The translations under genes were made by a program, and so were the position numbers. From contig OZ219790.1 of NCBI GenBank assembly GCA_964291215.2, forward strand, positions 2,400,001 to 2,464,000: 64,000 bases of DNA, given 5' to 3'. This document shows positions 1-64,000 of this stretch, one piece after another. Every line of letters begins with the position of its first letter. Position 1 is the first letter of the stretch. The notes beneath the pieces were generated by a model. That model was not told the DNA's origin and ran no database searches. It worked only from the letters and a program-made list of their open reading frames with translations. The DNA comes from Alphaproteobacteria bacterium (GTDB taxonomy: Bacteria; Pseudomonadota; Alphaproteobacteria; MPNO01; UBA830).

Positions 1-732
1 ATGCGGCCAGTTGCGAAATCGGAGGTCGATCCCGAGACCGGGCAGGAGCGTGAACGGCAGTTCGTGATCGCGCGGCGCTACGCCGTGTTCAATTCGGAGC
101 AGGTCGACAGCTTGCCGGACCGATATCGGCGCTTGGCCGGGATCCACGATCTTCAGCTCGACGAGCGAATCGAGAGGGTGGGACGATTCGTGGCAGCGAC
201 GGACTCGGACATCCGGCACGGCGGGAACAGTGCGTACTATGCCCCGGCGACGGATCACATTCAGATGCCCGACAGGGAGCGGTTCGGAGACACGGAAGGC
301 TATTACGCAGTGCTGTGTCACGAGCTGGTGCACTGGACCAGGGACGCGACCCGCCTCGATCGGCGCTTCGGCGATCATCACAGCTTCGGCTCGGAGGTCT
401 ACGCGAAGGAAGAGCTTGTTGCCGAAATCGGATCGGCGTTCCTGGCGGCCGATCTCGGACTCACACTTACGGTGCGCGAGGATCACGCCGCCTACGTCCA
501 GAACTGGCTGGAGGTCCTCGAAAACGACACCCGGGCGATCTTCCGGGCCGCGGCCCACGCCCAGCGGGCAGCGGCCTACCTGCACGGCTGCTCCCGGCAC
601 TGCAGCCAGATAGAAGGCACGCCAGTAGCGGTTGCGGCTCCGCGGCGTGATGAGGGTGGCCCGGCCGCAAGGCCGGTGTACGATATCGAGTGCGGCGGCG
701 ATGTGGTCGACGGCGACCGGATTTCCTGGTGA
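1..732 (+). CDS. ardC: ArdC-family antirestriction protein (zincin-like metallopeptidase domain), probably 5'-truncated by the window edge
   Basis: YYAPATDHIQMP..F...YYAVLCHELVHWT..RLDR.FG...FG...YAKEELVAEIGSAFL is the ArdC C-terminal signature. Confidence 0.88.
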   Translation: MRPVAKSEVDPETGQERERQFVIARRYAVFNSEQVDSLPDRYRRLAGIHDLQLDERIERVGRFVAATDSDIRHGGNSAYYAPATDHIQMPDRERFGDTEGYYAVLCHELVHWTRDATRLDRRFGDHHSFGSEVYAKEELVAEIGSAFLAADLGLTLTVREDHAAYVQNWLEVLENDTRAIFRAAAHAQRAAAYLHGCSRHCSQIEGTPVAVAAPRRDEGGPAARPVYDIECGGDVVDGDRISW

Positions 733-783
733 GAGCCGCTGTGGCAGGGAGACCCCGGCGGCAAACAGCTCAGAGGTCACTGT

Positions 784-996
784 GTGATCCAGGGTATCGT
801 CGATGCGGTGACGGACCGCAATCATGTCCAGGTGCGGGTAACGGCCGCAGTCGGGGACGACGCGCCGAAACCCGGGGACACCATAGAGAGGAGCCGCGAT
901 CTGTTCGTCGGCTACGGCTGCAAACGGGCCGATGAGCAGGAGCGAGCGGCGCGCCAGCAGGTGGACGCGATGTCGAAGGACCAGGACCGCAGCTAA
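784..996 (+). CDS. small hypothetical protein
   Basis: 70 aa ORF, GAGG before GTG, co-oriented with ardC. Confidence 0.45.
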   Translation: MIQGIVDAVTDRNHVQVRVTAAVGDDAPKPGDTIERSRDLFVGYGCKRADEQERAARQQVDAMSKDQDRS

Positions 997-1023
997 GCCG
1001 TCGGGCTGGGAGCCTGACAGGAC

Positions 1024-1275
1024 GTGGGCGAGGCCGGGAAAGTCCCCGGTTGTGTCCTGCTGGTGCGGATAGATCCGGCGCGCCGCATGCGGCGCTACTA
1101 TCGGATCGAAATCAGTCGCAGCCTGGTCGGCGGTTGGCTGATGGTCCGGGAATGGGGCCGCCTGGTATACCGAGGCCGGTCGCGGAGGCGACATTTCGAG
1201 ACCCGGGCCGAGGCCGAGGAGGCTATGGCGCGGCTGGAGCGAGAAAAGCGGCGGCGAGGGTACCGCACAGCATAG
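1024..1275 (+). CDS. WGR-domain protein
   Basis: RIDPARRMRRYYRIEI...GGW...REWGR..........F....EA......L...K.RRGY. Confidence 0.85.
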   Translation: MGEAGKVPGCVLLVRIDPARRMRRYYRIEISRSLVGGWLMVREWGRLVYRGRSRRRHFETRAEAEEAMARLEREKRRRGYRTA

Positions 1276-1285
1276 GAGGCGAACG

Positions 1286-1552
1286 ATGACGATCTTTCAG
1301 AGACCGGAAGGTTTCCCCGAGCCCGAACCGATCGGGCCGGGCACGAAGCTCGAATACATTGATCCGGAAGACGTAGAGAACGAGGACTACAGCGAGGTGC
1401 TCTCGGTCGAGGGCGGGATCGCGGAAGTCGCGTGGCACAAGAGCGGGCGTCGCGAGGAGATGGAGATCGGGGAACTGACGGATTTTGTCGTCAAGGACTG
1501 GGATCGGGAGCACTGGAAGCTGGATTGTAAGGGTCGCGGGAACGGGCAATGA
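1286..1552 (+). CDS. small acidic hypothetical protein
   Basis: 88 aa ORF with AGGAGG RBS. Confidence 0.65.
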   Translation: MTIFQRPEGFPEPEPIGPGTKLEYIDPEDVENEDYSEVLSVEGGIAEVAWHKSGRREEMEIGELTDFVVKDWDREHWKLDCKGRGNGQ

Positions 1553-2049
1553 TCCGCGCCACCGAGCCCGATTGACAGGTCCTCCCCTTTAGCATGGAGT
1601 GCCTCGATTGCAGAGGGATAGGCATTCTCCCGGCGACGCCGACATCCACCGAACGCGTCTGTGGGACTTGCGACGGGGCCGGCGCGCTGCGCTTGCGGAG
1701 GCATCAGCTGTCTTTAGCCGTCCCACCGGAGGCACGCAGAGACGCCACCCTGCCGTCGATGTAGGAGGTGCTTGAAATGACTCAGCGACACCTGCTCAGG
1801 CACTGCCACCGGCTTCTTGGACTGAAGGGGGAATGAGCTGCTGACTAAATTCGTGCAATGTTTGCACTGATTTCCTCCACCGTCGCCGACTCGGCGCTCC
1901 GCGCCTGGCGGCCGGACCGCGGCTACAGGGGACGGCCTCTACCCGGTGGAATTCCCAACACAGGGGCCGGGACCGTCCCGCCCTGCGGGCGAACCAGTCC
2001 CGCCCCTGGATGGAAAACTTGGGGCACCGGGCGCCCCCAAACCCCCAAA

Positions 2050-2215
2050 TGCGCTCGCTTCGCGAGCCCTGCTTGCCGTCTATGCTCGCGCCGCTCGCTT
2101 CGCGGCGCTTATCGGCTCTCGGTCAAGGGCCGCGCCGGCCGTGGCTCCTACGCGCTTCGCGCTCCGTGCGCCCGCACCACCCGGCGCTTTCCGCTTCGCT
2201 CCAAACCTTGACCGC
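2050..2215 (+). promoter_or_regulatory. candidate single-stranded-DNA (Frpo/ssi-like) hairpin promoter
   Basis: CGGTCAAGG (2120-2128) / CCTTGACCG (2206-2214) inverted pair containing TTGACC, several GCTTCGC mini-hairpins, leading-region context. Confidence 0.45.
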
Positions 2216-2273
2216 GCCGCCATGCCTGTGCGTTCACGGCCATCCGCACGCGCTCCTGAACCGAGAGGACGCC

Positions 2274-2486
2274 ATGACGAAGTTCATTTATCGAGGCTCC
2301 GAGCTGCTTGCCGCAGTCCTGCGAAATCGTCAGCAGAAAGACCGCCGGACAGTCGGCTACATCACGAAGGCCGATCACACCGGCGCATATATGATCGACT
2401 TGGGCCACAGCCCGACGATCATCAAGCCCACAAAGAAGGCTGCCACCGATCACATCGAGAGCATGGCGGACTTCGCCGGCGCATAG
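2274..2486 (+). CDS. small hypothetical protein (70 aa, MTKFIYRGSE...)
   Basis: GAGAGG RBS before ATG 2274; lies between the two direct repeats. Confidence 0.65.
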   Translation: MTKFIYRGSELLAAVLRNRQQKDRRTVGYITKADHTGAYMIDLGHSPTIIKPTKKAATDHIESMADFAGA

Positions 2487-2680
2487 CGGCGAGCGGGGCC
2501 ACGACCCCGCGATCCGGCCGGGGGCACTGGTCCTTGGACTGAAGAGCGAAATGGACCGCTGACTAAATTCGTGCAATGTTTCCACCGATTTCATCCGGCG
2601 TAGGCCCAAAAGGCTAGGTGTCAGTCGCGGGTGCCGCGAGGCGCTGCGGCGATCAGCCGATAAGGAAGAGGGAGGCGCAA

Positions 2681-2956
2681 ATGGTGGATTTTGCCGTCGA
2701 TGTTCTCTGGGATGAAGAGGCCAAGGTGTTTGTCGGCACCAGCGGAGATATTCCCGGGTTGACGCTCGAAGCGGACCGGCTCGGCGAACTGCTGGACGTC
2801 GCGTTCGACACGGTGCCATCGCTGATCGAGCAGAACCTGTCTCTCCCCGAGGGGGCGGAAGTGCTGGTTACCTTCCGGGTCCGCCAACCGATACGTGAAT
2901 CCGCACCGATCGGGCCGCGATACCTGGTCGAGGACGATCCGCTCATCCCGGCGTAG
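2681..2956 (+). CDS. DUF1902 / HicB-like antitoxin
   Basis: WDEEAKVFVGTSGDIPGLTLEAD; GGAGG RBS; directly upstream of hicA. Confidence 0.8.
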   Translation: MVDFAVDVLWDEEAKVFVGTSGDIPGLTLEADRLGELLDVAFDTVPSLIEQNLSLPEGAEVLVTFRVRQPIRESAPIGPRYLVEDDPLIPA

Positions 2957-2967
2957 GTCGGGATCCG

Positions 2968-3354
2968 GTGGCCACCTACGAGAAAGACGTGAAGCGCCGT
3001 CTGCGGAAGGAGGGGAAGCGCTTCCAGCGCCAGGCTGGAAGCCACGAGCAGTGGAAGAACGCGGACGGATCCGGTCACACCATTACTGTCCCGAGCAAGA
3101 TCAAGAGCCGCCACACCGCCAACAGCGTCATGCGCCAGGCAGGCCTCGCCCACCACGGCGATCCCACGCTAGGTTTGTTGGAAGGGTCGGTTTTGCTTGT
3201 TCAGGATGATTCGCATTTTCGCTGGCTTTTTGTGAAGCGGTGCCTGAACCCAAGTTGGCACTTTTTGCGTCAGTCGAAGGCGAAATTTATGCGGCCGCCC
3301 CGTTCGACATACTATATATTGTTGGCCTTTTTCTTGAACCCACTATATTTCTGA
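2968..3354 (+). CDS. hicA: HicA-family toxin; native stop replaced by IS sequence after 3153
   Basis: F.RQAGSHEQW.......ITVP..IKSRHTANSVMRQAGL; the tail reads through IS ends. Confidence 0.8.
   Translation: MATYEKDVKRRLRKEGKRFQRQAGSHEQWKNADGSGHTITVPSKIKSRHTANSVMRQAGLAHHGDPTLGLLEGSVLLVQDDSHFRWLFVKRCLNPSWHFLRQSKAKFMRPPRSTYYILLAFFLNPLYF
3154..3240 (+). mobile_element. isolated left end of the ISAs1-like element at 30830-32123
   Basis: reverse complement of 32037-32123 (CACGGCGATCCCACGCTAGG...). Confidence 0.8.
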
Positions 3355-5011
3355 TTGCGTGTCCGGGGTGGGCGCTGTAGTCCAGGATATTGCAGATTCG
3401 CTCGACCCCGCCGCCAAACCCGGTATATCCAGAGCCTCGTCAACACAAAAGGCTCCAGACAACATGTTCATCAGGGCAACCAAAACCCACAGCACCGCAG
3501 ACGGCAAACCCGTCCACCGGCTCGTGCTTTCTCAACGCATCAGCGACAAGGTCAGGCAGCGCACGCTGCCTCGGTACCGACTGTCCGGTGGCGCGCAAGA
3601 ACTGGAAGGAGGTTGCCGCCGAATCGCTGCTCCACGGCCGCCCGCCGCTGTTCGAAGCCGCGTGCAGGCTGCAGGACATCGTCAACAGGGGCCCCGGAGG
3701 TTCCGCGCCGACGCTCCAGAGGAAGACGCACGCAAATTGCGACCGTCAACCTCGACAGCCTCGAGAACCCGCGCCCGGTCGGCTGCCTGCGCCTCGAGGC
3801 GCGATCCCGGCTTCACGACCTCGGCATCACGAGTGCGCTGATCGTCGCCAGGATGATCCGCCAGCGAGCGCTGGCTGCGCGATGACAGCGCGGAGCTTCC
3901 GGAGGGCAAGGCGCGCAAGACGCCGTACCGCATAGGCGACCTGCGCCACCGGGCCGCCAGGAGCTGTTCAACCGTGAGCGCGCGCTGCATCCCCGACACC
4001 ATCGCATTTTACGACCTCACCAATGTTCACGGCCGCGCCGACGGCAAGCTTCCCCGCTTCGGGCGCTCGAAGCAGAAGCGCAATGATTGCCCCACGCTTG
4101 CACTCGACGGCGCGGGCTTTCGGCGCAGTTGCGAGGTCTTGCGGGGCAACGTGGCCGGGCACGGATGCGCTGCTGAGGCTAGAGGCGGGCGGCGAAGCCG
4201 ACGGTAGTCATGGACGCCGGCACCGAGGCGAACATCGCGTGGCGAGCACGGCTGGATCGCGGGCGGCGGCGCCCGAGGGTGGGCCCGAGGCTGATCACCA
4301 ACCACGAGGTGCAGGCGCCTTGCCAGCGAGGATGGCGCGGCGTGGTCAGCGAGAGCAGGAAGAGGGCCGAGGACGCCATTCCTGGCCGCAGGGCTTCGAG
4401 GCGGCAAAGCTCCACCTCCAAGGGCCGGCGCCACGACAAGGTGCCGGAGAGCGGTCTCGAGCAGCGCTTCTCCACCGTCGCCCGGCACTACGAGATCACC
4501 GTCGAGAAGGCCGGCGCCAACGCAACGGCCGTGCGCTTCAGCCACAGACGACAAGGCAGATGACAACGCGGGCGCCTGCGCACCAGCGACCGGGAGACCA
4601 TCCTCGGGACGTGGATCACGGATACCGAGGCCACCTTCCGTTCATTGAAATCCGAGCCCGGATTGCGCCCGATCCGGCTCGACCAGCGCATCGCCGCCCA
4701 CCTGTTGATCGCCGTGCTCGCCGCGGTGCATCTGATCCCCGCGCGGGGCATCGACAAGTGCTGGACATCAATCCGCGCGGAACCAGGGTCACCACGCGCC
4801 TGCGCCAGGCGCGTTGATCGTCAACCGACAGGACACGCACCGCCGAGGTCGCCGAAATCTCCTCGGCGGCTGGTGTCGAACCCACCGCACGAGGAGCCGC
4901 CTCACAAGCTGACAGAATTCAACGGAATGTAGTGCCATGTTGAAATCGGCCGACAAAAAAATCGCGCAACGTGATAAAAATTCCAGGCCGCAAAAAGTGC
5001 CAACTTGGGTT
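3247..5011 (+). mobile_element. IS1634-family element, transposase pseudogene
   Basis: 23 bp terminal IRs AACCCAAGTTGGCACTTTTTGCG; fragments MFIRATKT..HRLV.S.R...KVRQRTL, FYDLTN....FGRSKQKRNDCP, LKSE.GLRPI...AHL.IAVLA. Confidence 0.85.
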
Positions 5012-5302
5012 ATGGCAGCGTACCACCTTACCGGGCAGGATTCGCAGGTGAAGAATGCGTGGCTTGCAGTGCTGGCTCAGCCAGTTTGGCACTGGCCGTT
5101 TGTCCTCGTGACCGTCTTCGCCATACCTCTGTATATCGCCCACATCGTTTACGTCGGCGCCTTGAACCGTGATGATAGGCTTGGGAGCGCTGTCGATAAG
5201 ATGAGCGGCACAGCGGCGCGAATGACCTTGTTCGTGGCCATCCTGATCACGGTGGCCACCGGGCTTCTGCCGCTGGCCGATTTCCCCAGACTCCGGCCAT
5301 AG
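5012..5302 (+). pseudogene. 3' part of a membrane protein gene truncated by IS1634
   Basis: two hydrophobic segments; the ORF start lies inside the IS end. Confidence 0.4.
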
Positions 5303-5348
5303 CTGCTGGGCTGGGCTGGCCAACTGGCATGAAAAAACGGAGGCTCGG

Positions 5349-6027
5349 ATGTTGAATCCCACCAAGCGGAGCGGCGTTTCCCACTCGTTTTTTTCCGGTG
5401 GCCGTCATGGCCGGCGGATTGGCGGTCACAGGTCCCGCCGCAGGACAGAACGCGCCCGACGAAACCGCTCGCGAGGCTAAGCGGATCGAGTGTGTGGTAA
5501 AGGCGGGACGCCCCTTGGATTTCAAGCCGCTTACCCTCGGCTTCACGTTGTCCCTGTTGGGAAAGTCCGCGCTTAATCTCCAAAAGCGGGCATATGATAC
5601 GATAGTATACAACTACCCCTTACAACATTTCTTGAATCACAAAGAGGGGGTGAACTTGGATGACAAAGAGGGAATGAAGAAGTGGCTCAGTCGAATGAAT
5701 GCCTCGGGAGCTGGTAGCAGCAAGATCGCCTTGGTAACGCGGACCGCCGGAGATCAATACAAGGGCGTACCGCTAATGTGGGCAAGTATTTCGGAAAATT
5801 GCTCCATCGACATAGAGGGGCATCGGAACAAGCTGGATATCAGCGATGTCTGGTTAGCTAAGGGCTATGCGAGCGGCATGGTTCCCGCGACGACAACTCT
5901 CAAGACTTTCAAGCCCCTTGAAAAGTGCGGGAGGAACGCCAGCGAGGCTATTCTCTCTGTTGGGACTGGAAAGAGTAAAAAAAGGCGTAACTGCTCACCC
6001 CCTGGTTCCGGCTTGATGTCGGGGTAG
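5349..6027 (+). CDS. exported hypothetical protein, frameshifted at T7 (5388-5394), 3' end replaced by IS66 end
   Basis: GGAGG+ATG 5349 joins ORF 5398-6027 if one T is removed; signal-peptide-like N-terminus; lower GC; weak thermonuclease-like D.Y..../D....L.KGYA. Confidence 0.5.
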
Positions 6028-6084
6028 AGCAACGAACGGGTTTTCGTGGAGATTTTACACTGCAGGCCGATTCGTTTAGTGGTG
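5987..6084 (+). mobile_element. ~100 bp left-end remnant of IS66 (opposite orientation to adjacent copy)
   Basis: GTAACTGCTCACCCC... is the reverse complement of 7492-7592. Confidence 0.8.
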
Positions 6085-7592
6085 GTATCTACTCACCCCT
6101 AGTTGGGTTCTGATTGGCCGTAGTGCTCGTTGATGATGTCTGCGGCTTTTCCGTCGAGGGCGATCTGGGTGGCGACGAGTGGGTTGTAGCCGAGTGCGGC
6201 CATGGAGGTGAGGTAGCTTGAGCCTCGGCACCATGCTTTTGCGTGGAGCGGAAGCATCCGGACACCTTGACCTTTGCCATCCTGATCTTCTGTTCTCCGG
6301 CATTGTTGGTGAAGCTGACGTTGGGGTCGTCTGTGAAGCGCAGGTTTTCGTGTTTCACGAGACGTTCGTGCAGGTTGTGCGCGTCGGACTTGCGTCCACG
6401 TTTTCCTTTCGGCGGCGGCGAGATGTCGGGCAGTTCCTTGGCGCCCTGAGTGAGGATGGTGCGGTAGCGCTTGTGCACGGCCCGGCGGTCAGCCTCGTTC
6501 AAGGTTTTGGATGCGCTCTTGTTGATCTTGTGGCAGACCTCGCGGAGCAGGCTCTTCATCAGTCGCGCGGTAGCCTCGACGACAAAGGTCAGTTCGCGCA
6601 GCAGGTGGCTGCCGCACAGCTGGTGGCTACACTGGCCCATGTACGAGGCCCAGGACGCCCTTGTAGCACGGGCCGATCTCTTGCCCGCGCTTGCGGTGCG
6701 GGAACTTGCACGTCAGGGTCCCACGACATGGAGCCACTTGCTATTGATCCGAAATCGTCGACATCGGGCGTTGCAGGAGGTGCGCCACGGCAGCCTCCTC
6801 CCATGACGCATCGTGAAAGCATAGCCGAGGCCTCGGAGAGCTTGATGCCGGAGATCGCCTGCACGAGCGGCACGGCGCAGGGACAGCATCTGGGCGACCA
6901 GCAGGTTGATGACGAGGGCCTGGATGCCGTACTGCACGGGATGTTGTCGGGGAACCGGCCCTTGCACTTCGGGCATTCCTTGATCTCGGCGCGGCGCTCG
7001 ACGACCTCGAACACGATGTCGTAGAGGATGCAGCGCTCCCAATCGACGGGGCCGTCGGCGCCGCAGGCGTCGCAGGCCGCGACCGTCTCTTCGACGATGG
7101 TCTTGCACAGGTTGTCGCCCATCTGCCGGTTCGGCTTCGGGCCCTTGCTCCCGGCACGCTCTTGTCCGTCTGTGACGGCGGCAGACCGGAGTTCCGGCTC
7201 GTGCGTGGTCTTCTCCAGAAGGACGACGATGATGATGTCGAGCAGGATGACGAAGACGCGGATCACGGCCTCTTCCGCCACCTTGCCGGCAGCGCCGCGG
7301 TCTTGGCCGCTTCGAACTCCTCGCGCGCCGCCCGTCGCCATCACCCGGCCTTGCGCTTCATCAGCGCGCCGCTTCCGAGATGCGTTTCCACATACAGATC
7401 ATGCGGAGGCTGGAGCCCCGGAAGCAGCTGGCACAACCCGCCGTCGACTTCGATCCAAAGTAGCCCACTGGCGGTCCCCGTCGTTCTCGATTACCACCAC
7501 TAAACGAATCGGCCTGCAGTGTCAAATCTCCACGAAAACCCGTTCGTTGCTCTACCCCGACATCAAGCCGGAACCAGGGGGTGAGCAGTTAC
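6085..7592 (-). mobile_element. IS66-family element, degraded transposase plus Dam-like passenger fragment
   Basis: ends GTAACTGCTCACCC / GTATCTACTCACCC; HQLCGSHLLREL, FTNNAGEQKIRMAKVKVSGCFRS, CxxC zinc-finger remnants. Confidence 0.88.
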
Positions 7593-7655
7593 GAGTTAGC
7601 ATCCTCATGACCCCTGAGTTGCGGAAGTCGGGTTAGCGGCGGAAGGGAGCGGACC

Positions 7656-7871
7656 ATGTTAACGAGGTTCACACCTGAGAATTTCAAGAGTTTCCGCGAA
7701 CCGGCCACCCCGCCGCTCGCGCCGCTCACCATGCTCGCGGACGCCAATGCTTCGGGCAAGAACAACCTGGTGGAGGCGCTACGATTGTTGTCGTGGATCG
7801 CCCAAGGGCACAGACTCACCGCGATCCGCCACGCTCTGCAGGATGCCAATTATCCCATTCGCGGAATGTGA
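7656..7871 (+). pseudogene. AAA/ABC-type ATPase N-terminal fragment
   Basis: ENFKSF.......LT.L..ANASGK.NL.EAL Walker A region, then stops. Confidence 0.7.
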
Positions 7872-8611
7872 CCGTCGTTTCGGGCGTCCGGCGTCCATGA
7901 GCGGCGGAGAAGTAAGGGCGGCGCCAGCGCGCGGTGATGGCGCACCCGGCGGGAAATGGGCGCGCGCAGGCGGCCGGCATGACGGTCCCGCTTCCGGTTC
8001 ACGGCCGCGCGGCGGCGGCCCCGGGCTTGGGGCCGCGCCTGCCGGTCGTCGATGGGCGCCGCGGGCCCGGTTTGCGGGGGCCCGTCGGCGGCTGACTGTG
8101 GCATGGATGCAACAGGTCGGTGAAATCGGCGTGGGGGTTGGTCCGGGAGCTTGTGCGGTGTCGTGCGGCCGGGTTAGAGGTTCCGCGCCATCGCAGCGGC
8201 GGGTGTATCCAGACTTGACTTCAGCGGCTCGAACACGGTGTAGAATACGCCTCGCGCCTCTTCATGTCTTTCATTTGCCGTCTTCCGGCGCCGGTCTGCC
8301 GGTTCGCTTTCGGGAGAGCGGCTCCCGCCTGACTTCTGTCTTTCTTGCCCGTGCGTCCTCTGCGGAGGATCGCCGGGCGCGTGCAGATGGATACGTTGCC
8401 GGGGAGCGCGCGGGAGTGCGCCCGCCGCGCTGGCGGCAGGACCGCCTTGCGGGCGGACCGGCTTTCCCCGGCACGCTTTCTGCCGCGGCCTTTCCGGGGC
8501 CGCGGCTTCACCTCTCATCCTCAGTGACCTGCCGCCCCGTCGTGCGCCTTCTCCGGCGTGCGGCGGTCGACGGGCGCTGCGGGTGGGCTTTCACCTGAAG
8601 GAGACGAGACG

Positions 8612-9795
8612 ATGACGACAGCAAGACATGGCCCGGCATGGCCGGGGGACGGCAGGCTGCATGGCGGATGCCGTGCGCGGGGCTTCACGGGCAAGGTTCT
8701 TCTTGCGGCCTCGGGTATTGCGCTTGCGGCGGGTCCTGCGTCTGTGGCGGACATGCTGAGCGTGGCGTCGGCGGCTACATGCAGCAGTGGTTCGGAATGG
8801 TCGATGTGGACGACTCGGCGGACCCGATGGAAGAGGGCGGCGTTGCCCAGCAGTCGGACAGCGAGATCTGGTTCAAGGGCAAGCTGGAAGCCGACAACGG
8901 CATGACCTTCTCGATGAAGGTGGAGCTCGAGGGCAACAGTCAGTCGGGTTCGATGATCGACGAGTCGCAGCTGACGGTTGGCGGCGAGTTCGGTCAGATC
9001 ACGCTGGGTGCCGAGGACAGCGCGGTGGTTCTCACCCATATGGGCGTGCGGGATGCCGGTTTCGGCATGCTCTGCGGCGACATGGGCAGATGGATCAACG
9101 GAATCAACGAGTGCGGGCCCTCTGGCCTGGGGACCGCGGGCCACGGCCTCGGCGACAAGAACCTGGTGAGCTACTTCACGCCGCGGGTGAACGGCGCGCA
9201 GATGGCCGTGAGCTACATCCTGAACACCGGGCAGGAAGGCCGTGGCGGCAATGTGAAGAACAATGACGAGGACGCCTGGTCGGTCGCCGGCAACTACAAG
9301 GGCGATTTCGGCAACATGAACCTGGCGTTCTCTGCGGGCCACTACCAGAAGAGCCAGATGGACGCCGACGACTACACCTTCTCGAATGCCGGCCTGCGGG
9401 TGGGCATGGGGGCGTTCAGCTTCGATGTCGCCTATGCCACGGCGGATGACGGCATGAAGACGGACTCCTCGGATGATGTCGAGGTCGTGGCCGCCGGGGT
9501 GATGTATTCCGAGGGCGCGATGGCGGTGAGCCTGAGCGGCACGATGACCGAGGCCGACGACGGCACGGAGCAGTCGGGCGGCCTGTTTTCAGCGAGCTAC
9601 ATGCTGGCGCCGGGCATTGCCTGGAGAAGCTCGCTGTTCATGGCCGAGAGGGGCCGCGGCACGATGCCCGGCAAGTACGATTTCGGCGTGCCCTCGGGCC
9701 AAAGAGGCGAGCCTGCGCCCAGCACCGGCAGCAATGCCGCCGGCAGCAATGTCGAGGGCGCCGGTTTCGTGACCGGCATCACGCTGAGCTTCTGA
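8612..9795 (+). CDS. general outer-membrane porin, frameshifted near 8765
   Basis: signal peptide KVLLAASGIALAAGPASVA in one frame, GVGGYMQQWFG..SEIWFKG..DNGMTF..KVELEG..GEFGQITLG and C-terminal F in another. Confidence 0.82.
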
Positions 9796-9864
9796 GCGGC
9801 GGTTCGCGCGACGAAGGAACGGTTTGCCCGGTTTGTCCGGGCTTGAGAGAAGGAGAAAAGTTCG

Positions 9865-11565
9865 ATGAGAACCATGAAACATGTGACTTTGGCGGCGCTG
9901 GCTGCTGCGGGCTTGGCGCTCGCGGGCTGCGGCGGCGGGTCCAAAAAGCCGGCCGCGATGGACGACCAGCAGATGGAGATGACGCCGGTCGAAAAAGCGC
10001 AGTCTTACGTCGCCGCCGCCACGGCGGCCAAGAAGGCGGCGGAGGATGCCGCGAAAACGGCCAAAATGCAGCTTGACGCGGCCAAGTTGGCGAACGCATA
10101 TGACATCTACACCACCGGAGGCGACAGCTCGGTGGTCCGGACCAACGCCGCGGCCGTGATAGCCGCGAAGGCGGCGGCCGACAAGGCGCTGGCGGACGCC
10201 AAGGCGGCGCTGACGGCGGCCAAGAAGGCGCAGACGGACCTGAACGCCGTGTCGGGCACGCCCGGCCTCGCGTCGCAAAAGGAGGTGGTCGGTCAGCGGA
10301 TCAAGGACGTGGAAGCGCAGATCAAGCTCATCGAGGGGTACCAGACAACGGTCAACGGCTATGCCGCGAAGGTCGATACCGAGGCGAAAATCAAGGGCCT
10401 CGCCGGCGAAACCCCCGCTAGTGCCGCCGAGAGCGGCAACAACGCGCGGCGGGTCCTTTACATGCTGCAGCCCACCGGCGAAGGCAATGGCTCTTCTCCT
10501 CCCAAGAACTCGTCTTGGTACTTGAGCAGGCCAGAACTGGCTGCCCTGCCTAAGGGGGATACGAAGGTACCGGTGGAGCGCGTCGCCCCTACCCCCTCGG
10601 ACACCAGCACAGACCCTGGCCGCTCCAAGGGCTACATCGAGTATGACCGGCGCGGCCTCCCGGAAGACGCCATGACCTGGGAGCAGATCGCCGGAGCGGG
10701 GAACCTGATCAAGAAGGCCTTCGGCACCAACATCATGGATGTCGATGTCCTGCCCCTTGCCGGGATGCCCGTTTCCGCATTAACCGACTCGGATGGAAAG
10801 GCCCTGACGGCGCTTCCTGAAATCCCCGCCGCCGGCAAACTCACCGACCAGTATTACAAGGGGATCAAGGGGACGTTGTATTGCCAGGGCAGCTGTAAGG
10901 TTGACGGCGGCAATCTGATGGGTTCGCTGTTTTTCCAGAAGGTTGGGGGAAATACGCTCTACTACCAGATGAAGGCGGGCAACTCCTACTACACGCCGTA
11001 CGGCACCTATGCCCGCTACGGGTACTGGCTGTATGAGAGCGTCTCCACCACCTTTATCGCTCTCTTCGCCCACAGCCCCGCCGGCTCTGCCGGGGATGTC
11101 AGCGAGACCGCCGGGCTTGCCGAAACCGCCACCCACGAGGGCAAGGCCCTGGGCCTGTCGGTGCTGAAGACCTACACCGGTCCCACTCTCACGGGGCTCA
11201 AGTCGGGACAGTTCACGGCGGATGTGACGCTCAACGCCAAGTTCGGGGCGGCGGGGACACCAGCACTGGGAGGAAAGATCGACAACTTCATGGGGAATGC
11301 CGTCGACGAGGACTGGAGCGTTACGCTCACGGAGAAGCAGGATGACGACCTCGACTTTCGCGGCTCGAGCAACAGGGGCGATGCCCAGGGTTCCGACTCT
11401 GCCGGCGGCGTTACGCCTCGAGCCGGCGGGTGGGAGGCTATAACCTATGGCGATAGCAGCACGAAGCGTCCGGTCGGCGTGATCGGCAACTTCAACGCCC
11501 ACTTCTCGAACGGGCACGTTGCCGGCAGCTTCGCAACGAGGATGAAGACGGAGACGACGGAGTAG
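9865..11565 (+). CDS. TbpB-like surface lipoprotein (copy 1)
   Basis: lipobox LAGC, Ala/Lys-rich helical stalk, C-terminal barrel motifs AT.EGKALG, FTADVTLNAKF, G.FNAHF.NGHVAGSF. Confidence 0.85.
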   Translation: MRTMKHVTLAALAAAGLALAGCGGGSKKPAAMDDQQMEMTPVEKAQSYVAAATAAKKAAEDAAKTAKMQLDAAKLANAYDIYTTGGDSSVVRTNAAAVIAAKAAADKALADAKAALTAAKKAQTDLNAVSGTPGLASQKEVVGQRIKDVEAQIKLIEGYQTTVNGYAAKVDTEAKIKGLAGETPASAAESGNNARRVLYMLQPTGEGNGSSPPKNSSWYLSRPELAALPKGDTKVPVERVAPTPSDTSTDPGRSKGYIEYDRRGLPEDAMTWEQIAGAGNLIKKAFGTNIMDVDVLPLAGMPVSALTDSDGKALTALPEIPAAGKLTDQYYKGIKGTLYCQGSCKVDGGNLMGSLFFQKVGGNTLYYQMKAGNSYYTPYGTYARYGYWLYESVSTTFIALFAHSPAGSAGDVSETAGLAETATHEGKALGLSVLKTYTGPTLTGLKSGQFTADVTLNAKFGAAGTPALGGKIDNFMGNAVDEDWSVTLTEKQDDDLDFRGSSNRGDAQGSDSAGGVTPRAGGWEAITYGDSSTKRPVGVIGNFNAHFSNGHVAGSFATRMKTETTE

Positions 11566-11585
11566 CCGGCTCCCGGATCCGGTTC

Positions 11586-11625
11586 AGGCCCCGGCTGCTC
11601 TTCAGGCGGCCGGGGCCTTCTTTCC
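11586..11625 (+). terminator. intercistronic stem-loop / intrinsic terminator
   Basis: AGGCCCCGGC...GCCGGGGCCT followed by TCTTT; stem conserved at ~55092-55130. Confidence 0.55.
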
Positions 11626-11665
11626 TCCGGCGCCCGGAGGTTCCCTTTCACGGACAGGGGTTCCC

Positions 11666-12664
11666 ATGCGCATACCCGCTCTCGTCATTGCCGCCGGGCT
11701 GTATCTGTTCGCCGCCGCCGCCCACGGCCAGGATGCGACCGGCGAGCGGTTCCGGGCGGGCATGGAGGCGCTCGCCGCCGCGCAGGCCGCCGCGGACCGG
11801 GACGCCCGCGACGGGAAGCTCGACGAGGCGATTGCGGCGTTCCGGGCCATCCTGGTGGACCGCCCGGAACTGGTGCGTGTGCGTCTGGAACTCGCACACG
11901 CTTTCTTCCTGAAGGAGGAGGACAGCCTGGCGCGGCGGCATTTCGAACAGGTTCTGGCGGGGACGCCGCCGCCGGCGGTGGCCGCCAACATCCGGCGCTT
12001 CCTCGACATCATGCGCGCGCGGCGGCGCTGGGAGGCGCATTTCGGCCTGGCGGTGGCGCCCGACAGCAACCTCAACGCCGCATCGGGGGAGCGCACGATC
12101 TTTCTCGACACGCCGTTAGGGCGCCTGCCCTTCACCCTCGACGGCGACGTGTCGCGCAAGTCGGGCATCGGCGTCTCGCTGTGGGGCGGCGGCGAATACC
12201 AGGTTCCGCTTTCGCCGGCCCTGCGGCTGCGCGCTGGGGCGGACGCCAGCGCGCGGGAATACAAGGGCGGGGCGTTCGACCGCCATTCGCTCTCGGCCCA
12301 TATCGGCCCGCGCCGGCTGATCGACGGGAGCACGGAGGCGAGCCTGCTGGCGGTGGTGGACCGGCAGTGGAACGCCGGGCGGCCCGAGACCGACCGCTTC
12401 GGCGTCCGGCTGGAAGGCGCGCACCGCCTGACGCCGCGCCTCGCCCTGTTCGCCTACGCCAGCGCCACCCGGCGCAACTGCCGCGGCTGCAACTGGCTCG
12501 ACGGCCCGGCGGGCGATTCGATGCTCGGCGCAAGCTGGGCCGCCCTGCCGATCCTGCGCCTCGGCGGCCATGCCGGATACAACTGGACCCGCGCCAATGC
12601 CGAACACTGGCGCAACCGCGGACCCCGGGCCGGCCTCGGCGCGACGCTCGCGCTGCCGGCCGGC
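11666..12664 (+). pseudogene. Slam-family outer membrane protein, truncated copy
   Basis: matches 13808-14806 up to LALPAG, then IS1380 sequence. Confidence 0.9.
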
Positions 12665-13240
12665 GGGCTGGGAGGAACAGAGCTACGTGGTGGTCCGCCG
12701 CCGCCGCGACCGGGGCCAGACCCTGCTGCTTCCCGTCTACACCGTGATCCCGGTCTCGCGCGACGACCTTCCGCTCGACGAGCTGGTGCGCCGCCACCGC
12801 GGGAAGCAGGGCCGGGAGAACGCCTTCAAGGGGCCGCTGATCGACCTCGACCTGCATCACCCGTCGTGCCGGAGGTTCCGCGCCAATCAGGCCTTCTAAA
12901 TCTGCGGCCAGATCGCGCAGATGCTGCTGCGCGCGGTCCAATACCAGTTGTTGCCGGCCCGCGCCCGGCGCCATGGCCTGCGGCCCCTGATCCGCTATCT
13001 GGTGAGGGTCGTGGGAAGGCTGGTGCGCAGCGGCCGGCGGCTCGACTTCGCGCGCAACAACTTCCGGCTCGACTGGCTCTACCACGCCGCCGTCCAGCTC
13101 GAATAGCAGGCCCCGGCGCACCCTGCTCCGTCCCCGCTCGAAACCGGCAGGCCCGGGGCAGCCCGCTAGTCCCCCGAACCGCCAAACGCGCCGTCCAGCC
13201 GCGCTAACAGGCGAACGCACATCATCCGACCTCTCGACGC
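12665..13240 (+). mobile_element. IS1380-family transposase 3' fragment
   Basis: HRGKQGRENAFK....DLDLHH.SCRRFRANQAF; R.LIRYL....GRLVRSGRR. Confidence 0.7.
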
Positions 13241-13299
13241 TCCGACGCCGCCATCGCTGTGCACGAAAATCCGCATCGCCAGCCTCAATCCGGCACACC

Positions 13300-13513
13300 T
13301 TCCGCGCGTATCAGGGAATCGAGGCTTCATGACCTCCGTCATACCATGGCCAGCCATGCCGTGATGAACGGCGTGCCCGTCCCGGTGGTCTCCCGGCTGC
13401 TCGGCCATTCCAGTGTGAGGATGACGCTGCGCTATGCCCATCTCGCCGACCGCGACATCGAAGCCGCCGCGGAACGCGTCGGGCAGGCCATGAGCGCCGT
13501 GCTGGAGGCTTGA
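13300..13513 (+). pseudogene. tyrosine integrase C-terminal fragment
   Basis: RLHDLRHT.AS.....G......SRLLGH....T.RYAHL. Confidence 0.88.
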
Positions 13514-13555
13514 TGCACGACCCCGGCCCGATGCAGCCGCTATTGGCGTGTCCGG

Positions 13556-14806
13556 TCAGAACTGCCGCACGAAGGAGAGTTCGGCGCGGTTGCGGTCGTA
13601 GTCGAGGGTTTGGGCGTTGGTATCGCGCTCCTCGCGGATGAGCGAGAGGCGGGGGCTGAAGCCGAGCACGGTGAAGGCGCGGTTGTGCACGGAGAACGAG
13701 AGAGTGCGCGTCTCGTCCCGGCGCGGCCTGCGGTCGATGGTGTTGTGGGCGAAGCCCTGTCCCTGGTATGCGGCGCGCTGCAGGGAGGCGCGCAGGCCGA
13801 GGGTGAAGCCGGCCGGCAGCGCGAGCGTCGCGCCGAGGCCGGCCCGGGGTCCGCGGTTGCGCCAGTGTTCGGCATTGGCGCGGGTCCAGTTGTATCCGGC
13901 ATGGCCGCCGAGGCGCAGGATCGGCAGGGCGGCCCAGCTTGCGCCGAGCATCGAATCGCCCGCCGGGCCGTCGAGCCAGTTGCAGCCGCGGCAGTTGCGC
14001 CGGGTGGCGCTGGCGTAGGCGAACAGGGCGAGGCGCGGCGTCAGGCGGTGCGCGCCTTCCAGCCGGACGCCGAAGCGGTCGGTCTCGGGCCGCCCGGCGT
14101 TCCACTGCCGGTCCACCACCGCCAGCAGGCTCGCCTCCGTGCTCCCGTCGATCAGCCGGCGCGGGCCGATATGGGCCGAGAGCGAATGGCGGTCGAACGC
14201 CCCGCCCTTGTATTCCCGCGCGCTGGCGTCCGCCCCAGCGCGCAGCCGCAGGGCCGGCGAAAGCGGAACCTGGTATTCGCCGCCGCCCCACAGCGAGACG
14301 CCGATGCCCGACTTGCGCGACACGTCGCCGTCGAGGGTGAAGGGCAGGCGCCCTAACGGCGTGTCGAGAAAGATCGTGCGCTCCCCCGATGCGGCGTTGA
14401 GGTTGCTGTCGGGCGCCACCGCCAGGCCGAAATGCGCCTCCCAGCGCCGCCGCGCGCGCATGATGTCGAGGAAGCGCCGGATGTTGGCGGCCACCGCCGG
14501 CGGCGGCGTCCCCGCCAGAACCTGTTCGAAATGCCGCCGCGCCAGGCTGTCCTCCTCCTTCAGGAAGAAAGCGTGTGCGAGTTCCAGACGCACACGCACC
14601 AGTTCCGGGCGGTCCACCAGGATGGCCCGGAACGCCGCAATCGCCTCGTCGAGCTTCCCGTCGCGGGCGTCCCGGTCCGCGGCGGCCTGCGCGGCGGCGA
14701 GCGCCTCCATGCCCGCCCGGAACCGCTCGCCGGTCGCATCCTGGCCGTGGGCGGCGGCGGCGAACAGATACAGCCCGGCGGCAATGACGAGAGCGGGTAT
14801 GCGCAT
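13556..14806 (-). CDS. Slam-family (DUF560; type XI secretion) outer membrane protein, intact
   Basis: signal peptide, TPR motif RVRLELA......D..A..HF, APDSN.N start of barrel, C-terminal F; downstream of TbpB-like lipoprotein. Confidence 0.88.
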   Translation of the reverse strand: MRIPALVIAAGLYLFAAAAHGQDATGERFRAGMEALAAAQAAADRDARDGKLDEAIAAFRAILVDRPELVRVRLELAHAFFLKEEDSLARRHFEQVLAGTPPPAVAANIRRFLDIMRARRRWEAHFGLAVAPDSNLNAASGERTIFLDTPLGRLPFTLDGDVSRKSGIGVSLWGGGEYQVPLSPALRLRAGADASAREYKGGAFDRHSLSAHIGPRRLIDGSTEASLLAVVDRQWNAGRPETDRFGVRLEGAHRLTPRLALFAYASATRRNCRGCNWLDGPAGDSMLGASWAALPILRLGGHAGYNWTRANAEHWRNRGPRAGLGATLALPAGFTLGLRASLQRAAYQGQGFAHNTIDRRPRRDETRTLSFSVHNRAFTVLGFSPRLSLIREERDTNAQTLDYDRNRAELSFVRQF

Positions 14807-14906
14807 GGGAACCCCTGTCCGTGAAAGGGAACCTCCGGGCGCCGGAGGAAAGAAGGCCCCGGCCGCCTGAAGAGCAGCCGGGGCCTGAACCGGATCCGGG
14901 AGCCGG

Positions 14907-16607
14907 CTACTCCGTCGTCTCCGTCTTCATCCTCGTTGCGAAGCTGCCGGCAACGTGCCCGTTCGAGAAGTGGGCGTTGAAGTTGCCGATCACGCCGACC
15001 GGACGCTTCGTGCTGCTATCGCCATAGGTTATAGCCTCCCACCCGCCGGCTCGAGGCGTAACGCCGCCGGCAGAGTCGGAACCCTGGGCATCGCCCCTGT
15101 TGCTCGAGCCGCGAAAGTCGAGGTCGTCATCCTGCTTCTCCATGAGCGTAACGCTCCAGTCCTCGTCGACGGCATTCCCCATGAAGTTGTCGATCTTTCC
15201 TCCCAGTGCTGGTGTCCCCGCCGCCCCGAACTTGGCGTTGAGCGTCACATCCGCCGTGAACTGTCCCGACTTGAGCCCCGTGAGAGTGGGACCGGTGTAG
15301 GTCTTCAGCACCGACAGGCCCAGGGCCTTGCCCTCGTAGGTGGCGGTTTCGGCAAGCCCGGCGGTCTCGCTGACATCCCCGGCAGAGCCGGCGGGGCTGT
15401 GGGCGAAGAGAGCGATAAAGGTGGTGGAGACGCTCTCATACAGCCAGTACCCGTAGCGGGCATAGGTGCCGTACGGCGTGTAGTAGGAGTTGCCCGCCTT
15501 CATCTGGTAGTAGAGCGTATTTCCCCCAACCTTCTGGAAAAACAGCGAACCCATCAGATTGCCGCCGTCAACCTTACAGCTGCCCTGGCAATACAACGTC
15601 CCCTTGATCCCCTTGTAATACTGGTCGGTGAGTTTGCCGGCGGCGGGGATTTCAGGAAGCGCCGTCAGGGCCTTTCCATCCGAGTCGGTTAATGCGGAAA
15701 CGGGCATCCCGGCAAGGGGCAGGACATCGACATCCATGATGTTGGTGCCGAAGGCCTTCTTGATCAGGTTCCCCGCTCCGGCGATCTGCTCCCAGGTCAT
15801 GGCGTCTTCCGGGAGGCCGCGCCGGTCATACTCGATGTAGCCCTTGGAGCGGCCAGGGTCTGTGCTGGTGTCCGAGGGGGTAGGGGCGACGCGCTCCACC
15901 GGTACCTTCGTATCCCCCTTAGGCAGGGCAGCCAGTTCTGGCCTGCTCAAGTACCAAGACGAGTTCTTGGGAGGAGAAGAGCCATTGCCTTCGCCGGTGG
16001 GCTGCAGCATGTAAAGGACCCGCCGCGCGTTGTTGCCGCTCTCGGCGGCACTAGCGGGGGTTTCGCCGGCGAGGCCCTTGATTTTCGCCTCGGTATCGAC
16101 CTTCGCGGCATAGCCGTTGACCGTTGTCTGGTACCCCTCGATGAGCTTGATCTGCGCTTCCACGTCCTTGATCCGCTGACCGACCACCTCCTTTTGCGAC
16201 GCGAGGCCGGGCGTGCCCGACACGGCGTTCAGGTCCGTCTGCGCCTTCTTGGCCGCCGTCAGCGCCGCCTTGGCGTCCGCCAGCGCCTTGTCGGCCGCCG
16301 CCTTCGCGGCTATCACGGCCGCGGCGTTGGTCCGGACCACCGAGCTGTCGCCTCCGGTGGTGTAGATGTCATATGCGTTCGCCAACTTGGCCGCGTCAAG
16401 CTGCATTTTGGCCGTTTTCGCGGCATCCTCCGCCGCCTTCTTGGCCGCCGTGGCGGCGGCGACGTAAGACTGCGCTTTTTCGACCGGCGTCATCTCCATC
16501 TGCTGGTCGTCCATCGCGGCCGGCTTTTTGGACCCGCCGCCGCAGCCCGCGAGCGCCAAGCCCGCAGCAGCCAGCGCCGCCAAAGTCACATGTTTCATGG
16601 TTCTCAT
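14907..16607 (-). CDS. TbpB-like surface lipoprotein (copy 2)
   Basis: as copy 1; AGGAGA RBS before ATG 16607. Confidence 0.87.
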   Translation of the reverse strand: MRTMKHVTLAALAAAGLALAGCGGGSKKPAAMDDQQMEMTPVEKAQSYVAAATAAKKAAEDAAKTAKMQLDAAKLANAYDIYTTGGDSSVVRTNAAAVIAAKAAADKALADAKAALTAAKKAQTDLNAVSGTPGLASQKEVVGQRIKDVEAQIKLIEGYQTTVNGYAAKVDTEAKIKGLAGETPASAAESGNNARRVLYMLQPTGEGNGSSPPKNSSWYLSRPELAALPKGDTKVPVERVAPTPSDTSTDPGRSKGYIEYDRRGLPEDAMTWEQIAGAGNLIKKAFGTNIMDVDVLPLAGMPVSALTDSDGKALTALPEIPAAGKLTDQYYKGIKGTLYCQGSCKVDGGNLMGSLFFQKVGGNTLYYQMKAGNSYYTPYGTYARYGYWLYESVSTTFIALFAHSPAGSAGDVSETAGLAETATYEGKALGLSVLKTYTGPTLTGLKSGQFTADVTLNAKFGAAGTPALGGKIDNFMGNAVDEDWSVTLMEKQDDDLDFRGSSNRGDAQGSDSAGGVTPRAGGWEAITYGDSSTKRPVGVIGNFNAHFSNGHVAGSFATRMKTETTE

Positions 16608-16884
16608 CGAACTTTTCTCCTTAGCTCCCAGCTCAAACCTGACGAGCAGACTGTTTGGTATTTCACTAGACCGCTGCACCGGTTTAAAAGCCGCCCAGCC
16701 GCCTGCATTTGAACAACACCCGCATCTTAACCGTATGCGGCCCGCACCGCAACCTCACACTGATTCCCCGAATGCCAATTATCCAGATCTGTTGCATTCA
16801 TGCAACATGTTGCGACACGACAAACGCGCCGACACCTTGACCCTATCCGCTGTCATCATGCGCTCCTGCCGCCGAAGCTCGGCA

Positions 16885-16995
16885 AGGTGATCCCATGCTT
16901 GTTGATGTGATGTGATCGGAGTCCTGATCGCGGCGCGGGTCGACGCGTTCGAGGCTGCGATTTTGAGATTTGCTGACGCGCTGTTGCGGCGCGGG
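16885..16995 (-). mobile_element. ISAs1 3'-end fragment
   Basis: near-identical to 29066-29177. Confidence 0.7.
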
Positions 16996-17026
16996 CTGTC
17001 CATTAGTCATAAATCCTGTCATAACG

Positions 17027-18460
17027 TATCTACTCACCCCTTGTTGGGTTCTGATTGGCCATAGTGCTCGTTGATGATATCTGCGGCTTTTCCGTCGAGG
17101 GCGATTTGGGTGGCGACGTGATGATTGTAGCCGAGTGCGGCCATGGAGGTGAGGTAGCTTGAGCCCCGGCACCATGCTTTTGCGTGGAGCGGAAGCATCC
17201 GGACACCTTGACCTTTGCCATCCTGATCTTCTGTTCTCCGGCATTGTTGGTGAAGCTGACGTCGGGGTTGTCTATGAAGCGCAGGTTTTCGTGTTTCACG
17301 AGACGTTCGTGCAGGTTGTGCGCGTCGGACTTGCGTCCACGTTTTCCTTTCGTCGGGATGTCGGGCAGTTCCCTGGCGCCCTGATGATGCGGTAGCGCTT
17401 GCGCCCGGCGTCGTTCAGGGTTTTGGATGCGCTCTTGTTGACCTTGTGGCAGACCTCGCGGAACAGGCTCTTCATCAGTCGCGCGGTAGCCTCGACGACA
17501 AAGGTCAGTTCGCGCAGCAGGTGGCTGCCGCACAGCTGGTGGCTACACTGGCCCATGTACGAGGCCCAGGACGCCCTTGTAGCACGGGCCGATCTCTTGC
17601 CCGCGCTTGCGGTGCGGGAACTTGCACGTCAGGGTCCCACGACATGGAGCCACTTGCTGTTGATCCGAAATCGTCGACATCGGGCGTTGCAGGAGGTGCG
17701 CCACGGCAGCCTCCTCCCATGACGCATCGTGAAAGCATAGCTGAGGCCTCGGAGAGCTTGATGCCGGAGATCGCCTGCACGAGCGCGACGGCACGGCGCA
17801 GGGACAGCATCTGGGCGACCAGCAGGTTGATGACGAGGGCTTGGATGCCGATGCCGTACTGCACGGGATGTTGTCGGGGAACCGGCCCTTGCACTTCGGG
17901 CATTCCTTGATCTCGGCGCGGCGCTCGACGACCTCGAACACGATGTCGTAGAGGATGCAGCGCTCCCAATCGACGGGGCCGTCGGCGCCGCAGGCGTCGC
18001 AGGCCGCGACCGTCTCTTCGACGATGGTCTTGCACAGGTTGTCGCCCATCTGCCGGTTCGGCTTCGGGCCGTTGCTCCCGGCACGCTCTTGTCCGTCTGT
18101 GACGGCGGCAGACCGGAGTTCCGGCTCGTGCGTGGTCTTCTCCAGAAGGACGACGATGAGGATGTCGAACAGGATGACGAAGACGCGGATCACGGCCTCT
18201 TCCGCCACCTTGCCGGCAGCGCCGCGGTCTTGGCCGCTTCGAACTCCTCGCGCGCCGCCCGTCGCCATCACCCGGCCTTGCGCTTCATCAGCGCGCCGCC
18301 TCCGAGATGCGTTTCCACATACAGATCATGCGGGGGCTGGAGCCCCGGAAGCAGCTGGCACAGCCCGCTCGTCGCCTTCGATCCAAAGTAGCCCACTGGT
18401 GGTCCCCATCGTTCTCGATGACCACCACTAAGCGAATCGGCCTGCAGTGTCAAATCTCCA
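17027..18460 (-). mobile_element. IS66-family element copy 2, left end cut by IS30
   Basis: collinear with 6085-7532. Confidence 0.88.
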
Positions 18461-19660
18461 CCCCACTTCCAGTCTGAAGTGCAACATCCGGCCCTCATCG
18501 CAGTGAGGGCGTAGCCCGAACGGAGATGAGGGCCGGATGTTGCACAAATTTTTCCCCTCTGCCCTTCTCGATTCCGCCTGGAAACAGCTTCAGTTCCTTC
18601 AACATCGAGCTTATGCAACGCCTTTGTCGGCTTCAAGCCACTATTTCGCCGTCGCGCGGCATGGACCCTGCTGCACGTTGCGGCTTTGGAACGCAGATGG
18701 TCAGCGCGGTTTCACTTCAAGATTACCTCCGTCGGCGATCCCAGGACTTTCCGAGTGTTGAGCCGCACCTTCTGAACATCTTCGTTGCATGTCGCGCGAA
18801 AGTCCGTGCCCTTCGGGAAGTACTCCCGCACCAGGCCGTTGGTGTGCTCATTCAAGCCGCGCTCCCAGGAATGGAAAGGCGAAGAAGAAATCTGCGTCAA
18901 GTGCGACACGCCTGTGGTCTGCGAACTCCTTGCCGTTGTGATTGTGTGGACCAATAGCGCACCAGAGCCGAGCAGGCGGATCATGACCGAACCGACCGTG
19001 TCTTTCTGTCCACCCGGCAAGGTGTATTTCGTGGCACGAGCGACACGACAGCTCCACTGTGAGCTTTGCCGATGATGGCTCCCAGTCGCCGATCCGTTCC
19101 TTTGCCTCCGCAGGGCGCTCGGAAATGTCCACCCGGCCAGAATGGCATCCGCCCTTCCAGTTCGGCTTCTTGCCGCGCCGCCGAAGCTTCTTCCACAAGA
19201 CGCCCCCGGCTCTCCGATCTTCATGAATGCGATCATAGATCCGTTGCCGACCCACTGGGCGGCCCTCCAGTCGAAAACGGCCGCTGATCTGCTCGGGGCC
19301 CTCCCGCAGCTTTTTCTGAGCTTCAGCCCGAGGCGTCAACCGCCAAGAAACAGACGAGGCGGCCCTGCGTTTCTGCCATCCTTTGCGCCTGCTTGTGACG
19401 ATAACCCCGTCCCCCGGTGTTGCGCTTGATCTCCCGGAAAATTGTTGATCGGCCCAGCTGCCGAGCAATCGCACCTTGTGAAAGACCGCTTTTCTGCCTC
19501 AATCTGGCATCGCTCTTCGTAGGTGACGGTAGCCTTTGGACATGAACAAGCTCCCTTCATCTTGTACAGGAACTCTCGCCGCTACCGCTCCGCAACATCA
19601 TGCGTCTAAAAACACATGGCCACAGCCCATCATGTGTTGCACTTCACTATGGAACGGGGG
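18461..19660 (-). mobile_element. IS30-family element copy 1 (degraded)
   Basis: ends CCCCACTTCCAGTCTGAAGTGCAACA / TGTTGCACTTCACTATGGAACGGGGG; STIFREIKRN, ISERP....R.GDWE, SWERGLNEHTNGLVREYFPK. Confidence 0.9.
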
Positions 19661-19930
19661 TGTTCGAGCAACACATAGAGGCGCGCCTCGTGGCCGCTCC
19701 TCAGCCTGACCCGGAAGAGCGCGTCGCACTGGGTCCGCGCGGCGTTCTCGTCGACGAAGCTGCCCTCGACCGCCTCGGGCGGGGCCTCGGAGTCGAGGAG
19801 GGCTGCCACCTCGGGTGGCAGGTATTCCGCGAGCAGCGAAGCGGCGCGGGCCGGCTCGGAGACCAGCGCCCGGAACAGCGCATCGTGCGGCGTCGCCGGA
19901 AGGCTCACCGGGAAAGACCTCCGGCATCGT
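19661..19930 (-). pseudogene. Rpn/YhgA-like PD-(D/E)XK nuclease N-terminal half, cut by IS30
   Basis: TPHDALFR...GSFVD......DALFRV.......YVLLEH. Confidence 0.85.
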
Positions 19931-20060
19931 CTCCGGGAGGCTCCCGACGGACAGCCCGCTCGCGGGCCGGAAGAGGAAGGACGTTCGACATGACGGCACC
20001 CTAAGCGGGAACATCGGGTTCGCAATCGCCGGTGCCTGCCTCGGGGACAGGCCGGAACCG

Positions 20061-20200
20061 TCATGACGGGCGGTAGTCCCTGAGGATATCGGCGGCAATG
20101 CTGTCGGAGACGCGGACGGCGGACCCGCGCACCGGGCCTTGCGCCAGATGCGCATAGCGCGCGGTAGTGGAAGGACTCCATGCCGCATTCGGCTGATTTC
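20061..20200 (-). pseudogene. integrase C-terminal remnant
   Basis: STTARYAHLA..PVR.SA.RVSDSIAADI. Confidence 0.65.
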
Positions 20201-20377
20201 CCGCATCGCGGGCGGCAATTGGCCGGGTCGAGCCAGCCGACGCATAGTGGGCATCAAGTAGATTACTCGATTCCGGGAGGGCGCCATGGTGGGCAAGCAT
20301 ACAGGGGTTGAGGCGGCGATGAGGGCGGTCGCGCCGGCCGGCATCCGGTCCGGGAAGTCCATGCGGGAGATCGCAAC

Positions 20378-21060
20378 ATGACCACCGGAAACGAAACCAG
20401 ACGCGTGGCGGGCGCGGCCTCCGGCCCGACGCCACGGCGCCGGCGAGGGGAGGCATCCGTGACGGAGACCGGGGACGGCGTCCTTGCCTGGAAGGTTCTC
20501 CGGCAGGTCGTCGAATACGGGAAAGCCTGGCGCCGGCACGCCGCCGGCGTGTCGGACGTGCCGGAACCTGGTCCCTTCCCCATCCGGACGGAGGCCAACC
20601 TGGCGGCGGAGCGGTTCGAGATGCTCGCTTGGGAAGACCCCTGGAAGGCGGACGGCCCCGCCTCGCCCTTCTGGCGTCAGGACGGGATGCCGGAGGGCGT
20701 GCCGGAGCCGCTGCTCGGGCTGATGGGAGGCGCGGTCGAGGGGCTGCGCCTGCTCGGCGGCGGTCTGGTGCTCAAGATCGAACATGGCGGAGCGGCGGTC
20801 CGGATCGACCTCGGGAATGTGGTGCGGTTCCCCGACGACGGCGGCATTTCGATCAGGTATCCGTTCGGGCTGCGAATGCCGCTGTCGGTCCGGCGCCTTC
20901 TCGACTTCTGGAACGTGGCGGGTCTTCCGGTCCTTCGGAACGGGCAGGGTCGGGAGGCACGGTTCGCGAGATCGACAGGCTGATGACGGTGCTGGCCGGG
21001 CTCTGGGCCGGCAAGACGCCGCGCGGGATCGCGGAAGACATCTGGGGCAAGGGGGCTTTC
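20378..21060 (+). pseudogene. DUF6499/DUF2285-like ICE activator remnant
   Basis: AW..LR...Y..AW, EDP......PFW, and out-of-frame L..L.G...GKTPR.IA..IWG. Confidence 0.6.
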
Positions 21061-21089
21061 AACCAGACGGGCTTGAGTCACCATTCATG

Positions 21090-22310
21090 AGGCCTTACAT
21101 AGTGGCCCATGAGGATCGGCTTTCGACATCTGTCTGCGAAGACGGTTGACTGGGGGGCGTCGGCTGCCGAGGGCAGCACGCCCTGGCGCGGGGATTGTGC
21201 GAGCGCGAGGACTGGCGCAACGCGAAGGGCGAGCTGTGTCTTGCCGCGTGCGGGTCTGCCTGACCTTGCTGCGTCGCTCGACATCGTTCTTCCTGCACCA
21301 AGGCCTGATGCCTTCGGCACCCTTGAGCGGGACTATCCCGACAAGCTCCTCGCCTGTTCTCTGGAGGACCTTGGAGAGGTCACCTTGGAGCCTGTGGGCG
21401 AGGACAAGCGCCCGTTCGATGATGGCGACCTGGCATCCCGAGGCGTGCGCACCCGGGTGAGCTACTGGATCACCTCGTCGCGCCACGGTCGCCTCGGCGG
21501 CCTGGTGTTTGGTGCGGCGAGTTGGCACCAGAAGGCGCGCGACGACTTCTGGTCCCAGGGAGCCCGTGTCCTCGGCGAGATCGTCAACAACGATCGCTTC
21601 CTGATCCTTCCATCGTGTGAAGGAGTTGGCCTCCCATGCCCTGCCGGCGTCTGGCTGCGGACTGAGAAGTACGGGGTAAGGCCGGTACACGTATGTGGGT
21701 CCCGAGCACAGCGGCGTGAGCTACCGGGCGGCGGGCTGGGAGCGCTGTGAGGAGATGACCTCGGGTCGACCTCCCGGGGCCACTGGCCCGGGCGTGCAGC
21801 GGTCCGTATTGATGAAGCCTCTGGCGCGCCGTGCCGGGAGCGTGTCGGCGCCCCTTGTCGGCGGTGACAGCTGGGCGATGAGGGAGTACGCCCTCAGCAG
21901 CCACAGTGACGTGCGCATCCGCGAGCGCCTTGTCACCATGGGCGTGGGACGATCGTCCCGGCGAGATCCTGCCGACGATCTTCCCCGGCGAGGCGGAGCA
22001 GAAGGCGGCCTACCGCTTGTTGTCGAATCCGAGGGTGATCATATCCTCGAGGAGCACTAGGAAGCGATGGTGGAACGCTGCCGTTCGCAGCGCCTGATTC
22101 TTGCCATCCAGGACACGACGTTCTTGAATTACAATGGCTTGGAGGTGGGTCTTGTCGACATCGGCGGCTCGGGCGCCCTTGGCATGGCGGCCCATGCCGG
22201 GGTTGCCTTCAGCGAAGGCGGCTCATCCCTCGGCCTGTTCCATCTCGACGCCGACTTCCGCCTCAAGCCAGAAGAAGGACGAGGCAGACGACAAGGAGAG
22301 CCGGCGCTGG
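21090..22310 (+). mobile_element. degraded IS4 (IS50/Tn5-like) transposase with N-terminal DUF4338-like domain
   Basis: GRLGGLVFGAASWHQKARD, IVNNDRFLILP, G.SYRAAGW; then KAAYRLLSNP, ILAIQDTTFLNY. Confidence 0.78.
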
Positions 22311-22322
22311 GGGGGGGGGGGC

Positions 22323-23575
22323 GGAGGTACTGTAACTTGATGTCTGGAAATTTGTCTGAGGTTTGCGCTTTGAGGCGTTTCACTGGGGGGCTAGCCCCCC
22401 AGTGAAACGCGGCGCCATCGTGCTATCCCATGGAGTTGGAAAACCTTCATGGAGGAAGCGAATGGACCTGCGACACACTACGACGATCTGGACTGTTTTG
22501 GAACATCTGATCGCAAACGGAGCAACGGATCTGGGGCGGGTCTTTGGTCAGCTCTTCGAGCTTGCGATGCAAATCGAGCGCGAGCAGCACTTGAAAGCGG
22601 GCCACCGGACACCGGAACGACAGGGCTATGCCAACGGCTACAAGCGGATCGACACCCCCACTGTTACCGTTCAGGTGCCAAAGACGGCCGCTCACGGGGA
22701 CGATCCGTCCCCAGTCGCTTGAACGCGGCCAGCGATCTTCTCGCGCCGTGGCCGAGATGTACATCAAGGGTGTTTCCACGCGGCAGGATGTAATGCGCGA
22801 GTTCGGGAGCCTGTCCTCTTCTCAGGTCAGCCGGGCCACCAGGTTGCTCGATGAAGAACTCGCCGCGCAACCGGCCCCTGATGAAATACCTGATCCTGGA
22901 TGGCACTATGAAAAAGCCCGCCATGACGGCGTTGTGCGCGATGTCGCAGTGCTCTCGGCCATCGAATAGGGGCTGCAGGCACGTTCTGGGGCTCTCTGTG
23001 GCGCTCTCCGAGGCCGAGGTCCATTGGAGAGCCTTCCTGGAAAGCTTGCTAGCCCTGCATGGTACGACCTTCATCGTCTCGGATGCCGGGCTGAAAGCAG
23101 CACGACGCGCGGTGCTGGGCGCGGCGACGTGGCAGCGCTGCCAGTTCCACCTGGCGCAAAACGCCGTGCACCGAACAACGACATCAGGAAACGTATTGGA
23201 AAACAGCTCAGAGCCACGCCTCCTCACTCCAAACCGCCGAGGCTGAACTGGCCGCCCTCGTGGCCAGCTATCGCGACAAGCATCCAGGCTTCCTGGCTGG
23301 AAAACAATGCGGGGCTCGCTGTCTTCACCTTGCCCGATGCTCACCGCAAACGTATGCGAACCTCGAACGGCATCGAGCGACCGATCCAGCAAGAGCTCAA
23401 GCGGCGCACCTCCAAAGTCAGGGTCTTTCCGAACCTCGCCTCGTTGGAGCGCCTCTCAACTGCAGTCCTCATCGACGAAAAATGGGAAACCGAAACCAAG
23501 GCATACATCAAATGGGAACAGCTCGATGACTGATAGCTTCACGACAATTTCCAGACATCAGATTGCGTAATCTCC
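22323..23575 (+). mobile_element. IS256-family element (degraded)
   Basis: IRs containing TGATGTCTGGAAATT; EMYIKGVSTR, WQRCQFH, RTSNGIER..QELKRRT...RVFPN. Confidence 0.9.
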
Positions 23576-23639
23576 ATGACATCATCGATAGCAGATCCAC
23601 ACCAAAAAAACAATCTATTTTGGCGCGAGCCCTAAGGAG

Positions 23640-23908
23640 GAACTTTAGCCCGAATTATTCACGAGCCTGCTGTGCATTGATCGTCGCGTGCGTGATCGGC
23701 CGGGTTGACGGCGAGGGTTCGATCTGGACTTGAAGGACGCGTTGGGGGTTGATGGGTGTGGTTCGTACCGCGGCTTGCGCCGCGCCGGTCACGGGCCTTG
23801 CGCGTTGATGCGCCCCCGCGGCCAGCAGGACAAGCATGTGGCGGTTCGGGAAGGCCGTCGGCAGGGCGATCCTGATTCTTGTTTTCAATTGCTCGACACG
23901 CACGGCGA
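23640..23908 (-). mobile_element. IS1380-like 3' fragment
   Basis: IAVRVEQLKTRIRIALPTAFP. Confidence 0.55.
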
Positions 23909-24720
23909 CCGTGGGTCGGCAACGGATCTATGATCGCTGAAGATCGAAGAGCCGGGGGTGTCTTGTGGAAGAAGCTTCGACGGCGCGGCAAGAAGCCGAA
24001 CTGGAAGGGCGGATGCCGTTCCGGCCGGGTCCCTGTGGACATTTCTGAGCGCCCTGCGGAGACAAAGCAACGGGTCGGCGACTGGGAGCCATCATCGGCA
24101 AAGCTCACAGTGGAGTTGTCGTGTCGCTGGTTGATCGTGCCACGAAATACACCTTGCCGGGACGGGTGGACAGAAAAACCGCAGACACGGTCGGTCATAA
24201 TGCTCGGTTCTGGTGCGCTATTGGTCTACGTCAGACAACGGGGTTCGCAGACCACAGCCGTGTCGCTGAAGCACTTGACGCAGATTTCTTCTTCGCCTTT
24301 CCATTCTTGGGAGCGCGGCTTGAATGAGCACACCAACGGCCTGGGAGTACTTCCCAAAGGGCGCAGACATTCGCGCGATATGCAACGAAGATGTTCAGAA
24401 GGTACAGGATCGGGTCAACACTCGGAAAGCCTTGGGATCGTCAACGGAGGTAATGTTCGACCTTGAAGTGAAACCGTCCTGACCATCTGCGTTTCGAAGC
24501 CGCAACGTGCAGCAGGGTCCATGCCGCGCGACGACGAATTAGTGGCTTGAAGCCGACAAAGGCGTTGCATAAGCTCAATGTTGAAGGAACTGAAGCTGTT
24601 TCCAGGCGGAATTATGAGGGGCAGAGGGGGAAAATTTGCGCAACCCGGCCCTCATCTCCGTTCGGGCTACGCCCTCACTGCGATGAGGGCCGGATGTTGC
24701 ACTTCAGACTGGAAGTGGGG
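23909..24720 (+). mobile_element. IS30-family partial copy 2 (3' two thirds)
   Basis: homologous to 18461-19255; retains segments deleted in the other copies. Confidence 0.88.
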
Positions 24721-24746
24721 ACATATGAGCTTGCTGTTCTGCGGAT

Positions 24747-25271
24747 TCAGCCAGCGTGAGGAAGGCGGCCGGAACCGCGAAGACGCGCCAAAGCATCATT
24801 CAGCGCCCGCGCCAGATCCTCGCGCTCCCCAAGCGTGAGAAACGCCCCGATCGTTAGCGACCGGCCGTGACTCGTCAGGACGAGCTCTGTCCTGTGGGGA
24901 GACAGCGTCCGGCATTCGACCCGCAACCACGACGGCTGGAACCGCCAGCGCGTCGACGCAGCCGAAGGCGCAACCCGCTCCACGGTCAGCACCCGCTCGC
25001 TGAGTTGCACGATCTCGTGCGTCCTGGCCCACCTGTAGTTCAGCCGGAACAGCAGATAGATAAGCACAACATCAAGACCGAAAAATCCCATGACCGGCCA
25101 CGCGCCCATAAGTGTGAAAGTCAGGCCGACACTGAAGCTCGTCACGCCGATCACCAACATCAGGATCACGAACCCCCGGCGGTCAAGGCTCGTATTGGGG
25201 CGGAGGATGGCGTCGAACAGGTAGCGGTCGCCATCTCTTCGCGAGCGTCCGATGGAACGAGTGTCGTTCAT
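24747..25271 (-). CDS. DUF2244 membrane protein
   Basis: LRPNTSL..RGF, GAWPVMGFFGLDV, IGAFL...ER..LA. Confidence 0.88.
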   Translation of the reverse strand: MNDTRSIGRSRRDGDRYLFDAILRPNTSLDRRGFVILMLVIGVTSFSVGLTFTLMGAWPVMGFFGLDVVLIYLLFRLNYRWARTHEIVQLSERVLTVERVAPSAASTRWRFQPSWLRVECRTLSPHRTELVLTSHGRSLTIGAFLTLGEREDLARALNDALARLRGSGRLPHAG

Positions 25272-25384
25272 ACCCGAATCATAGGAAAGTCTGACTGTAA
25301 GTCAAACCCGGAAGGCGCCGTCGGCACCGTTCTCTCCGTCATCAGCCCGGTGACGCAACACACGCCATGACGCGAGGCCTAGCC

Positions 25385-27514
25385 CTGCCTATTAGTCACA
25401 AATCGCGCAGGGCATGATTATGTCCTTGCGATGTCGGCTCCAGATCGAGGGCATCGAGCAGGCATTCATAGGCCAGCGCCGCGGTGGCCAGTCGCGGATA
25501 GCCACATCGTCTGGTCGCCCAGTAGCGGATCATGCTTGCGGTTCAGATATCCGCCGAGGATCGCCACCAGCTTCACCGCCGCCCCCAGCGTGGGTCCAGC
25601 CGGTATCGCCGGGCATAGTCACCGAGGAATCGGAGTTCCAGGTCCGAGAACAAGCAGTCGGGCTTCATCGTCGGCACGTCCCGCCCGAGCAGGGTCATCA
25701 GGGCAAGACGCCAGGCGATCACGGCATGGATGGTGATCTGCCGTTCCAGCCGGCAGGCCTTGCGCGTCGCCAGGTGCTCCACCCGGCAGCCGGACTTAAG
25801 CACCCGGAACCAGCAGCGCAACACGTACCAGCCGACGACCTCCCGCGCCGCGTGGTCCACCGGAAGGTCGGTCAACAGGAACCATTCCACCGGAGCTTCC
25901 CCGGCCGGCGGGTCCGTCTCGAGGAGATGCAGCGCGGTCACGGGCGCCGCATCGGGGCAGCCGGCAGCGCGGTCGACAACCAGCGCAATTCCAGCACCGC
26001 GTTCCGCCGGGGAGTGCGTTGCTTCTTGCGCCCCGAGGACTTCGGCCGGGCCGTCAGGCGGGGAATGTCGATCTGCATGGTGCCGCGGCAGGCGCGCAGC
26101 CGGGCAAACAGCTTCGCAGCCCCGCGCTTGAGGACCCGGTCATCCGCATGAGCATCGACAGACGGCGATGTTGCCGGTCGAACAGTTCGAAGAAGTCCGC
26201 TTCCCGCACGCACACGACCTTCACCCCGGTCGTCCGGGCCGCGAGGTCGTCGAGACCGTCGAGCCAGCGCTGCGACTTGCGCCGGGACATCTCGGTATCC
26301 TCGCCCGGGGCGCGGAGGAGCGTCGAAGGCAAGACGCGCCAGCGGCAGGCCTTCGCCGCTGACGACGTAGCTGGCGTGCAGGTACAGGGTCTGCGAGGCC
26401 GTCTGGTTCGTGCCGATGATGCCCGACCGTCGCAGACGAGTCGCGAAGTTCAGGTCCGTCCCGTCCTGAATGCACAACGCTACCCGCGCATCCGCTGCAC
26501 CGTTCGCTGACGGTGCGGCGCCAGGATGTTCGCCGGGGTCACCGCCGACATCTCTGGCTGATCCAGGAACCGATAACAGACCGGCAGGATCCGGGCGCCT
26601 GCTGCAGGACGACATCGGGCTCTCTCCCTGTCTTCGTGCAATCTCCACCAGGCGTGCGCTCAAACGCCGATCGGCGTTCCCCCGAACTCGTGGTGCGCCC
26701 ACATCGATGCCCTCCCCCGGGGACAGGGCCGGCTCCGCCACCCCCAGCTTCCGCCGCCAGTCCCGGTCCAGAACGTACATGTACACCGCCTTGACACTCT
26801 CGGCCATCTCGCGTGCGCGGTCCTGGCGGCCCCGGGTGAACCCCACGAGCTGCCGCCCGCAGGCTCGCACCGTCGGGTCGACACAGGTCTCGACCAGCCA
26901 GGGCAGGAACCTGTAGCGCTGCGAAACATCGGCGCGCAGGCGAGACAGGCACATCGACAGCGTCTTCGACGCAAGGTTCGGAACCGGCACCCGGATCAGA
27001 AACCGGCTCATCGACAACACCCGGTGCCGTTCCGCACGACGCTGGTCGGCATCCGATCTAGGCATCCCGATCCGCCACCTTCAGCGCCGCTGCCGCAAAG
27101 CCGAAACCGCCGAGACAGCCGTGAGCGGAATCCACCAGATAGCGCAGCTGATGACCGGCCAGGGTGGGGGCGCCGAGAAAGTGCTCCCGCGCCATCAGTT
27201 CGTTCCAGTGCGCCCGTGCCCGACGCCGCCGACCGGACGGCGCTGGCAAGCTCTCGATCCTGCCCTGCGATGCAAGCTGCTCCAAGGCCAACGACACAGC
27301 TGGATACCCGTCCCCGTGCGTCCCGCAGGCCGAAGTGCCGGCACACTACCAGCGCCAGGCGGTTTCGACTACTATCGCCGCTCTCGGTCACGATCGATTG
27401 CAGGCGATCGAGCTGGTCCTTGAGGACGCGTTTGATCGGAATGTGCGCTTCCATGCAGGGCACGGTGCACCATCCGAATTATCTCGTTCAGCACGATTTG
27501 TGACTAAAGGGTAG
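25385..27514 (-). mobile_element. IS50-like IS4 element with DUF4338-like domain; both ends present, ORF degraded
   Basis: IRs CTGCCTATTAGTCACAAATCG / CTACCCTTTAGTCACAAATCG; flanks GCCTAGCC / GCCGAGCC; CIQDGTDLNF, VCVREADFFELF, WFLLT, FRVLKSGCRVE. Confidence 0.85.
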
Positions 27515-27522
27515 GCCGAGCC

Positions 27523-29065
27523 CTGCCGTGTAGACATAAATCTACTAGGCGATGGTTTTTTGGCGATGCCCGCTGCGCCTGCCATGTTGGCGGGATTTAG
27601 GCGCGGTTCGGCTGCTGTCGCCGGCTTGAGCGGCGAGCGCGGGTGCAGCGGCTCGGGTAGCAAAAGACCCACTGAACAACTCCGGCGCGAAGAGTCGCGG
27701 CATGGCACAGTCACAGATTCAGTCCACGCGCGGCGGAGCCCCGGATTGCCGCGATTCTGGCGCGGGAGCGGTTTGGCAGCCGCCACACGCTCGGCCACCG
27801 TCTGTGCGAGGATTCAGGGACCGGCGGGCCGTTTGCAGCTTGCCGGTTGTCTGAAGGCTCTGCGGGCTCTGGGGGTGCGCTCGGAAGCAATTGTCCTTCC
27901 ACCGCCGCGGGCGGAATCGGTGCGCCCGTCGCTTCTGGAGACGCCGATAGCGCCTGCGGAGGGAGTTCCGGACCGGCTTTCGGAGGTTTGAGATTGCAGC
28001 GGTGGACACGCGCGCGGGCCGCCGGGTGTGGAACACGCTGATGACATACGAGCATCCGCGTGACGATGTTTGCCGGCTGCGCTATCTCGTTGGCTCCGGG
28101 CATGGTCTTTTGAGCGCAGTGGGGATTTCTGCCGCCGCGACTGTCGGCACGCGACCGGGGGTGGGACGAAGCGCAGCGGCGGGACAATCTTGACCGGATT
28201 GTCGGTCTGAGTCGTTTCCTGATCCGGCCGGGTGTTGCCAACCTTGTCAACCATGTGCTGGGGCGTGTTCTGCGGCGTCTGCCGAGGGACTCGAGGTGCG
28301 TTACGGTTTTCGGCCGTGGCTTGTCGAAACGTTTCTCGAGGATCAGGGGGCGAGCCTGCGCACGGCGAACTGTGTGCGTATTGGCGCGACGGCGGAGCGC
28401 GGCCGTCAGGATCGCGAGAACCGCGGCCGGTGAATTCATGTACGCGCCAGCGGCGGCGTCTGGGGGTTCCGGAGGCGGCGCCGGCGCTCGATCCAGGCGA
28501 GGGGCTTGGCGTGTGAGCGGCGAACGAGTTTAGAGGTGCGCGGTTGGGCGACAAGCGGTTGACGGCGCGGCTGGTCAAGAGCGCGACGCTGGCGTATCCG
28601 GGGTGCGCGCAATGTCGAGAGCGACGAGGCTGCGGTGAACGGTTTCTACCGGCTGATCGAGCATCCTGCGGACGTGACGGTCGAGAACATCCTCGCGCCG
28701 CACCGCGAGCGCACGGGCATGCGCGGACAGTCGACGGTGCTCGCGATGGCGCCGGTCTGAACTTCACGCGTCGTCCGTACGGCCTGCAGATCATCGGCAA
28801 GAACCAAACCGGCGCCCTGGGATTGCACCTGACGCTTGCGGTGAACGGGCTGCCGCTCGGCGCGCTGCGCTTCGACAAGGCGGACAGCGCGCGCAAGACC
28901 CGGCGCTGGGGCTCGAGGACACGCTCCGGGCGACGCGCGCGCTGACGCGCAAGACGCGGATGATCGCGGTGTGCGAGGCCGACTGTTTCGAGCAGTTCGA
29001 TGCCGGACGCCGCGGGTCGAACTGCTGGTGTGGGCCAAGCACGACCGCTGCCTGGCCGGCGAACC
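27523..29065 (+). mobile_element. IS50-like IS4 element with DUF4338-like domain, 3'-truncated
   Basis: end CTGCCGTGTAGACATAAAT; WNTLM..EHP, LRYLVGS.HG, SRFLIRP, GDKRLTARLV, GLHLTLAV.GLPLG. Confidence 0.75.
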
Positions 29066-29670
29066 AAGGTGATCCCATGCTTGTTGATGTGATGTGATCG
29101 GAGTCCTGATCGCGGCGCGGGTCGACGCGTTCGAGGCTGCGATTTTGAGATTTTCTGACGTGCTGTTACGGCGCGGGGCGCGATTGGTCGGCGTATCCGG
29201 GGCGAGCGAGAGGCCTTGGTTGCCGGGCTCGAAAGCTTGCAGTTTCTGTCGGGGAGAGAGGCGCGGTCAGCCTGGTCTTGTGATTGCGTGCAGGACCTGC
29301 TTGCGCTTGTTGGCATAGTGGCGTCGACGAAGCTGTTGAAGGGTTTGGGCAGCTTGCGTTTGTTGCGGATGATGACGGCGAGGGTGATCGCGTTGTTTGC
29401 GGGCGAGTTCGGAGCATGGAGTCGTCTTCGCGGAAGGTGGCATCGCGGACATGATGATGGCTCTCGACTACCCAGTGTCCGCGATTCCATGCGAGCAACT
29501 GTTGCGGCGAGGCGCGTTCGACCGAGCATCCATGTTTCTTGGCAAGGTTTTTGCGGGTGTCTGTGGTGATGTTTTCTGTGGTTGTCCACAAGCGGTATGG
29601 GATTTGCTCTGCGAGCGAGGCGACATGAAGCTTGTGGTCCCGGCGGCGGGTTGCCGTCCATTGGTCACGT
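29066..29670 (-). mobile_element. ISAs1-family transposase 3' part (degraded)
   Basis: LLAWNRGHWVVE.HH.RD.TFRED. Confidence 0.8.
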
Positions 29671-29879
29671 GAACGCGGCTACCTTGCCGTCCCCGGGCAC
29701 GTGACCGTCCGGGTCCAGGTGTCCCAAGGCGGTTCGATCTCCTCAATGTCGGCCTCGACGATGATCTGCAGACATTCTCCCCAAGTCGTGTCGTAGAGGG
29801 AGACTGTCGAGACAGTCCCGATCGCGCTCTCGGCAGGGCCGTGTCTCCTTCGCTCGCTCACCGGTGCTTCAGGCAACGC

Positions 29880-30720
29880 TGCTGTCGCAGCAAGGTGTTC
29901 GCCAGAGCTTGCGCATCACGGCGACAATCGCGACCTTGCTTGCCGGCAGTCTTGAGGCGCACCAGGTCCGCGTTGAAGCGGGCCGGTCGCGGCCATGAAC
30001 AGGAGATCATGTGGCCTTCGGCGCCCGCCTCGGATATGCCGAGCACCGTGGTCGTTGGCGCCACCCCGATCAAGGCTGCCGACGCTGCCGAGTTCGGGCA
30101 TCCAGAAGGGCCGCGGCGGTCACCGGACCGGGGATCGAGGTCAGGGTACCTCTGCTCGGGATCACCGGCGATCACCGCTTTGATCGCCGCGCCGGCAATG
30201 CGGTCATCGAGATCGGCCGCTGAGGCCCTTGTGACGGTCTCGCCATCCACCTCATCTGCCACCTGCTTGGCGTCGACAAGCGCGGCACCAGGAGATCCTC
30301 CAGGCTCTTGAGGAAGGCGGAGCCACAGGCTCAAGATCGCCCAGCCGATCTTGGCGTCGACGCGGTTGGCCCATCGCCTCGGCGAAGCGCCCGCAACGGG
30401 TTGACGAGAACAACCTCGAAGCCCCGGTCATGAAGACACTGGTGAACCTTGTGGTGATAGCGGCCTGTCGCCCACCACCCGGCTCACCCCGAGGCCGCGA
30501 AGCCACCTGCCCGTGGCGTCGTTCGCAAAACAATGCGCCAGATGTCCAGACTGGCTGACCCCTGCTACTACCTTGACCATCGCTCCTCGCCTTACGATGA
30601 TACGGGTTCAAACCCAAGCATCCAGCGAGGGACGTCAAGGGAGGTTGCCAAACTCGGACGCGGCTCTGTCAAGGGTCAAAACGGCAACCTCCGCGGAGAT
30701 CCTTTGATCCCCGCTCCCCT
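29880..30720 (-). mobile_element. IS110-family remnant with upstream non-coding end
   Basis: RFAEAMG, AALIGVAP, HIRGGR...LLFMAA, RFN.DL..RL..AGK. Confidence 0.55.
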
Positions 30721-30829
30721 GTGCATGTTCGCTCAGGGGAGCGTAATCTCTCTGCAACCATAGCTCTCCCACAGATCCACATTTTCCCGCCCCCAACGCT
30801 GTGGATGATTTCATCATCAAGGGGACAAA

Positions 30830-32123
30830 ACCTGGTCATATGGCGTGTTCGGTTTTCCGGATTTCCTGAATTCGACGCGCCGGGTGACGCGGAAGATCTG
30901 CTTGACTAGTTGATCATCTTCGCCAGCGGGGTGAAAATGGTGCGCTGGCGGCCATGCGCGGGCTTTTCGTTGTAGCGTTGGCGGTCTTCCAGTTGATGCT
31001 CTCGAAGGTGCGTTGCCCTTGACCATCAGTCCGCGCGATGGGTCTCGATGATCAGCCTCGCGGGTGGTGTGGAGCGCGTCGAGGGTGAGCAGACGGCCGT
31101 CGCGGCGTGGACGGCAGCGATCTCCCCGCCGTGACAGTTGAGGATCGAATACCGGCCAGCGAGACCGTCTCGTAATGATCCTCGCCGGTGCGCTTGCCGT
31201 CGACCGCGTTGCCGACCTGCGGCTGCGCGCCGCGTCCTCAATCCATCCCGGGTCGGTAGCACCCGGTACACGGTGGAGACCGACTTGTCCCTGTTCTTCC
31301 ATGCTGCTCCAGCTCCTTCTGCGTCGTAGTGCGCCGCCGCAACCGCACCGTGCCGGTTCGCAAGCCAGCAAAATCACGCACAGCACCGAGGCGATGCCCC
31401 TGCGCACGCCGGAAAGCGCCGCTGATAAATCGAGCGCAACTCCTGCGCCGACCAGCGGCGCCCGCAACTCCCACGCCACAGGAAGCGGCGAACGATCCCG
31501 CAGCCGACATCGCGACGCAGCGGAAACACGTAAAGATCCTTCGCCTCCCCGGTCGGTATAGCGCCCGCTGGCGCGCGCATAGCTCCTGCCAACGCACTCC
31601 CAGTTCGCCGCCTTGTACATGGTGCCGCTGAACTTCGTCGGCAAGACAAACGACTCCGCAACAAGCAACGGCAGCCTCCCAGTCGCCGCCGCACCATCCG
31701 CGACAACGCAAACGAGGCAAGGCCCGGAAACGACCACCAGGAACAACAAACCTCGTGTTGTTCCCGGCAACCGCCTGAACTGTTCCTCGCGGCGCCAGCC
31801 AATCCAACGGGTGCGCAGCTGAGGGCGCCCGTCTGCCAGCCTGCAGTGCCAATCCACCGCCCGCGCCAGGTGAACACGCAGACCTCGACCGGCAAACTGC
31901 TTGAAACCAAGATACGGTCAACGACACGGTTCCAGCGACATCAGGCCGCGCAAGGCGCACAACCACATCCCGGAGCGCAAAACCCTCCGGAGTCGTCTCA
32001 AAAAAATCCGCTGCCCCCACGACAACGGATACTACGCCGCTTCACAAAAAGCCAGCGAAAATGCGAATCATCCTGAACAAGCAAAACCGACCCTTCCAAC
32101 AAACCTAGCGTGGGATCGCCGTG
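30830..32123 (-). mobile_element. ISAs1-like element with N-terminal DUF4338-like domain (degraded)
   Basis: RWIGW, ESFV.PT.FSGTMYKAANW; then LLTLDALHT, MVKGN.P, VKQIFRVTR; end CACGGCGATCCC. Confidence 0.7.
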
Positions 32124-32401
32124 CCGGCGAACGGAAGCTGTTCGCGACTGTCAGCTTCGGCCCCCGCTGCGGGCCTGGTCGAATGCCTCGGCGAGCGCGG
32201 TAAGTCGAGCAAGGCCAAGCTGCGCGCGCAAAGCGTCTTACGCTTTTGCAAGGCCACCCTGCCGGCCACTGTCGAAAAGCCGGTCTCGGCCGTCCACCTC
32301 ATCAAGCGCAACCCGCCCGGCAACGAGGACCCGATCCAGTGGTTCCTGCTCACCACCGTCGACCACGCCGCAACCGCCGCCGAGATGATCGGATATTACC
32401 T
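32124..32401 (+). mobile_element. IS4 (IS50-like) internal fragment
   Basis: NPPGNEDPIQWFLLTT......A.EMIGYY. Confidence 0.7.
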
Positions 32402-33579
32402 CCCCACTTCCAGTCTGAAGTGCAACACCCGGCCCTCATCGCAGTGAGGGCGTAGCCCGAACGGAGATGAGGGCCGGATGTTGCACAAATTTTTCCCCTC
32501 TGCCCCTCTCGATTCCGCCTGGGAACAGCTTCAGTTCCTTCAACATCGAGCTTATGCAACGCCTTTGTCGGCTTCAAGCCACTATTCCGCCGTCGCGCGG
32601 CATGGACCCTGCTGCACGTTGCGGCTGCGGAACGCAGATGGTCAGGGTGGTTTCACTTCAAGATTACCTCCGTCGGCGATCCCAGGACTTTCCGAGTGTT
32701 GAGCCGCACCTTCTGAACATCTTCGTTGCATGTCGCGCGAAAGTCCGCGCCCTTCGGGAAGTACTCCCGCACCAGGCCATTGGTGTGCTCATTCAAGCCG
32801 CGCTCCCAAGAATGGAAAGGCGAAGAAGAAATCTGCGTCAAGTGCGACACGCCTGTGGTCTGCGAACTCCTTGCCGTTGTGATTGTGTGGACCAATAGCG
32901 CACCAGAGCCGAGCAGGCGGATCATGACCGAACCAACCGTGTCTTTCTGTCCACCCAGCAAGGTGTATTTCGTGGCACGAGCGACACGACAGCTCCACTG
33001 TGAGCTTTGCCGATGATGGCTCCCAGTCGCCGATCCGTTCCTTTGCCTCCGCAGGGCGCTCGGAAATGTCCACCCGGCCGGAATGGCATCCGCCCTTCCA
33101 GTTCGGCTTCTTGCCGCGCCGCCGAAGCTTCTTCCACAAGGCACCCCCAGCTCTCCGATCTTCGGCGATCATGGATCCGTTCACGGCCTTCCAGTCGAAA
33201 ACGGCCGCTGCTCGGGGCCCTCCCGCAGCTTTTTCTGAGCCTCAACCCGAGGCGTCAACCGCCAGGAAACAGACGAGGCGGCCCTGCGTTTCTGCCATCC
33301 TTTGCGCCTGCTTGTGACGGTAACCCCGTCCCCCGGTGTTGCGCTTGATCTCCCGGAAAATTGTTGATCGGCCCAGCTGCCGAGCAATCGCACCTTGTGA
33401 AAGACCGCTTTTCTGCCTCAATCTGACATCGCTCTTCGTAGGTGACGGTAGCCTTTGGACATGAACAAGCTCCCTCCATCTTGTACAGGAACTCTCGCCG
33501 CTACCGCTCCGCAACATCATGCGTCTAAAAACACATGGCCACAGCCCATCATGTGTTGCACTTCACTATGGAACGGGGG
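32402..33579 (-). mobile_element. IS30-family element copy 3 (degraded)
   Basis: same ends and body as copy 1. Confidence 0.9.
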
Positions 33580-33800
33580 GATCTAATCCATACCGCTTCG
33601 CACCTCTGGCGCGAGGCCCGGGTTTCGCGTCTGCTTCTATCTCACTTTGAAGCCTGGCGACCGGCCTCAAGGTTATTTTGGGCGCGCCAGCCATGTGAGT
33701 TACTGCGCTCCTCATCAACTCCGGGCGTGATCACTTCAAAAAATTTGTCGTCGCCCCTTGCCTTGACGACACGATTCCGTACAGTAGTGGCGCATCGAAT

Positions 33801-33875
33801 GCGGGCGTAGCTCAGGGGTAGAGCGCAACCTTGCCAAGGTTGAAGTCGTGAGTTCGAATCTCACCGCCCGCTCCA
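33801..33875 (+). tRNA. tRNA-Gly(GCC)
   Basis: GCGGGCG/CGCCCGC acceptor stem, anticodon arm CAACC-TTGCCAA-GGTTG, GTTCGAATC, encoded CCA. Confidence 0.97.
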
Positions 33876-33965
33876 TCTTTCTTCCAACATTGTCATCCAC
33901 GGTTCCGCCACGCGTGAACCCGTGGTGCGCACCAAGCGGAACGGCTGATTCGGCAACCGCCGCGA

Positions 33966-34298
33966 TCACGGCGTGCGGCGATGGTCTGCCTCCTTCGGGT
34001 CCTCGCCGGTTCCGGCCGCCTTGATCTCGCTGTACAATGTCCGCGCCTCGGCGGGAGGATCGCGACGCACGCCAAGCAAGTCGATGCGGACGACGCGAAT
34101 CCGGTGGCCGGATGGAATCGTGAGCACATCCCCGACGCGCACCGCGTAATGCGCCTTCCGCACGATGTTGCCGCCAACGCGCACGCGCCCGAGAGCACAG
34201 ATCCCGGCGGCAAGGCTGCGGCTCTTGAAAAACCGCGCCCGCCACAACCACTTGTCGAGCCGGACCGCGTTCGCCGGGCGGTTGCCGTCGTTCGTCAC
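33966..34298 (-). CDS. hslR: S4-domain heat shock protein Hsp15
   Basis: RLDKWLWRARFFKSRSLA. Confidence 0.9.
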   Translation of the reverse strand: MTNDGNRPANAVRLDKWLWRARFFKSRSLAAGICALGRVRVGGNIVRKAHYAVRVGDVLTIPSGHRIRVVRIDLLGVRRDPPAEARTLYSEIKAAGTGEDPKEADHRRTP

Positions 34299-34344
34299 CG
34301 AGCGCGACCCCGTCCCGTCTGCCAGCTATCGGCCTGAAGGAAGG

Positions 34345-36825
34345 TCATGACAGGTTGAGTTCACGCAGCTTGGCAAACGGCGAATTCGCGTCGGGGCGGC
34401 GCCGGTTGCCGGCCTCCTTGCGCAGGCCCGGTCGTCCCGCCCACGCCCACATCAAGATCCCGCCCTCCTCGCGCGCGGCATAGCCCATGGCCTCGAAGAC
34501 GGGGCGCGCCTCGGCAAGCGACAGGCCGAGCAGGTTGAGTTCGGCGGCGCCGATATCGAGCGCTCCCGCCCGTGACCGGCGGCGCAGATCCACGGCGAGA
34601 CGCTCGAGCACATCGATCCTGACCGCCCGCCCGCCGAGCGTCCGATAGCCGCAAGCCTCCAGGAAATCCTCGGGAAGGTCGCCCCCGATAGGTACGGTGA
34701 CGCGGCCGGGGGGTGGCGGCTCCGCCGGCGCCCTGTCCGCGTGCAGGCTCCACAGCAGAGCCCGCCACGCGACGGCAGCCGGCTTGACCAGCGCCGGCAC
34801 GAACAGCGACTCGGCGCCGATGATGATTCCACAAGACCTGAGAGCGGCGCGGTCTGCAGACCTCAGGTCCCGAATCTCGCGACGCGCCGTGGCCCGCGGA
34901 ATCGACCCTAGGCCCTCGACCACCCGGTAGGCCAAGCCGCGAGCCACGCCCTGAAGCCCGTTCTCACGCAGATCAAGTAGCGGCCCGAGATCCGCGACAA
35001 GCCGGGCCTGCAGCCAGTCGGACAGACGCCGCCCGATTCTGTCGCGCTGGCTCGAAGTCAGATGCTCGCCGATCCGCACCCGGATCTCCGGCGAGAGAAT
35101 GTCCGGTCCCCCGGCGAGGCGCGCCACGACCGAGCCGGACCAGATAAGCTCGCCGTCCGGACGGACGACGAAGTCGGCGTCCGCGGCCCCGAGGAGCGCC
35201 CGGAGCCGCGATCCGATCTCACTTCGGAGCGCGCGGCCTGCCGCCGCCCGTAAGACGCGCCCTTCCTGGCCGACGGCGCCGGAATCGGCGAAGAAGCAGA
35301 ACCCGTCCAGGCGTCCGACGAATTCGCCCTCAACCGCAACCTCGCCGTCCTCGGCCACGACTGCCGACAGGTCGTCGCGTCGCCGCGCCCGCGTAAGCAC
35401 CGTCGTGCGCCGGTCCACGAATCGCTGCGTGAGATTCTGATGGAGCGCATCGGAGAGCCGGTCCTCGATCTCCCGGGTTCTCGCCTGCCACGGCTCGGCG
35501 TCGGCGAACCAGTCGGCACGATGGGCAATGTACGTCCATGTCCTCACATGAGCGATCCTCGCCATCAGGGCGTCGATGTTGCCGTCGACTCGGTCGAGCT
35601 GGGTTACCTGGCGCGCCACCCAGTCGACGGGAAGCTCTCCGCCACCGGCGAGATGGCCGAATATCCGGGCGAGCAGTGTCGCATGGATGTCGGCCGTAGT
35701 CTGACGAAAATCCGGGATCTGGCAGACCTCCCACAGCAGCCTGACCGTGTCGGGGCTGCGGGCGCGGTCGCGGATCCGCGGTTCGGCGGCAAGGCGCTCG
35801 AGCGCGATGCGGTCATCCGCATCGCGCATGCGCCACAGTTTCGGGCGCTCGGGCCTCACGTCGAGGGACTTGCGGAGCGCTGTCGAGGACCTGAAATCGA
35901 GATCGCCGTTGCGCCAGGAGATCCCCCGGATATGCTCGAACCGGTGGTCCTCGATGGCCGAGACGAGCGAGTCCTCGAACGGCCCGGCCTCGGCGATCGG
36001 ACCGAACGTTCCGTCATTCATGTGGCGCCCGGCGCGGCCGGCGATCTGGGCGACCTCGGCCGTTGCAAGCCTGCGGCGCACGCGCCCATCGAACTTGCGC
36101 AGCCCGGCGAAGGCGACATGGTCTATGTCCATGTTGAGCCCCATGCCGATGGCATCGGTGGCAACCAGGAAATCAACATCGCCGGACTGATAGAGCTCCA
36201 CCTGGGCGTTGCGGGTGCGCGGGCTGAGGGCACCGAGTACGACGGCAACGCCGCCGCACTGGCGACGCATCAGGTCGGCGATCTCGTAGACCTCGTTGAG
36301 CGAGAAGGCAACCACGGCGCTCCGCCGTTTCAGCTTGGTCAGCTTGCGCGGCCCGGCATAGCTCAAGCTCGACAGCCGCGGCCGCCCGGAAACGACAATT
36401 CCGGGGACCAACGCCTCGATGATCGGGCGCATGGTCTCGGCGCCGAGGAACATGGTCTCCACCGTGCCGCGGGCGTGCAGCAGGCGGTCGGTGAAGACAT
36501 GGCCGCGTTCCGGGTCCGCGCACATCTGTATCTCGTCGATCGCGAGGAACTCGACCCTGCGATCGATGGGCATCGATTCGACCGTACACAGGAAGTAGTC
36601 GGCGCGCGGCGGCAGGATCTTCTCCTCGCCGGTGACGAGCGCCGTGCGCTCGCGCCCGCGCAACGCGACAACGCGGTCGTAGTTTTCGCGCGCCAGCAGC
36701 CGCAGCGGAAAACCGATCATCCCCGAGCCGTGGCCGAGCATGCGGTCGATCGCGTAGTGCGTCTTGCCGGTATTCGTGGGCCCGAGAAGCGCGGTCAGGC
36801 GGGATCGCTGCCGAACGGAGGACAT
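34345..36825 (-). CDS. SUV3/MgpS-like ATP-dependent helicase
   Basis: LGPTNTGKT, DEIQ, ATDAIGMGLN, QIAGRAGR. Confidence 0.92.
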   Translation of the reverse strand: MSSVRQRSRLTALLGPTNTGKTHYAIDRMLGHGSGMIGFPLRLLARENYDRVVALRGRERTALVTGEEKILPPRADYFLCTVESMPIDRRVEFLAIDEIQMCADPERGHVFTDRLLHARGTVETMFLGAETMRPIIEALVPGIVVSGRPRLSSLSYAGPRKLTKLKRRSAVVAFSLNEVYEIADLMRRQCGGVAVVLGALSPRTRNAQVELYQSGDVDFLVATDAIGMGLNMDIDHVAFAGLRKFDGRVRRRLATAEVAQIAGRAGRHMNDGTFGPIAEAGPFEDSLVSAIEDHRFEHIRGISWRNGDLDFRSSTALRKSLDVRPERPKLWRMRDADDRIALERLAAEPRIRDRARSPDTVRLLWEVCQIPDFRQTTADIHATLLARIFGHLAGGGELPVDWVARQVTQLDRVDGNIDALMARIAHVRTWTYIAHRADWFADAEPWQARTREIEDRLSDALHQNLTQRFVDRRTTVLTRARRRDDLSAVVAEDGEVAVEGEFVGRLDGFCFFADSGAVGQEGRVLRAAAGRALRSEIGSRLRALLGAADADFVVRPDGELIWSGSVVARLAGGPDILSPEIRVRIGEHLTSSQRDRIGRRLSDWLQARLVADLGPLLDLRENGLQGVARGLAYRVVEGLGSIPRATARREIRDLRSADRAALRSCGIIIGAESLFVPALVKPAAVAWRALLWSLHADRAPAEPPPPGRVTVPIGGDLPEDFLEACGYRTLGGRAVRIDVLERLAVDLRRRSRAGALDIGAAELNLLGLSLAEARPVFEAMGYAAREEGGILMWAWAGRPGLRKEAGNRRRPDANSPFAKLRELNLS

Positions 36826-36933
36826 GGCTTCAAGATGACGACTTGCGGAACCGCTGGCAAGGTCTTGAAACCCGGAACGAAGCGCATATATGGGAGTGAA
36901 CGCCTCAACACAGCGCACCGGAGAGTTACGCCC

Positions 36934-38811
36934 ATGGCAAGGGAAAAACTGAGTTTCGAGACCGAAGTTTCGCGGCTGCTGCACATCGTTGCCAACTCAC
37001 TCTACAGCAAGAAGGAGATCTTCCTTCGCGAACTGATTTCGAATGCCTCCGACGCCTGTGACCGGCTGCGCTACGAGGCGCTGACGAAGCCCGAACTGCT
37101 GCCCGGCGGCAGCGGCTTCGCCGTGCGGATCTCGACCGGCGGCAGGGGCCGCATGCTCGAGATTTCGGACAACGGCATCGGCATGAACCGCGACTCCCTG
37201 ATCTCCGACCTCGGCACCATCGCGCGCTCGGGCACATCGTCCTACATCGAGGCGCTCGAGGACTCGGACAAGGCCGACGTCAACGCCATCGGACAGTTCG
37301 GTGTTGGCTTCTATTCGGCGTTCATGGTCGCCGAGGAGGTCGAGGTCACAAGCCGCCGCGCCGACGAGGACCAGGCCTGGCGCTGGCTGTCGGACGGCAC
37401 CGGCGAGTTCGAGATCGAGGAAGCCGAGCGCGAGGAATGCGGCACCACCATCTGCCTGAAGCTGAAGAAGGACCAGAAGGAGTTCTTGGAGCTGGACCGC
37501 CTGCGCGACATCATCCATACCTACTCGGACCACATCGCATTGCCGATCGTCCTCGTCGACGGCGACGGCAACGAGGAAACCGTCAACCAGGCCTCGGCGC
37601 TCTGGACGCGGGCGCGCAAGGACATCTCTAAGGAACAGTACGAGGAGTTCTACCACCATGTCGGCGGAATGGGCGAGCCGTGGTTAACGCTGCACTGGAA
37701 GGCCGAGGGCGCGCTCGAATATGCGAACCTGCTCTTCGTACCCTCGATGAAGCCGTTCGACCTCTTCGATCCGAGCCGCCGCCACGGGGTTCGCCTGTTC
37801 GTCCGGCGGGTGTTCATCTCGGCCGACGCCGAAGGCCTTGTACCGACGTGGCTGCGCTTCCTGAGCGGGGTCGTCGATTCCGAGGACCTGCCGCTCAACG
37901 TCAGCCGCGAGATCCTCCAGAACAACCCGATGATCGCGCGCCTGCGCAAGGCGATCACCCGGCGCGTGCTGCGCGAGCTCGGCAAGAAGGCCGACAAGAA
38001 ACCGGACGAGTACGGGGAGTTCTGGAACAACTTCGGGGCCGTAATCAAGGAAGGCCTCTACGACGACTTCGAGAACCGCGACAGGATCCTCAAGATCGCG
38101 CGCTTCCGCTCGACCGTCGGCGGCGAAGAGCTGGTCAGCCTCGACACCTACCTGTCGCGCATGAAGGAGGGGCAGGAGGCGATCTACTACATTTCGGGAG
38201 ACGATCCCGAACAGGCGCGCAAGAGCCCGCAGCTCGAGGGGTTCGTCGCCAAGGACATCGAGGTCCTGCTCATGACCGACGCCATCGACGAGTTCTGGAT
38301 CCCGGCGCTCGGGGCCTACGAGGAGAAGCCCTTCAAGTCCGCGACCAGGGGCGGCGCCGATTTCGACAAGATCGCGGCCGCCGGGGACGCGGAGCCGGAC
38401 GAAAAGAGCGAGGACGAGGCGGACCGGGGGAACATCGACGCCCTGATCTCGATCTTCCGCCTGACCCTCGAGAACCAGGTCCAGGACGTTCGCGTCTCCG
38501 AGCGCCTGACCGACAGCGCCGTCTGCCTCGTGGCCGACGAAACCGCCCTCGACATCCGGCTCGAACGCATGCTGAGGGAAAGCGGCCAGATCGAACAGGC
38601 ATCGAAGCGCATTCTTGAGGTCAATCCCGGCCATCCGCTCGTCCAGTCGCTCGTCGCCTCGATCGGAAAGGACAGGGCCGGCAGCAAGGTCGATGACGCC
38701 GCCTGGCTGCTGCTTGATCAGGCGCGCATCGTCGAGGGCGAGAAGGTCCCGGATCCGGCCGCGTTCTCGCGGCGCATGAACCACGTGATGGCGGCCAGCC
38801 TGTCAGGCTGA
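36934..38811 (+). CDS. htpG: chaperone HtpG (Hsp90)
   Basis: IFLRELISNASDA, DNGIGM, IGQFGVGFYS. Confidence 0.97.
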   Translation: MAREKLSFETEVSRLLHIVANSLYSKKEIFLRELISNASDACDRLRYEALTKPELLPGGSGFAVRISTGGRGRMLEISDNGIGMNRDSLISDLGTIARSGTSSYIEALEDSDKADVNAIGQFGVGFYSAFMVAEEVEVTSRRADEDQAWRWLSDGTGEFEIEEAEREECGTTICLKLKKDQKEFLELDRLRDIIHTYSDHIALPIVLVDGDGNEETVNQASALWTRARKDISKEQYEEFYHHVGGMGEPWLTLHWKAEGALEYANLLFVPSMKPFDLFDPSRRHGVRLFVRRVFISADAEGLVPTWLRFLSGVVDSEDLPLNVSREILQNNPMIARLRKAITRRVLRELGKKADKKPDEYGEFWNNFGAVIKEGLYDDFENRDRILKIARFRSTVGGEELVSLDTYLSRMKEGQEAIYYISGDDPEQARKSPQLEGFVAKDIEVLLMTDAIDEFWIPALGAYEEKPFKSATRGGADFDKIAAAGDAEPDEKSEDEADRGNIDALISIFRLTLENQVQDVRVSERLTDSAVCLVADETALDIRLERMLRESGQIEQASKRILEVNPGHPLVQSLVASIGKDRAGSKVDDAAWLLLDQARIVEGEKVPDPAAFSRRMNHVMAASLSG

Positions 38812-40113
38812 AGAGCCGCCGTCCGGACCGCCGGCAGCAAGCGCAGCACCCACCAGATAGAGCGATCCGCAGAGCACGATCCGGCGCCACCGCCGGGTGT
38901 GCGCCGCCAGTTCGACCGCGCTCTCGGGCGTCGGCGCCGTCTCCGCCGGGATCCCGGCGGCCCTGGCGGCGGCGGCGAGCCGGTCCGGGGCCAGCCCCTC
39001 TGCTCCTGGCGGAAGCGCGGTCGTGATCACCCGGTCGACGATGCCGACGAACGGGCGCAGGAAACTGGCGGCATCCTTGTTGGCCTGCATGGCGCAGACC
39101 AGCGACGCCGGCCGCCCTCCTTCGAGGCCGGCAATGGCCCGGGCAAGCGCCTGCCCGGCCGCGGGATTGTGCCCGCCGTCGATCCACAGTTCGCACCCGC
39201 TGGCAAGCGCCGCGAATGGCCCGCCGTAAAGGCGCTGGAAGCGCCCCGGCCAGGCCGCGGACGACAGGCCCGCCGCCGCCGCATCGCGGCCGAAGGATTC
39301 GCGCCGCCAGCGCCTGAGCGCAGCAAGCGCCGTCCCCGCATTGACGACCTGGTGCGGCCCGGCCAACGCCGGTGGTGGCAGCCGGAGGGCGCCGTGGCGA
39401 TCGCGGAAGACCATGCCGTCCGGGCACGGCGCCGCCTCCCAGGCCGCCCCGGCGGCATCGAGGGGCGACGCGGTCCGCGCTGCCTGCCGTTTGATGACGC
39501 CGAGCGCCTCCGGCTCCTGCGGCGCAACGACGCAGGGCACGCCGGGCTTGAGGATGCCCGCCTTCTCGAACGCGATGTCGGCGAGGTTCTCGCCGAGAAA
39601 ACCCGTATGATCGATGGATATCGGGGTGATCACGGTCAGCTCCGGCTTCGCCAGAACGTTGGTGGCGTCGAGGCGCCCGCCGAGCCCGGTTTCCAGCAGC
39701 AGGAGATCGGCCGGCTGGCGCGAGAACGCAAGAAAGGCTGCCGCCGTCGTGATCTCGAAGAACGTCACGGGGGCGCCGCCGTTGGCGTCCTCGCACTCCT
39801 CGAGGATGGCCGCGAGTTCGGCCTCGGCCACCGGCACCCCGTTTACGACGATGCGCTCGTGGAACCGAACCAGATGCGGCGACGTGTAGACATGCACGGA
39901 AAGGCCGGCCGCCTCGGCGACGGCGCGCATGAAGGCTATGGTCGAGCCCTTGCCGTTGGTGCCCGCGACATGGATCACCGGCGGCAACCGCGTCTCGGGA
40001 TGTCCAAGCGCAGCCAGCAGCCGTTCGATCCTGCCGAGCGACAGGTCGATGAGTTTGGGGTGAAGCGAGGTCAGCCGTTCGAGGACGGCGTCACTCGCCA
40101 GCGGGCGGCTCAC
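38803..40113 (-). CDS. folC: folylpolyglutamate synthase / dihydrofolate synthase
   Basis: HVAGTNGKGS, ETGLGGRLDATN, DGGHN; start codon inferred. Confidence 0.95.
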   Translation of the reverse strand: MSRPLASDAVLERLTSLHPKLIDLSLGRIERLLAALGHPETRLPPVIHVAGTNGKGSTIAFMRAVAEAAGLSVHVYTSPHLVRFHERIVVNGVPVAEAELAAILEECEDANGGAPVTFFEITTAAAFLAFSRQPADLLLLETGLGGRLDATNVLAKPELTVITPISIDHTGFLGENLADIAFEKAGILKPGVPCVVAPQEPEALGVIKRQAARTASPLDAAGAAWEAAPCPDGMVFRDRHGALRLPPPALAGPHQVVNAGTALAALRRWRRESFGRDAAAAGLSSAAWPGRFQRLYGGPFAALASGCELWIDGGHNPAAGQALARAIAGLEGGRPASLVCAMQANKDAASFLRPFVGIVDRVITTALPPGAEGLAPDRLAAAARAAGIPAETAPTPESAVELAAHTRRWRRIVLCGSLYLVGAALAAGGPDGGSSA

Positions 40114-40334
40114 CGTGGCCTTCGCGGCCCTGCCGAGCGTCGGCAGAAGAGCGCCCGGATCCATGTCTTCCGGCACCGGGGTCTTTCGCAGGACTTTCCC
40201 ACGCTGTGGTTGATGTATTGAATGACCGCTGAACGGGGCACAAATTTCCGCATTCTTGCCAGGTTTTCCGGCTGCGGCGACCCGTGGACGGCCCCGAGGC
40301 CAGAAAACCCGGCAGGCTGTGCAACCTCCCTCCA

Positions 40335-41228
40335 TCAGCAGTCGGCAAGATCGAATGCAGCATGGGAAAGTCCCAGGGTCTTTCGCCTCAGCAGGTCGAT
40401 GATCCGCGCCAGAACCTCGTGCAGGTCGCGTCTGGGGACAACCATGTCCAGCATGCCATGATCGAGCAGATATTCCGCGCGCTGGAATCCCTCGGGCAGC
40501 TTCTCGCGGATCGTCTCCTCGATGACGCGTGCGCCGGCAAAGCCGATGACGGCACCGGGCTCGGCGATCGCGATGTCTCCAAGCATGGCGAAGGACGCCG
40601 AGACGCCGCCGGTCGTCGGGTTCGTCAGGACGACGATATAGGGCAGCCCCGCTTCCTTGACTTCCTCGACGGCGATCGTGGTCCGGGGCATCTGCATCAG
40701 GGACAGGATTCCCTCCTGCATCCTCGCGCCCCCCGACGACGGCACCACTACCAGCGCCGCGGAGTTCCGGACCGCCAGCCGGGCGGCGGCCAGTATGCCG
40801 TCGCCCACCGCGACGCCCATGGAACCGCCCATGAACGAGAAATCGAATATCGCGGCGACCGCGTTCGAGCCTCCGATTCTGCCGTGGGCGACGACGATCG
40901 CGTCGTTGCGGCCGGTCGACGCCCGCGCGTCCCTTAGCCGCTCGGAGTAGCGCCGCCGGTCCCTGAACCGGAGGGGGTCCATGGCCGCCTCGGGCAGTTC
41001 CGCCTCGACATATTCGCGGTCGTCGAACAGCAGCTCCAAGCGTTCGGTTATCGGCATCTGCATGTGATAGCCGCAGCTTGAGCAGATGTGGAGGCCGTCC
41101 TTGAGATTGCGGTGAAACAGCATCTGTTCGCAGGACGGGCACTGGTGCCACAGGTTCTCGGGAACCTCGGACCGGTCGCCGACAAGCGAACGGATCTTCG
41201 GCCGGACATAGTTGGTGAGCCAGTTCAC
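40335..41228 (-). CDS. accD: acetyl-CoA carboxylase carboxyltransferase beta subunit
   Basis: NWL.NYVRPKI, C4 zinc finger, [16 protein letters not shown]. Confidence 0.97.
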
Positions 41229-42070
41229 GCGCCGTCTCCGCCATCGCGCGCGGCGCGGACAGCGCCCGCGAGCTCGGACACGAATCCCAGGGCCGGGGCG
41301 ACGACGCGGTCCGCGGCGCCCGACATGCCGCCATCCTCTACCGCCTGCCTGATCTTCTCGACGATGGCCGTCCCCACGACCGCCGCGTCGGTGACGCGCA
41401 CGATCTCCGCGGCCTGTTCCGGGGTCCGGATTCCAAAGCCGACCGCGATCGGAAGCCCCGACCTCGAGCGAATTCGTGCGAGTTGCTCCTTGATCTCGGC
41501 AACCTGCGCCGACTTGGTCCCCGTGATGCCGCGCACCGAGACATAGTAGATGAACCCGGAGGCGCCACGGACGAGCTCGTCCATCCGCGCCTCCGTGGAT
41601 GTGGGCGCGAACAGGCGCACGATATCGATCCCCGCCGCCCGCGCCGGTTCGGCGAGCTCGGCTTCCTCTTCCGGCGGCAGGTCGACGACGATCAGCCCGT
41701 CGACGCCGGCGTCCCTGGCCTCTTCGGCGAACTTCGCGGGGCCGCGGGCATGGATCGGGTTGTAGTAGCCCATGAGCACGATCGGCGTTTCGCCGTCCGC
41801 ATCCCGGAACCGCGACACCATCGCCAGCGTCCTGTCCATCGTCTGCCCCGCAGCCAGCGCCCGTCCGCCGGCGCGCTCGATTTCGGGGCCGTCGGCCATC
41901 GGATCGGTGAAGGGCATGCCGAGTTCGATCACGTCGGCGCCTGCGGCCGGAAGCCCGGCCAGGATGTCGGCGGACAGTTCGGGACTGGGGTCGCCGGCGG
42001 TCACGAAGGTGACGAGCCCGCCGCGGCCTGCGGCGCGGAGCGCCGCGAAACGCGCCTCGATGCGGCTCAA
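41225..42070 (-). CDS. trpA: tryptophan synthase alpha subunit
   Basis: [26 protein letters not shown]. Confidence 0.97.
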
Positions 42071-43278
42071 AGCGAAATCCCCAAGGCATCGGCGACCGCG
42101 AAGACGTCCTTGTCGCCGCGGCCGCACATATTCATCACGATGAGATGGTCGTCTTGCAGGTCCGGCGCGATTTTCAGGACATGGGCCAGCGCGTGCGACG
42201 GCTCGAGCGCGGGGATGATGCCCTCCAGCCGGCTGCACAACTGGAACGCCTCCAGCGCCTCGCTGTCGGTCGCCGACACGTACTCGACGCGGCTGGCATC
42301 GTGGAGCCAGGCATGTTCCGGACCGATGCCGGGATAGTCGAGCCCGGCCGAGATGGAGTGCGCCTCCTGGATCTGGCCGTCCGCGTCCTGCAGGAGATAG
42401 GTCCGGTTGCCGTGGAGCACGCCGGGCACGCCCGCGGACAGCGACGCGGCATGGCGCCCGGTCTCCAGCCCGTCGCCGGCGGCCTCGACGCCGACGATCC
42501 GCATGCCCTCGTCGAGGAACGGGTGGAAGAGGCCCATCGCGTTGGACCCGCCGCCAATGCAGGCGACCAGCGTGTCCGGGAGACGCCCTTCCGCCTCCAT
42601 CATCTGTTGTCGGGTCTCGTCGCCGATGACCGACTGGAAATCCCTCACCATCTCCGGATAGGGATGGGGCCCGGCGACGGTGCCGATGATGTAGAACGTG
42701 TCGTCGACATGGGCGACCCAGTCGCGGAGCGCCGCGTTCATGGCGTCCTTGAGCGTTGCGGAACCGCTTTCGACCGGCACCACCTCGGCGCCCAGCAGCG
42801 TCATGCGGAACACGTTGGGCCTTTGGCGATCGATGTCGGTCGCGCCCATGTAGACCACGCAGGGCAGGCCGAACAGCGCGCACACGGTCGCCGTCGCGAC
42901 GCCGTGCTGCCCGGCCCCGGTCTCGGCAATGATGCGGGTCTTGCCCATGCGTCTGGCAAGGAGCACCTGGCCCAGCGTGTTGTTGATCTTGTGCGCACCG
43001 GTGTGGTTCAGCTCGTCGCGCTTGAAATACACCTTGGCGCCGCCGCAGTGCGCGGTGATCCGCGATGCGAAGTAGAGCGGGCTGGGCCGGCCGACATAAT
43101 GCTTCAGCAGATCCCTGAATTCGGCGCGGAAACCGGGATCCTCCCGCGCCGTCTCCCAGGCCGACTCGACACGCAGGAGCAGCGGCATCAGCGTCTCGGC
43201 GACATAGCGGCCGCCATAGATGCCGAAATGCCCGTCCGTGTCGGGGCCGGCGCGGTAGGTGTTGGGCGCGGAACTCAT
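42067..43278 (-). CDS. trpB: tryptophan synthase beta subunit
   Basis: [27 protein letters not shown]. Confidence 0.98.
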
Positions 43279-43366
43279 CGGCGCACGGCCCGTTCGCGCG
43301 GCCGTAAAACCCCGCGGCCGCGGGCAGGGACCGGATTGTTGGCCTCCGGGGCCTGGACTGACATCC

Positions 43367-44020
43367 TCATCGCGAAGCCTCCGTGGTGGCGCCGAGAAAG
43401 GCGCCGATAAGCGCCGGGTCCTTGAGCCCGGGCGCCGATTCGACGCCGGACGAGACATCGACGGCTGGAGCGCCCGAGATCCGTATCGCATCCGCGACGT
43501 TTCCCGGCGCGAGTCCGCCCGACAGCATCCAGGGAAGCCGCCATTCGCGCCCCGACAGGATACTCCAGTCGAAGGCGACCGCGTTGCCTCCCGGCATCGC
43601 GTTGATCATACGCGCAGGCGTCTTGGCATCAAACAGCAGCATGTCGGCAACCTCGAGATAGCGGTCGGCTACCGCCAGGTCCGCCGCCTCCGACACCTTG
43701 ATCGCCTTCATTACCCGCCGCCCGGCGCGGTTGCGGATCCCGACGACCCGATCCGGCGTCTCGCGGCCGTGAAGCTGCAGCATCACCGACGGCGAGATCG
43801 CGGCAAGGCGGTCGACGAGACCGTCCTCCGGATCGACGGACAGCGCGACCGGCACCACGTCCGGCGGCAGCAGGGCGGCAAGCTCGACCGCCCGCTCGGG
43901 CACGATATGGCGCGGCGACACCGGATAGAAGACGAAGCCGACATAGCGAGCGCCGCTGACGACTGCGGCCTCTAGCGCGTCGCGGCTGCTGACGCCGCAG
44001 ATCTTGACGTCGACCGTCAT
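43367..44020 (-). CDS. trpF: phosphoribosylanthranilate isomerase
   Basis: [18 protein letters not shown]. Confidence 0.96.
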
Positions 44021-44787
44021 CCGAGGGCCTCCGAGATCTCCTTCGCGATACGCCTCGCCACGGCCGCGGGATCGTCGGCACCGGTGATCGGCCGCCCGAT
44101 GACGAGGTGGTCGGCGCCCGCGGCGATCGCGGCGGCCGGCGTCATGATGCGTTTCTGGTCGTTCCTTCCCACCCAGCCGGGGCGGATTCCAGGGACCACC
44201 AAGGCCGGTCCGGGGCCGATTTCCTTGCGGATGGCCGCGGCCTCGTGCGGCGAACAGACGACCCCGTCCATACCGCTCCGCGCCGCGAGGCCGGCCAGCC
44301 GTACGGCTTGGTCCGCCGCTGCTCCGCGCTGGCCGACGGCGTCGAGATCCCGGTCATCGAGGCTGGTGAGCACGGTGACCGCGACAATCCGCGGCCGCGG
44401 CGCGGCAGCGCTCGCCGCGGCCTCGGCGGCGGCGCGCAGCATGGCCTCGCCGCCGGACGCGTGGACGGTGAGCAACGCGCAGCGGAGCGCGGCCGCGGCG
44501 CGCACGGCGCCAGCGACGGTATTTGGGATGTCGTGGAATTTGAGGTCGAGGAACACCCTGTGGCCAGCATCGACGACTCGGCGCACCCCCTCCGGCCCGT
44601 GGGCGGCGAAGAATTCGCTGCCGAGCTTGATGGCGCCGACTTCGCCGGCCAGAAGTTCGGCCAGCAGGAGGACCTCGTCTAGGCGCGTACTGTCGGCCGC
44701 GCAGAAGATGCGGTCGGCAATCGGCACTTCCGCCGTCGGCGCGGCCGTCGGACGGGGTGTGCCGCTCCGCCCTGTCCGTTCAGTCAT
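44017..44787 (-). CDS. pyrF: orotidine-5'-phosphate decarboxylase
   Basis: FLDLKFHDIPNTV, VPGIRP, IGRPIT. Confidence 0.96.
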   Translation of the reverse strand: MTERTGRSGTPRPTAAPTAEVPIADRIFCAADSTRLDEVLLLAELLAGEVGAIKLGSEFFAAHGPEGVRRVVDAGHRVFLDLKFHDIPNTVAGAVRAAAALRCALLTVHASGGEAMLRAAAEAAASAAAPRPRIVAVTVLTSLDDRDLDAVGQRGAAADQAVRLAGLAARSGMDGVVCSPHEAAAIRKEIGPGPALVVPGIRPGWVGRNDQKRIMTPAAAIAAGADHLVIGRPITGADDPAAVARRIAKEISEALG

Positions 44788-45130
44788 CAAGGAAGCGTGC
44801 CGGCAGCGAACGCGTCTCGGCCGCGGCAATCCGGGCGTCCGGCGCGCCGGGAGACATCGTCCCTGCGCCGCCCCGCGGCTCGAGGCGCCGGAGCTCGCGT
44901 TCCGCATGCCGTGCGCGCCGCCGCCAGCGGCTGCCGGCCAGCCAGCCGACCGCTATGCCGATGAACACGCCAGTCGCCAGCGCTGCAAAGGTCCACACCG
45001 AAACCGGCACCTCGATGGCGGCCGGCAGGGGCCAGAAATGGATGGATACGGGCTGCAGGTTCTTGACTGTGAACGCGCCAAAGACCAGCGCCAGGGGTAT
45101 GAACAGGGCTATTGCCGCAAGACGCTTCAC
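44780..45130 (-). CDS. lapA: LapA (DUF1049) family membrane protein
   Basis: F.V.N.QPV...WP two-TM pattern; conserved position between ihfB and pyrF. Confidence 0.75.
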   Translation of the reverse strand: MKRLAAIALFIPLALVFGAFTVKNLQPVSIHFWPLPAAIEVPVSVWTFAALATGVFIGIAVGWLAGSRWRRRARHAERELRRLEPRGGAGTMSPGAPDARIAAAETRSLPARFLDD

Positions 45131-45190
45131 GGCCGGGCCGCCGAAGTCTGCATGTCACCGTCGATCCCGCTGCACCGCGCGGCCCGCCGG

Positions 45191-45505
45191 TCACCGTTCG
45201 CGGTTAACCCGGTCGAGCAAGCCCTTGCTGGCGCGGAAGAAAGGGACGAATTTCCGGCCGACCCTGATCGCCTCGCCGGTCCGCGGGTTGCGCGCATTCC
45301 GGGGCCGGCGATCCCGCACCGAGAAGGATCCGAAGCCGCGCAGTTCGGCGCGCCTCCCTTCCGCCAGGGCCTGCGCAATCTCGTCGAACACGAGCGAGAC
45401 CAGCGCCTTTACTTCGCTCTGCCGGAGGTCGGGATTCTGCCTCCAGAGGGCCATCACCAGATCCGACTTTGTGATCGACCGGGGTTCGTCTTGCTGCTTT
45501 TCCAT
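45191..45505 (-). CDS. ihfB: integration host factor beta subunit
   Basis: TKSDL, ELRGFGSF, ARNPRTG; follows rpsA. Confidence 0.92.
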   Translation of the reverse strand: MEKQQDEPRSITKSDLVMALWRQNPDLRQSEVKALVSLVFDEIAQALAEGRRAELRGFGSFSVRDRRPRNARNPRTGEAIRVGRKFVPFFRASKGLLDRVNRER

Positions 45506-45598
45506 TTCCTGAACCAGCCGTTAGTGGACCGACAGATGTTTCCGGCGCGTATCCCGCGGCAGGACGGCGCCCGCCGGCAAAAGGGGTCCGCCTCGCTC

Positions 45599-47383
45599 CT
45601 ACTTCTCCTCGCCGTCATCCGGCTCGCCGGCCGCATCCTCGGCTGCGGGTTCTTCGGCCGCGGCCGACTCGTCGCTGTCCTCACGTGCGCGCTGCAATGC
45701 GGCGCCCAGGATGTCGCCGAGGCTTGCCCCGGAACTCGACGAGCCGTAATCGGCGATCGCCTGTTTCTCCTCGAGCGTCTCGTGGGCCTTGATCGACAGC
45801 GTGAGCTTGCGGTCTCGCTGATCGATGTTGGTCACCTGGGCGTCGATCCGGTCGCCTTCCGCGAATCGGTCGGGGCGCTGCTCGCTGCGCTTGCGCGAGA
45901 GCTCGGAGCGCCGGATGAAACCGGCGATGACGCCGCTGACGACCACCTCGAGACCGTTGTCGGTCACGGCGGTGACGGTGCAGGTGACGGTTTCGCCCTT
46001 GCGGATGTTGCCCAGCGGGCCGGCCACCGGGTCGTCCGACAGCTGCTTGATGCCGAGACCGACGCGTTCCTTGGAGAGATCGATGTCGAGCACGCGGACG
46101 CTGACCACATCGCCCTTCTTGTAGTTCTTGACCGCTTCGGCGCCGCTCTGGTCCCATGACAGGTCGGAGAGATGCGCCATGCCGTCGATGCCGCCGGGCA
46201 GCTCGATGAACAGGCCGAATTCCGTGATGTTCTTGATCTCGCCCTCGATCTCCGAACCCGGCGGATAGCTCTCGGCGAAGGACTCCCACGGATTGTCGTG
46301 GCACTGCTTGAGGCCGAGGCTGACCCGGCGCTTGTGGGCGTCGACCTCGAGCACCATGACCTCCACCTCCTGGCTGGTGGAGACGATCTTGCCGGGATGG
46401 ACGTTCTTCTTGGTCCAGCTCATTTCCGAGACGTGGACCAGCCCCTCGACGCCGGCCTCAAGCTCGACGAAGGCGCCGTAGTCAGTGATGTTGCTCACTC
46501 GTCCGGTGAACTTGGCGCCGGCCGGGTACTTGGCCGCGATGCCTTCCCACGGATCCGGCAGAAGCTGCTTCATGCCGAGCGAGATGCGCTGGGTCTCGGA
46601 ATTGTAGCGGATGACCTGCACCGTCACCGTCTCGCCGATCGTCAGCACCTCGCTGGGATGGTTGACGCGCCGCCAGGCAATGTCGGTCACGTGCAGCAGG
46701 CCGTCGACGCCGCCGAGATCGACGAAGGCGCCGTAATCGGTGAGATTCTTTACCATGCCTTCCAGGACCTGGCCCTCCTTCAGGCTGGCGAGCAACTCGG
46801 CGCGCTGTTCGGCGCGCGACTCCTCGAGTACCGCGCGACGCGACACCACGATGTTGCCGCGGCGGCGGTCCATCTTGAGGATCTGGAACGGCTGCGGGCT
46901 GCCCATCAGGGAGGTGACGTCCCGAAACGGACGGACATCGACCTGCGATCCGGGCAGGAAGGCGACGGCGCCCGACAGGTCGACCGTGAAACCGCCCTTG
47001 ACGCGTCCGAAGATGGTGCCGGTGACCTTGTCGCTTCTCTGGTAGGCGAGCTCCAGCTGCGTCCACGCCTCCTCGCGCCGGGCGCGTTCACGGCTGAGCA
47101 CGGCCTCGCCGTTGCGGTCTTCCATTCGTTCCAGATAGACATCGACGATGTCGCCGGGCTTGATCTCGGGAGGCTGCCCGGACACGCCGAACTCTTTCAG
47201 CGGAACCCGGCCCTCGGACTTGAGGCCGATATCGATCAGGACGTCGTCGCCATGGATGGACAGAACCGTTCCCTTGACGACGGCGCCTTCCAGCGGCTGG
47301 CCATCGCCGAAACTCTCGTCAAGCAGCGCGATGAAATCGTCCGTGTGGGCTGCCTCTGCAGCGGAGCCACTCTCTATGCTCAT
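45599..47383 (-). CDS. rpsA: 30S ribosomal protein S1
   Basis: repeated S1 domains (DYGAFV, GLLH, RISLG). Confidence 0.98.
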   Translation of the reverse strand: MSIESGSAAEAAHTDDFIALLDESFGDGQPLEGAVVKGTVLSIHGDDVLIDIGLKSEGRVPLKEFGVSGQPPEIKPGDIVDVYLERMEDRNGEAVLSRERARREEAWTQLELAYQRSDKVTGTIFGRVKGGFTVDLSGAVAFLPGSQVDVRPFRDVTSLMGSPQPFQILKMDRRRGNIVVSRRAVLEESRAEQRAELLASLKEGQVLEGMVKNLTDYGAFVDLGGVDGLLHVTDIAWRRVNHPSEVLTIGETVTVQVIRYNSETQRISLGMKQLLPDPWEGIAAKYPAGAKFTGRVSNITDYGAFVELEAGVEGLVHVSEMSWTKKNVHPGKIVSTSQEVEVMVLEVDAHKRRVSLGLKQCHDNPWESFAESYPPGSEIEGEIKNITEFGLFIELPGGIDGMAHLSDLSWDQSGAEAVKNYKKGDVVSVRVLDIDLSKERVGLGIKQLSDDPVAGPLGNIRKGETVTCTVTAVTDNGLEVVVSGVIAGFIRRSELSRKRSEQRPDRFAEGDRIDAQVTNIDQRDRKLTLSIKAHETLEEKQAIADYGSSSSGASLGDILGAALQRAREDSDESAAAEEPAAEDAAGEPDDGEEK

Positions 47384-47456
47384 GGTCCATCCCTGTTGTT
47401 CGCGCATGATCATGCCGGTTCGGCGGCCTCCGGTGCACACCGAAGACAACCCCGCG

Positions 47457-48110
47457 TCAGTTCCCGTTGTTCCGCGTCAGGATGACCGACATTGCCACAT
47501 CGAATACAGCATCCACATCAAGATGCGTCGTGTCAATGACGGTCGCGTCGTCGGCCGGCACCAGCGGCGCCGTTGCGCGGGTGCGATCTCGCGTATCACG
47601 TTCCTTCATATCCCGCAGGACATCTTCAAGTCTAGCATCCATTCCCCTGTCTCGCAACTCCGCAAGTCGGCGCCGCGACCGTTCCGCGACGCTCGCGTCA
47701 ATGAACAGCTTGACGTCGGCACCCGGGCAGATGACGGTGCCGATATCGCGCCCCTCGAGCACCGCGCCGCCGGCGCCGCCGGGCGGCGCGGTGGCGAAGT
47801 CGCGCTGCAGGTCCCTGAGCGCGTCCCGGACGCCCGGGATGGCCGCGACGATTGTGGCCGCGTTCCCCGTCGCTTCCCGGCGAAGCGCCGCACCCGCGCC
47901 GTCGAGCGCCGCAAGATCGAAGCCGGTGGCAACCGCGACCGCTGCCTTCGGGTCTCCGGGGTCGATTTCGCGACGCAGCAGCTCGAGGCCGACGGCGCGG
48001 TAGAGCAGGCCCGTGTCCAGGTGCGGATAGCCGAGCCTGACCGACAGCCGGCGCGCCAGCGTTCCCTTGCCGCTGGCCGCCGGACCGTCTATCGCGACGA
48101 CGACAGGCAT
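47457..48110 (-). CDS. cmk: cytidylate kinase
   Basis: AIDGPAASGKGT, EGRDIGTV. Confidence 0.97.
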   Translation of the reverse strand: MPVVVAIDGPAASGKGTLARRLSVRLGYPHLDTGLLYRAVGLELLRREIDPGDPKAAVAVATGFDLAALDGAGAALRREATGNAATIVAAIPGVRDALRDLQRDFATAPPGGAGGAVLEGRDIGTVICPGADVKLFIDASVAERSRRRLAELRDRGMDARLEDVLRDMKERDTRDRTRATAPLVPADDATVIDTTHLDVDAVFDVAMSVILTRNNGN

Positions 48111-48111
48111 G

Positions 48112-49437
48112 TCAGCCCCCGGCGGGCGTGATCTGTGCGCCCACTCCGTTCATGAGGTCGACGAAACCGGGGAAACTGGTGCCGATGGCCGCGCCGTCAT
48201 CGATACGGACCGCCTCGCGCGCGGCCGCGCCGAGCACCAGGAATGACATCGCGATCCGGTGATCCAGATCGACCCTGATAATGCCGCCGCCGGGCGGCGG
48301 ACCGCCGCAGCCGGCGATCAGGATGTCGTCGCCATACGCTGCCGCGTGTACGCCGCAGGCCGCCAGGCCGTCGACGATGGCGTCGAACCTGTTGCTTTCC
48401 TTGACCCTGAGTTCGCCGAGGCCACACATCCTCGTGTCGCCGACGGCGCAAGCCGCCGCCATTGCGACGACCGGATACTCGTCGATCATCGACGGTGCCC
48501 GTTCCGCCGGAATCTCGACGCCGCGGAGAGGACCGTGGCGAAACACGATGTCGGCGACCGGCTCGCCGGCCTCGCTGCGGCGGTTGGCAAAGACGATGTC
48601 AGCGCCCATCTCCTCGAGCGTCCGCATAAAGCCGCAGCGCAGCGGATTGACGCCGACGCCGGCTACTACCAGCTCGGAACCCGGCGTGACGAGGGCCATG
48701 ATCCCGGGGAACGCCGCGGAGGAGAGATCGCCGGGTACCAAGACGTCCACGGGCCGAAGCTCGGCATGGCCTTCGACCGCAACGACAATCCCGCGGTCGG
48801 TCGCCGCGGTCTCGATCGACGCGCCGAAGGCGCGCAGCATGTTCTCCGTATGGTCGCGCGTGGCACTCCGCTCGATCACCGTCGTGCGCCCGGGCGTGTT
48901 CAGGGCGGCAAGAAGGATCGCCGACTTCACCTGCGCCGACGGCACCGGGCTCTCGTATTCCATGGGTACCGGGTCGCGCGCGCCGCGCAGCAGCAACGGT
49001 AGGCGCCCGCGGCTGGCGGCGTCGAACGACGCACCCATGCGCGAAAGCGGAAGGATCGTCCGGTCCATCGGCCGTCGGCACAGCGAGGCGTCGCCGGTGA
49101 CGTGGGCGTCGAGGGGCTGGGTCGCGAGCAGCCCCATCACCAGCCGTGCGCCGGTGCCTGAATTACCGAAATCGAGAACCGCGTCGGGCCGGGCGAGGCC
49201 ACCGACGCCGGCGCCGTCGACCACCCATGCGCCGTCCTCCCTGCGTATCAGAGCGCCAAGCGCCGCGAGCGCCGACGCCGTCCGCAGGACATCGTCGGCC
49301 TCGAGAAGTCCGTCGATGCGCGTGCGTCCGACCGCGCTTGCGCCGATGATCAGCGCGCGATGCGAAATCGACTTGTCGCCGGGAACCCGGATGCGGCCGC
49401 TGACCGGGCCGGCTCGAGTTGATTGCAGTGCTGCCAC
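48112..49437 (-). CDS. aroA: EPSP synthase
   Basis: PGDKSISHR, GNSGT, SAQVKS, ELRVKES, DHRIAM; start codon inferred. Confidence 0.97.
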   Translation of the reverse strand: MAALQSTRAGPVSGRIRVPGDKSISHRALIIGASAVGRTRIDGLLEADDVLRTASALAALGALIRREDGAWVVDGAGVGGLARPDAVLDFGNSGTGARLVMGLLATQPLDAHVTGDASLCRRPMDRTILPLSRMGASFDAASRGRLPLLLRGARDPVPMEYESPVPSAQVKSAILLAALNTPGRTTVIERSATRDHTENMLRAFGASIETAATDRGIVVAVEGHAELRPVDVLVPGDLSSAAFPGIMALVTPGSELVVAGVGVNPLRCGFMRTLEEMGADIVFANRRSEAGEPVADIVFRHGPLRGVEIPAERAPSMIDEYPVVAMAAACAVGDTRMCGLGELRVKESNRFDAIVDGLAACGVHAAAYGDDILIAGCGGPPPGGGIIRVDLDHRIAMSFLVLGAAAREAVRIDDGAAIGTSFPGFVDLMNGVGAQITPAGG

Positions 49438-49668
49438 GCCGTTCCCGCGACCTCCCACACAATCGCCGCCAGCATGCGCGGCGGCCCCGACCTCACCGCA
49501 CCGGCGGGCCGGGCTTCGCCAGCCTGCAACTGATATCCGCGCTTGGGAAATGCGTCGCCCTGTCGCTTCCGGCACCTTGATGAGATGCCGTTTCCGGCAA
49601 TCATTGTCAACCGCAGCGCAAGATGATCCCGGATATTCTCACGCTAAGATATCTCGCCAAAATAGTTT

Positions 49669-50857
49669 CCCCACTTCCAGTCTGAAGTGCAACACCCGGC
49701 CCTCATCGCAGTGAGGTCGTAGCCCGAACGGAGATGAGGGCCGGGTGTTGCGCAAATTTTTCCTCTCTGCCCCTCTCGATTCCGCCTGGGAACAGCTTCA
49801 GTTCCTTCAACATCGAGCTTATGCAACGCCTTTGTCGGCTTCAAGCCACTATTTCGTCGTAGCGCGGCATGGACCCTGCTGCACGTTGCGGCTTTGGAAC
49901 GCAGATGGTCAGGGCGGTTTCACTTCAAGATTACCTCCGTCGGCGATCCCGGGACTTTCCGAGTGTTGAGCCGCACCTTCTGAACATCTTCGTTGCATGT
50001 CGCGCGAAAGTCCGTGCCCTTCGGGAAGTACTCCCGCACCAGGCCGTTGGTGTGCTCATTCAAGCCGCGCTCCCAGGAATGGAAAGGCGAAGAAGAAATC
50101 TGCGTCAAGTGCGACACGCCTGTGGTCTGCGAACTCTTTGCCGTTGTGATTGTGTGGACCAATAGCGCACCAGAGCCGAGCATCATAACCGAACCGACCG
50201 GGTCTTTCTGTCCACCCAGCAAGGTGTATTTCGTGGCACGAGCGACACGACAGCTCCACTGTGAGCTTTGCCGATGATGGCTCCCAGTCGCCGACCCGTT
50301 CCTTTGCCTCCGCAGGGCGCTCGGAAATGTTCACCCGGCCGGAATGGCATCCGCCCTTCCAGTTCGGCTTCTTGCCGCGCCGCCGAAGCTTCTTCCACAA
50401 GACGCCCCCGCCTCTCCGATCTTCGGCGATCATGGATCCGTTGCCGACCCACGGCCTTCCAGTCGAAAACGGCCGCTGCTCGGGGCCCTCCAGCAGCTTT
50501 TTCTGAGCTTCAACCCGAGGCGTCAACCGCCAGGAAACAGACGAGGCGGCCCTGCGGCGCGTTTCTGCCATCCTTTGCGCCTGCTTGTGACGGTAACCCC
50601 GTTCCTCGGTGTTGCGCTTGATCTCCCGGAAAATTGTTGATCGGCCCAGCTGCCGAGCAATCGCACCTTGTGAAAGACCGCTTTTCTGCCTCAATCTGAC
50701 ATCGCTCTTCGTAGGTGACGGTAGCCTTTGGACATGAACAAGCTCCCTCCATCTTGTACAGGAACTTTCGCCGCTGCTGGACAGCTCCGCAACATCATGC
50801 GTCTAAAAACACATGGCCACAGCCCATCATGTGTTGCACTTCACTATGGAACGGGGG
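49669..50857 (-). mobile_element. IS30-family element copy 4 (degraded)
   Basis: same ends and body as copy 1. Confidence 0.9.
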
Positions 50858-51240
50858 CCTCTTTTTTTTAGCGTCTTCCTGACCGTTTCTTCCGAAATGC
50901 GCTCGACGATCTCCACCAGACGGCCGGCGAGCAGCGTCCACAGCCCTCGGGCGGGGACGAGACCAGCTTCGCCTCCATCGCCCCCGTTTTGGCCGGGGGT
51001 TCACCTGCTCCTTGCGGCTGAGGGCGGCGTCCAGCCCCCGCAGCGCTTGCGCAAGCGCTCGACCGTCGCCGTGCCGATGCCCAGCCCTATGTCGGCATCG
51101 ACAAGCGCCCCCTCAGCATCAGGATTTGTGCCCGGCGCCAGGCAGCCCCGGTGCCGTCGACGATCGCCTTCAGATCCCGGCGCTCCTGCGCTGAAAGGGT
51201 CACCCGGTAGAGCTTCCTGCCCCGAGAGTTGGCCATATGC
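50858..51240 (-). mobile_element. IS630-like transposase N-terminal fragment
   Basis: YRVTLS..ER..L......AW.RAQIL; TVERLRKR. Confidence 0.65.
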
Positions 51241-51410
51241 GCTGCTCCCGTCATTGCGCCGAAGACCTGCGGGCATGCCCGTTGTCCGGACCTGCGCATG
51301 GCGCTGCCTGCCTGTTCGGCATCTTGCCCGTATCGGCACTGTCCAGATTCCAACGAACGCCGACACGAAAATACTACCCACCAAAACCATCAATACAATG
51401 CCGGTGTACT

Positions 51411-52531
51411 ACTAGCGTCTTGTCATTCGTAAAATGTCGGATAAAGGCGTTTGAGTTTCACGCGGGCATCGTCGGTGGTGAACTGCCAATCCACCTTGGT
51501 CTGGATGCGGTCGCCTGCCAAGCGGCAACTTCCCGGCGTAGCACCTCGATGCAGTCGATGCGGCGGTTCAGGCGGATCATGACGTTGAGTTCCACCACGT
51601 TCAGCCAACTGCCATGCTTGGGGGTGTAGACGAACTCGAAGCGGTCCCACAGGGCCTTGGCCTCGTCCGGCGGGTAGGCCTCGTAGAGGGCGCCGGGGAG
51701 TGTTGAGATTGTCCATCACCAGGGTGATGGTGGTGGCATCCTGGTAGCGCCCGGCGATGTCGGCCAGGAACTGCGCCCAATCGATCTTGCGCTCGGTTAC
51801 CTTGGTCATGCGCTTGCCGGCCAGGGGTTCCGTGAAGACGTTGCAGGTACCGCAACGTCGATACTCGTAGTCGTTACGCGCTGGCTGTCCCGGCGCCATG
51901 GCGATCGGTTGCCGTGTCTCGCCGGTCGGGGCGTTTCGTCCATGCAGACCACGGGGAAAGCGGCGGGACGGCGATCGAGCACCTTCGCTGCGGCGAAGTC
52001 GGCGTTCCCTTGAGGAGGAATCACCCACCCGCTGCCATGGCTTGAGGCAGTTTTTTTTAGAACACGCCGCACCGTCTCGTGTGACACGGTGTAACCAAGC
52101 TCGACAACGCGGTCGGCCAGCAGCCGCAACGACCATTGCGCGTAACCCTCAGGCGGTTCACCACAACTCAGGGCCACCAAGCGCGCCTCGAAGACGCCGT
52201 CGGCTTTTCGCATGTAGGTAGGACGGCGCCGGCCACCCAATGCCGCCTCCAGCCCCTCGAAACGCTTCTTTACTCGGTCTACTTTGCGCATGCTGATGCG
52301 CAGAATCTCGGCAATGACCTTCCCGGTCATCTGGCATTCATTGAACGCGCCCTCGTCGCAGTTAAGCAGGGCGTTGATTACCTTTTGCGACAGGTGCGAG
52401 CCCTTGATCTCCGAAAGTTCTGCCCGTTCGTCCAAGGTCACCACGTAGCGTTTCATACTCCGACCTCCATCCCGAATGGACGGACAGTCTAGCACCAAAT
52501 GTACGACATATCATTGCTGACATAACACTAG
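51411..52531 (-). mobile_element. IS630-family element (degraded)
   Basis: CTAG-bounded ends; WSLRLLAD, SHETVRRVLKK with A8 slip site, VCMDE, LVMDNLNT, WQFTT.DAR.KLKRLYP. Confidence 0.88.
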
Positions 52532-52753
52532 CGTGGGATCGCCGTGCGTTCCCACATGACGGGGTTGCACTCGGCTGCTGTGCGAGCTATACGTACATGC
52601 GATATGGCAGGATTGTGGTCGGCGCATGTGGCCGCAAACCTGTTGTACGGGAGGTTGAAGGCATGACCGAGACATCAGGGGATGTTGTGATGCGCGGACT
52701 GCCGTGGTCGTTCGGCTACAACGTGAGTGCCTCACGCGCGCGCGACCTTCGTA

Positions 52754-52777
52754 CCCCCCCCCCCCCCCCCCCCCCCC
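52754..52777. repeat. C24 homopolymer
   Basis: directly visible; a second C10 run at 53074-53083. Confidence 0.9.
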
Positions 52778-53109
52778 GATTCGGACGCTGGACTGTATCG
52801 GCGGATGACCTTGGGAAGATATCCCGTCGCCTGAGCGCAAACCTCTCGGTCAGGGAGCCGGCCACGCAGGCGCACCACTTCCCTGACCTGCTTCGACGGG
52901 AACACGGCGGCTCACGCCACGCCGTCGGGTGCCGTTGCTTCAGGACCGAAGCTCTTTACACCTCAGACAACCGGGGTCGCACGGCCCTCGGCGAGCATTC
53001 GTTCCCTGGCATTCAAGCCTATGGAGCGGGATGGTTCACGCCCGCGCTGCGTCGGAAGCCACTCCATGGCAAGCCCCCCCCCCGGCGGGTTCTGACACCC
53101 CCCTCATCC

Positions 53110-53296
53110 ATCGTCTAAAAACACATGGTCACAGCCCATCATGTGTTGCACTTCACTATGGAACGGGGGTGGGAAACCGAAACCAAGGCATACATCAAAT
53201 GAACAGCTCGATGACTGAGAGATTCACGACAATTTCCAGACATCAGGTTGCGTAATCGTCCACAACCTAAGGCCCCACTTCACTATGGAACGGGGG
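53110..53296. mobile_element. stack of IS ends (IS30 left end, IS256 right end, IS30 left end)
   Basis: match 19601-19660, 23502-23572 and CACTTCACTATGGAACGGGGG. Confidence 0.8.
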
Positions 53297-53310
53297 AGGA
53301 GAAAAGTTCG

Positions 53311-55065
53311 ATGAGAACTATGAAATATGTGACCTTGGCGACGCTGGCCGCTGCGGGTCTGACGCTCGCAGGCTGCGGTGGCGGGTCGAAGAAGCCGGTC
53401 GCGATGGGCAACCAGCAGATGGAGATGACGGACGCCCAGAAGGCGCAGGCGGCCTACGACGCCGCCGCGGCAGCCGAAAAGGCGGCGATGGCGGCCGAGC
53501 AAGTGGCCAAAATGCAGCGTGATGCGGCCAAGAAGGCGTCCCCGACTGAGCGCATCTACTCCACAGGCGGCGACAGCTCGATGGTCAGGGCCAACGCCGA
53601 GGCCATAAAAGCCGCGAAGGCGGCGGCCGAGAAGGCGCTGGCGGACGCCAGGGCGGAGAAGATGAAGATCGATGAGGCGCTGAAGGCGCTGAATGCCCTG
53701 CCGGCCGGGCAGACCGGCCTTGCGGCGCAGAAGAAGGTGGTCGATCAGCAGAGCAAGGATGTGGCCGCGCAGATCAAGCTCATCGAGGGGTATCTGACCG
53801 GGGCCGGCTCGATCGCAGCCTATCTCTCGAGTGTCGATACCGAGGCGAAAATCAAGAACCGCGCCGGCGAAACCCCCGCCGGCGCCCTCCAGAGTTCGAC
53901 AAGGCCCGCGAGGCGGATGCTCTTTGCCTTGGAGCCTGCGGACACAGCTCGTGCGGGCGGCGGTTATCTAGGCGTAAGCATGACTCAATATCCTCTTAGG
54001 CCCGGACCCACCGCGAACGCCGGCGGCGTCTCCTTTACTGTGTCTGAGACGCCGCCGACGAAGGTCGTCGCCGCCACCCCCGCGAGCGTGAGCGAATCCG
54101 ACTCCGTTGGCCGCTCCATGTTCTATCACAGGTATGACGTTGGCGAACTTCCGGCCGGCGTCATGACCTGGGAGCAGATTGCCGCCAAGGATGGGATGCT
54201 CGTGAAGAAGGCCTTCGGCGCCGACAACATGGATGTCGATGTCCTGCCCCTTGCCGGGATGCCCCTTACCGTACTCACCACCAGCAGTGGAACGGCCCTG
54301 ACGGAGCTCCCCGAATTCACCAGCGGCATGTTCGCCGACCAGTATTACAAGGGGCAGATTAAGGGGACCCTGTATTGTCAGGGCACCTGCTCTGTCGAGG
54401 GCGGCAAGCTGACCGGCAACCTGTTCTTCAAGTGGGCCGGAGAAAACAACGTTTCGCGCTACTACTGGATAACGCCGAGGAACTCCCACTACACGGAGTG
54501 GGCGGCCTATGTCCGCTACGGGTACTGGCTGTATGAAACCACCAACACCACCGGGATCACGCTGCTTGCGCATAGCCCCGCCATATATGAAGGGTATATT
54601 GCTGCCAGCACCACTCTCCCGAACACTGCCACCTACAAGGGCAAAGCCCTGGGCCTGTCGGTGCTGAAGCTCTTCACCGCCGGCGAGCACACGGGGCAGA
54701 AGTCGGCACAGTTCACGGCGGATGTGACGCTCAACGCCAAATTCGGCGCCGCCCCCAAACTGGGAGGCACGATCGACAAGTTCATGGGGAATGCCGTCGA
54801 CGAGAAGTGGAGCGTCAAACTCGTGGAGGCCGCCACCTCTTTCCACGAGCCTACCGGTACTGGCGGCAACGTCGATTCCGGTCTTGCCACGGGTTCCAGC
54901 GGCGCTTCCGCCCACGACAAGAGCGGCGAGTGGGCGGTTAAGCCCTTCAGCCAGAACGGCGTGGGACGCCCGACCGGCTTCTTGGGTACCTTCAACACCC
55001 ACTTCCCGAACGGGCACGCTGCCGGTGCCTTCTCGACTAGGATACAGACGGAGACGACGGAGTAG
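53311..55065 (+). CDS. TbpB-like surface lipoprotein (divergent copy 3)
   Basis: same RBS, lipobox LAGC and TETTE terminus as copies 1/2; divergent interior. Confidence 0.87.
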   Translation: MRTMKYVTLATLAAAGLTLAGCGGGSKKPVAMGNQQMEMTDAQKAQAAYDAAAAAEKAAMAAEQVAKMQRDAAKKASPTERIYSTGGDSSMVRANAEAIKAAKAAAEKALADARAEKMKIDEALKALNALPAGQTGLAAQKKVVDQQSKDVAAQIKLIEGYLTGAGSIAAYLSSVDTEAKIKNRAGETPAGALQSSTRPARRMLFALEPADTARAGGGYLGVSMTQYPLRPGPTANAGGVSFTVSETPPTKVVAATPASVSESDSVGRSMFYHRYDVGELPAGVMTWEQIAAKDGMLVKKAFGADNMDVDVLPLAGMPLTVLTTSSGTALTELPEFTSGMFADQYYKGQIKGTLYCQGTCSVEGGKLTGNLFFKWAGENNVSRYYWITPRNSHYTEWAAYVRYGYWLYETTNTTGITLLAHSPAIYEGYIAASTTLPNTATYKGKALGLSVLKLFTAGEHTGQKSAQFTADVTLNAKFGAAPKLGGTIDKFMGNAVDEKWSVKLVEAATSFHEPTGTGGNVDSGLATGSSGASAHDKSGEWAVKPFSQNGVGRPTGFLGTFNTHFPNGHAAGAFSTRIQTETTE

Positions 55066-55180
55066 ACTGCTCCCGGAGCATCCGCGTTCCCGGGCCCCGG
55101 CCGCTTCGCGCGGCCGGGGCCTTCTTTCCTCCGGCGCTCTCCGGGCGGCCGGAGGTTCCCTTTCACGGACAGGGGTTCCC

Positions 55181-55570
55181 ATGCGCATACCCGCTCTCGT
55201 CATTGCCGCCGGGCTGTATCTGTTCGCCGCCGCCGCCCACGGCCAGGACGCGACCGGCCCGCGGTTCCGGGCGGGCATGGAGGCGCTTGCCGCCGCGCAG
55301 GCCGCCGCGGACCAGGACGCCCGCGACGGGAAGCTCGACGAGGCGATTGCGGCGTTCCGGGCCATCCTGGTGGACCGCCCGGACCTGGTGCGGGTGCGTC
55401 TCGAACTCGCGCACGCCTTCTTCCTGAAGGAGGAGGACAGCCTGGCGCGGCGGCATTTCGAACAGGTGCTGGCGGGGACGCCGGCGGCGGCCGCCAACAT
55501 CCGGCGCTTCCTCGACATCATGCGCGCGCGGCGGCGCTGGGAGGCGCATTTCGGCCTGGCGGCAGGATAG
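55181..55570 (+). pseudogene. Slam N-terminal fragment
   Basis: near-identical to first ~130 aa of 13556-14806, then stop. Confidence 0.9.
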
Positions 55571-55653
55571 TCTTACGCTAAATTCTGTCTGATTTTTCAA
55601 GACAGTACCTGGGCTTTGCGGGGTTGCGGGTTGGTGCGGGAGATTTTTTTACA

Positions 55654-56837
55654 CCCCCGTTCCATAGTGAAGTGCAACACATGATGGGCTGTGGCCATGT
55701 GTTTTTAGACGCATGATGTTGCGGAGCTGTCCAGCAGCGGCGAGAGTTCCTGTACAAGATGGAGGGAGCTTGTTCATGTCCAAAGGCTACCGTCACCTAC
55801 GAAGAGCGATGCCAGATTGAGGCAGAAAAGCGGTCTTTCACAAGGTGCGATTGCTCGGCAGCTGGGCCGATCAACAATTTTCCGGGAGATCAAGCGCAAC
55901 ACCGGGGGACGGGGTTACCGTCACAAGCAGGCGCAAAGGATGGCAGAAACGCAGGGCCGCCTCGTCTGTTTCCTGGCGGTTGACGCCTCGGGCTGAAGCT
56001 CAGAAAAAGCTGCGGGAGGGCCCCGAGCAGCGGCCGTTTTCGACTGGAGGGCCGTGGGTCGGCAACGGATCCATGATCGCCGAAGATCGGAGAGCTGGGG
56101 GCGTCTTGTGGAAGAAGCTTCGGCGGCGCGGCAAGAAGCCGAACTGGAAGGGCGGATGCCATTCCGACCGGGTGGACATTTCCGAGCGCCCTGCGGAGGC
56201 AAAGGAACGGATCGGCGACCGGGAGCCATCATCGGCAAAGCTCACAGTGGAGCTGTCGTGTCGCTCGTGCCACGAAATACACCTTGCCGGGTGGACAGAA
56301 AGACACGGTTGGTTCGGTCATGATGCTCGGCTCTGGTGCGCTATTGGTCCACACAATCACAACGGCAAAGAGTTCGCAGACCACAGGCGTGTCGCACTTG
56401 ACGCAGATTTCTTCTTCGCCTTTCCATTCTTGGGAGCGCGGCTTGAATGAGCACACCAACGGCCTGGTGCGGGAGTACTTCCCGAAGGGCACGGACTTTC
56501 GCGCGACATGCAACGAAGATGTTCAGAAGGTGCGGCTCAACACTCGGAAAGTCCTGGGATCGCCGACGGAGGTAATCTTGAAGTGAAACCGCGCTGACCA
56601 TCTGCGTTCCAAAGCCGCAACGTGCAGCAGGGTCCATGCCGCGCGACGGCGGAATAGTGGCTTGAAGCCGACAAAGGCGTTGCATAAGCTCGATGTTGAA
56701 GGAACTGAAGCTGTTCCCAGGCGGAATCGAGAGGGGCAGAGGGGAAAAATTTGCGCAATACCCGGCCCTCATCTCCGTTCGGGCTACGCCCTCACTGCGA
56801 TGAGGGCCGGGTGTTGCACTTCAGACTGGAAGTGGGG
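55654..56837 (+). mobile_element. IS30-family element copy 5 (degraded)
   Basis: same ends and body as copy 1. Confidence 0.9.
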
Positions 56838-57034
56838 CATTCATTGAACGCGCCCTCGTCGCAGTTAAGCAGGGCGTTGATTACCTTTTGCGACAGGTGC
56901 GAGCCCTTGATCTCCGAAAGTTCTGCCCGTTCGTCCAGGGTCACCACGTAGCGTTTCATACTCCGACCTCCATCCCGAATGGACGGACAGTCTAGCACTA
57001 AATGTACGACATATCATTGCTGACATAACACTAG
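56838..57034 (-). mobile_element. IS630 left-end fragment
   Basis: matches 52335-52531. Confidence 0.88.
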
Positions 57035-57310
57035 AAGCATCATCCTGATTTGGAAACATCGAAGCCGAGGTCAGGACGTCTGATGTTGGAAGCCGGCCGC
57101 GTGGTGAAGGCCGCGGCGTTCACCACAAGACGCTGGTGGCTGCTGCCGTCGAAGTCCGCCAGAGGACGCCCGGCACCGTGCGGGACAAACGCAATAATGG
57201 GCGCTACGCCGGGCGCCGGCTGTACGATCCGTGTTTGCGCCGGACCGGCCCCAGAACCGGGAAGCCGGCTGCCGCGGCAGGCTGCGGGAAAGGGGTAGCG
57301 GCAGATTTGC

Positions 57311-57339
57311 TTGACGGGGGGGGGGGAAGGGGATAGAGT
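57311..57339 (+). promoter_or_regulatory. sigma70 promoter with G11 tract in the spacer
   Basis: TTGACG (57311-57316) - 17 bp - TAGAGT (57334-57339); G run 57316-57326. Confidence 0.7.
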
Positions 57340-57458
57340 CTTCATCCGCGACGGGATTGGGATGGAAGCTATGGCTATCGGGCGGACTGCGGCAACGGGA
57401 CAACTCGGTTAAGGGTGGTTCAGACAATGTTCGTCTGTTCGACGGCCAAGGCAGCGAC

Positions 57459-59834
57459 ATGCTGAGCGGCATCGGGCGTATCACGACGGTCACGCTCGTT
57501 ATCAGCGGTTTTCTGCTCGTCGCCTGCGGCGGCGGGGGAGGAGGGAAGCAGCCGAGTCCGGGCACGCCATTGTTACCTCCCGATCGTCAATCGCCGACAG
57601 CCGACCCGACGTATCATCTTGGCACGGCCCGTTTCACGACGCATCAGCCCGTCGTGCTGCAACAGATCGGCGCTCACCATGCCTACGCCAAGGGCCTGAC
57701 CGGCCGTGGCGTACGCATCGGGATTGAGGACAGCGTCGTTGACTATACTCAGAGTGCCGAGTTCGGGAGTAGGGTCCGGCTGCGCGATATGGATGGCGCG
57801 GTACTGTCCTATAGACATCCATTCGGGGATGAGCCGTTCAGCGATGTCTGGCGTTGCCGCGCAAGCGGCACATGCCGCATTCGGCGAGGCAACAGCCAAG
57901 GCGACGAGGAGGCGCACAACCGGTGGGTACAGCAAATTGTCCGTGAGGACGGCTGGTCCACGCGCGACGACAGCGCTTTCTTTCTCGATCAGTATTACAG
58001 CCGGGACGGCACCATCCGCGAATGGCTCCGGTGGCACGAACTCCCGACACCGTATGGCCGGGAAGGGGCGCACGGAACCATCGTGGCCTCCGTCGCCGCG
58101 GGCACCAATCTCGGTGTCGCCCCGGAAGCCACCATCATTCCGGTTGCGACGAACCTGACGAATGATCAGTCCGCGGAGGCCGATGCGAATACGCACCTGC
58201 TACGCCAGATAGAAAGGCTGCCGCTGGCAGAGCGTCGGCGGCTCGACCGGGAGACCGCGGATGTGGTGCGGACTCAATACGCAAAATTCGACATCATCAA
58301 CCGGTCCTATGGAAAACCGAATACAAACCTTCTCACGCTTTTCGACAACGTGCGCGCCACCGATGCTTTGGTGAAGTGGTACCGTGCGAATATGCCGGAT
58401 ACCCTCAGGGTCGAATGGCAAACCGACAGACGCGACGCTGACAAGACCATCATCGTATACGCCGCGGGCAATGACTATGAACCAGGCAATGAGAGTGCAC
58501 TGCTGCCGACCCTCGGAGCCCTCCTGCCCTTCGGTTACCCGGAGCTGCGCGGGCACACCATCGCCGTGGCGGCAACGAACCCGCAAACGGGGCGTATCGC
58601 GAGCTATTCCAACCGGTGCGGACCTCTTCCGCCCGACTGGAGTGCCATACGCCATGGAAGGCACTACTGCCTGGTCGCCCCGGGCACGGTGCGCGGCCTC
58701 GTTCCGGACCGGAACCGGCCCGGACGCGGCGCTGCGGGAGAAGGATTGAGCGGCACGAGCTATGCTGCACCCGTCGTTTCCGGCGCACTGGCGCTGCTCA
58801 AGGAGCACTTCCGGGGGACGCGCGGAAACACGCAGATTGTGAGGCGGATGATCGATACCGCCGATCGAAGCGGGATCTATGCGGACGCCGAGACCTATGG
58901 CGCGGGGCATCTGGACATTGCCGCCGCGCTCTCGCCGATTGGCCCTCTCAATACGGGTCAGTCGGCGCGGTCGCTCGGCCTGACGAGGCTTCGCCCCCCT
59001 GCCGCGTATGGCTCGGTCGCGCAACGGGTCGCCCACGTCGAACTGGCGGCGTTCGATCAGCAGGGTTTCCCGTTCTGGGTGCCCCTCTCAGGGCTGGTCT
59101 CCGCGCGGTCGGACAGCCGCTCGACGATCCCCGAATTTGCGAGCACGGACACGGAACAGGTCGATATGCCAGCCGTCGGCCTGGGCGCGCTCGGTCTGCA
59201 TTGGGCAGCGCTCAAGGGCGCGACAGAACGCGCTTTTCCAGGCGAACAGGAGTGGGCTCTGGGGCTTGGCCGGACCTCGGTAAGCCTCGCGCGCCGACCG
59301 CATGCCGGTGGGTGGGGCTATGGTTTCGGCTTCGATGGTGCGGGATATCTTGGCTCCGAAACTGCGGGCGCATTTGGCTCGGACCTTCGCTCCAGCATGA
59401 TCTGGATGTCGCGTGCGTTAGGGCGGGATCTGGGTAGTGGCTGGACGCTGCATGCCGAGGGCACCCTCGCCTGGAGCATGCCACGGTACGAGGACGACGC
59501 GATATTCTCGGCTTCGCCCTCGGTGATGTCAGCGGCGTCGATGCGAATAGGTACCGCAAGCACGGGACTGACGGTCGAGCAGCCACTGCGGGCGGAGTCG
59601 GGAACCGGGACGTTTCGTGTCGAGAACGGGCGCATGGAGAGCGGCAGAAGACTTCGTGACGAGTACCGTGTTCCGCTGCGGCCCGATGCGAGAGCGGTGC
59701 GCTTCGCCCTGTCTCACGAGCGCGAAGCCCTCGGTGGCAACATCGCGGTCGAGATCAGCCATTCGATGAATGCCGGCCATATCCCCGGAGTATCGGAGAG
59801 CGGTATCGGGTTAGCATACCGAATGAGGTGGTGA
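57459..59834 (+). CDS. lipidated S8 (subtilisin-like) serine protease with putative C-terminal beta-barrel
   Basis: lipobox LVAC; triad IGIED / HGT.VA / GTSYAAP; C-terminal alternating strand ending W. Confidence 0.88.
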   Translation: MLSGIGRITTVTLVISGFLLVACGGGGGGKQPSPGTPLLPPDRQSPTADPTYHLGTARFTTHQPVVLQQIGAHHAYAKGLTGRGVRIGIEDSVVDYTQSAEFGSRVRLRDMDGAVLSYRHPFGDEPFSDVWRCRASGTCRIRRGNSQGDEEAHNRWVQQIVREDGWSTRDDSAFFLDQYYSRDGTIREWLRWHELPTPYGREGAHGTIVASVAAGTNLGVAPEATIIPVATNLTNDQSAEADANTHLLRQIERLPLAERRRLDRETADVVRTQYAKFDIINRSYGKPNTNLLTLFDNVRATDALVKWYRANMPDTLRVEWQTDRRDADKTIIVYAAGNDYEPGNESALLPTLGALLPFGYPELRGHTIAVAATNPQTGRIASYSNRCGPLPPDWSAIRHGRHYCLVAPGTVRGLVPDRNRPGRGAAGEGLSGTSYAAPVVSGALALLKEHFRGTRGNTQIVRRMIDTADRSGIYADAETYGAGHLDIAAALSPIGPLNTGQSARSLGLTRLRPPAAYGSVAQRVAHVELAAFDQQGFPFWVPLSGLVSARSDSRSTIPEFASTDTEQVDMPAVGLGALGLHWAALKGATERAFPGEQEWALGLGRTSVSLARRPHAGGWGYGFGFDGAGYLGSETAGAFGSDLRSSMIWMSRALGRDLGSGWTLHAEGTLAWSMPRYEDDAIFSASPSVMSAASMRIGTASTGLTVEQPLRAESGTGTFRVENGRMESGRRLRDEYRVPLRPDARAVRFALSHEREALGGNIAVEISHSMNAGHIPGVSESGIGLAYRMRW

Positions 59835-59838
59835 TCCG

Positions 59839-60156
59839 TTGACGCGCGCGTTCTTCTTCGCCTTGGGACTCGTAATGGCCATGAACACCGCATGCGCGGG
59901 GCCGGGCAAGACGGACAGGACGCCCGCTTCGATCGATTCGCGCATTGTGGCGGTGGTGGTGGAAGACGGCGTCATCTACACTCCTGCAAGCCTTGGCCCG
60001 CAGGGGTGCGTACTGTACAGCCTCCGCATTCCGGGCGGGCAGGCACCTGCCGCGCTGGTATACCGGAGCTTGGAAGGTCGATTCGGCTACGACCGACCGA
60101 AGCAGTGCGTCAAGCGCCCGAAAATTGTAATACCAGCGGCGCCGGTTCCTGACTGA
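59839..60156 (+). CDS. small exported hypothetical protein
   Basis: signal-like N-terminus, Cys pair, 4 bp after the protease stop. Confidence 0.6.
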   Translation: MTRAFFFALGLVMAMNTACAGPGKTDRTPASIDSRIVAVVVEDGVIYTPASLGPQGCVLYSLRIPGGQAPAALVYRSLEGRFGYDRPKQCVKRPKIVIPAAPVPD

Positions 60157-60202
60157 TGACAGGGATTTCCTCACGGCCCGATTTCTGATTCCAGGTCGGC
60201 GG

Positions 60203-60445
60203 GTATCTGCTCACCCCTCCGTAGAGATGGGTTTGGCGTTGTGCATTTTGATCATGTCGGCGGCGTTTCCGGCGAGTGCGATCTGGGTGGCGACGAGTGA
60301 GTTGTAGCCGAGTGCGGTGATGGAGGTGAGATAGCTTGAGATTCGGCACCAGGCCTTGACGTAGAGCGGGGTTCGGAAACATCCGGACACCTTGATCTTG
60401 ACCTTTGCCATCCGGATTTTCTTCTCACCGGTGTTATGGGTGCAG
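60203..60445 (-). mobile_element. IS66 3' fragment
   Basis: end GTATCTGCTCACCC; KIRMAKVKIKVSGCFRT...WCRISSYL. Confidence 0.85.
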
Positions 60446-60559
60446 TTCTCGCATGGCGAATGCAAGTCATTGATTTAACATGGTTTTGTGGCTGCGAGGC
60501 AGCGGCAAAAACGGGTTTTCGTGACAATCGCCCGTTTCAGGACAGGATTTTGTCACGGG

Positions 60560-60884
60560 CCGAGCGGTGGAGGTGGGAACGTTCTGCACCGCAAGATGCG
60601 ATATGATATTGGAGACAATCCACAGCATCAGGAGCGCTCGCATGTCAGTTTCGCAGCCTTCCGCGTCGATCGATATTTCCGGCTTGCCGCCTCGGGTTGT
60701 CGAGGCGGTCACGCAGATAACCGCGGTTTGTCATCGGCAACTCGGTTCGCAGCGCTCTGCCGAGGCCTTTGAGGAAACGGAGCGACGGGTGCGTGAGAGC
60801 GTGTACGCGCTGCGAGATCCTGGGTGCCGAGGCCCGGGACGACGGTGCGCCCCGGATCGAGCGGGACGGGCAGAGATGGTTCCG
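60560..60884 (+). mobile_element. possible ISKra4-like transposase 5' remnant, interrupted by the intron
   Basis: AFEETERRV; DDGAPRIERDG.RW; family call tentative. Confidence 0.35.
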
Positions 60885-61650
60885 GTGTGCCAGGCGAACT
60901 GGCAGGAGGTAGGGGGTGAAAGTCCCCTGAAACGAAGGAGTAACCAAACCGCGTTTCTCCGCGAGCGTCGGTTCCCGCGAGGGAGCAGGCGAAGCGTCGG
61001 TAGCGGGGCTAATGAGCACCGAAAAGCTCATGGTTCGGGGTGCCGAGGCTCGGTCGAAGGCAACATCGCAGGCATCGATTTGGTGAGATGAACCCACCCA
61101 CCCCGCCTGTCGGGACCGTGCAGGGAAGGAGAAAGCCGAAGCCTATGAGGAACGGTTTGAAGAAGGGGGCCTGTGAAGGCGGCGAACAAGGGAGTTTCTG
61201 CGGAGCCGCTGGAGGAAAGGGCCTCGACCAAGGGGAATCCGGGACGCCAAAGCACGCACCGAACGCAGTGTCGGGTGCCACAGGAGGCGGACCGGAGCTG
61301 CAGAGAGAGAAACCCGAAGGAACGTGCACTCTTCCATCACGCCGGATGGGCTCCGGGCGGCCGGTCTGAAGAAGGAAGCCTCGGCAGGTGTCGACGGCGA
61401 GGGTCTGGACGAGCGCTTGCTCGATCTGCACTCGCGCCTGCATCGTGGGGGAGCGTACCGGGCGTCGCCGGTGGGTTGAGATACCGGGACACGACCGCTT
61501 GCCGCACTGGAGGACAAGATCGTTCAGAAGGCGGTTGTGGATGTGATCCTGACACCGATTTATGAGGTGGAGTTCCTTGGCTACGGGTTTCGACCGAGGG
61601 ACGCTCTCGACGCCCTGGCGTCGAGCGGCGCAAGGTCAACTGGATAGTCC
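60885..61650 (+). mobile_element. group II intron 5' half with degraded reverse transcriptase
   Basis: GTGTG 5' end, GGTGAAAGTCC domain I motif; ASAGVDG, L..RL.RG.YR, EDKIVQKAV, YGFRP, ALDAL, VNWI. Confidence 0.8.
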
Positions 61651-62099
61651 CCGCCCGACGCGGTCGAACGTAGTACCAGCGAATTGCTCCGCCGAGCGGT
61701 AGCAAGGACAGTCCAGTTCCCAGTCTCAGACGTCCTGACCTCGGCTTCGATGTTTCCAAATCAGGGTGATGCTTCTAGGCCGAGTTTGCGTGCGTTGTCT
61801 GGCAGTCGAAGGGCTTCAGGTTCGAGAACAAGACGGTCGGCATGTCGACGTTGGCAAGGGAGAAGCACGAAGTTCCGATCGGGACGGGGCTTCAGACGGG
61901 TACATTGCGAACGTGTTCAGGGTCGGGATCATCCCATTACAGGCATCACATTATATTGGACCACGATGCGGCTCTGTTGTCGAGCACAAAACCGGTCAAA
62001 TCATTCATTGCACTGGGAAAAAGGGATCACGGACTGACCAAGTCAACTCACGAGGTCAGGACCTCTGAGTCTGCTTGGGAAGTTCATCGGCCCGTCACC

Positions 62100-63320
62100 T
62101 CAGCATTCCATGCTGAACTGCTGCCGGACCTCACCAGTCCCGACGAATTGCGATAACAACCTGTAGTTCTTCCGCTCGTATCGAACCCTCCCAGCGATAA
62201 CCGCCGGATGCACTTGAAGAATGTTGGCGAGATTCATCACGGCCATGGTTGTTGGCCGATCCCGCACTGCGCTCGCTTGCCAAGCCGAGCGCGGAATAAG
62301 AGCTTCTTCCGCCCATTCGTCCGCCTGCGTCTCCCGCGGATCTTCCTGTCTCCCTTCGATTTTTCGAAGCGTGAAGTCGTCGATAAAGGCTTTGCCTCTG
62401 TCGTTGTCCATGTGTCGCCCCACATGCGCCAACTCATGCAGCAAGCAGAACCAGAAACTATCAATTCTGTCGTAGCGCAGCGTGAGTCCGATTACCGGTC
62501 TGCCATCCCCGAGCCGAAGTGCCGCCCCGTCGAGATACGTCTTTGGCAGATGTTTTTCGATCACCAGCGGAATGCCGTGCCTGGCCAACAAGTCCCTCGC
62601 CAGCCGCGGACCGTTTTCCAATCGGCTCAGCCGCGCGATATTTCGAAGGAAATCCAAAGTTATGGTCCCGCGCTCATAGTCCGTATCGGGACGCTCCTCG
62701 TTGACCCTTGCAAGAATCTGCCAGCACCACGCCCTGAGCGCATAGGGGTCCATCTTGGCATTCGTACGCATATGGTCATTCTTCCGGTAGAGCCTGGCGC
62801 CCGCGACATCCAGTCCCCCTGCACGATCGATCAGGTTCCGCATGACATGCTCGGCACGTCCTGCCAGATCGTGTCCGTTCGGAATCCAGCCCAACCTTGC
62901 CATCGACTTGACGGGAAACCGGTTCCACTCGATGTCCGAAAGGGGGTCGTCCAAGTCGACATCCGGTTCCTGCAACAGCACGTCCGCCGGAATCCCGAGA
63001 TGCTCATGTAGGGCACGCGCCATCGGCATGTTGATTGTGCGTTTGCCGGAGAGAATTTCCGAGACCTTTGCACGGCTTCCGATGAGCGAGGCAAGGTCTG
63101 CGGGGCGCAGGCCTGCCTGTTCCATACGAAACTCGATCGCGGCGACCGGGCTCGGATAACTCATCGGCACTTCTTTGCTTTCGTACAGTTCAACGAGATC
63201 GACCAAAACATTGAGTTCATCGCCTTCCGGGCTGTCGATCTCTATATCCATGAGCTCGGATATCCGAGCCAACGCCGCCTCGTAGTCCCTCTCTGACCGG
63301 ATTGGCTTGATATGAGGCAT
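62100..63320 (-). CDS. higA: HigA-like HTH antitoxin fused to ImmA/IrrE metallopeptidase domain
   Basis: I....DYE.AL..I..L, AIEFRMEQ.GL, VSEILSGKR; IGLTLRYDRIDSFWF.LLHELAHV, E..AD.WA. Confidence 0.88.
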   Translation of the reverse strand: MPHIKPIRSERDYEAALARISELMDIEIDSPEGDELNVLVDLVELYESKEVPMSYPSPVAAIEFRMEQAGLRPADLASLIGSRAKVSEILSGKRTINMPMARALHEHLGIPADVLLQEPDVDLDDPLSDIEWNRFPVKSMARLGWIPNGHDLAGRAEHVMRNLIDRAGGLDVAGARLYRKNDHMRTNAKMDPYALRAWCWQILARVNEERPDTDYERGTITLDFLRNIARLSRLENGPRLARDLLARHGIPLVIEKHLPKTYLDGAALRLGDGRPVIGLTLRYDRIDSFWFCLLHELAHVGRHMDNDRGKAFIDDFTLRKIEGRQEDPRETQADEWAEEALIPRSAWQASAVRDRPTTMAVMNLANILQVHPAVIAGRVRYERKNYRLLSQFVGTGEVRQQFSMEC

Positions 63321-63321
63321 T

Positions 63322-63615
63322 TCACACCTCCTCCACGTCTACGGCGTCATACTCCGCATGCGTACCCACGAAGCGGATGTAGACGACGCGGTACCGATAA
63401 TTGATCTTCACGACGAGCCGGTAGTTGTTGCCCTTGATGTTGAAGACCGCGCGGTTGCCGCCAACAATGCTCGCGCTGGCGTACACCTCCTTCAGGCTGG
63501 CTGGTGTATCCCAATCCGCTTGCTTCACTTCCCGGTACCAAGCGAGAAGTGGCTGTTTGGCATTCGGGTGACGCCGCCAGAACTCCCGGAGCGTCTTCTT
63601 GGCGATGATCCGCAT
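63322..63615 (-). CDS. higB: HigB toxin
   Basis: MRIIAKKTLREFW, VFNIKGNNYRLV, YIRFVGTHAEYD. Confidence 0.95.
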   Translation of the reverse strand: MRIIAKKTLREFWRRHPNAKQPLLAWYREVKQADWDTPASLKEVYASASIVGGNRAVFNIKGNNYRLVVKINYRYRVVYIRFVGTHAEYDAVDVEEV

Positions 63616-63779
63616 AAGCTATATGAACCGTTCCTATTTTTATGTCAAGTGCATTGCTCCCATATCAGGAATATTTCTTTGTTACGACACAATCTCCCGA
63701 TGTCAAGCAAACTGGCTCGGCCAGATCCGCCCTCCGTCGAGACCGGTTGTGCATCCGGCAGCAGACCTATTCGCAACGC

Positions 63780-64000
63780 GATGGACTGTCGGTTTCGGAG
63801 GAGTATCGTCGCCAGCTGAGGTGCTGCCGCGCTGGCGCAAAGGCATCGAAATGGAAGTGCGCAACCCGGTGCACCGGGACCTGATGCTGTTCGCGCTCTA
63901 ACCGGCATGCGCCGGGGCGAGGTCGTCTCGCTGCGCCGGAGCGGGTGGACCTCGAAGCGGGACTGTTCCGGGTCAAGGAGACCAAGTGCAAAATATGACC
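63780..64000 (+). pseudogene. tyrosine integrase internal fragment, frameshifted
   Basis: RDLMLFAL / TGMRRGEV..L / VDL......ETK across frames. Confidence 0.7.

What the first reader, a model, noticed from the sequence alone, without database searches (positions are those of the whole stretch)
3247..61650. Dense short deletions confined to mobile DNA while core genes are intact
Seen: every IS and the intron RT are broken by many few-bp deletions, often at short direct repeats, e.g. GGATGCCGATGCCGTAC (17843) vs GGATGCCGTAC (6922); MAKVKIKVSG (60400) vs MAKVKVSG (6270); GTCGCTGAAGCACTTG (24262) vs GTCGCACTTG (56391). Genes at 33966-49437 have no frameshifts. Inference: a strong microhomology/slippage deletion process, either genome-wide and masked by selection, or (more speculatively) directed at repeated/foreign DNA.
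Basis: partly seen in the sequence, partly recalled or inferred. Interest (0 to 1): 0.7.

Follow-up and report, generated by a model that had tools for sequence, protein, structure and literature searches.

The report
Six-base deletions copied between transposons
In this uncultured bacterium, old jumping-gene copies are missing many precise 5-7-base pieces, the same kind of deletion also occurs sparsely in ordinary single-copy DNA, and an unidentified repair step likely copies each deletion from one repeat to the next, which would be an undescribed way for bacteria to wreck multicopy mobile DNA.

Summary
Nine near-full IS copies in the window carry 266 deletions against 187 substitutions. Of these, 191 are 5-7 bp and only 5 are private to one copy. 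62% of shared sites have at most 1 base of microhomology, and one end prefers S|RYC. The same signature and motif occur in single-copy DNA against a sister genome (44 vs 11), about 25-35 times less densely. Core proteins of two congeners show 2-residue losses, so the source is genome-wide. Density rises with copy number and each site has one length (99%). Deletions unlink from SNPs within 5-8 bp, and four copies sharing one insertion site differ by family-wide deletions. Best reading: rare genome-wide 5-7 bp deletions are copied one way between paired repeats, likely by loop excision. The enzyme is unidentified. mutS, mutL and recA are intact; Ku, Piwi, NucS and TopIB were not found. This scan reported the phenomenon before on other windows of this genome.

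The parts
3247..5010 (.). Repeat family A (about 25 copies, family unassigned); this copy lacks 35 distinct 5-7 bp pieces found in other copies
   Evidence: no Pfam hit
6085..7592 (-). IS66-family element, family B (about 190 copies); 37 deletions, 28 of 5-7 bp, 29 substitutions
   Evidence: PF03050
16990..18460 (-). IS66-family element, family B; 37 deletions, 28 of 5-7 bp, none private
18461..19660 (-). Family D (IS30-like; label inferred from a sub-cut-off HTH_38 hit on another copy; about 65 copies); 18 deletions, 15 of 5-7 bp
22326..23572 (+). IS256/Mutator-family element, family E (about 95 copies); 34 deletions, 20 of 5-7 bp
   Evidence: PF00872 in three fragments
23750..24700 (.). Partial family D copy holding the long allele quoted at 24262 (ends approximate, from the coverage profile)
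29063..30841 (.). Repeat family F (about 50-65 copies, unassigned); 41 deletions, 27 of 5-7 bp
   Evidence: no Pfam hit
30849..32125 (-). Repeat family G (about 46 copies; ISAs1-like by a recalled motif only); 36 deletions, 19 of 5-7 bp, with nested 5/11/17 bp losses at one place
   Evidence: no Pfam hit
32402..33579 (-). Family D copy; 22 deletions, 19 of 5-7 bp
33966..49437 (-). Intact single-copy core block (S4-domain gene, helicase, folC, accD, trpA, trpB, trpF, pyrF, lapA, ihfB, rpsA, cmk, aroA): the control region
49669..50857 (-). Family D copy; 20 deletions, 17 of 5-7 bp
   Evidence: 5-6 bp variants seen in independent contigs
51410..52530 (-). IS630-family element (about 45 copies); lacks 15 distinct 5-7 bp pieces found in other copies
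   Evidence: HTH_32, DDE_3
55654..56837 (+). Family D copy that shares both insertion junctions with three other copies yet differs from them at family-wide deletions; 21 deletions, 18 of 5-7 bp
60100..60470 (-). Fragment of family B holding the long MAKVKIKVSG allele (ends approximate)
60438..61648 (+). Degraded group II intron (about 10-17 copies); in 60880-61648 this copy lacks 10 distinct 5-7 bp pieces
   Evidence: RF02005 at 60919-61118

Best explanation
Old multicopy elements in this genome are eroded by 5-7 bp deletions that also occur sparsely in single-copy DNA, and each deletion likely arises once and is then likely copied one way into other copies. Shown: size lock, end motif S|RYC, genome-wide low density, copy-number dependence, one length per site, loss of linkage within 5-8 bp, and high derived frequency. 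Inferred step 1: a lineage-specific activity makes 5-7 bp deletions anywhere, at roughly 1 per 100 substitutions. Inferred step 2: when two copies pair briefly (RecA-type heteroduplex), the intact strand loops out 5-7 bases opposite a deleted partner, and an unidentified nuclease-plus-ligase step removes the loop, carrying at most about 4 bases of flank. MutS would handle loops up to about 4 nt, which would set the lower size limit. More copies give more origins and more donors, so large old families fill up with deletions, while selection keeps single-copy genes clean apart from some in-frame 6 bp losses.
For: Polarity. Sizes: 940 of 1444 clean indel sites in repeats are 5-7 bp (211/472/257), against 13 of 4 bp and 59 of 8 bp. 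Genome-wide source: against sister G001 (204 kb single copy, 7-9% diverged), G000 lacks 5-7 bp pieces 44 times and G001 11 times; for 6 bp, 28 vs 5 (p=9e-6). The motif is the same in repeats (194 of 498 vs 18% expected), in single-copy DNA (17 of 37 vs 24%) and in G002 (32 of 81 vs 18%). Intact core proteins of G004 and G002 lack 2 residues relative to G000 12 vs 0 and 18 vs 4 times; G003 and G008 show no such excess (1 vs 3, 4 vs 4). Copy number: 5-7 bp indels per 100 substitutions rise 2.2, 4.4, 6.0, 8.4, 17, 21, 31 from 2 to >=100 copies, while 1-4 bp indels stay at 4-7 (45 pairs per bin). One origin per site: 7552 of 7625 instances at 157 sites are the dominant length. Not inherited on a tree: changes on the SNP tree are 0.78-0.98 of shuffled; deletion-SNP r2 falls from 0.36 at 1-4 bp to 0.09 at 5-8 bp. 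Four copies with identical junctions differ at 10 places, all family-wide deletions, in patterns no single tree fits. Bias: derived frequency >=50% in 22 of 62 5-7 bp deletions, 0 of 17 1-4 bp deletions and 8 of 96 SNPs. No isolated private 5-7 bp deletion against 12 of 1 bp per 721 private substitutions. recA, mutS and mutL are intact. Bacterial MMR repairs loops efficiently up to about 4 nt (PMC2504288 Introduction).
Against: No enzyme found. None of 16 families searched tracks the positive genomes (G000, G002, G004) against the negative ones (G001, G003). The sharp upper limit at 7 bp is unexplained. SNPs are also shuffled between copies (r2 about 0.01-0.02 beyond 30 bp in family B), so mosaicism is not specific to deletions. 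The young IS66 family already shares SNPs but has no 5-7 bp deletion in 23.6 kb; this fits slow origin but shows no copying in progress. Per-copy phasing rests on the assembly, because only pre-assembled contigs could be laid. The four same-junction copies could be independent insertions into paralogous targets. The 'maximal' references absorb a few true duplications, so deletion counts outside family B are upper bounds. Microhomology of 3 or more is in excess (43 vs 15.5), so some events may be slippage-type.
Confidence: 0.5

Rival explanations
1. Same genome-wide source, but the copying is done by short single-stranded fragments (degraded DNA or cDNA) that anneal at replication forks. MutS removes loops up to 4 nt, and 5-7 nt loops escape and are fixed by replication, with no loop-cutting nuclease.
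For: Very short co-conversion and 10-15 bp SNP patches; intact MMR; many RT remnants in G000.
Against: No RecT found. DprA is not over its cut-off in G000. RT is present in negative G001 and not found in positive G004. This model does not explain the end motif or the sharp drop from 7 to 8 bp.
Confidence: 0.17
2. A dedicated homology-sensing defence (a bacterial counterpart of fungal RIP) recognises repeated DNA, cuts new 5-7 bp deletions into it and spreads them.
For: Density is about 25-35 times higher per kb in IS than in non-coding single-copy DNA (arithmetic); monotonic copy-number effect; patchy presence across the genus, as expected of an acquired factor.
Against: Single-copy DNA carries the same deletions and motif. 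A young family of about 13 copies at 99.8% identity is untouched. No isolated new 5-7 bp singletons occur in old families. No Argonaute Piwi domain was found.
Confidence: 0.13
3. Ordinary slippage or microhomology end joining makes the deletions, selection hides them in genes, and transposition plus unbiased conversion shares them.
For: All three quoted examples have 2-7 bases of microhomology; microhomology of 3 or more is 2.8 times in excess; SNPs are shuffled too.
Against: 136 of 218 shared sites have 0-1 base of microhomology. Sizes peak at 5-7 bp instead of following the power law reported for bacterial pseudogenes (PMC6054270 Discussion). 1-4 bp deletions and SNPs do not reach high frequency. 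Sister G001 lacks the signature.
Confidence: 0.08
4. A site-specific enzyme makes the identical deletion independently in many copies, with no copying.
For: End motif S|RYC; carriers are often monomorphic for SNPs within 1-4 bp.
Against: The motif is weak (39% of sites) and one-ended, yet 99% of instances at a site have one length. No tail of weak sites hit once. Density depends on copy number.
Confidence: 0.06
5. Assembly or polishing artefact.
For: Raw reads were not available, so per-copy phasing is untested.
Against: Independent contigs of runs X1-X3 hold 5-6 bp variants, and X1 matches about 16 kb of single-copy DNA exactly. A recent duplicate pair is identical across the IS and 800 bp of flank. 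The young family has no such gaps. G002 shows the same sizes and motif in other repeats.
Confidence: 0.03

Closest known systems
Deletion-biased nonallelic gene conversion in Drosophila and primates (Assis and Kondrashov 2012, PMC3280953; part 1 of 3 read)
   Same: Length differences between paralogues are resolved towards the shorter allele, shrinking neutral repeats together.
   Different: There the bias is about 3.4:1 over many indel sizes in eukaryotes. Here it is bacterial, locked to 5-7 bp, has an end motif, carries at most about 4 bp of flank, and outnumbers substitutions per copy.
Mismatch-repair-independent large loop repair, loop-directed mode (PMC2504288; Introduction and passages read)
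   Same: Loops above about 4 nt escape efficient bacterial MMR; loop-directed repair removes the loop regardless of a nick; the paper says the E. coli proteins were unidentified.
   Different: Known activity covers loops up to hundreds of bases with no 7-nt ceiling or motif, and my searches found no report of it as a genome-scale force on IS.
Repeat-induced point mutation (RIP) of fungi (recalled; no paper read)
   Same: Repeated DNA is selectively and progressively inactivated.
   Different: RIP makes new C-to-T changes in both copies through a methyltransferase-like enzyme. Here the lesions are deletions shared at identical sites, single-copy DNA is also hit, and a young repeat family is spared.
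Deletion bias and microhomology end joining in bacterial pseudogenes (Danneels et al. 2018, PMC6054270; passages and Discussion read)
   Same: Deletions exceed insertions in host-associated bacteria lacking Ku.
   Different: There sizes follow a power law with a 3n excess and 43% have microhomology of 2-11 nt. Here 5 and 7 bp are as marked as 6, 1-4 bp are rare, and events are shared between copies.
E. coli topA R35P short-deletion mutator (Bachar et al., PMC6954433; parts 2-4 of 5 and supplement part 1 of 10 read)
   Same: A single enzyme change gives repeat-independent short deletions with hotspots.
   Different: Those deletions are 1-7 bp and, in the list read, 1-4 bp. TopA here keeps the arginine motifs, and its one unusual active-site neighbour is shared with signature-negative G001.

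Membership tests
Deletion-biased nonallelic gene conversion | Same indel state acquired by paralogues after they separated | tested here: met
   Four copies with identical junctions differ at 10 family-wide deletion places in tree-incompatible patterns; homoplasy near shuffled level
Deletion-biased nonallelic gene conversion | Transfer biased towards the shorter allele | tested here: met
   22 of 62 deletions vs 8 of 96 SNPs and 0 of 17 short deletions at >=50% (p=4e-5 and 0.002); indirect, from frequencies in one family
Deletion-biased nonallelic gene conversion | Direction shown on orthologous paralogue pairs in sister genomes with an outgroup | not testable with these tools
   Strain data were contigs that break in repeats; G001 shares almost none of these elements in 305 kb sampled
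RIP-like repeat defence | New lesions restricted to duplicated DNA | tested here: not met
   Single-copy DNA has the same deletions and motif
RIP-like repeat defence | Lesion is C-to-T in a dinucleotide context | tested here: not met
   Lesions are deletions; C>T changes show no dominant context
RIP-like repeat defence | Near-identical young repeats are hit first | tested here: not met
   Young IS66 family: 0 deletions of 5-7 bp in 23.6 kb with 20 distinct substitutions; low power
RIP-like repeat defence | Dedicated gene required | tested here: inconclusive
   16 candidate families searched in five genomes; none tracks the signature; full proteome comparison not possible
Replication slippage / microhomology end joining | Junction microhomology of 2 or more bases in most events | tested here: not met
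   82 of 218
Replication slippage / microhomology end joining | Size spectrum falling from 1 bp | tested here: not met
   158, 40, 27, 13, 211, 472, 257, 59 for 1-8 bp
Ku/LigD non-homologous end joining | Ku present | tested here: not met
   0 of 5 genomes
Ku/LigD non-homologous end joining | LigD present | not tested
   Only Ku was searched
Mismatch-repair-deficient mutator | mutS or mutL lost or broken; excess 1-bp indels | tested here: not met
   Both open; MutS N-terminus conserved; 12 isolated 1-bp deletions per 721 private substitutions
TopA short-deletion mutator | Change at conserved TopA residues confined to affected genomes | tested here: not met
   Changes in G000 are shared with negative G001; E. 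coli residue numbers mapped by recalled motifs

The most novel reading that the evidence does not exclude
These bacteria carry an acquired, undescribed enzyme that excises 5-7 nt loops from paired DNA at S|RYC sites and so acts as a self-propagating deletion drive against any multicopy element: a bacterial functional counterpart of RIP working by deletion. It comes and goes between species of one genus (present in G000, G002, G004; not seen in G001, G003) and leaves 2-residue scars in core proteins as collateral damage.
Probability: 0.25. Interest if true: 0.9.

Novelty: new variant of a known kind. Interest (0 to 1): 0.72.

Why it matters
Bacteria are thought to lose dead IS copies by large deletions and drift; I know of no homology-dependent process that inactivates whole IS families (own knowledge; my searches listed none). 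Here a size-locked deletion signature with its own motif outnumbers point mutations in repeats and differs between sister genomes, so the causal gene can be found by comparing five genomes. It would offer a handle on two open questions: which proteins perform MMR-independent loop repair in bacteria, and how IS bursts in symbionts are stopped. It also gives a marker (excess 2-residue deletions in core proteins) for finding the process in other lineages.

Tried and rejected
Majority-consensus polarity made most events look like insertions; rejected by the outside homologue. Transposon footprints or tandem duplications: few events are perfect duplications. Hypermutable methylated sites as the cause of shared SNPs: no context bias, and transversions are shared. 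Single-copy pseudogenes found by tblastn of congeners: too few real ones, most hits being antisense ORFs; replaced by the G001 DNA comparison. Enzyme candidates: Ku, Piwi, TopIB, S1/P1, EndoV and RecT were found in 0 of 5 genomes. NucS-like matches occur only in G002 (G001 not in that set). Vsr and a methylase-HNH fusion are in G002 and G004 but not G000. RT, Rpn/YhgA, ExoVII, RecJ, RuvC, RecA, MutS, MutL and TopA do not track the signature. G001 is 93% complete, so absences there are weak. Strain X3 on single-copy DNA showed about 260 substitutions and no listed 5-7 bp indel, but the DNA is mostly coding and the tables are cut. No RNA holder was listed. Flank-sharing pairs in family B were mostly false (neighbouring IS) and were dropped; only same-junction family D copies were used. 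Spacing between deletions has CV about 1, so no periodicity. The protein atlas gave no result. Literature searches listed no paper describing size-locked 5-7 bp deletions spreading among bacterial IS copies; the library lacks most subscription papers and bioRxiv supplements are closed.
Full report
Setting. The window is G000:C1:2400001-2464000 of a 6.15 Mb, two-contig, 64% GC genome. About 36-37% of it has another copy in the genome. The best TrpB relatives are titled Alphaproteobacteria. A relative about 5% diverged lies in a sponge metagenome run that I laid (X4). Elements in the window have roughly 10-190 copies.

Observation. The quoted motifs are present. Against majority consensuses, indels peak at 5-7 bp but look like insertions, and some are nested (5, 11, 17 bp at one place). 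Adding the variable pieces back to the IS66 family gives one 520-codon frame, 248 of 484 residues identical to an intact G001 transposase, so they are deletions shared by most copies. One 18-bp piece is a true duplication and one stretch aligns poorly. Median deletions/substitutions per near-full copy are 36/25 (B, 164 copies), 19.5/16 (D, 48), 33/23 (E, 77), 39/30 (F, 19) and 36/21 (G, 33); partial copies were left out. The nine near-full copies in the window hold 266 deletions, 191 of 5-7 bp and 5 private, and 187 substitutions. Element A, the IS630 copy and the intron show the same peak. In a genome-wide sample of 900 repeat alignments, 1444 clean sites have sizes 158, 40, 27, 13, 211, 472, 257, 59 for 1-8 bp. 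The core block is intact. Contigs of run X1 match about 16 kb of it exactly, and runs X1-X3 hold 5-6 bp variants in the IS. These are contigs, so per-copy phasing is not confirmed.

Not slippage. Microhomology is 0-1 base in 136 of 218 shared sites, with a modest excess at 3 or more (43 vs 15.5). One end has a motif, C/G before the cut and then R-Y-C (EM log-likelihood 344 vs 98 and 117 for controls), present at 194 of 498 sites against 18% by chance. mutS, mutL, recA, ruvC, recJ, xseA and topA are open; Ku was not found.

The source is genome-wide. Of 305 kb sampled from sister G001, 204 kb aligned to single-copy DNA. G000 lacks 5-7 bp pieces 44 times and G001 11 times; 6 bp is 28 vs 5, while 1 bp is 41 vs 44. 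Polarity rests on this asymmetry, without an outgroup per site. The motif is at 17 of 37 such sites vs 24% expected (p=0.003). In non-coding single-copy DNA the density is 18 per 34.3 kb, about 0.5/kb, against about 14-19/kb in the window's IS (my arithmetic). Several contigs of related taxa laid on a single-copy stretch are longer than G000 by 6 or 7 letters (table 8). In intact orthologues from 400 kb samples, G004 and G002 lack two residues relative to G000 12 vs 0 and 18 vs 4 times, whereas G003 and G008 show 1 vs 3 and 4 vs 4. G002 repeats have 96 sites of 5-7 bp with the same motif (32 of 81). The signature is thus seen in G000, G002 and G004 and not in G001 or G003, from samples only.

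The density in repeats comes from copying. 5-7 bp indels per 100 substitutions rise from 2.2 (2 copies) to 31 (>=100 copies) while 1-4 bp indels stay flat; 20 of the 49 events in the 2-copy bin come from one pair. At 157 sites with at least 8 carriers, 7552 of 7625 instances have one length, although the process makes three lengths; this points to one origin per site. The deletions do not follow the SNP tree (0.78-0.98 of shuffled), and SNPs themselves are unlinked beyond about 30 bp. Deletion-SNP r2 is 0.36 at 1-4 bp and 0.09 at 5-8 bp; SNP-SNP r2 is 0.48 and 0.38. The copy at 55654-56837 and three others share both insertion junctions yet differ at 10 places, all family-wide deletions, in incompatible patterns. 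One pair has 7 such differences against 6 substitutions and no indel in 521 bp of flank. In family B, 22 of 62 5-7 bp deletions, 0 of 17 1-4 bp deletions and 8 of 96 polarised SNPs are at 50% or more. Away from shared sites, private deletions are 12 of 1 bp and none of 5-7 bp per 721 private substitutions. A young IS66 family (11 pieces, 23.6 kb, 20 substitutions) has none, so repeats are not attacked on sight; the test has low power.

Mechanism. I commit to rare genome-wide origin plus one-way transfer by excision of the looped-out strand in short heteroduplexes (0.5). The pairing, loop excision and the role of MutS in the lower size limit are inferred. Bacterial MMR is efficient up to about 4 nt and loop-directed repair exists with unidentified E. 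coli proteins (PMC2504288). The 7-bp ceiling and the enzyme are unexplained. Sixteen candidate families and sequence comparison of TopA, MutS and RecA gave no match to the positive/negative pattern (see Tried and rejected). Rivals are fragment-mediated transfer at forks (0.17), a dedicated RIP-like system (0.13), slippage with drift (0.08), independent recurrence (0.06) and artefact (0.03).

Comparison with what is known. It works like deletion-biased nonallelic gene conversion (PMC3280953) and meets two of its features here, but differs in host, size lock, motif and tract length. It fails membership of RIP (recalled features), microhomology end joining (PMC6054270), Ku-dependent end joining and the TopA mutator (PMC6954433). 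Nine literature searches listed no description of it. Earlier unchecked notes of this scan on other windows of the same genome reached a similar reading. They gave me the leads on non-tree sharing, the motif and one paper, which I tested here; they are not independent support. The look-up for look-alike stretches in other genomes returned nothing.

Verdict. New variant of a known kind, interest 0.72; 0.25 chance of a dedicated, acquired loop-excision drive enzyme (interest 0.9).

Noticed in passing
G000:C1:2496179-2498550 (L242); related L009, L011: A young IS66-family element (about 13 copies, 99.8% alike) carries a passenger ORF of about 230 aa with no Pfam hit; IS66 elements in G001 and G004 have a similar-looking upstream ORF that reads like a DNA methylase (resemblance recalled).
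   Followed up: partly
window 9865-16679 and 53968-55521: Slam-family genes beside unannotated 520-590 aa ORFs occur in about 10 diverged copies across the genome; the ORFs are open and show few 5-7 bp gaps; likely a surface lipoprotein family.
   Followed up: partly
G000 genome: DprA is not found over its cut-off in G000 (99% complete) but is present in G001-G004.
   Followed up: no
L210 (G000 topA), L207, L198: The residue just before the catalytic tyrosine of TopA is Ser in G000, G001 and G004 but Thr in all 22 genomes outside the genus; it does not track the deletion signature.
   Followed up: partly
G004 recA (L246): G004 RecA is unusually diverged, with a 4-residue insertion.
   Followed up: no
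window 40185-40375 and 53170-53260: A short MITE-like repeat (about 50-140 copies) lies between folC and accD and near 53.2 kb.
   Followed up: partly
window 19630-20700; genome-wide: Rpn/YhgA-like nuclease genes are expanded (12 matches in G000, 16 in G002, 2-5 in the others).
   Followed up: partly
window 51410-52530, run X3: Summed contig depth over this IS630 family relative to single copy is several times higher in run X3 than in X1, hinting at copy-number differences between strains; depth is a poor measure.
   Followed up: no
L175, L184: GC-rich F-type conjugation genes and a three-integrase (RIT-like) element lie in low-copy islands.
   Followed up: no
window 62100-63615: HigB-type toxin gene beside an HTH/IrrE-like gene.
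   Followed up: no

Follow-up and report, generated by a model that had tools for sequence, protein, structure and literature searches.

Why would insertion sequences (ISs) of different families place the same domain ahead of their transposases, and what might that domain do? The question is raised by the window, a stretch of 64,000 nucleotides from an Alphaproteobacteria bacterium (OZ219790.1, positions 2,400,001 to 2,464,000), which carries four IS elements each with a DUF4338 domain: three IS50-type or, for E1, IS50-like elements of the IS4 family (E1 to E3) and one ISAs1 element (E4).

Four decayed elements and their shared domain

All four elements had been predicted, with the domain ahead of the transposase and inside the IS ends, and all four were found (Table). 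The ends proposed at 25385 (E2) and 27523 (E3) were recovered; the left end of E1 had been placed at 21090 instead of 21056, the end common to copies. For E4, the predicted 30830 delimits only the portion beyond the nested element, and the whole element extends from 32123 to 29065. The motif list that accompanied the prediction was a composite over copies, the window containing no intact copy. The two IS families, described as unrelated, are distinct (NF033590 versus NF033564), but "unrelated" is too strong because both transposases match PF01609.

Table. Coordinates of the elements and their DUF4338 coding remnants in the window
Feature	Position	Strand	Evidence
E1, cut-off, frameshifted IS4-family element of a second IS50-like lineage	21056..22306	+	Left end common to copies; PF14236 and PF14706 fragments
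E1 DUF4338 coding remnant, frameshifted	21380..21830 (approximate)	+	tblastn to the L018 and L120 proteins
E2, full-length but frameshifted IS50-type element, 2130 bp	25385..27514	-	Inverted repeats and target duplication
E2 DUF4338 coding remnant	26745..27220 (approximate)	-	PF14236 fragments, E 4e-6 and 0.0018
E3 left part, frameshifted IS50-type element	27523..29064	+	Left repeat common to copies; aligns with 1-1460 of a complete 2157-bp copy
E3 right part, DDE continuation	32124..32403 (start about)	+	Aligns with 1446-1724 of the complete copy
E4, ISAs1-family element inside E3	29065..32123	-	Sharp ends across copies; 16-bp inverted repeats (13/16 match), 9-bp duplication
E4 DUF4338 coding remnant, some 80 bp in from the end of the element	31500..32041 (approximate)	-	tblastn to the 586-aa copy L015
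Nested decayed element inside E4	29522..30841

E1 contains, in order, an N-terminal helical domain, DUF4338, Tnp_DNA_bind and the start of the DDE domain. A complete 2118-bp copy aligns with E1 as far as 22306, the right side being interrupted by an IS256-type element (PF00872), and two complete genome copies bear 9-10 bp duplications. The E2 target duplication is 8 bp long with 7/8 bases identical, and tblastn on E2 covers DUF4338, the DDE domain and the dimerisation domain. The left part of E3 holds the N-terminal helical domain, DUF4338 (about 27990-28430), Tnp_DNA_bind and part of the DDE domain; E3 was split at 29064 by the insertion of E4, and its right part is ended by a further multicopy element. 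Forty-one genome copies of E4 retain both ends. The element nested in E4 is presumably IS110-like, judging by motif resemblance.

All four window copies are dead pseudogenes. In the first 1250 nt of E4, each of the 28 deletions recurs in 5 or more of the 40 copies compared (E4 itself among the 40), and because the deletions are common to other copies the decay of E4 is real. Long housekeeping ORFs in the window retain their domains, with Pfam matches in 10 of the 12 scanned. An assembly artefact as the source of the frameshifts was ruled out for E4 by the shared deletions and the intact housekeeping ORFs. Dead ISAs1 copies evidently multiplied in this genome all the same; therefore neither transposase nor domain need come from the moving copy.

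Window fragments match PF14236 (DUF4338) weakly. Among 22 ORFs scanned, three gave matches (E 4e-6, 0.0018 and 0.023), the best at 26.7 bits, under the curated cut-off of 27; none exceeded the cut-off, and E3 and E4 gave no match at all. The fragments align by tblastn (down to 3e-79) with near-intact copies elsewhere in the same genome, which match PF14236 at 1e-20 to 1e-37. All six near-intact genome proteins exceeded the cut-off, at 74-130 bits, in agreement with the predicted identity of the domain. In total, this genome has 41 PF14236 matches.

PF14236 bears the name DruA and the domain is also found on the defence protein DndF, which could make the elements a kin of Druantia DruA, carried as anti-phage cargo to the benefit of the host. 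We regard this as highly improbable. Druantia type I comprises a full-length DruA in an operon with DruB-E. Here the neighbours of the domain are transposases, and PADLOC DruA models match short stretches only (E 5e-4 or weaker; at most 126/407 positions across the genome). About 29 kb separates the single DUF1998 helicase match from the closest PF14236 match, and neither a Druantia operon nor druB-E neighbours were seen in the genome, despite its 41 matches. The elements are not a Druantia system, and the DruA link made in the original prediction extends to the shared domain and nothing beyond it.

Intact fusions across IS families

Single-ORF fusions, for which a search had been proposed, proved common. 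The architecture PF14236+PF14706+PF02281 was found in 118 of the 120 top homologues of the IS50-type protein, and PF14236+PF13808 in 115/120 homologues of the ISAs1 protein. DUF4338 was also fused to a second IS4 lineage (NF033592-type), and in IS66 it forms a separate gene within an element enclosed by inverted repeats. Among 78 GTDB loci, 48 had inverted repeats and an 8-11 bp duplication flanking the gene, and 47 had at least 540 open codons. Intact homologues thus lie inside IS ends, not outside them. Intact relatives of E2 and E3 encode a DDE/YREK transposase with Tn5-type DNA-binding and dimerisation domains, a YREK-like motif being present in 112 of 114 IS50-type sequences; for E1, a relative matches NF033590 and PF14706 above cut-off.

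Conservation of the domain is no weaker than that of the transposase (median dN/dS 0.29 for DUF4338 and 0.39 for the transposase; 148/171 pairs, 19 ORFs). The domain is dispensable at the level of the IS family: of 824 plasmid records with a match to the ISAs1 protein, only 2 span 80% of that protein, and most are without the extra N-terminal residues. Domain lineages follow IS lineages.

In the IS50 and IS66 forms a predicted helix-turn-helix-like domain precedes DUF4338. Foldseek returned no match to this N-terminal domain at E<=0.001, and in VIA the best Z was 5.2, mostly to HTH or winged-helix proteins; the result is no more than suggestive of a helix-turn-helix-like nature.

The original prediction also counted an IS66 Dam fragment among the candidate DNA modifiers. 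A motif-level remnant of about 43 codons is present, but the window piece has no methyltransferase match in Pfam or PHROGs. The Dam-like N-terminal motif recurs across the genome in 142 copies, of which 89 have a length of 43 residues. A PF02086 scan for this remnant gave nothing above cut-off, and one longer remnant matched phrog_56 (E 0.0016). That the piece is a short Dam remnant is weakly supported. A better third IS family is IS66 with DUF4338 itself, a combination absent from the prediction.

Host Dam methylation regulates IS50 and IS10 by marking DNA. The DUF4338 domain might likewise modify DNA to regulate transposition, by placing marks on the ends or promoter of the element itself or on its target sites, a reading that we consider unlikely. 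It would fit the covalent fusion to three kinds of transposase, the helix-turn-helix-like domain in front (weakly, with Z up to 5.2), the parallel domain and IS lineages, and the Dam-like remnant on another IS66-like element in the window. It is opposed by IS66, in which the domain is a separate gene, by ordinary family members that work without it, and by the multiplication of dead-domain copies, which fits action in trans and gives no sign of control in cis.

Predicted fold and possible function

A Mom-like GNAT fold had been proposed, and the AlphaFold model of the domain has a GNAT fold (pLDDT 86.7) with phage Mu Mom as the closest solved structure. Among 48,161 chains, the best VIA match was Mom 8bv8_B (Z 14.3, rmsd 4.4, 169 aligned; next Z 12.0). 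Foldseek gave 335 matches at E<=0.001; by E-value, ordinary acetyltransferases among the matches listed stood ahead of Mom, which was in fourth place with the highest query TM-score of those listed (0.53). At the sequence level, PHROG 1384 (Mom-like) was listed for 8/9 proteins (best E 7e-6), and in the Atlas the three nearest non-PF14236 clusters include Mom-family members (scores 0.87-0.89; a lead only). Comparison by hhalign was weak (probability 29.8, 0.6 and 2.3 in three set-ups). The Mom family PF25680 reached at best 17.3 bits (E 0.0038), under its cut-off of 27.1, in one of seven domain-bearing proteins scanned, and across the genome gave a single weak match of 16.4 bits, also under cut-off. 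A PDB sequence search with the IS66 protein gave no match.

Mom carries out a Gly-tRNA-dependent adenine modification in DNA that evades restriction, and R111, S124, R151 and a 35-residue HTH-like insertion (175-209) are essential for its activity (PMC13219725). Counterparts of Mom residues were sought in 317 sequences (114 IS50, 106 ISAs1, 97 IS66). They were mapped by motif, without residue-level superposition, because the N-terminal half was misplaced when aligned automatically with Mom; MAFFT and hhalign failed to reproduce the R111 mapping. By motif, equivalents of R111 and of S124 (as S/T) were present in 317/317, of H58 in 314/317 and of D149 (acidic) in 297/317. R151 has no exact counterpart: an R stands one position later in 61/106 ISAs1 and 95/97 IS66 sequences, and the 114 IS50 sequences have a gap. 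Y59 was kept in 193/203 and Y159 in 199/203 of the ISAs1 and IS66 sequences, and both were replaced in the IS50 set. In place of the 175-209 insertion is a basic segment of 19-20 residues with no predicted helix. The classic acetyl-CoA motif was absent in 317/317.

According to the Mom paper, GNAT substrates cannot be predicted from structure (PMC13219725). An acyltransferase acting on protein or tRNA, not DNA, as a toxin, an addiction module or a modifier of transposase or a host factor, would suit the generic fold with its hundreds of non-DNA GNAT matches, the missing R151 and Mom-specific insertion, and the suggestion that DUF4338 fused to DndF could target proteins (Rakesh 2024). We think this distinctly unlikely: Mom ranks above other GNATs in VIA, the acetyl-CoA motif is missing throughout, and a single ORF nearly fills the ISAs1 elements of about 2.1 kb, which leaves little room for an antitoxin gene. 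A catalytically inactive module of the transposase, binding nucleic acid or serving a structural role, would account for the basic charge of the domain (mean net charge +13 to +16) and for the two tyrosines lost in one IS50 clade. The chances of this reading are small, given that R, S/T, E and H do not vary at the pocket positions in three families and that the domain occurs as a stand-alone gene.

The reading that we prefer, while holding it somewhat short of probable, is that the domain is a Mom-type DNA-modifying enzyme, likely shielding element DNA from restriction. The intact ISs would then encode an accessory domain of predicted Mom-type GNAT fold that is an active enzyme, with DNA as its substrate and a charged tRNA, not acetyl-CoA, as group donor. 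It would attach aminoacyl or acyl groups to DNA bases, and element-bearing DNA would then resist restriction on entry to a new host, anti-restriction being the benefit. The fusion or the helical domain may direct modification to the element. In favour of this reading are the many intact fusions inside IS ends, the fold match to Mom, the Mom residues mapped by motif, the missing acetyl-CoA motif, and the selection on the domain and its net charge. Against Mom-type shielding stand the weak sequence similarity to Mom, the Foldseek E-values that place ordinary acetyltransferases first, the R111 mapping that MAFFT and hhalign did not recover, the lack of an exact R151 counterpart together with the replaced insertion, the tyrosines replaced in the IS50 set, the caution in the Mom paper about predicting substrates, and dispensability at the family level. 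Transposases are usually poorly expressed, and for this reason genome-wide shielding fits badly. That several IS families independently incorporated a tRNA-charged DNA hypermodification enzyme as an integral component is conceivable, though on balance we lean slightly against it.

If the domain is active, a DNA hypermodification enzyme would be built into simple ISs, with a bearing on how ISs pass restriction barriers or time their own movement. Such ISs would bring with them a base-modification chemistry of their own, for anti-restriction or self-marking, and a large share of the extensive "DruA" family would be transposon machinery and not anti-phage defence; in many cases a gene annotated "Druantia DruA" is part of an IS. 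Natural relatives of Mom, whose chemistry has only recently been solved, would number in the thousands (6,711 representatives at E<=0.001). The value rests in the family, the window copies themselves being pseudogenes, and the Tn5-like transposase offers a direct test system. None of the titles or abstract openings retrieved in literature searches describes the fusion; Iyer 2009 and Iyer 2013 may mention Mom-transposase links. The supplements of PMC10853773 and PMC13219725 could bear on prior description of the fusion.

Comparison with known systems

Druantia type I DruA shares PF14236/DUF4338 with the present domain and differs from it in the weak partial PADLOC match, the transposon context and the enclosure by IS ends. 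Mom (PDB 8bv8; PF25680; PMC13219725, PMC7261163) resembles it in its GNAT fold, as the best VIA match, in being encoded by a transposing element, and in motif-level counterparts of H58, R111, S124 and D149, to which the ISAs1 and IS66 forms add those of Y59 and Y159. Identity to Mom is about 14-15%, and the DUF4338 domain bears an extra RDxWxxW segment. Mom is a late phage gene, whereas the DUF4338 domain is fused to transposases or carried by IS66.

With the IS50/Tn5 subgroup of the IS4 family, elements of the E2 and E3 type share PF14706, DDE, PF02281 and 8-bp duplications, within the 8-9 bp of the subgroup. The ends of E2 and E3 agree with its consensus (Table 1 of PMC2266710); those of E1 begin CT and fit partially, with duplications of 9-10 bp. 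Copies in this genome that are complete, though decayed, measure 2.1-2.3 kb versus a typical 1350-1550 bp (PMC2266710), because of about 300 extra N-terminal residues. The ISAs1 likeness comprises NF033564 above cut-off, PF13808+PF01609, short inverted repeats and 8-10 bp duplications, the DUF4338-bearing form differing by about 220 extra N-terminal residues. ISs with passenger genes are known from the IS231 subgroup (PMC2266710). They have in common with the present elements extra coding DNA inside the IS ends; here, by contrast, the cargo is a single enzyme-like domain that recurs, is in most cases an in-frame fusion and is selected like the transposase.

Four decayed elements and their ends

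Sequence with at least three copies in the genome under study (G000; 6.15 Mb, 99% complete) made up ~53% of the window (G000:C1:2400001-2464000). Domains were intact in the window's long ORFs for housekeeping proteins (EPSP synthase, cytidylate kinase, S1, OMP decarboxylase, HSP90); IS copies were riddled with small deletions. The original prediction placed one DUF4338 domain type inside the ends of four elements, and this was borne out: its motifs were dispersed across reading frames in all four (six-frame translation), all four aligned to near-intact genome copies containing PF14236 (DUF4338/DruA), and the element ends enclosed the domain in each. Extents were revised, with the left end of E1 at 21056 instead of 21090 and the predicted 30830 of E4 replaced by the boundaries in the table. 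A Pfam scan of 22 window ORFs detected PF14236 in E1 and E2 only, below threshold. The genome contained 41 PF14236 matches, and 14 of 14 control genomes contained none. Near-intact genome copies were single open frames, either of 793 codons (DruA, Tnp_DNA_bind, DDE_Tnp_1, Dimer_Tnp_Tn5) or of 670 and 586 codons (DruA, DDE_Tnp_1_assoc, DDE_Tnp_1).

Mobile-element features of the window
Feature	Position	Strand	Remarks
MPTase-PolyVal zincin-like metallopeptidase domain (PF18818)	1-729	+	
Decayed IS66-like element (also at loci L107, L108)	6000-7500; 17000-18400	-	Dam-like motif at 7462 and 18390
Fragment of YhgA/Rpn-like Transposase_31 (PF04754)	19633-20181	-	
E1 (IS50-type)	from 21056, truncated near 22306	+	ends compared across copies
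E2 (IS50-type)	25385-27514	-	8-bp target duplication
E3 (IS50-type)	from 27523, interrupted by E4	+	ends compared across copies
E4 (ISAs1-family)	29065-32123	-	9-bp target duplication; nested element 29522-30841 inside

The ends of E2 and E3 matched the IS50 end consensus, as excerpted from De Palmenaer (2008; PMC2266710). E3-type copies had 8-bp CTAG-centred target duplications (window 25377-25384 and 27515-27522; G000:C2:2372184, 3520341 and 3528223; C1:2087202), several of them within the palindrome of an IS256-type element, and E3 was inserted directly in the target duplication of E2. The MPTase-PolyVal domain is typical of polyvalent proteins from mobile elements.

In total, 41 E4-family copies had both ends; 22 had a target duplication and one kept the 586-codon frame. 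Relative to the 586-codon copy, the first 1250 nt of E4 contained 28 deletions, each occurring in at least five of 40 compared copies (E4 itself counted). In E4, at least, decay is of biological origin; because its deletions are shared, dead E4-family copies appear to have been multiplied by proteins supplied in trans. Genome-wide, IS decay consisted of many small deletions, mostly 1-12 bp, inherited across copies, and ISAs1 copies that were dead nevertheless went on multiplying, with new target duplications. The nested element, putatively IS110-like by motif resemblance, was carried by 18 of the 41 copies, and in 17 of these its distance to one end was nearly constant; this position could reflect co-transposition or repeated site-specific insertion into another IS.

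A Dam fragment had also been predicted in an IS66 element. The very high-copy IS66-like element (~140-190 copies) did start with a Dam-like motif. In 89 of 142 copies this was a stub of 43 residues, and library matches to it were weak; it is plausibly a relic of a putative methyltransferase.

Intact fusions and their distribution

Intact single-chain fusions, which the original prediction proposed to seek, were common. Of 7,995 candidates scored against the IS50-type protein, 3,152 were hits; among the best 120, 118 contained PF14236, PF14706 and PF02281 in one chain, mostly of ~780 residues. The ISAs1 protein had 691 hits among 7,996 candidates, with PF14236 and PF13808 in 115 of the best 120. 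The best 78 GTDB loci for this form belonged to MAGs with the labels Alphaproteobacteria, Pseudomonadales, Spirochaetia, Acidobacteriota, Binatia and others; 47 had 540 or more open codons, and 48 had both inverted repeats and a duplication of 8-11 bp, most of the latter being ~2.1 kb long. Only two of 824 plasmid records matching the ISAs1 protein covered 80% of it; therefore, the domain is accessory at the ISAs1-family level.

IS66, the third IS family with the domain, encoded it as a stand-alone 293-residue protein (7,331 hits among 7,999 candidates) whose gene overlapped the end of the transposase gene within the inverted repeats. This very large, highly conserved family included L016:5133-6011 (-), L109-L113, L121 and L122 among retrieved loci. 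Adjoining the L016 copy, positions 135-4751 encoded a 1538-aa protein, repeat-rich and surface or autotransporter-like by eye. Four of 30 relatives searched had the domain, three of them from the same genus. In same-genus genomes it stood beside IS66 transposases and was also fused to an NF033592-type IS4 transposase (L114:1486-3657, L124:372-2591); L114 was the best Pfam Mom match observed. Domains clustered by IS lineage in a 29-sequence FastTree (supports 0.97-1.0), which would fit old, stable partnerships.

Among 19 distinct intact ISAs1 ORFs, the domain had a median dN/dS of 0.29 and the transposase one of 0.39 (148 of 171 non-independent pairs). IS50 fusions had mean identities of 0.70 (domain) and 0.69 (DDE core). 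Judged by substitution ratios, the domain is under purifying selection.

The predicted link to Druantia DruA held for the shared DUF4338 domain only. PADLOC DruA models gave weak matches over short stretches, and the sole DUF1998 helicase hit of the genome was separated by ~29 kb from the closest match to PF14236; a Druantia system was rejected. A role as defence cargo is considered highly unlikely. Available portions of the PADLOC paper and PMC13639185 do not mention the fusion, and PMC12458937 contains none of the terms searched. A DUF4338-transposase fusion inside the ends of known IS families is apparently undescribed in the searchable literature.

Predicted fold and comparison with Mom

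The predicted Mom-like GNAT assignment was upheld at the level of modelled fold. AlphaFold gave the ISAs1 domain (pLDDT 86.7, 89 sequences) a predicted GNAT fold. Its best VIA match was phage Mu Mom, with Z 14.3 and rmsd 4.4 over 169 aligned residues, ahead of the next at Z 12.0. Foldseek placed Mom fourth by E-value, yet with the best query TM-score among the matches listed. In the viral structure library (BFVD), top matches were uncharacterised phage proteins and a protein named Mom was ninth. Phage 'endonuclease-like' proteins and a Faunusvirus protein (rows 3, 13-18, 27) were also structurally similar, in agreement with the Mom-nuclease fusions described in PMC7824862. PHROG 1384 (Mom-like) was matched by eight of nine, then three of four domain-bearing proteins. 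Direct sequence evidence of kinship is weak: hhalign probabilities against Mom were 29.8, 0.6 and 2.3, and the HMM score was 9.4 bits (best of 2,000 shuffles, 4.6). DUF4338 in DndF fusions was previously called GNAT, according to excerpts of Rakesh (2024; PMC10853773).

Silva (2026; PMC13219725) shows that Mom moves glycine from Gly-tRNA onto N6 of adenine, and that R111, S124, R151 and an HTH-like insertion are required; the word stem 'transpos' is absent from that text. Mom is also covered in PMC7261163. By motif, 317 proteins (114 IS50, 106 ISAs1, 97 IS66; 43 of 360 hits dropped on length) were mapped onto Mom. R111 and S/T124 were present in 317 of 317, H58 in 314 and an acidic residue 149 in 297; Y59 and Y159 were retained in the ISAs1 and IS66 forms and replaced in the IS50 set. 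R151 had no exact counterpart in the mapped proteins. In the IS66 form the first ~80 residues, which align with the IS50 forms, were predicted as three helices with weak HTH-type matches. The acetyl-CoA motif R/QxxGxG/A was missing from all 317.

We infer that the domain may modify DNA, with a benefit. Anti-restriction modification is the tentative choice; self-regulatory marking is unlikely, acylation of protein or tRNA is a doubtful alternative, and an inactive module is very improbable. The Mom-like reading of this IS-borne domain is directly testable. Compared with Mom, the domain scored below the Pfam cut-off for PF25680 and had a 19-20 residue segment in place of the HTH-like insertion (175-209), but it is Mom-like in predicted fold and pocket residues.
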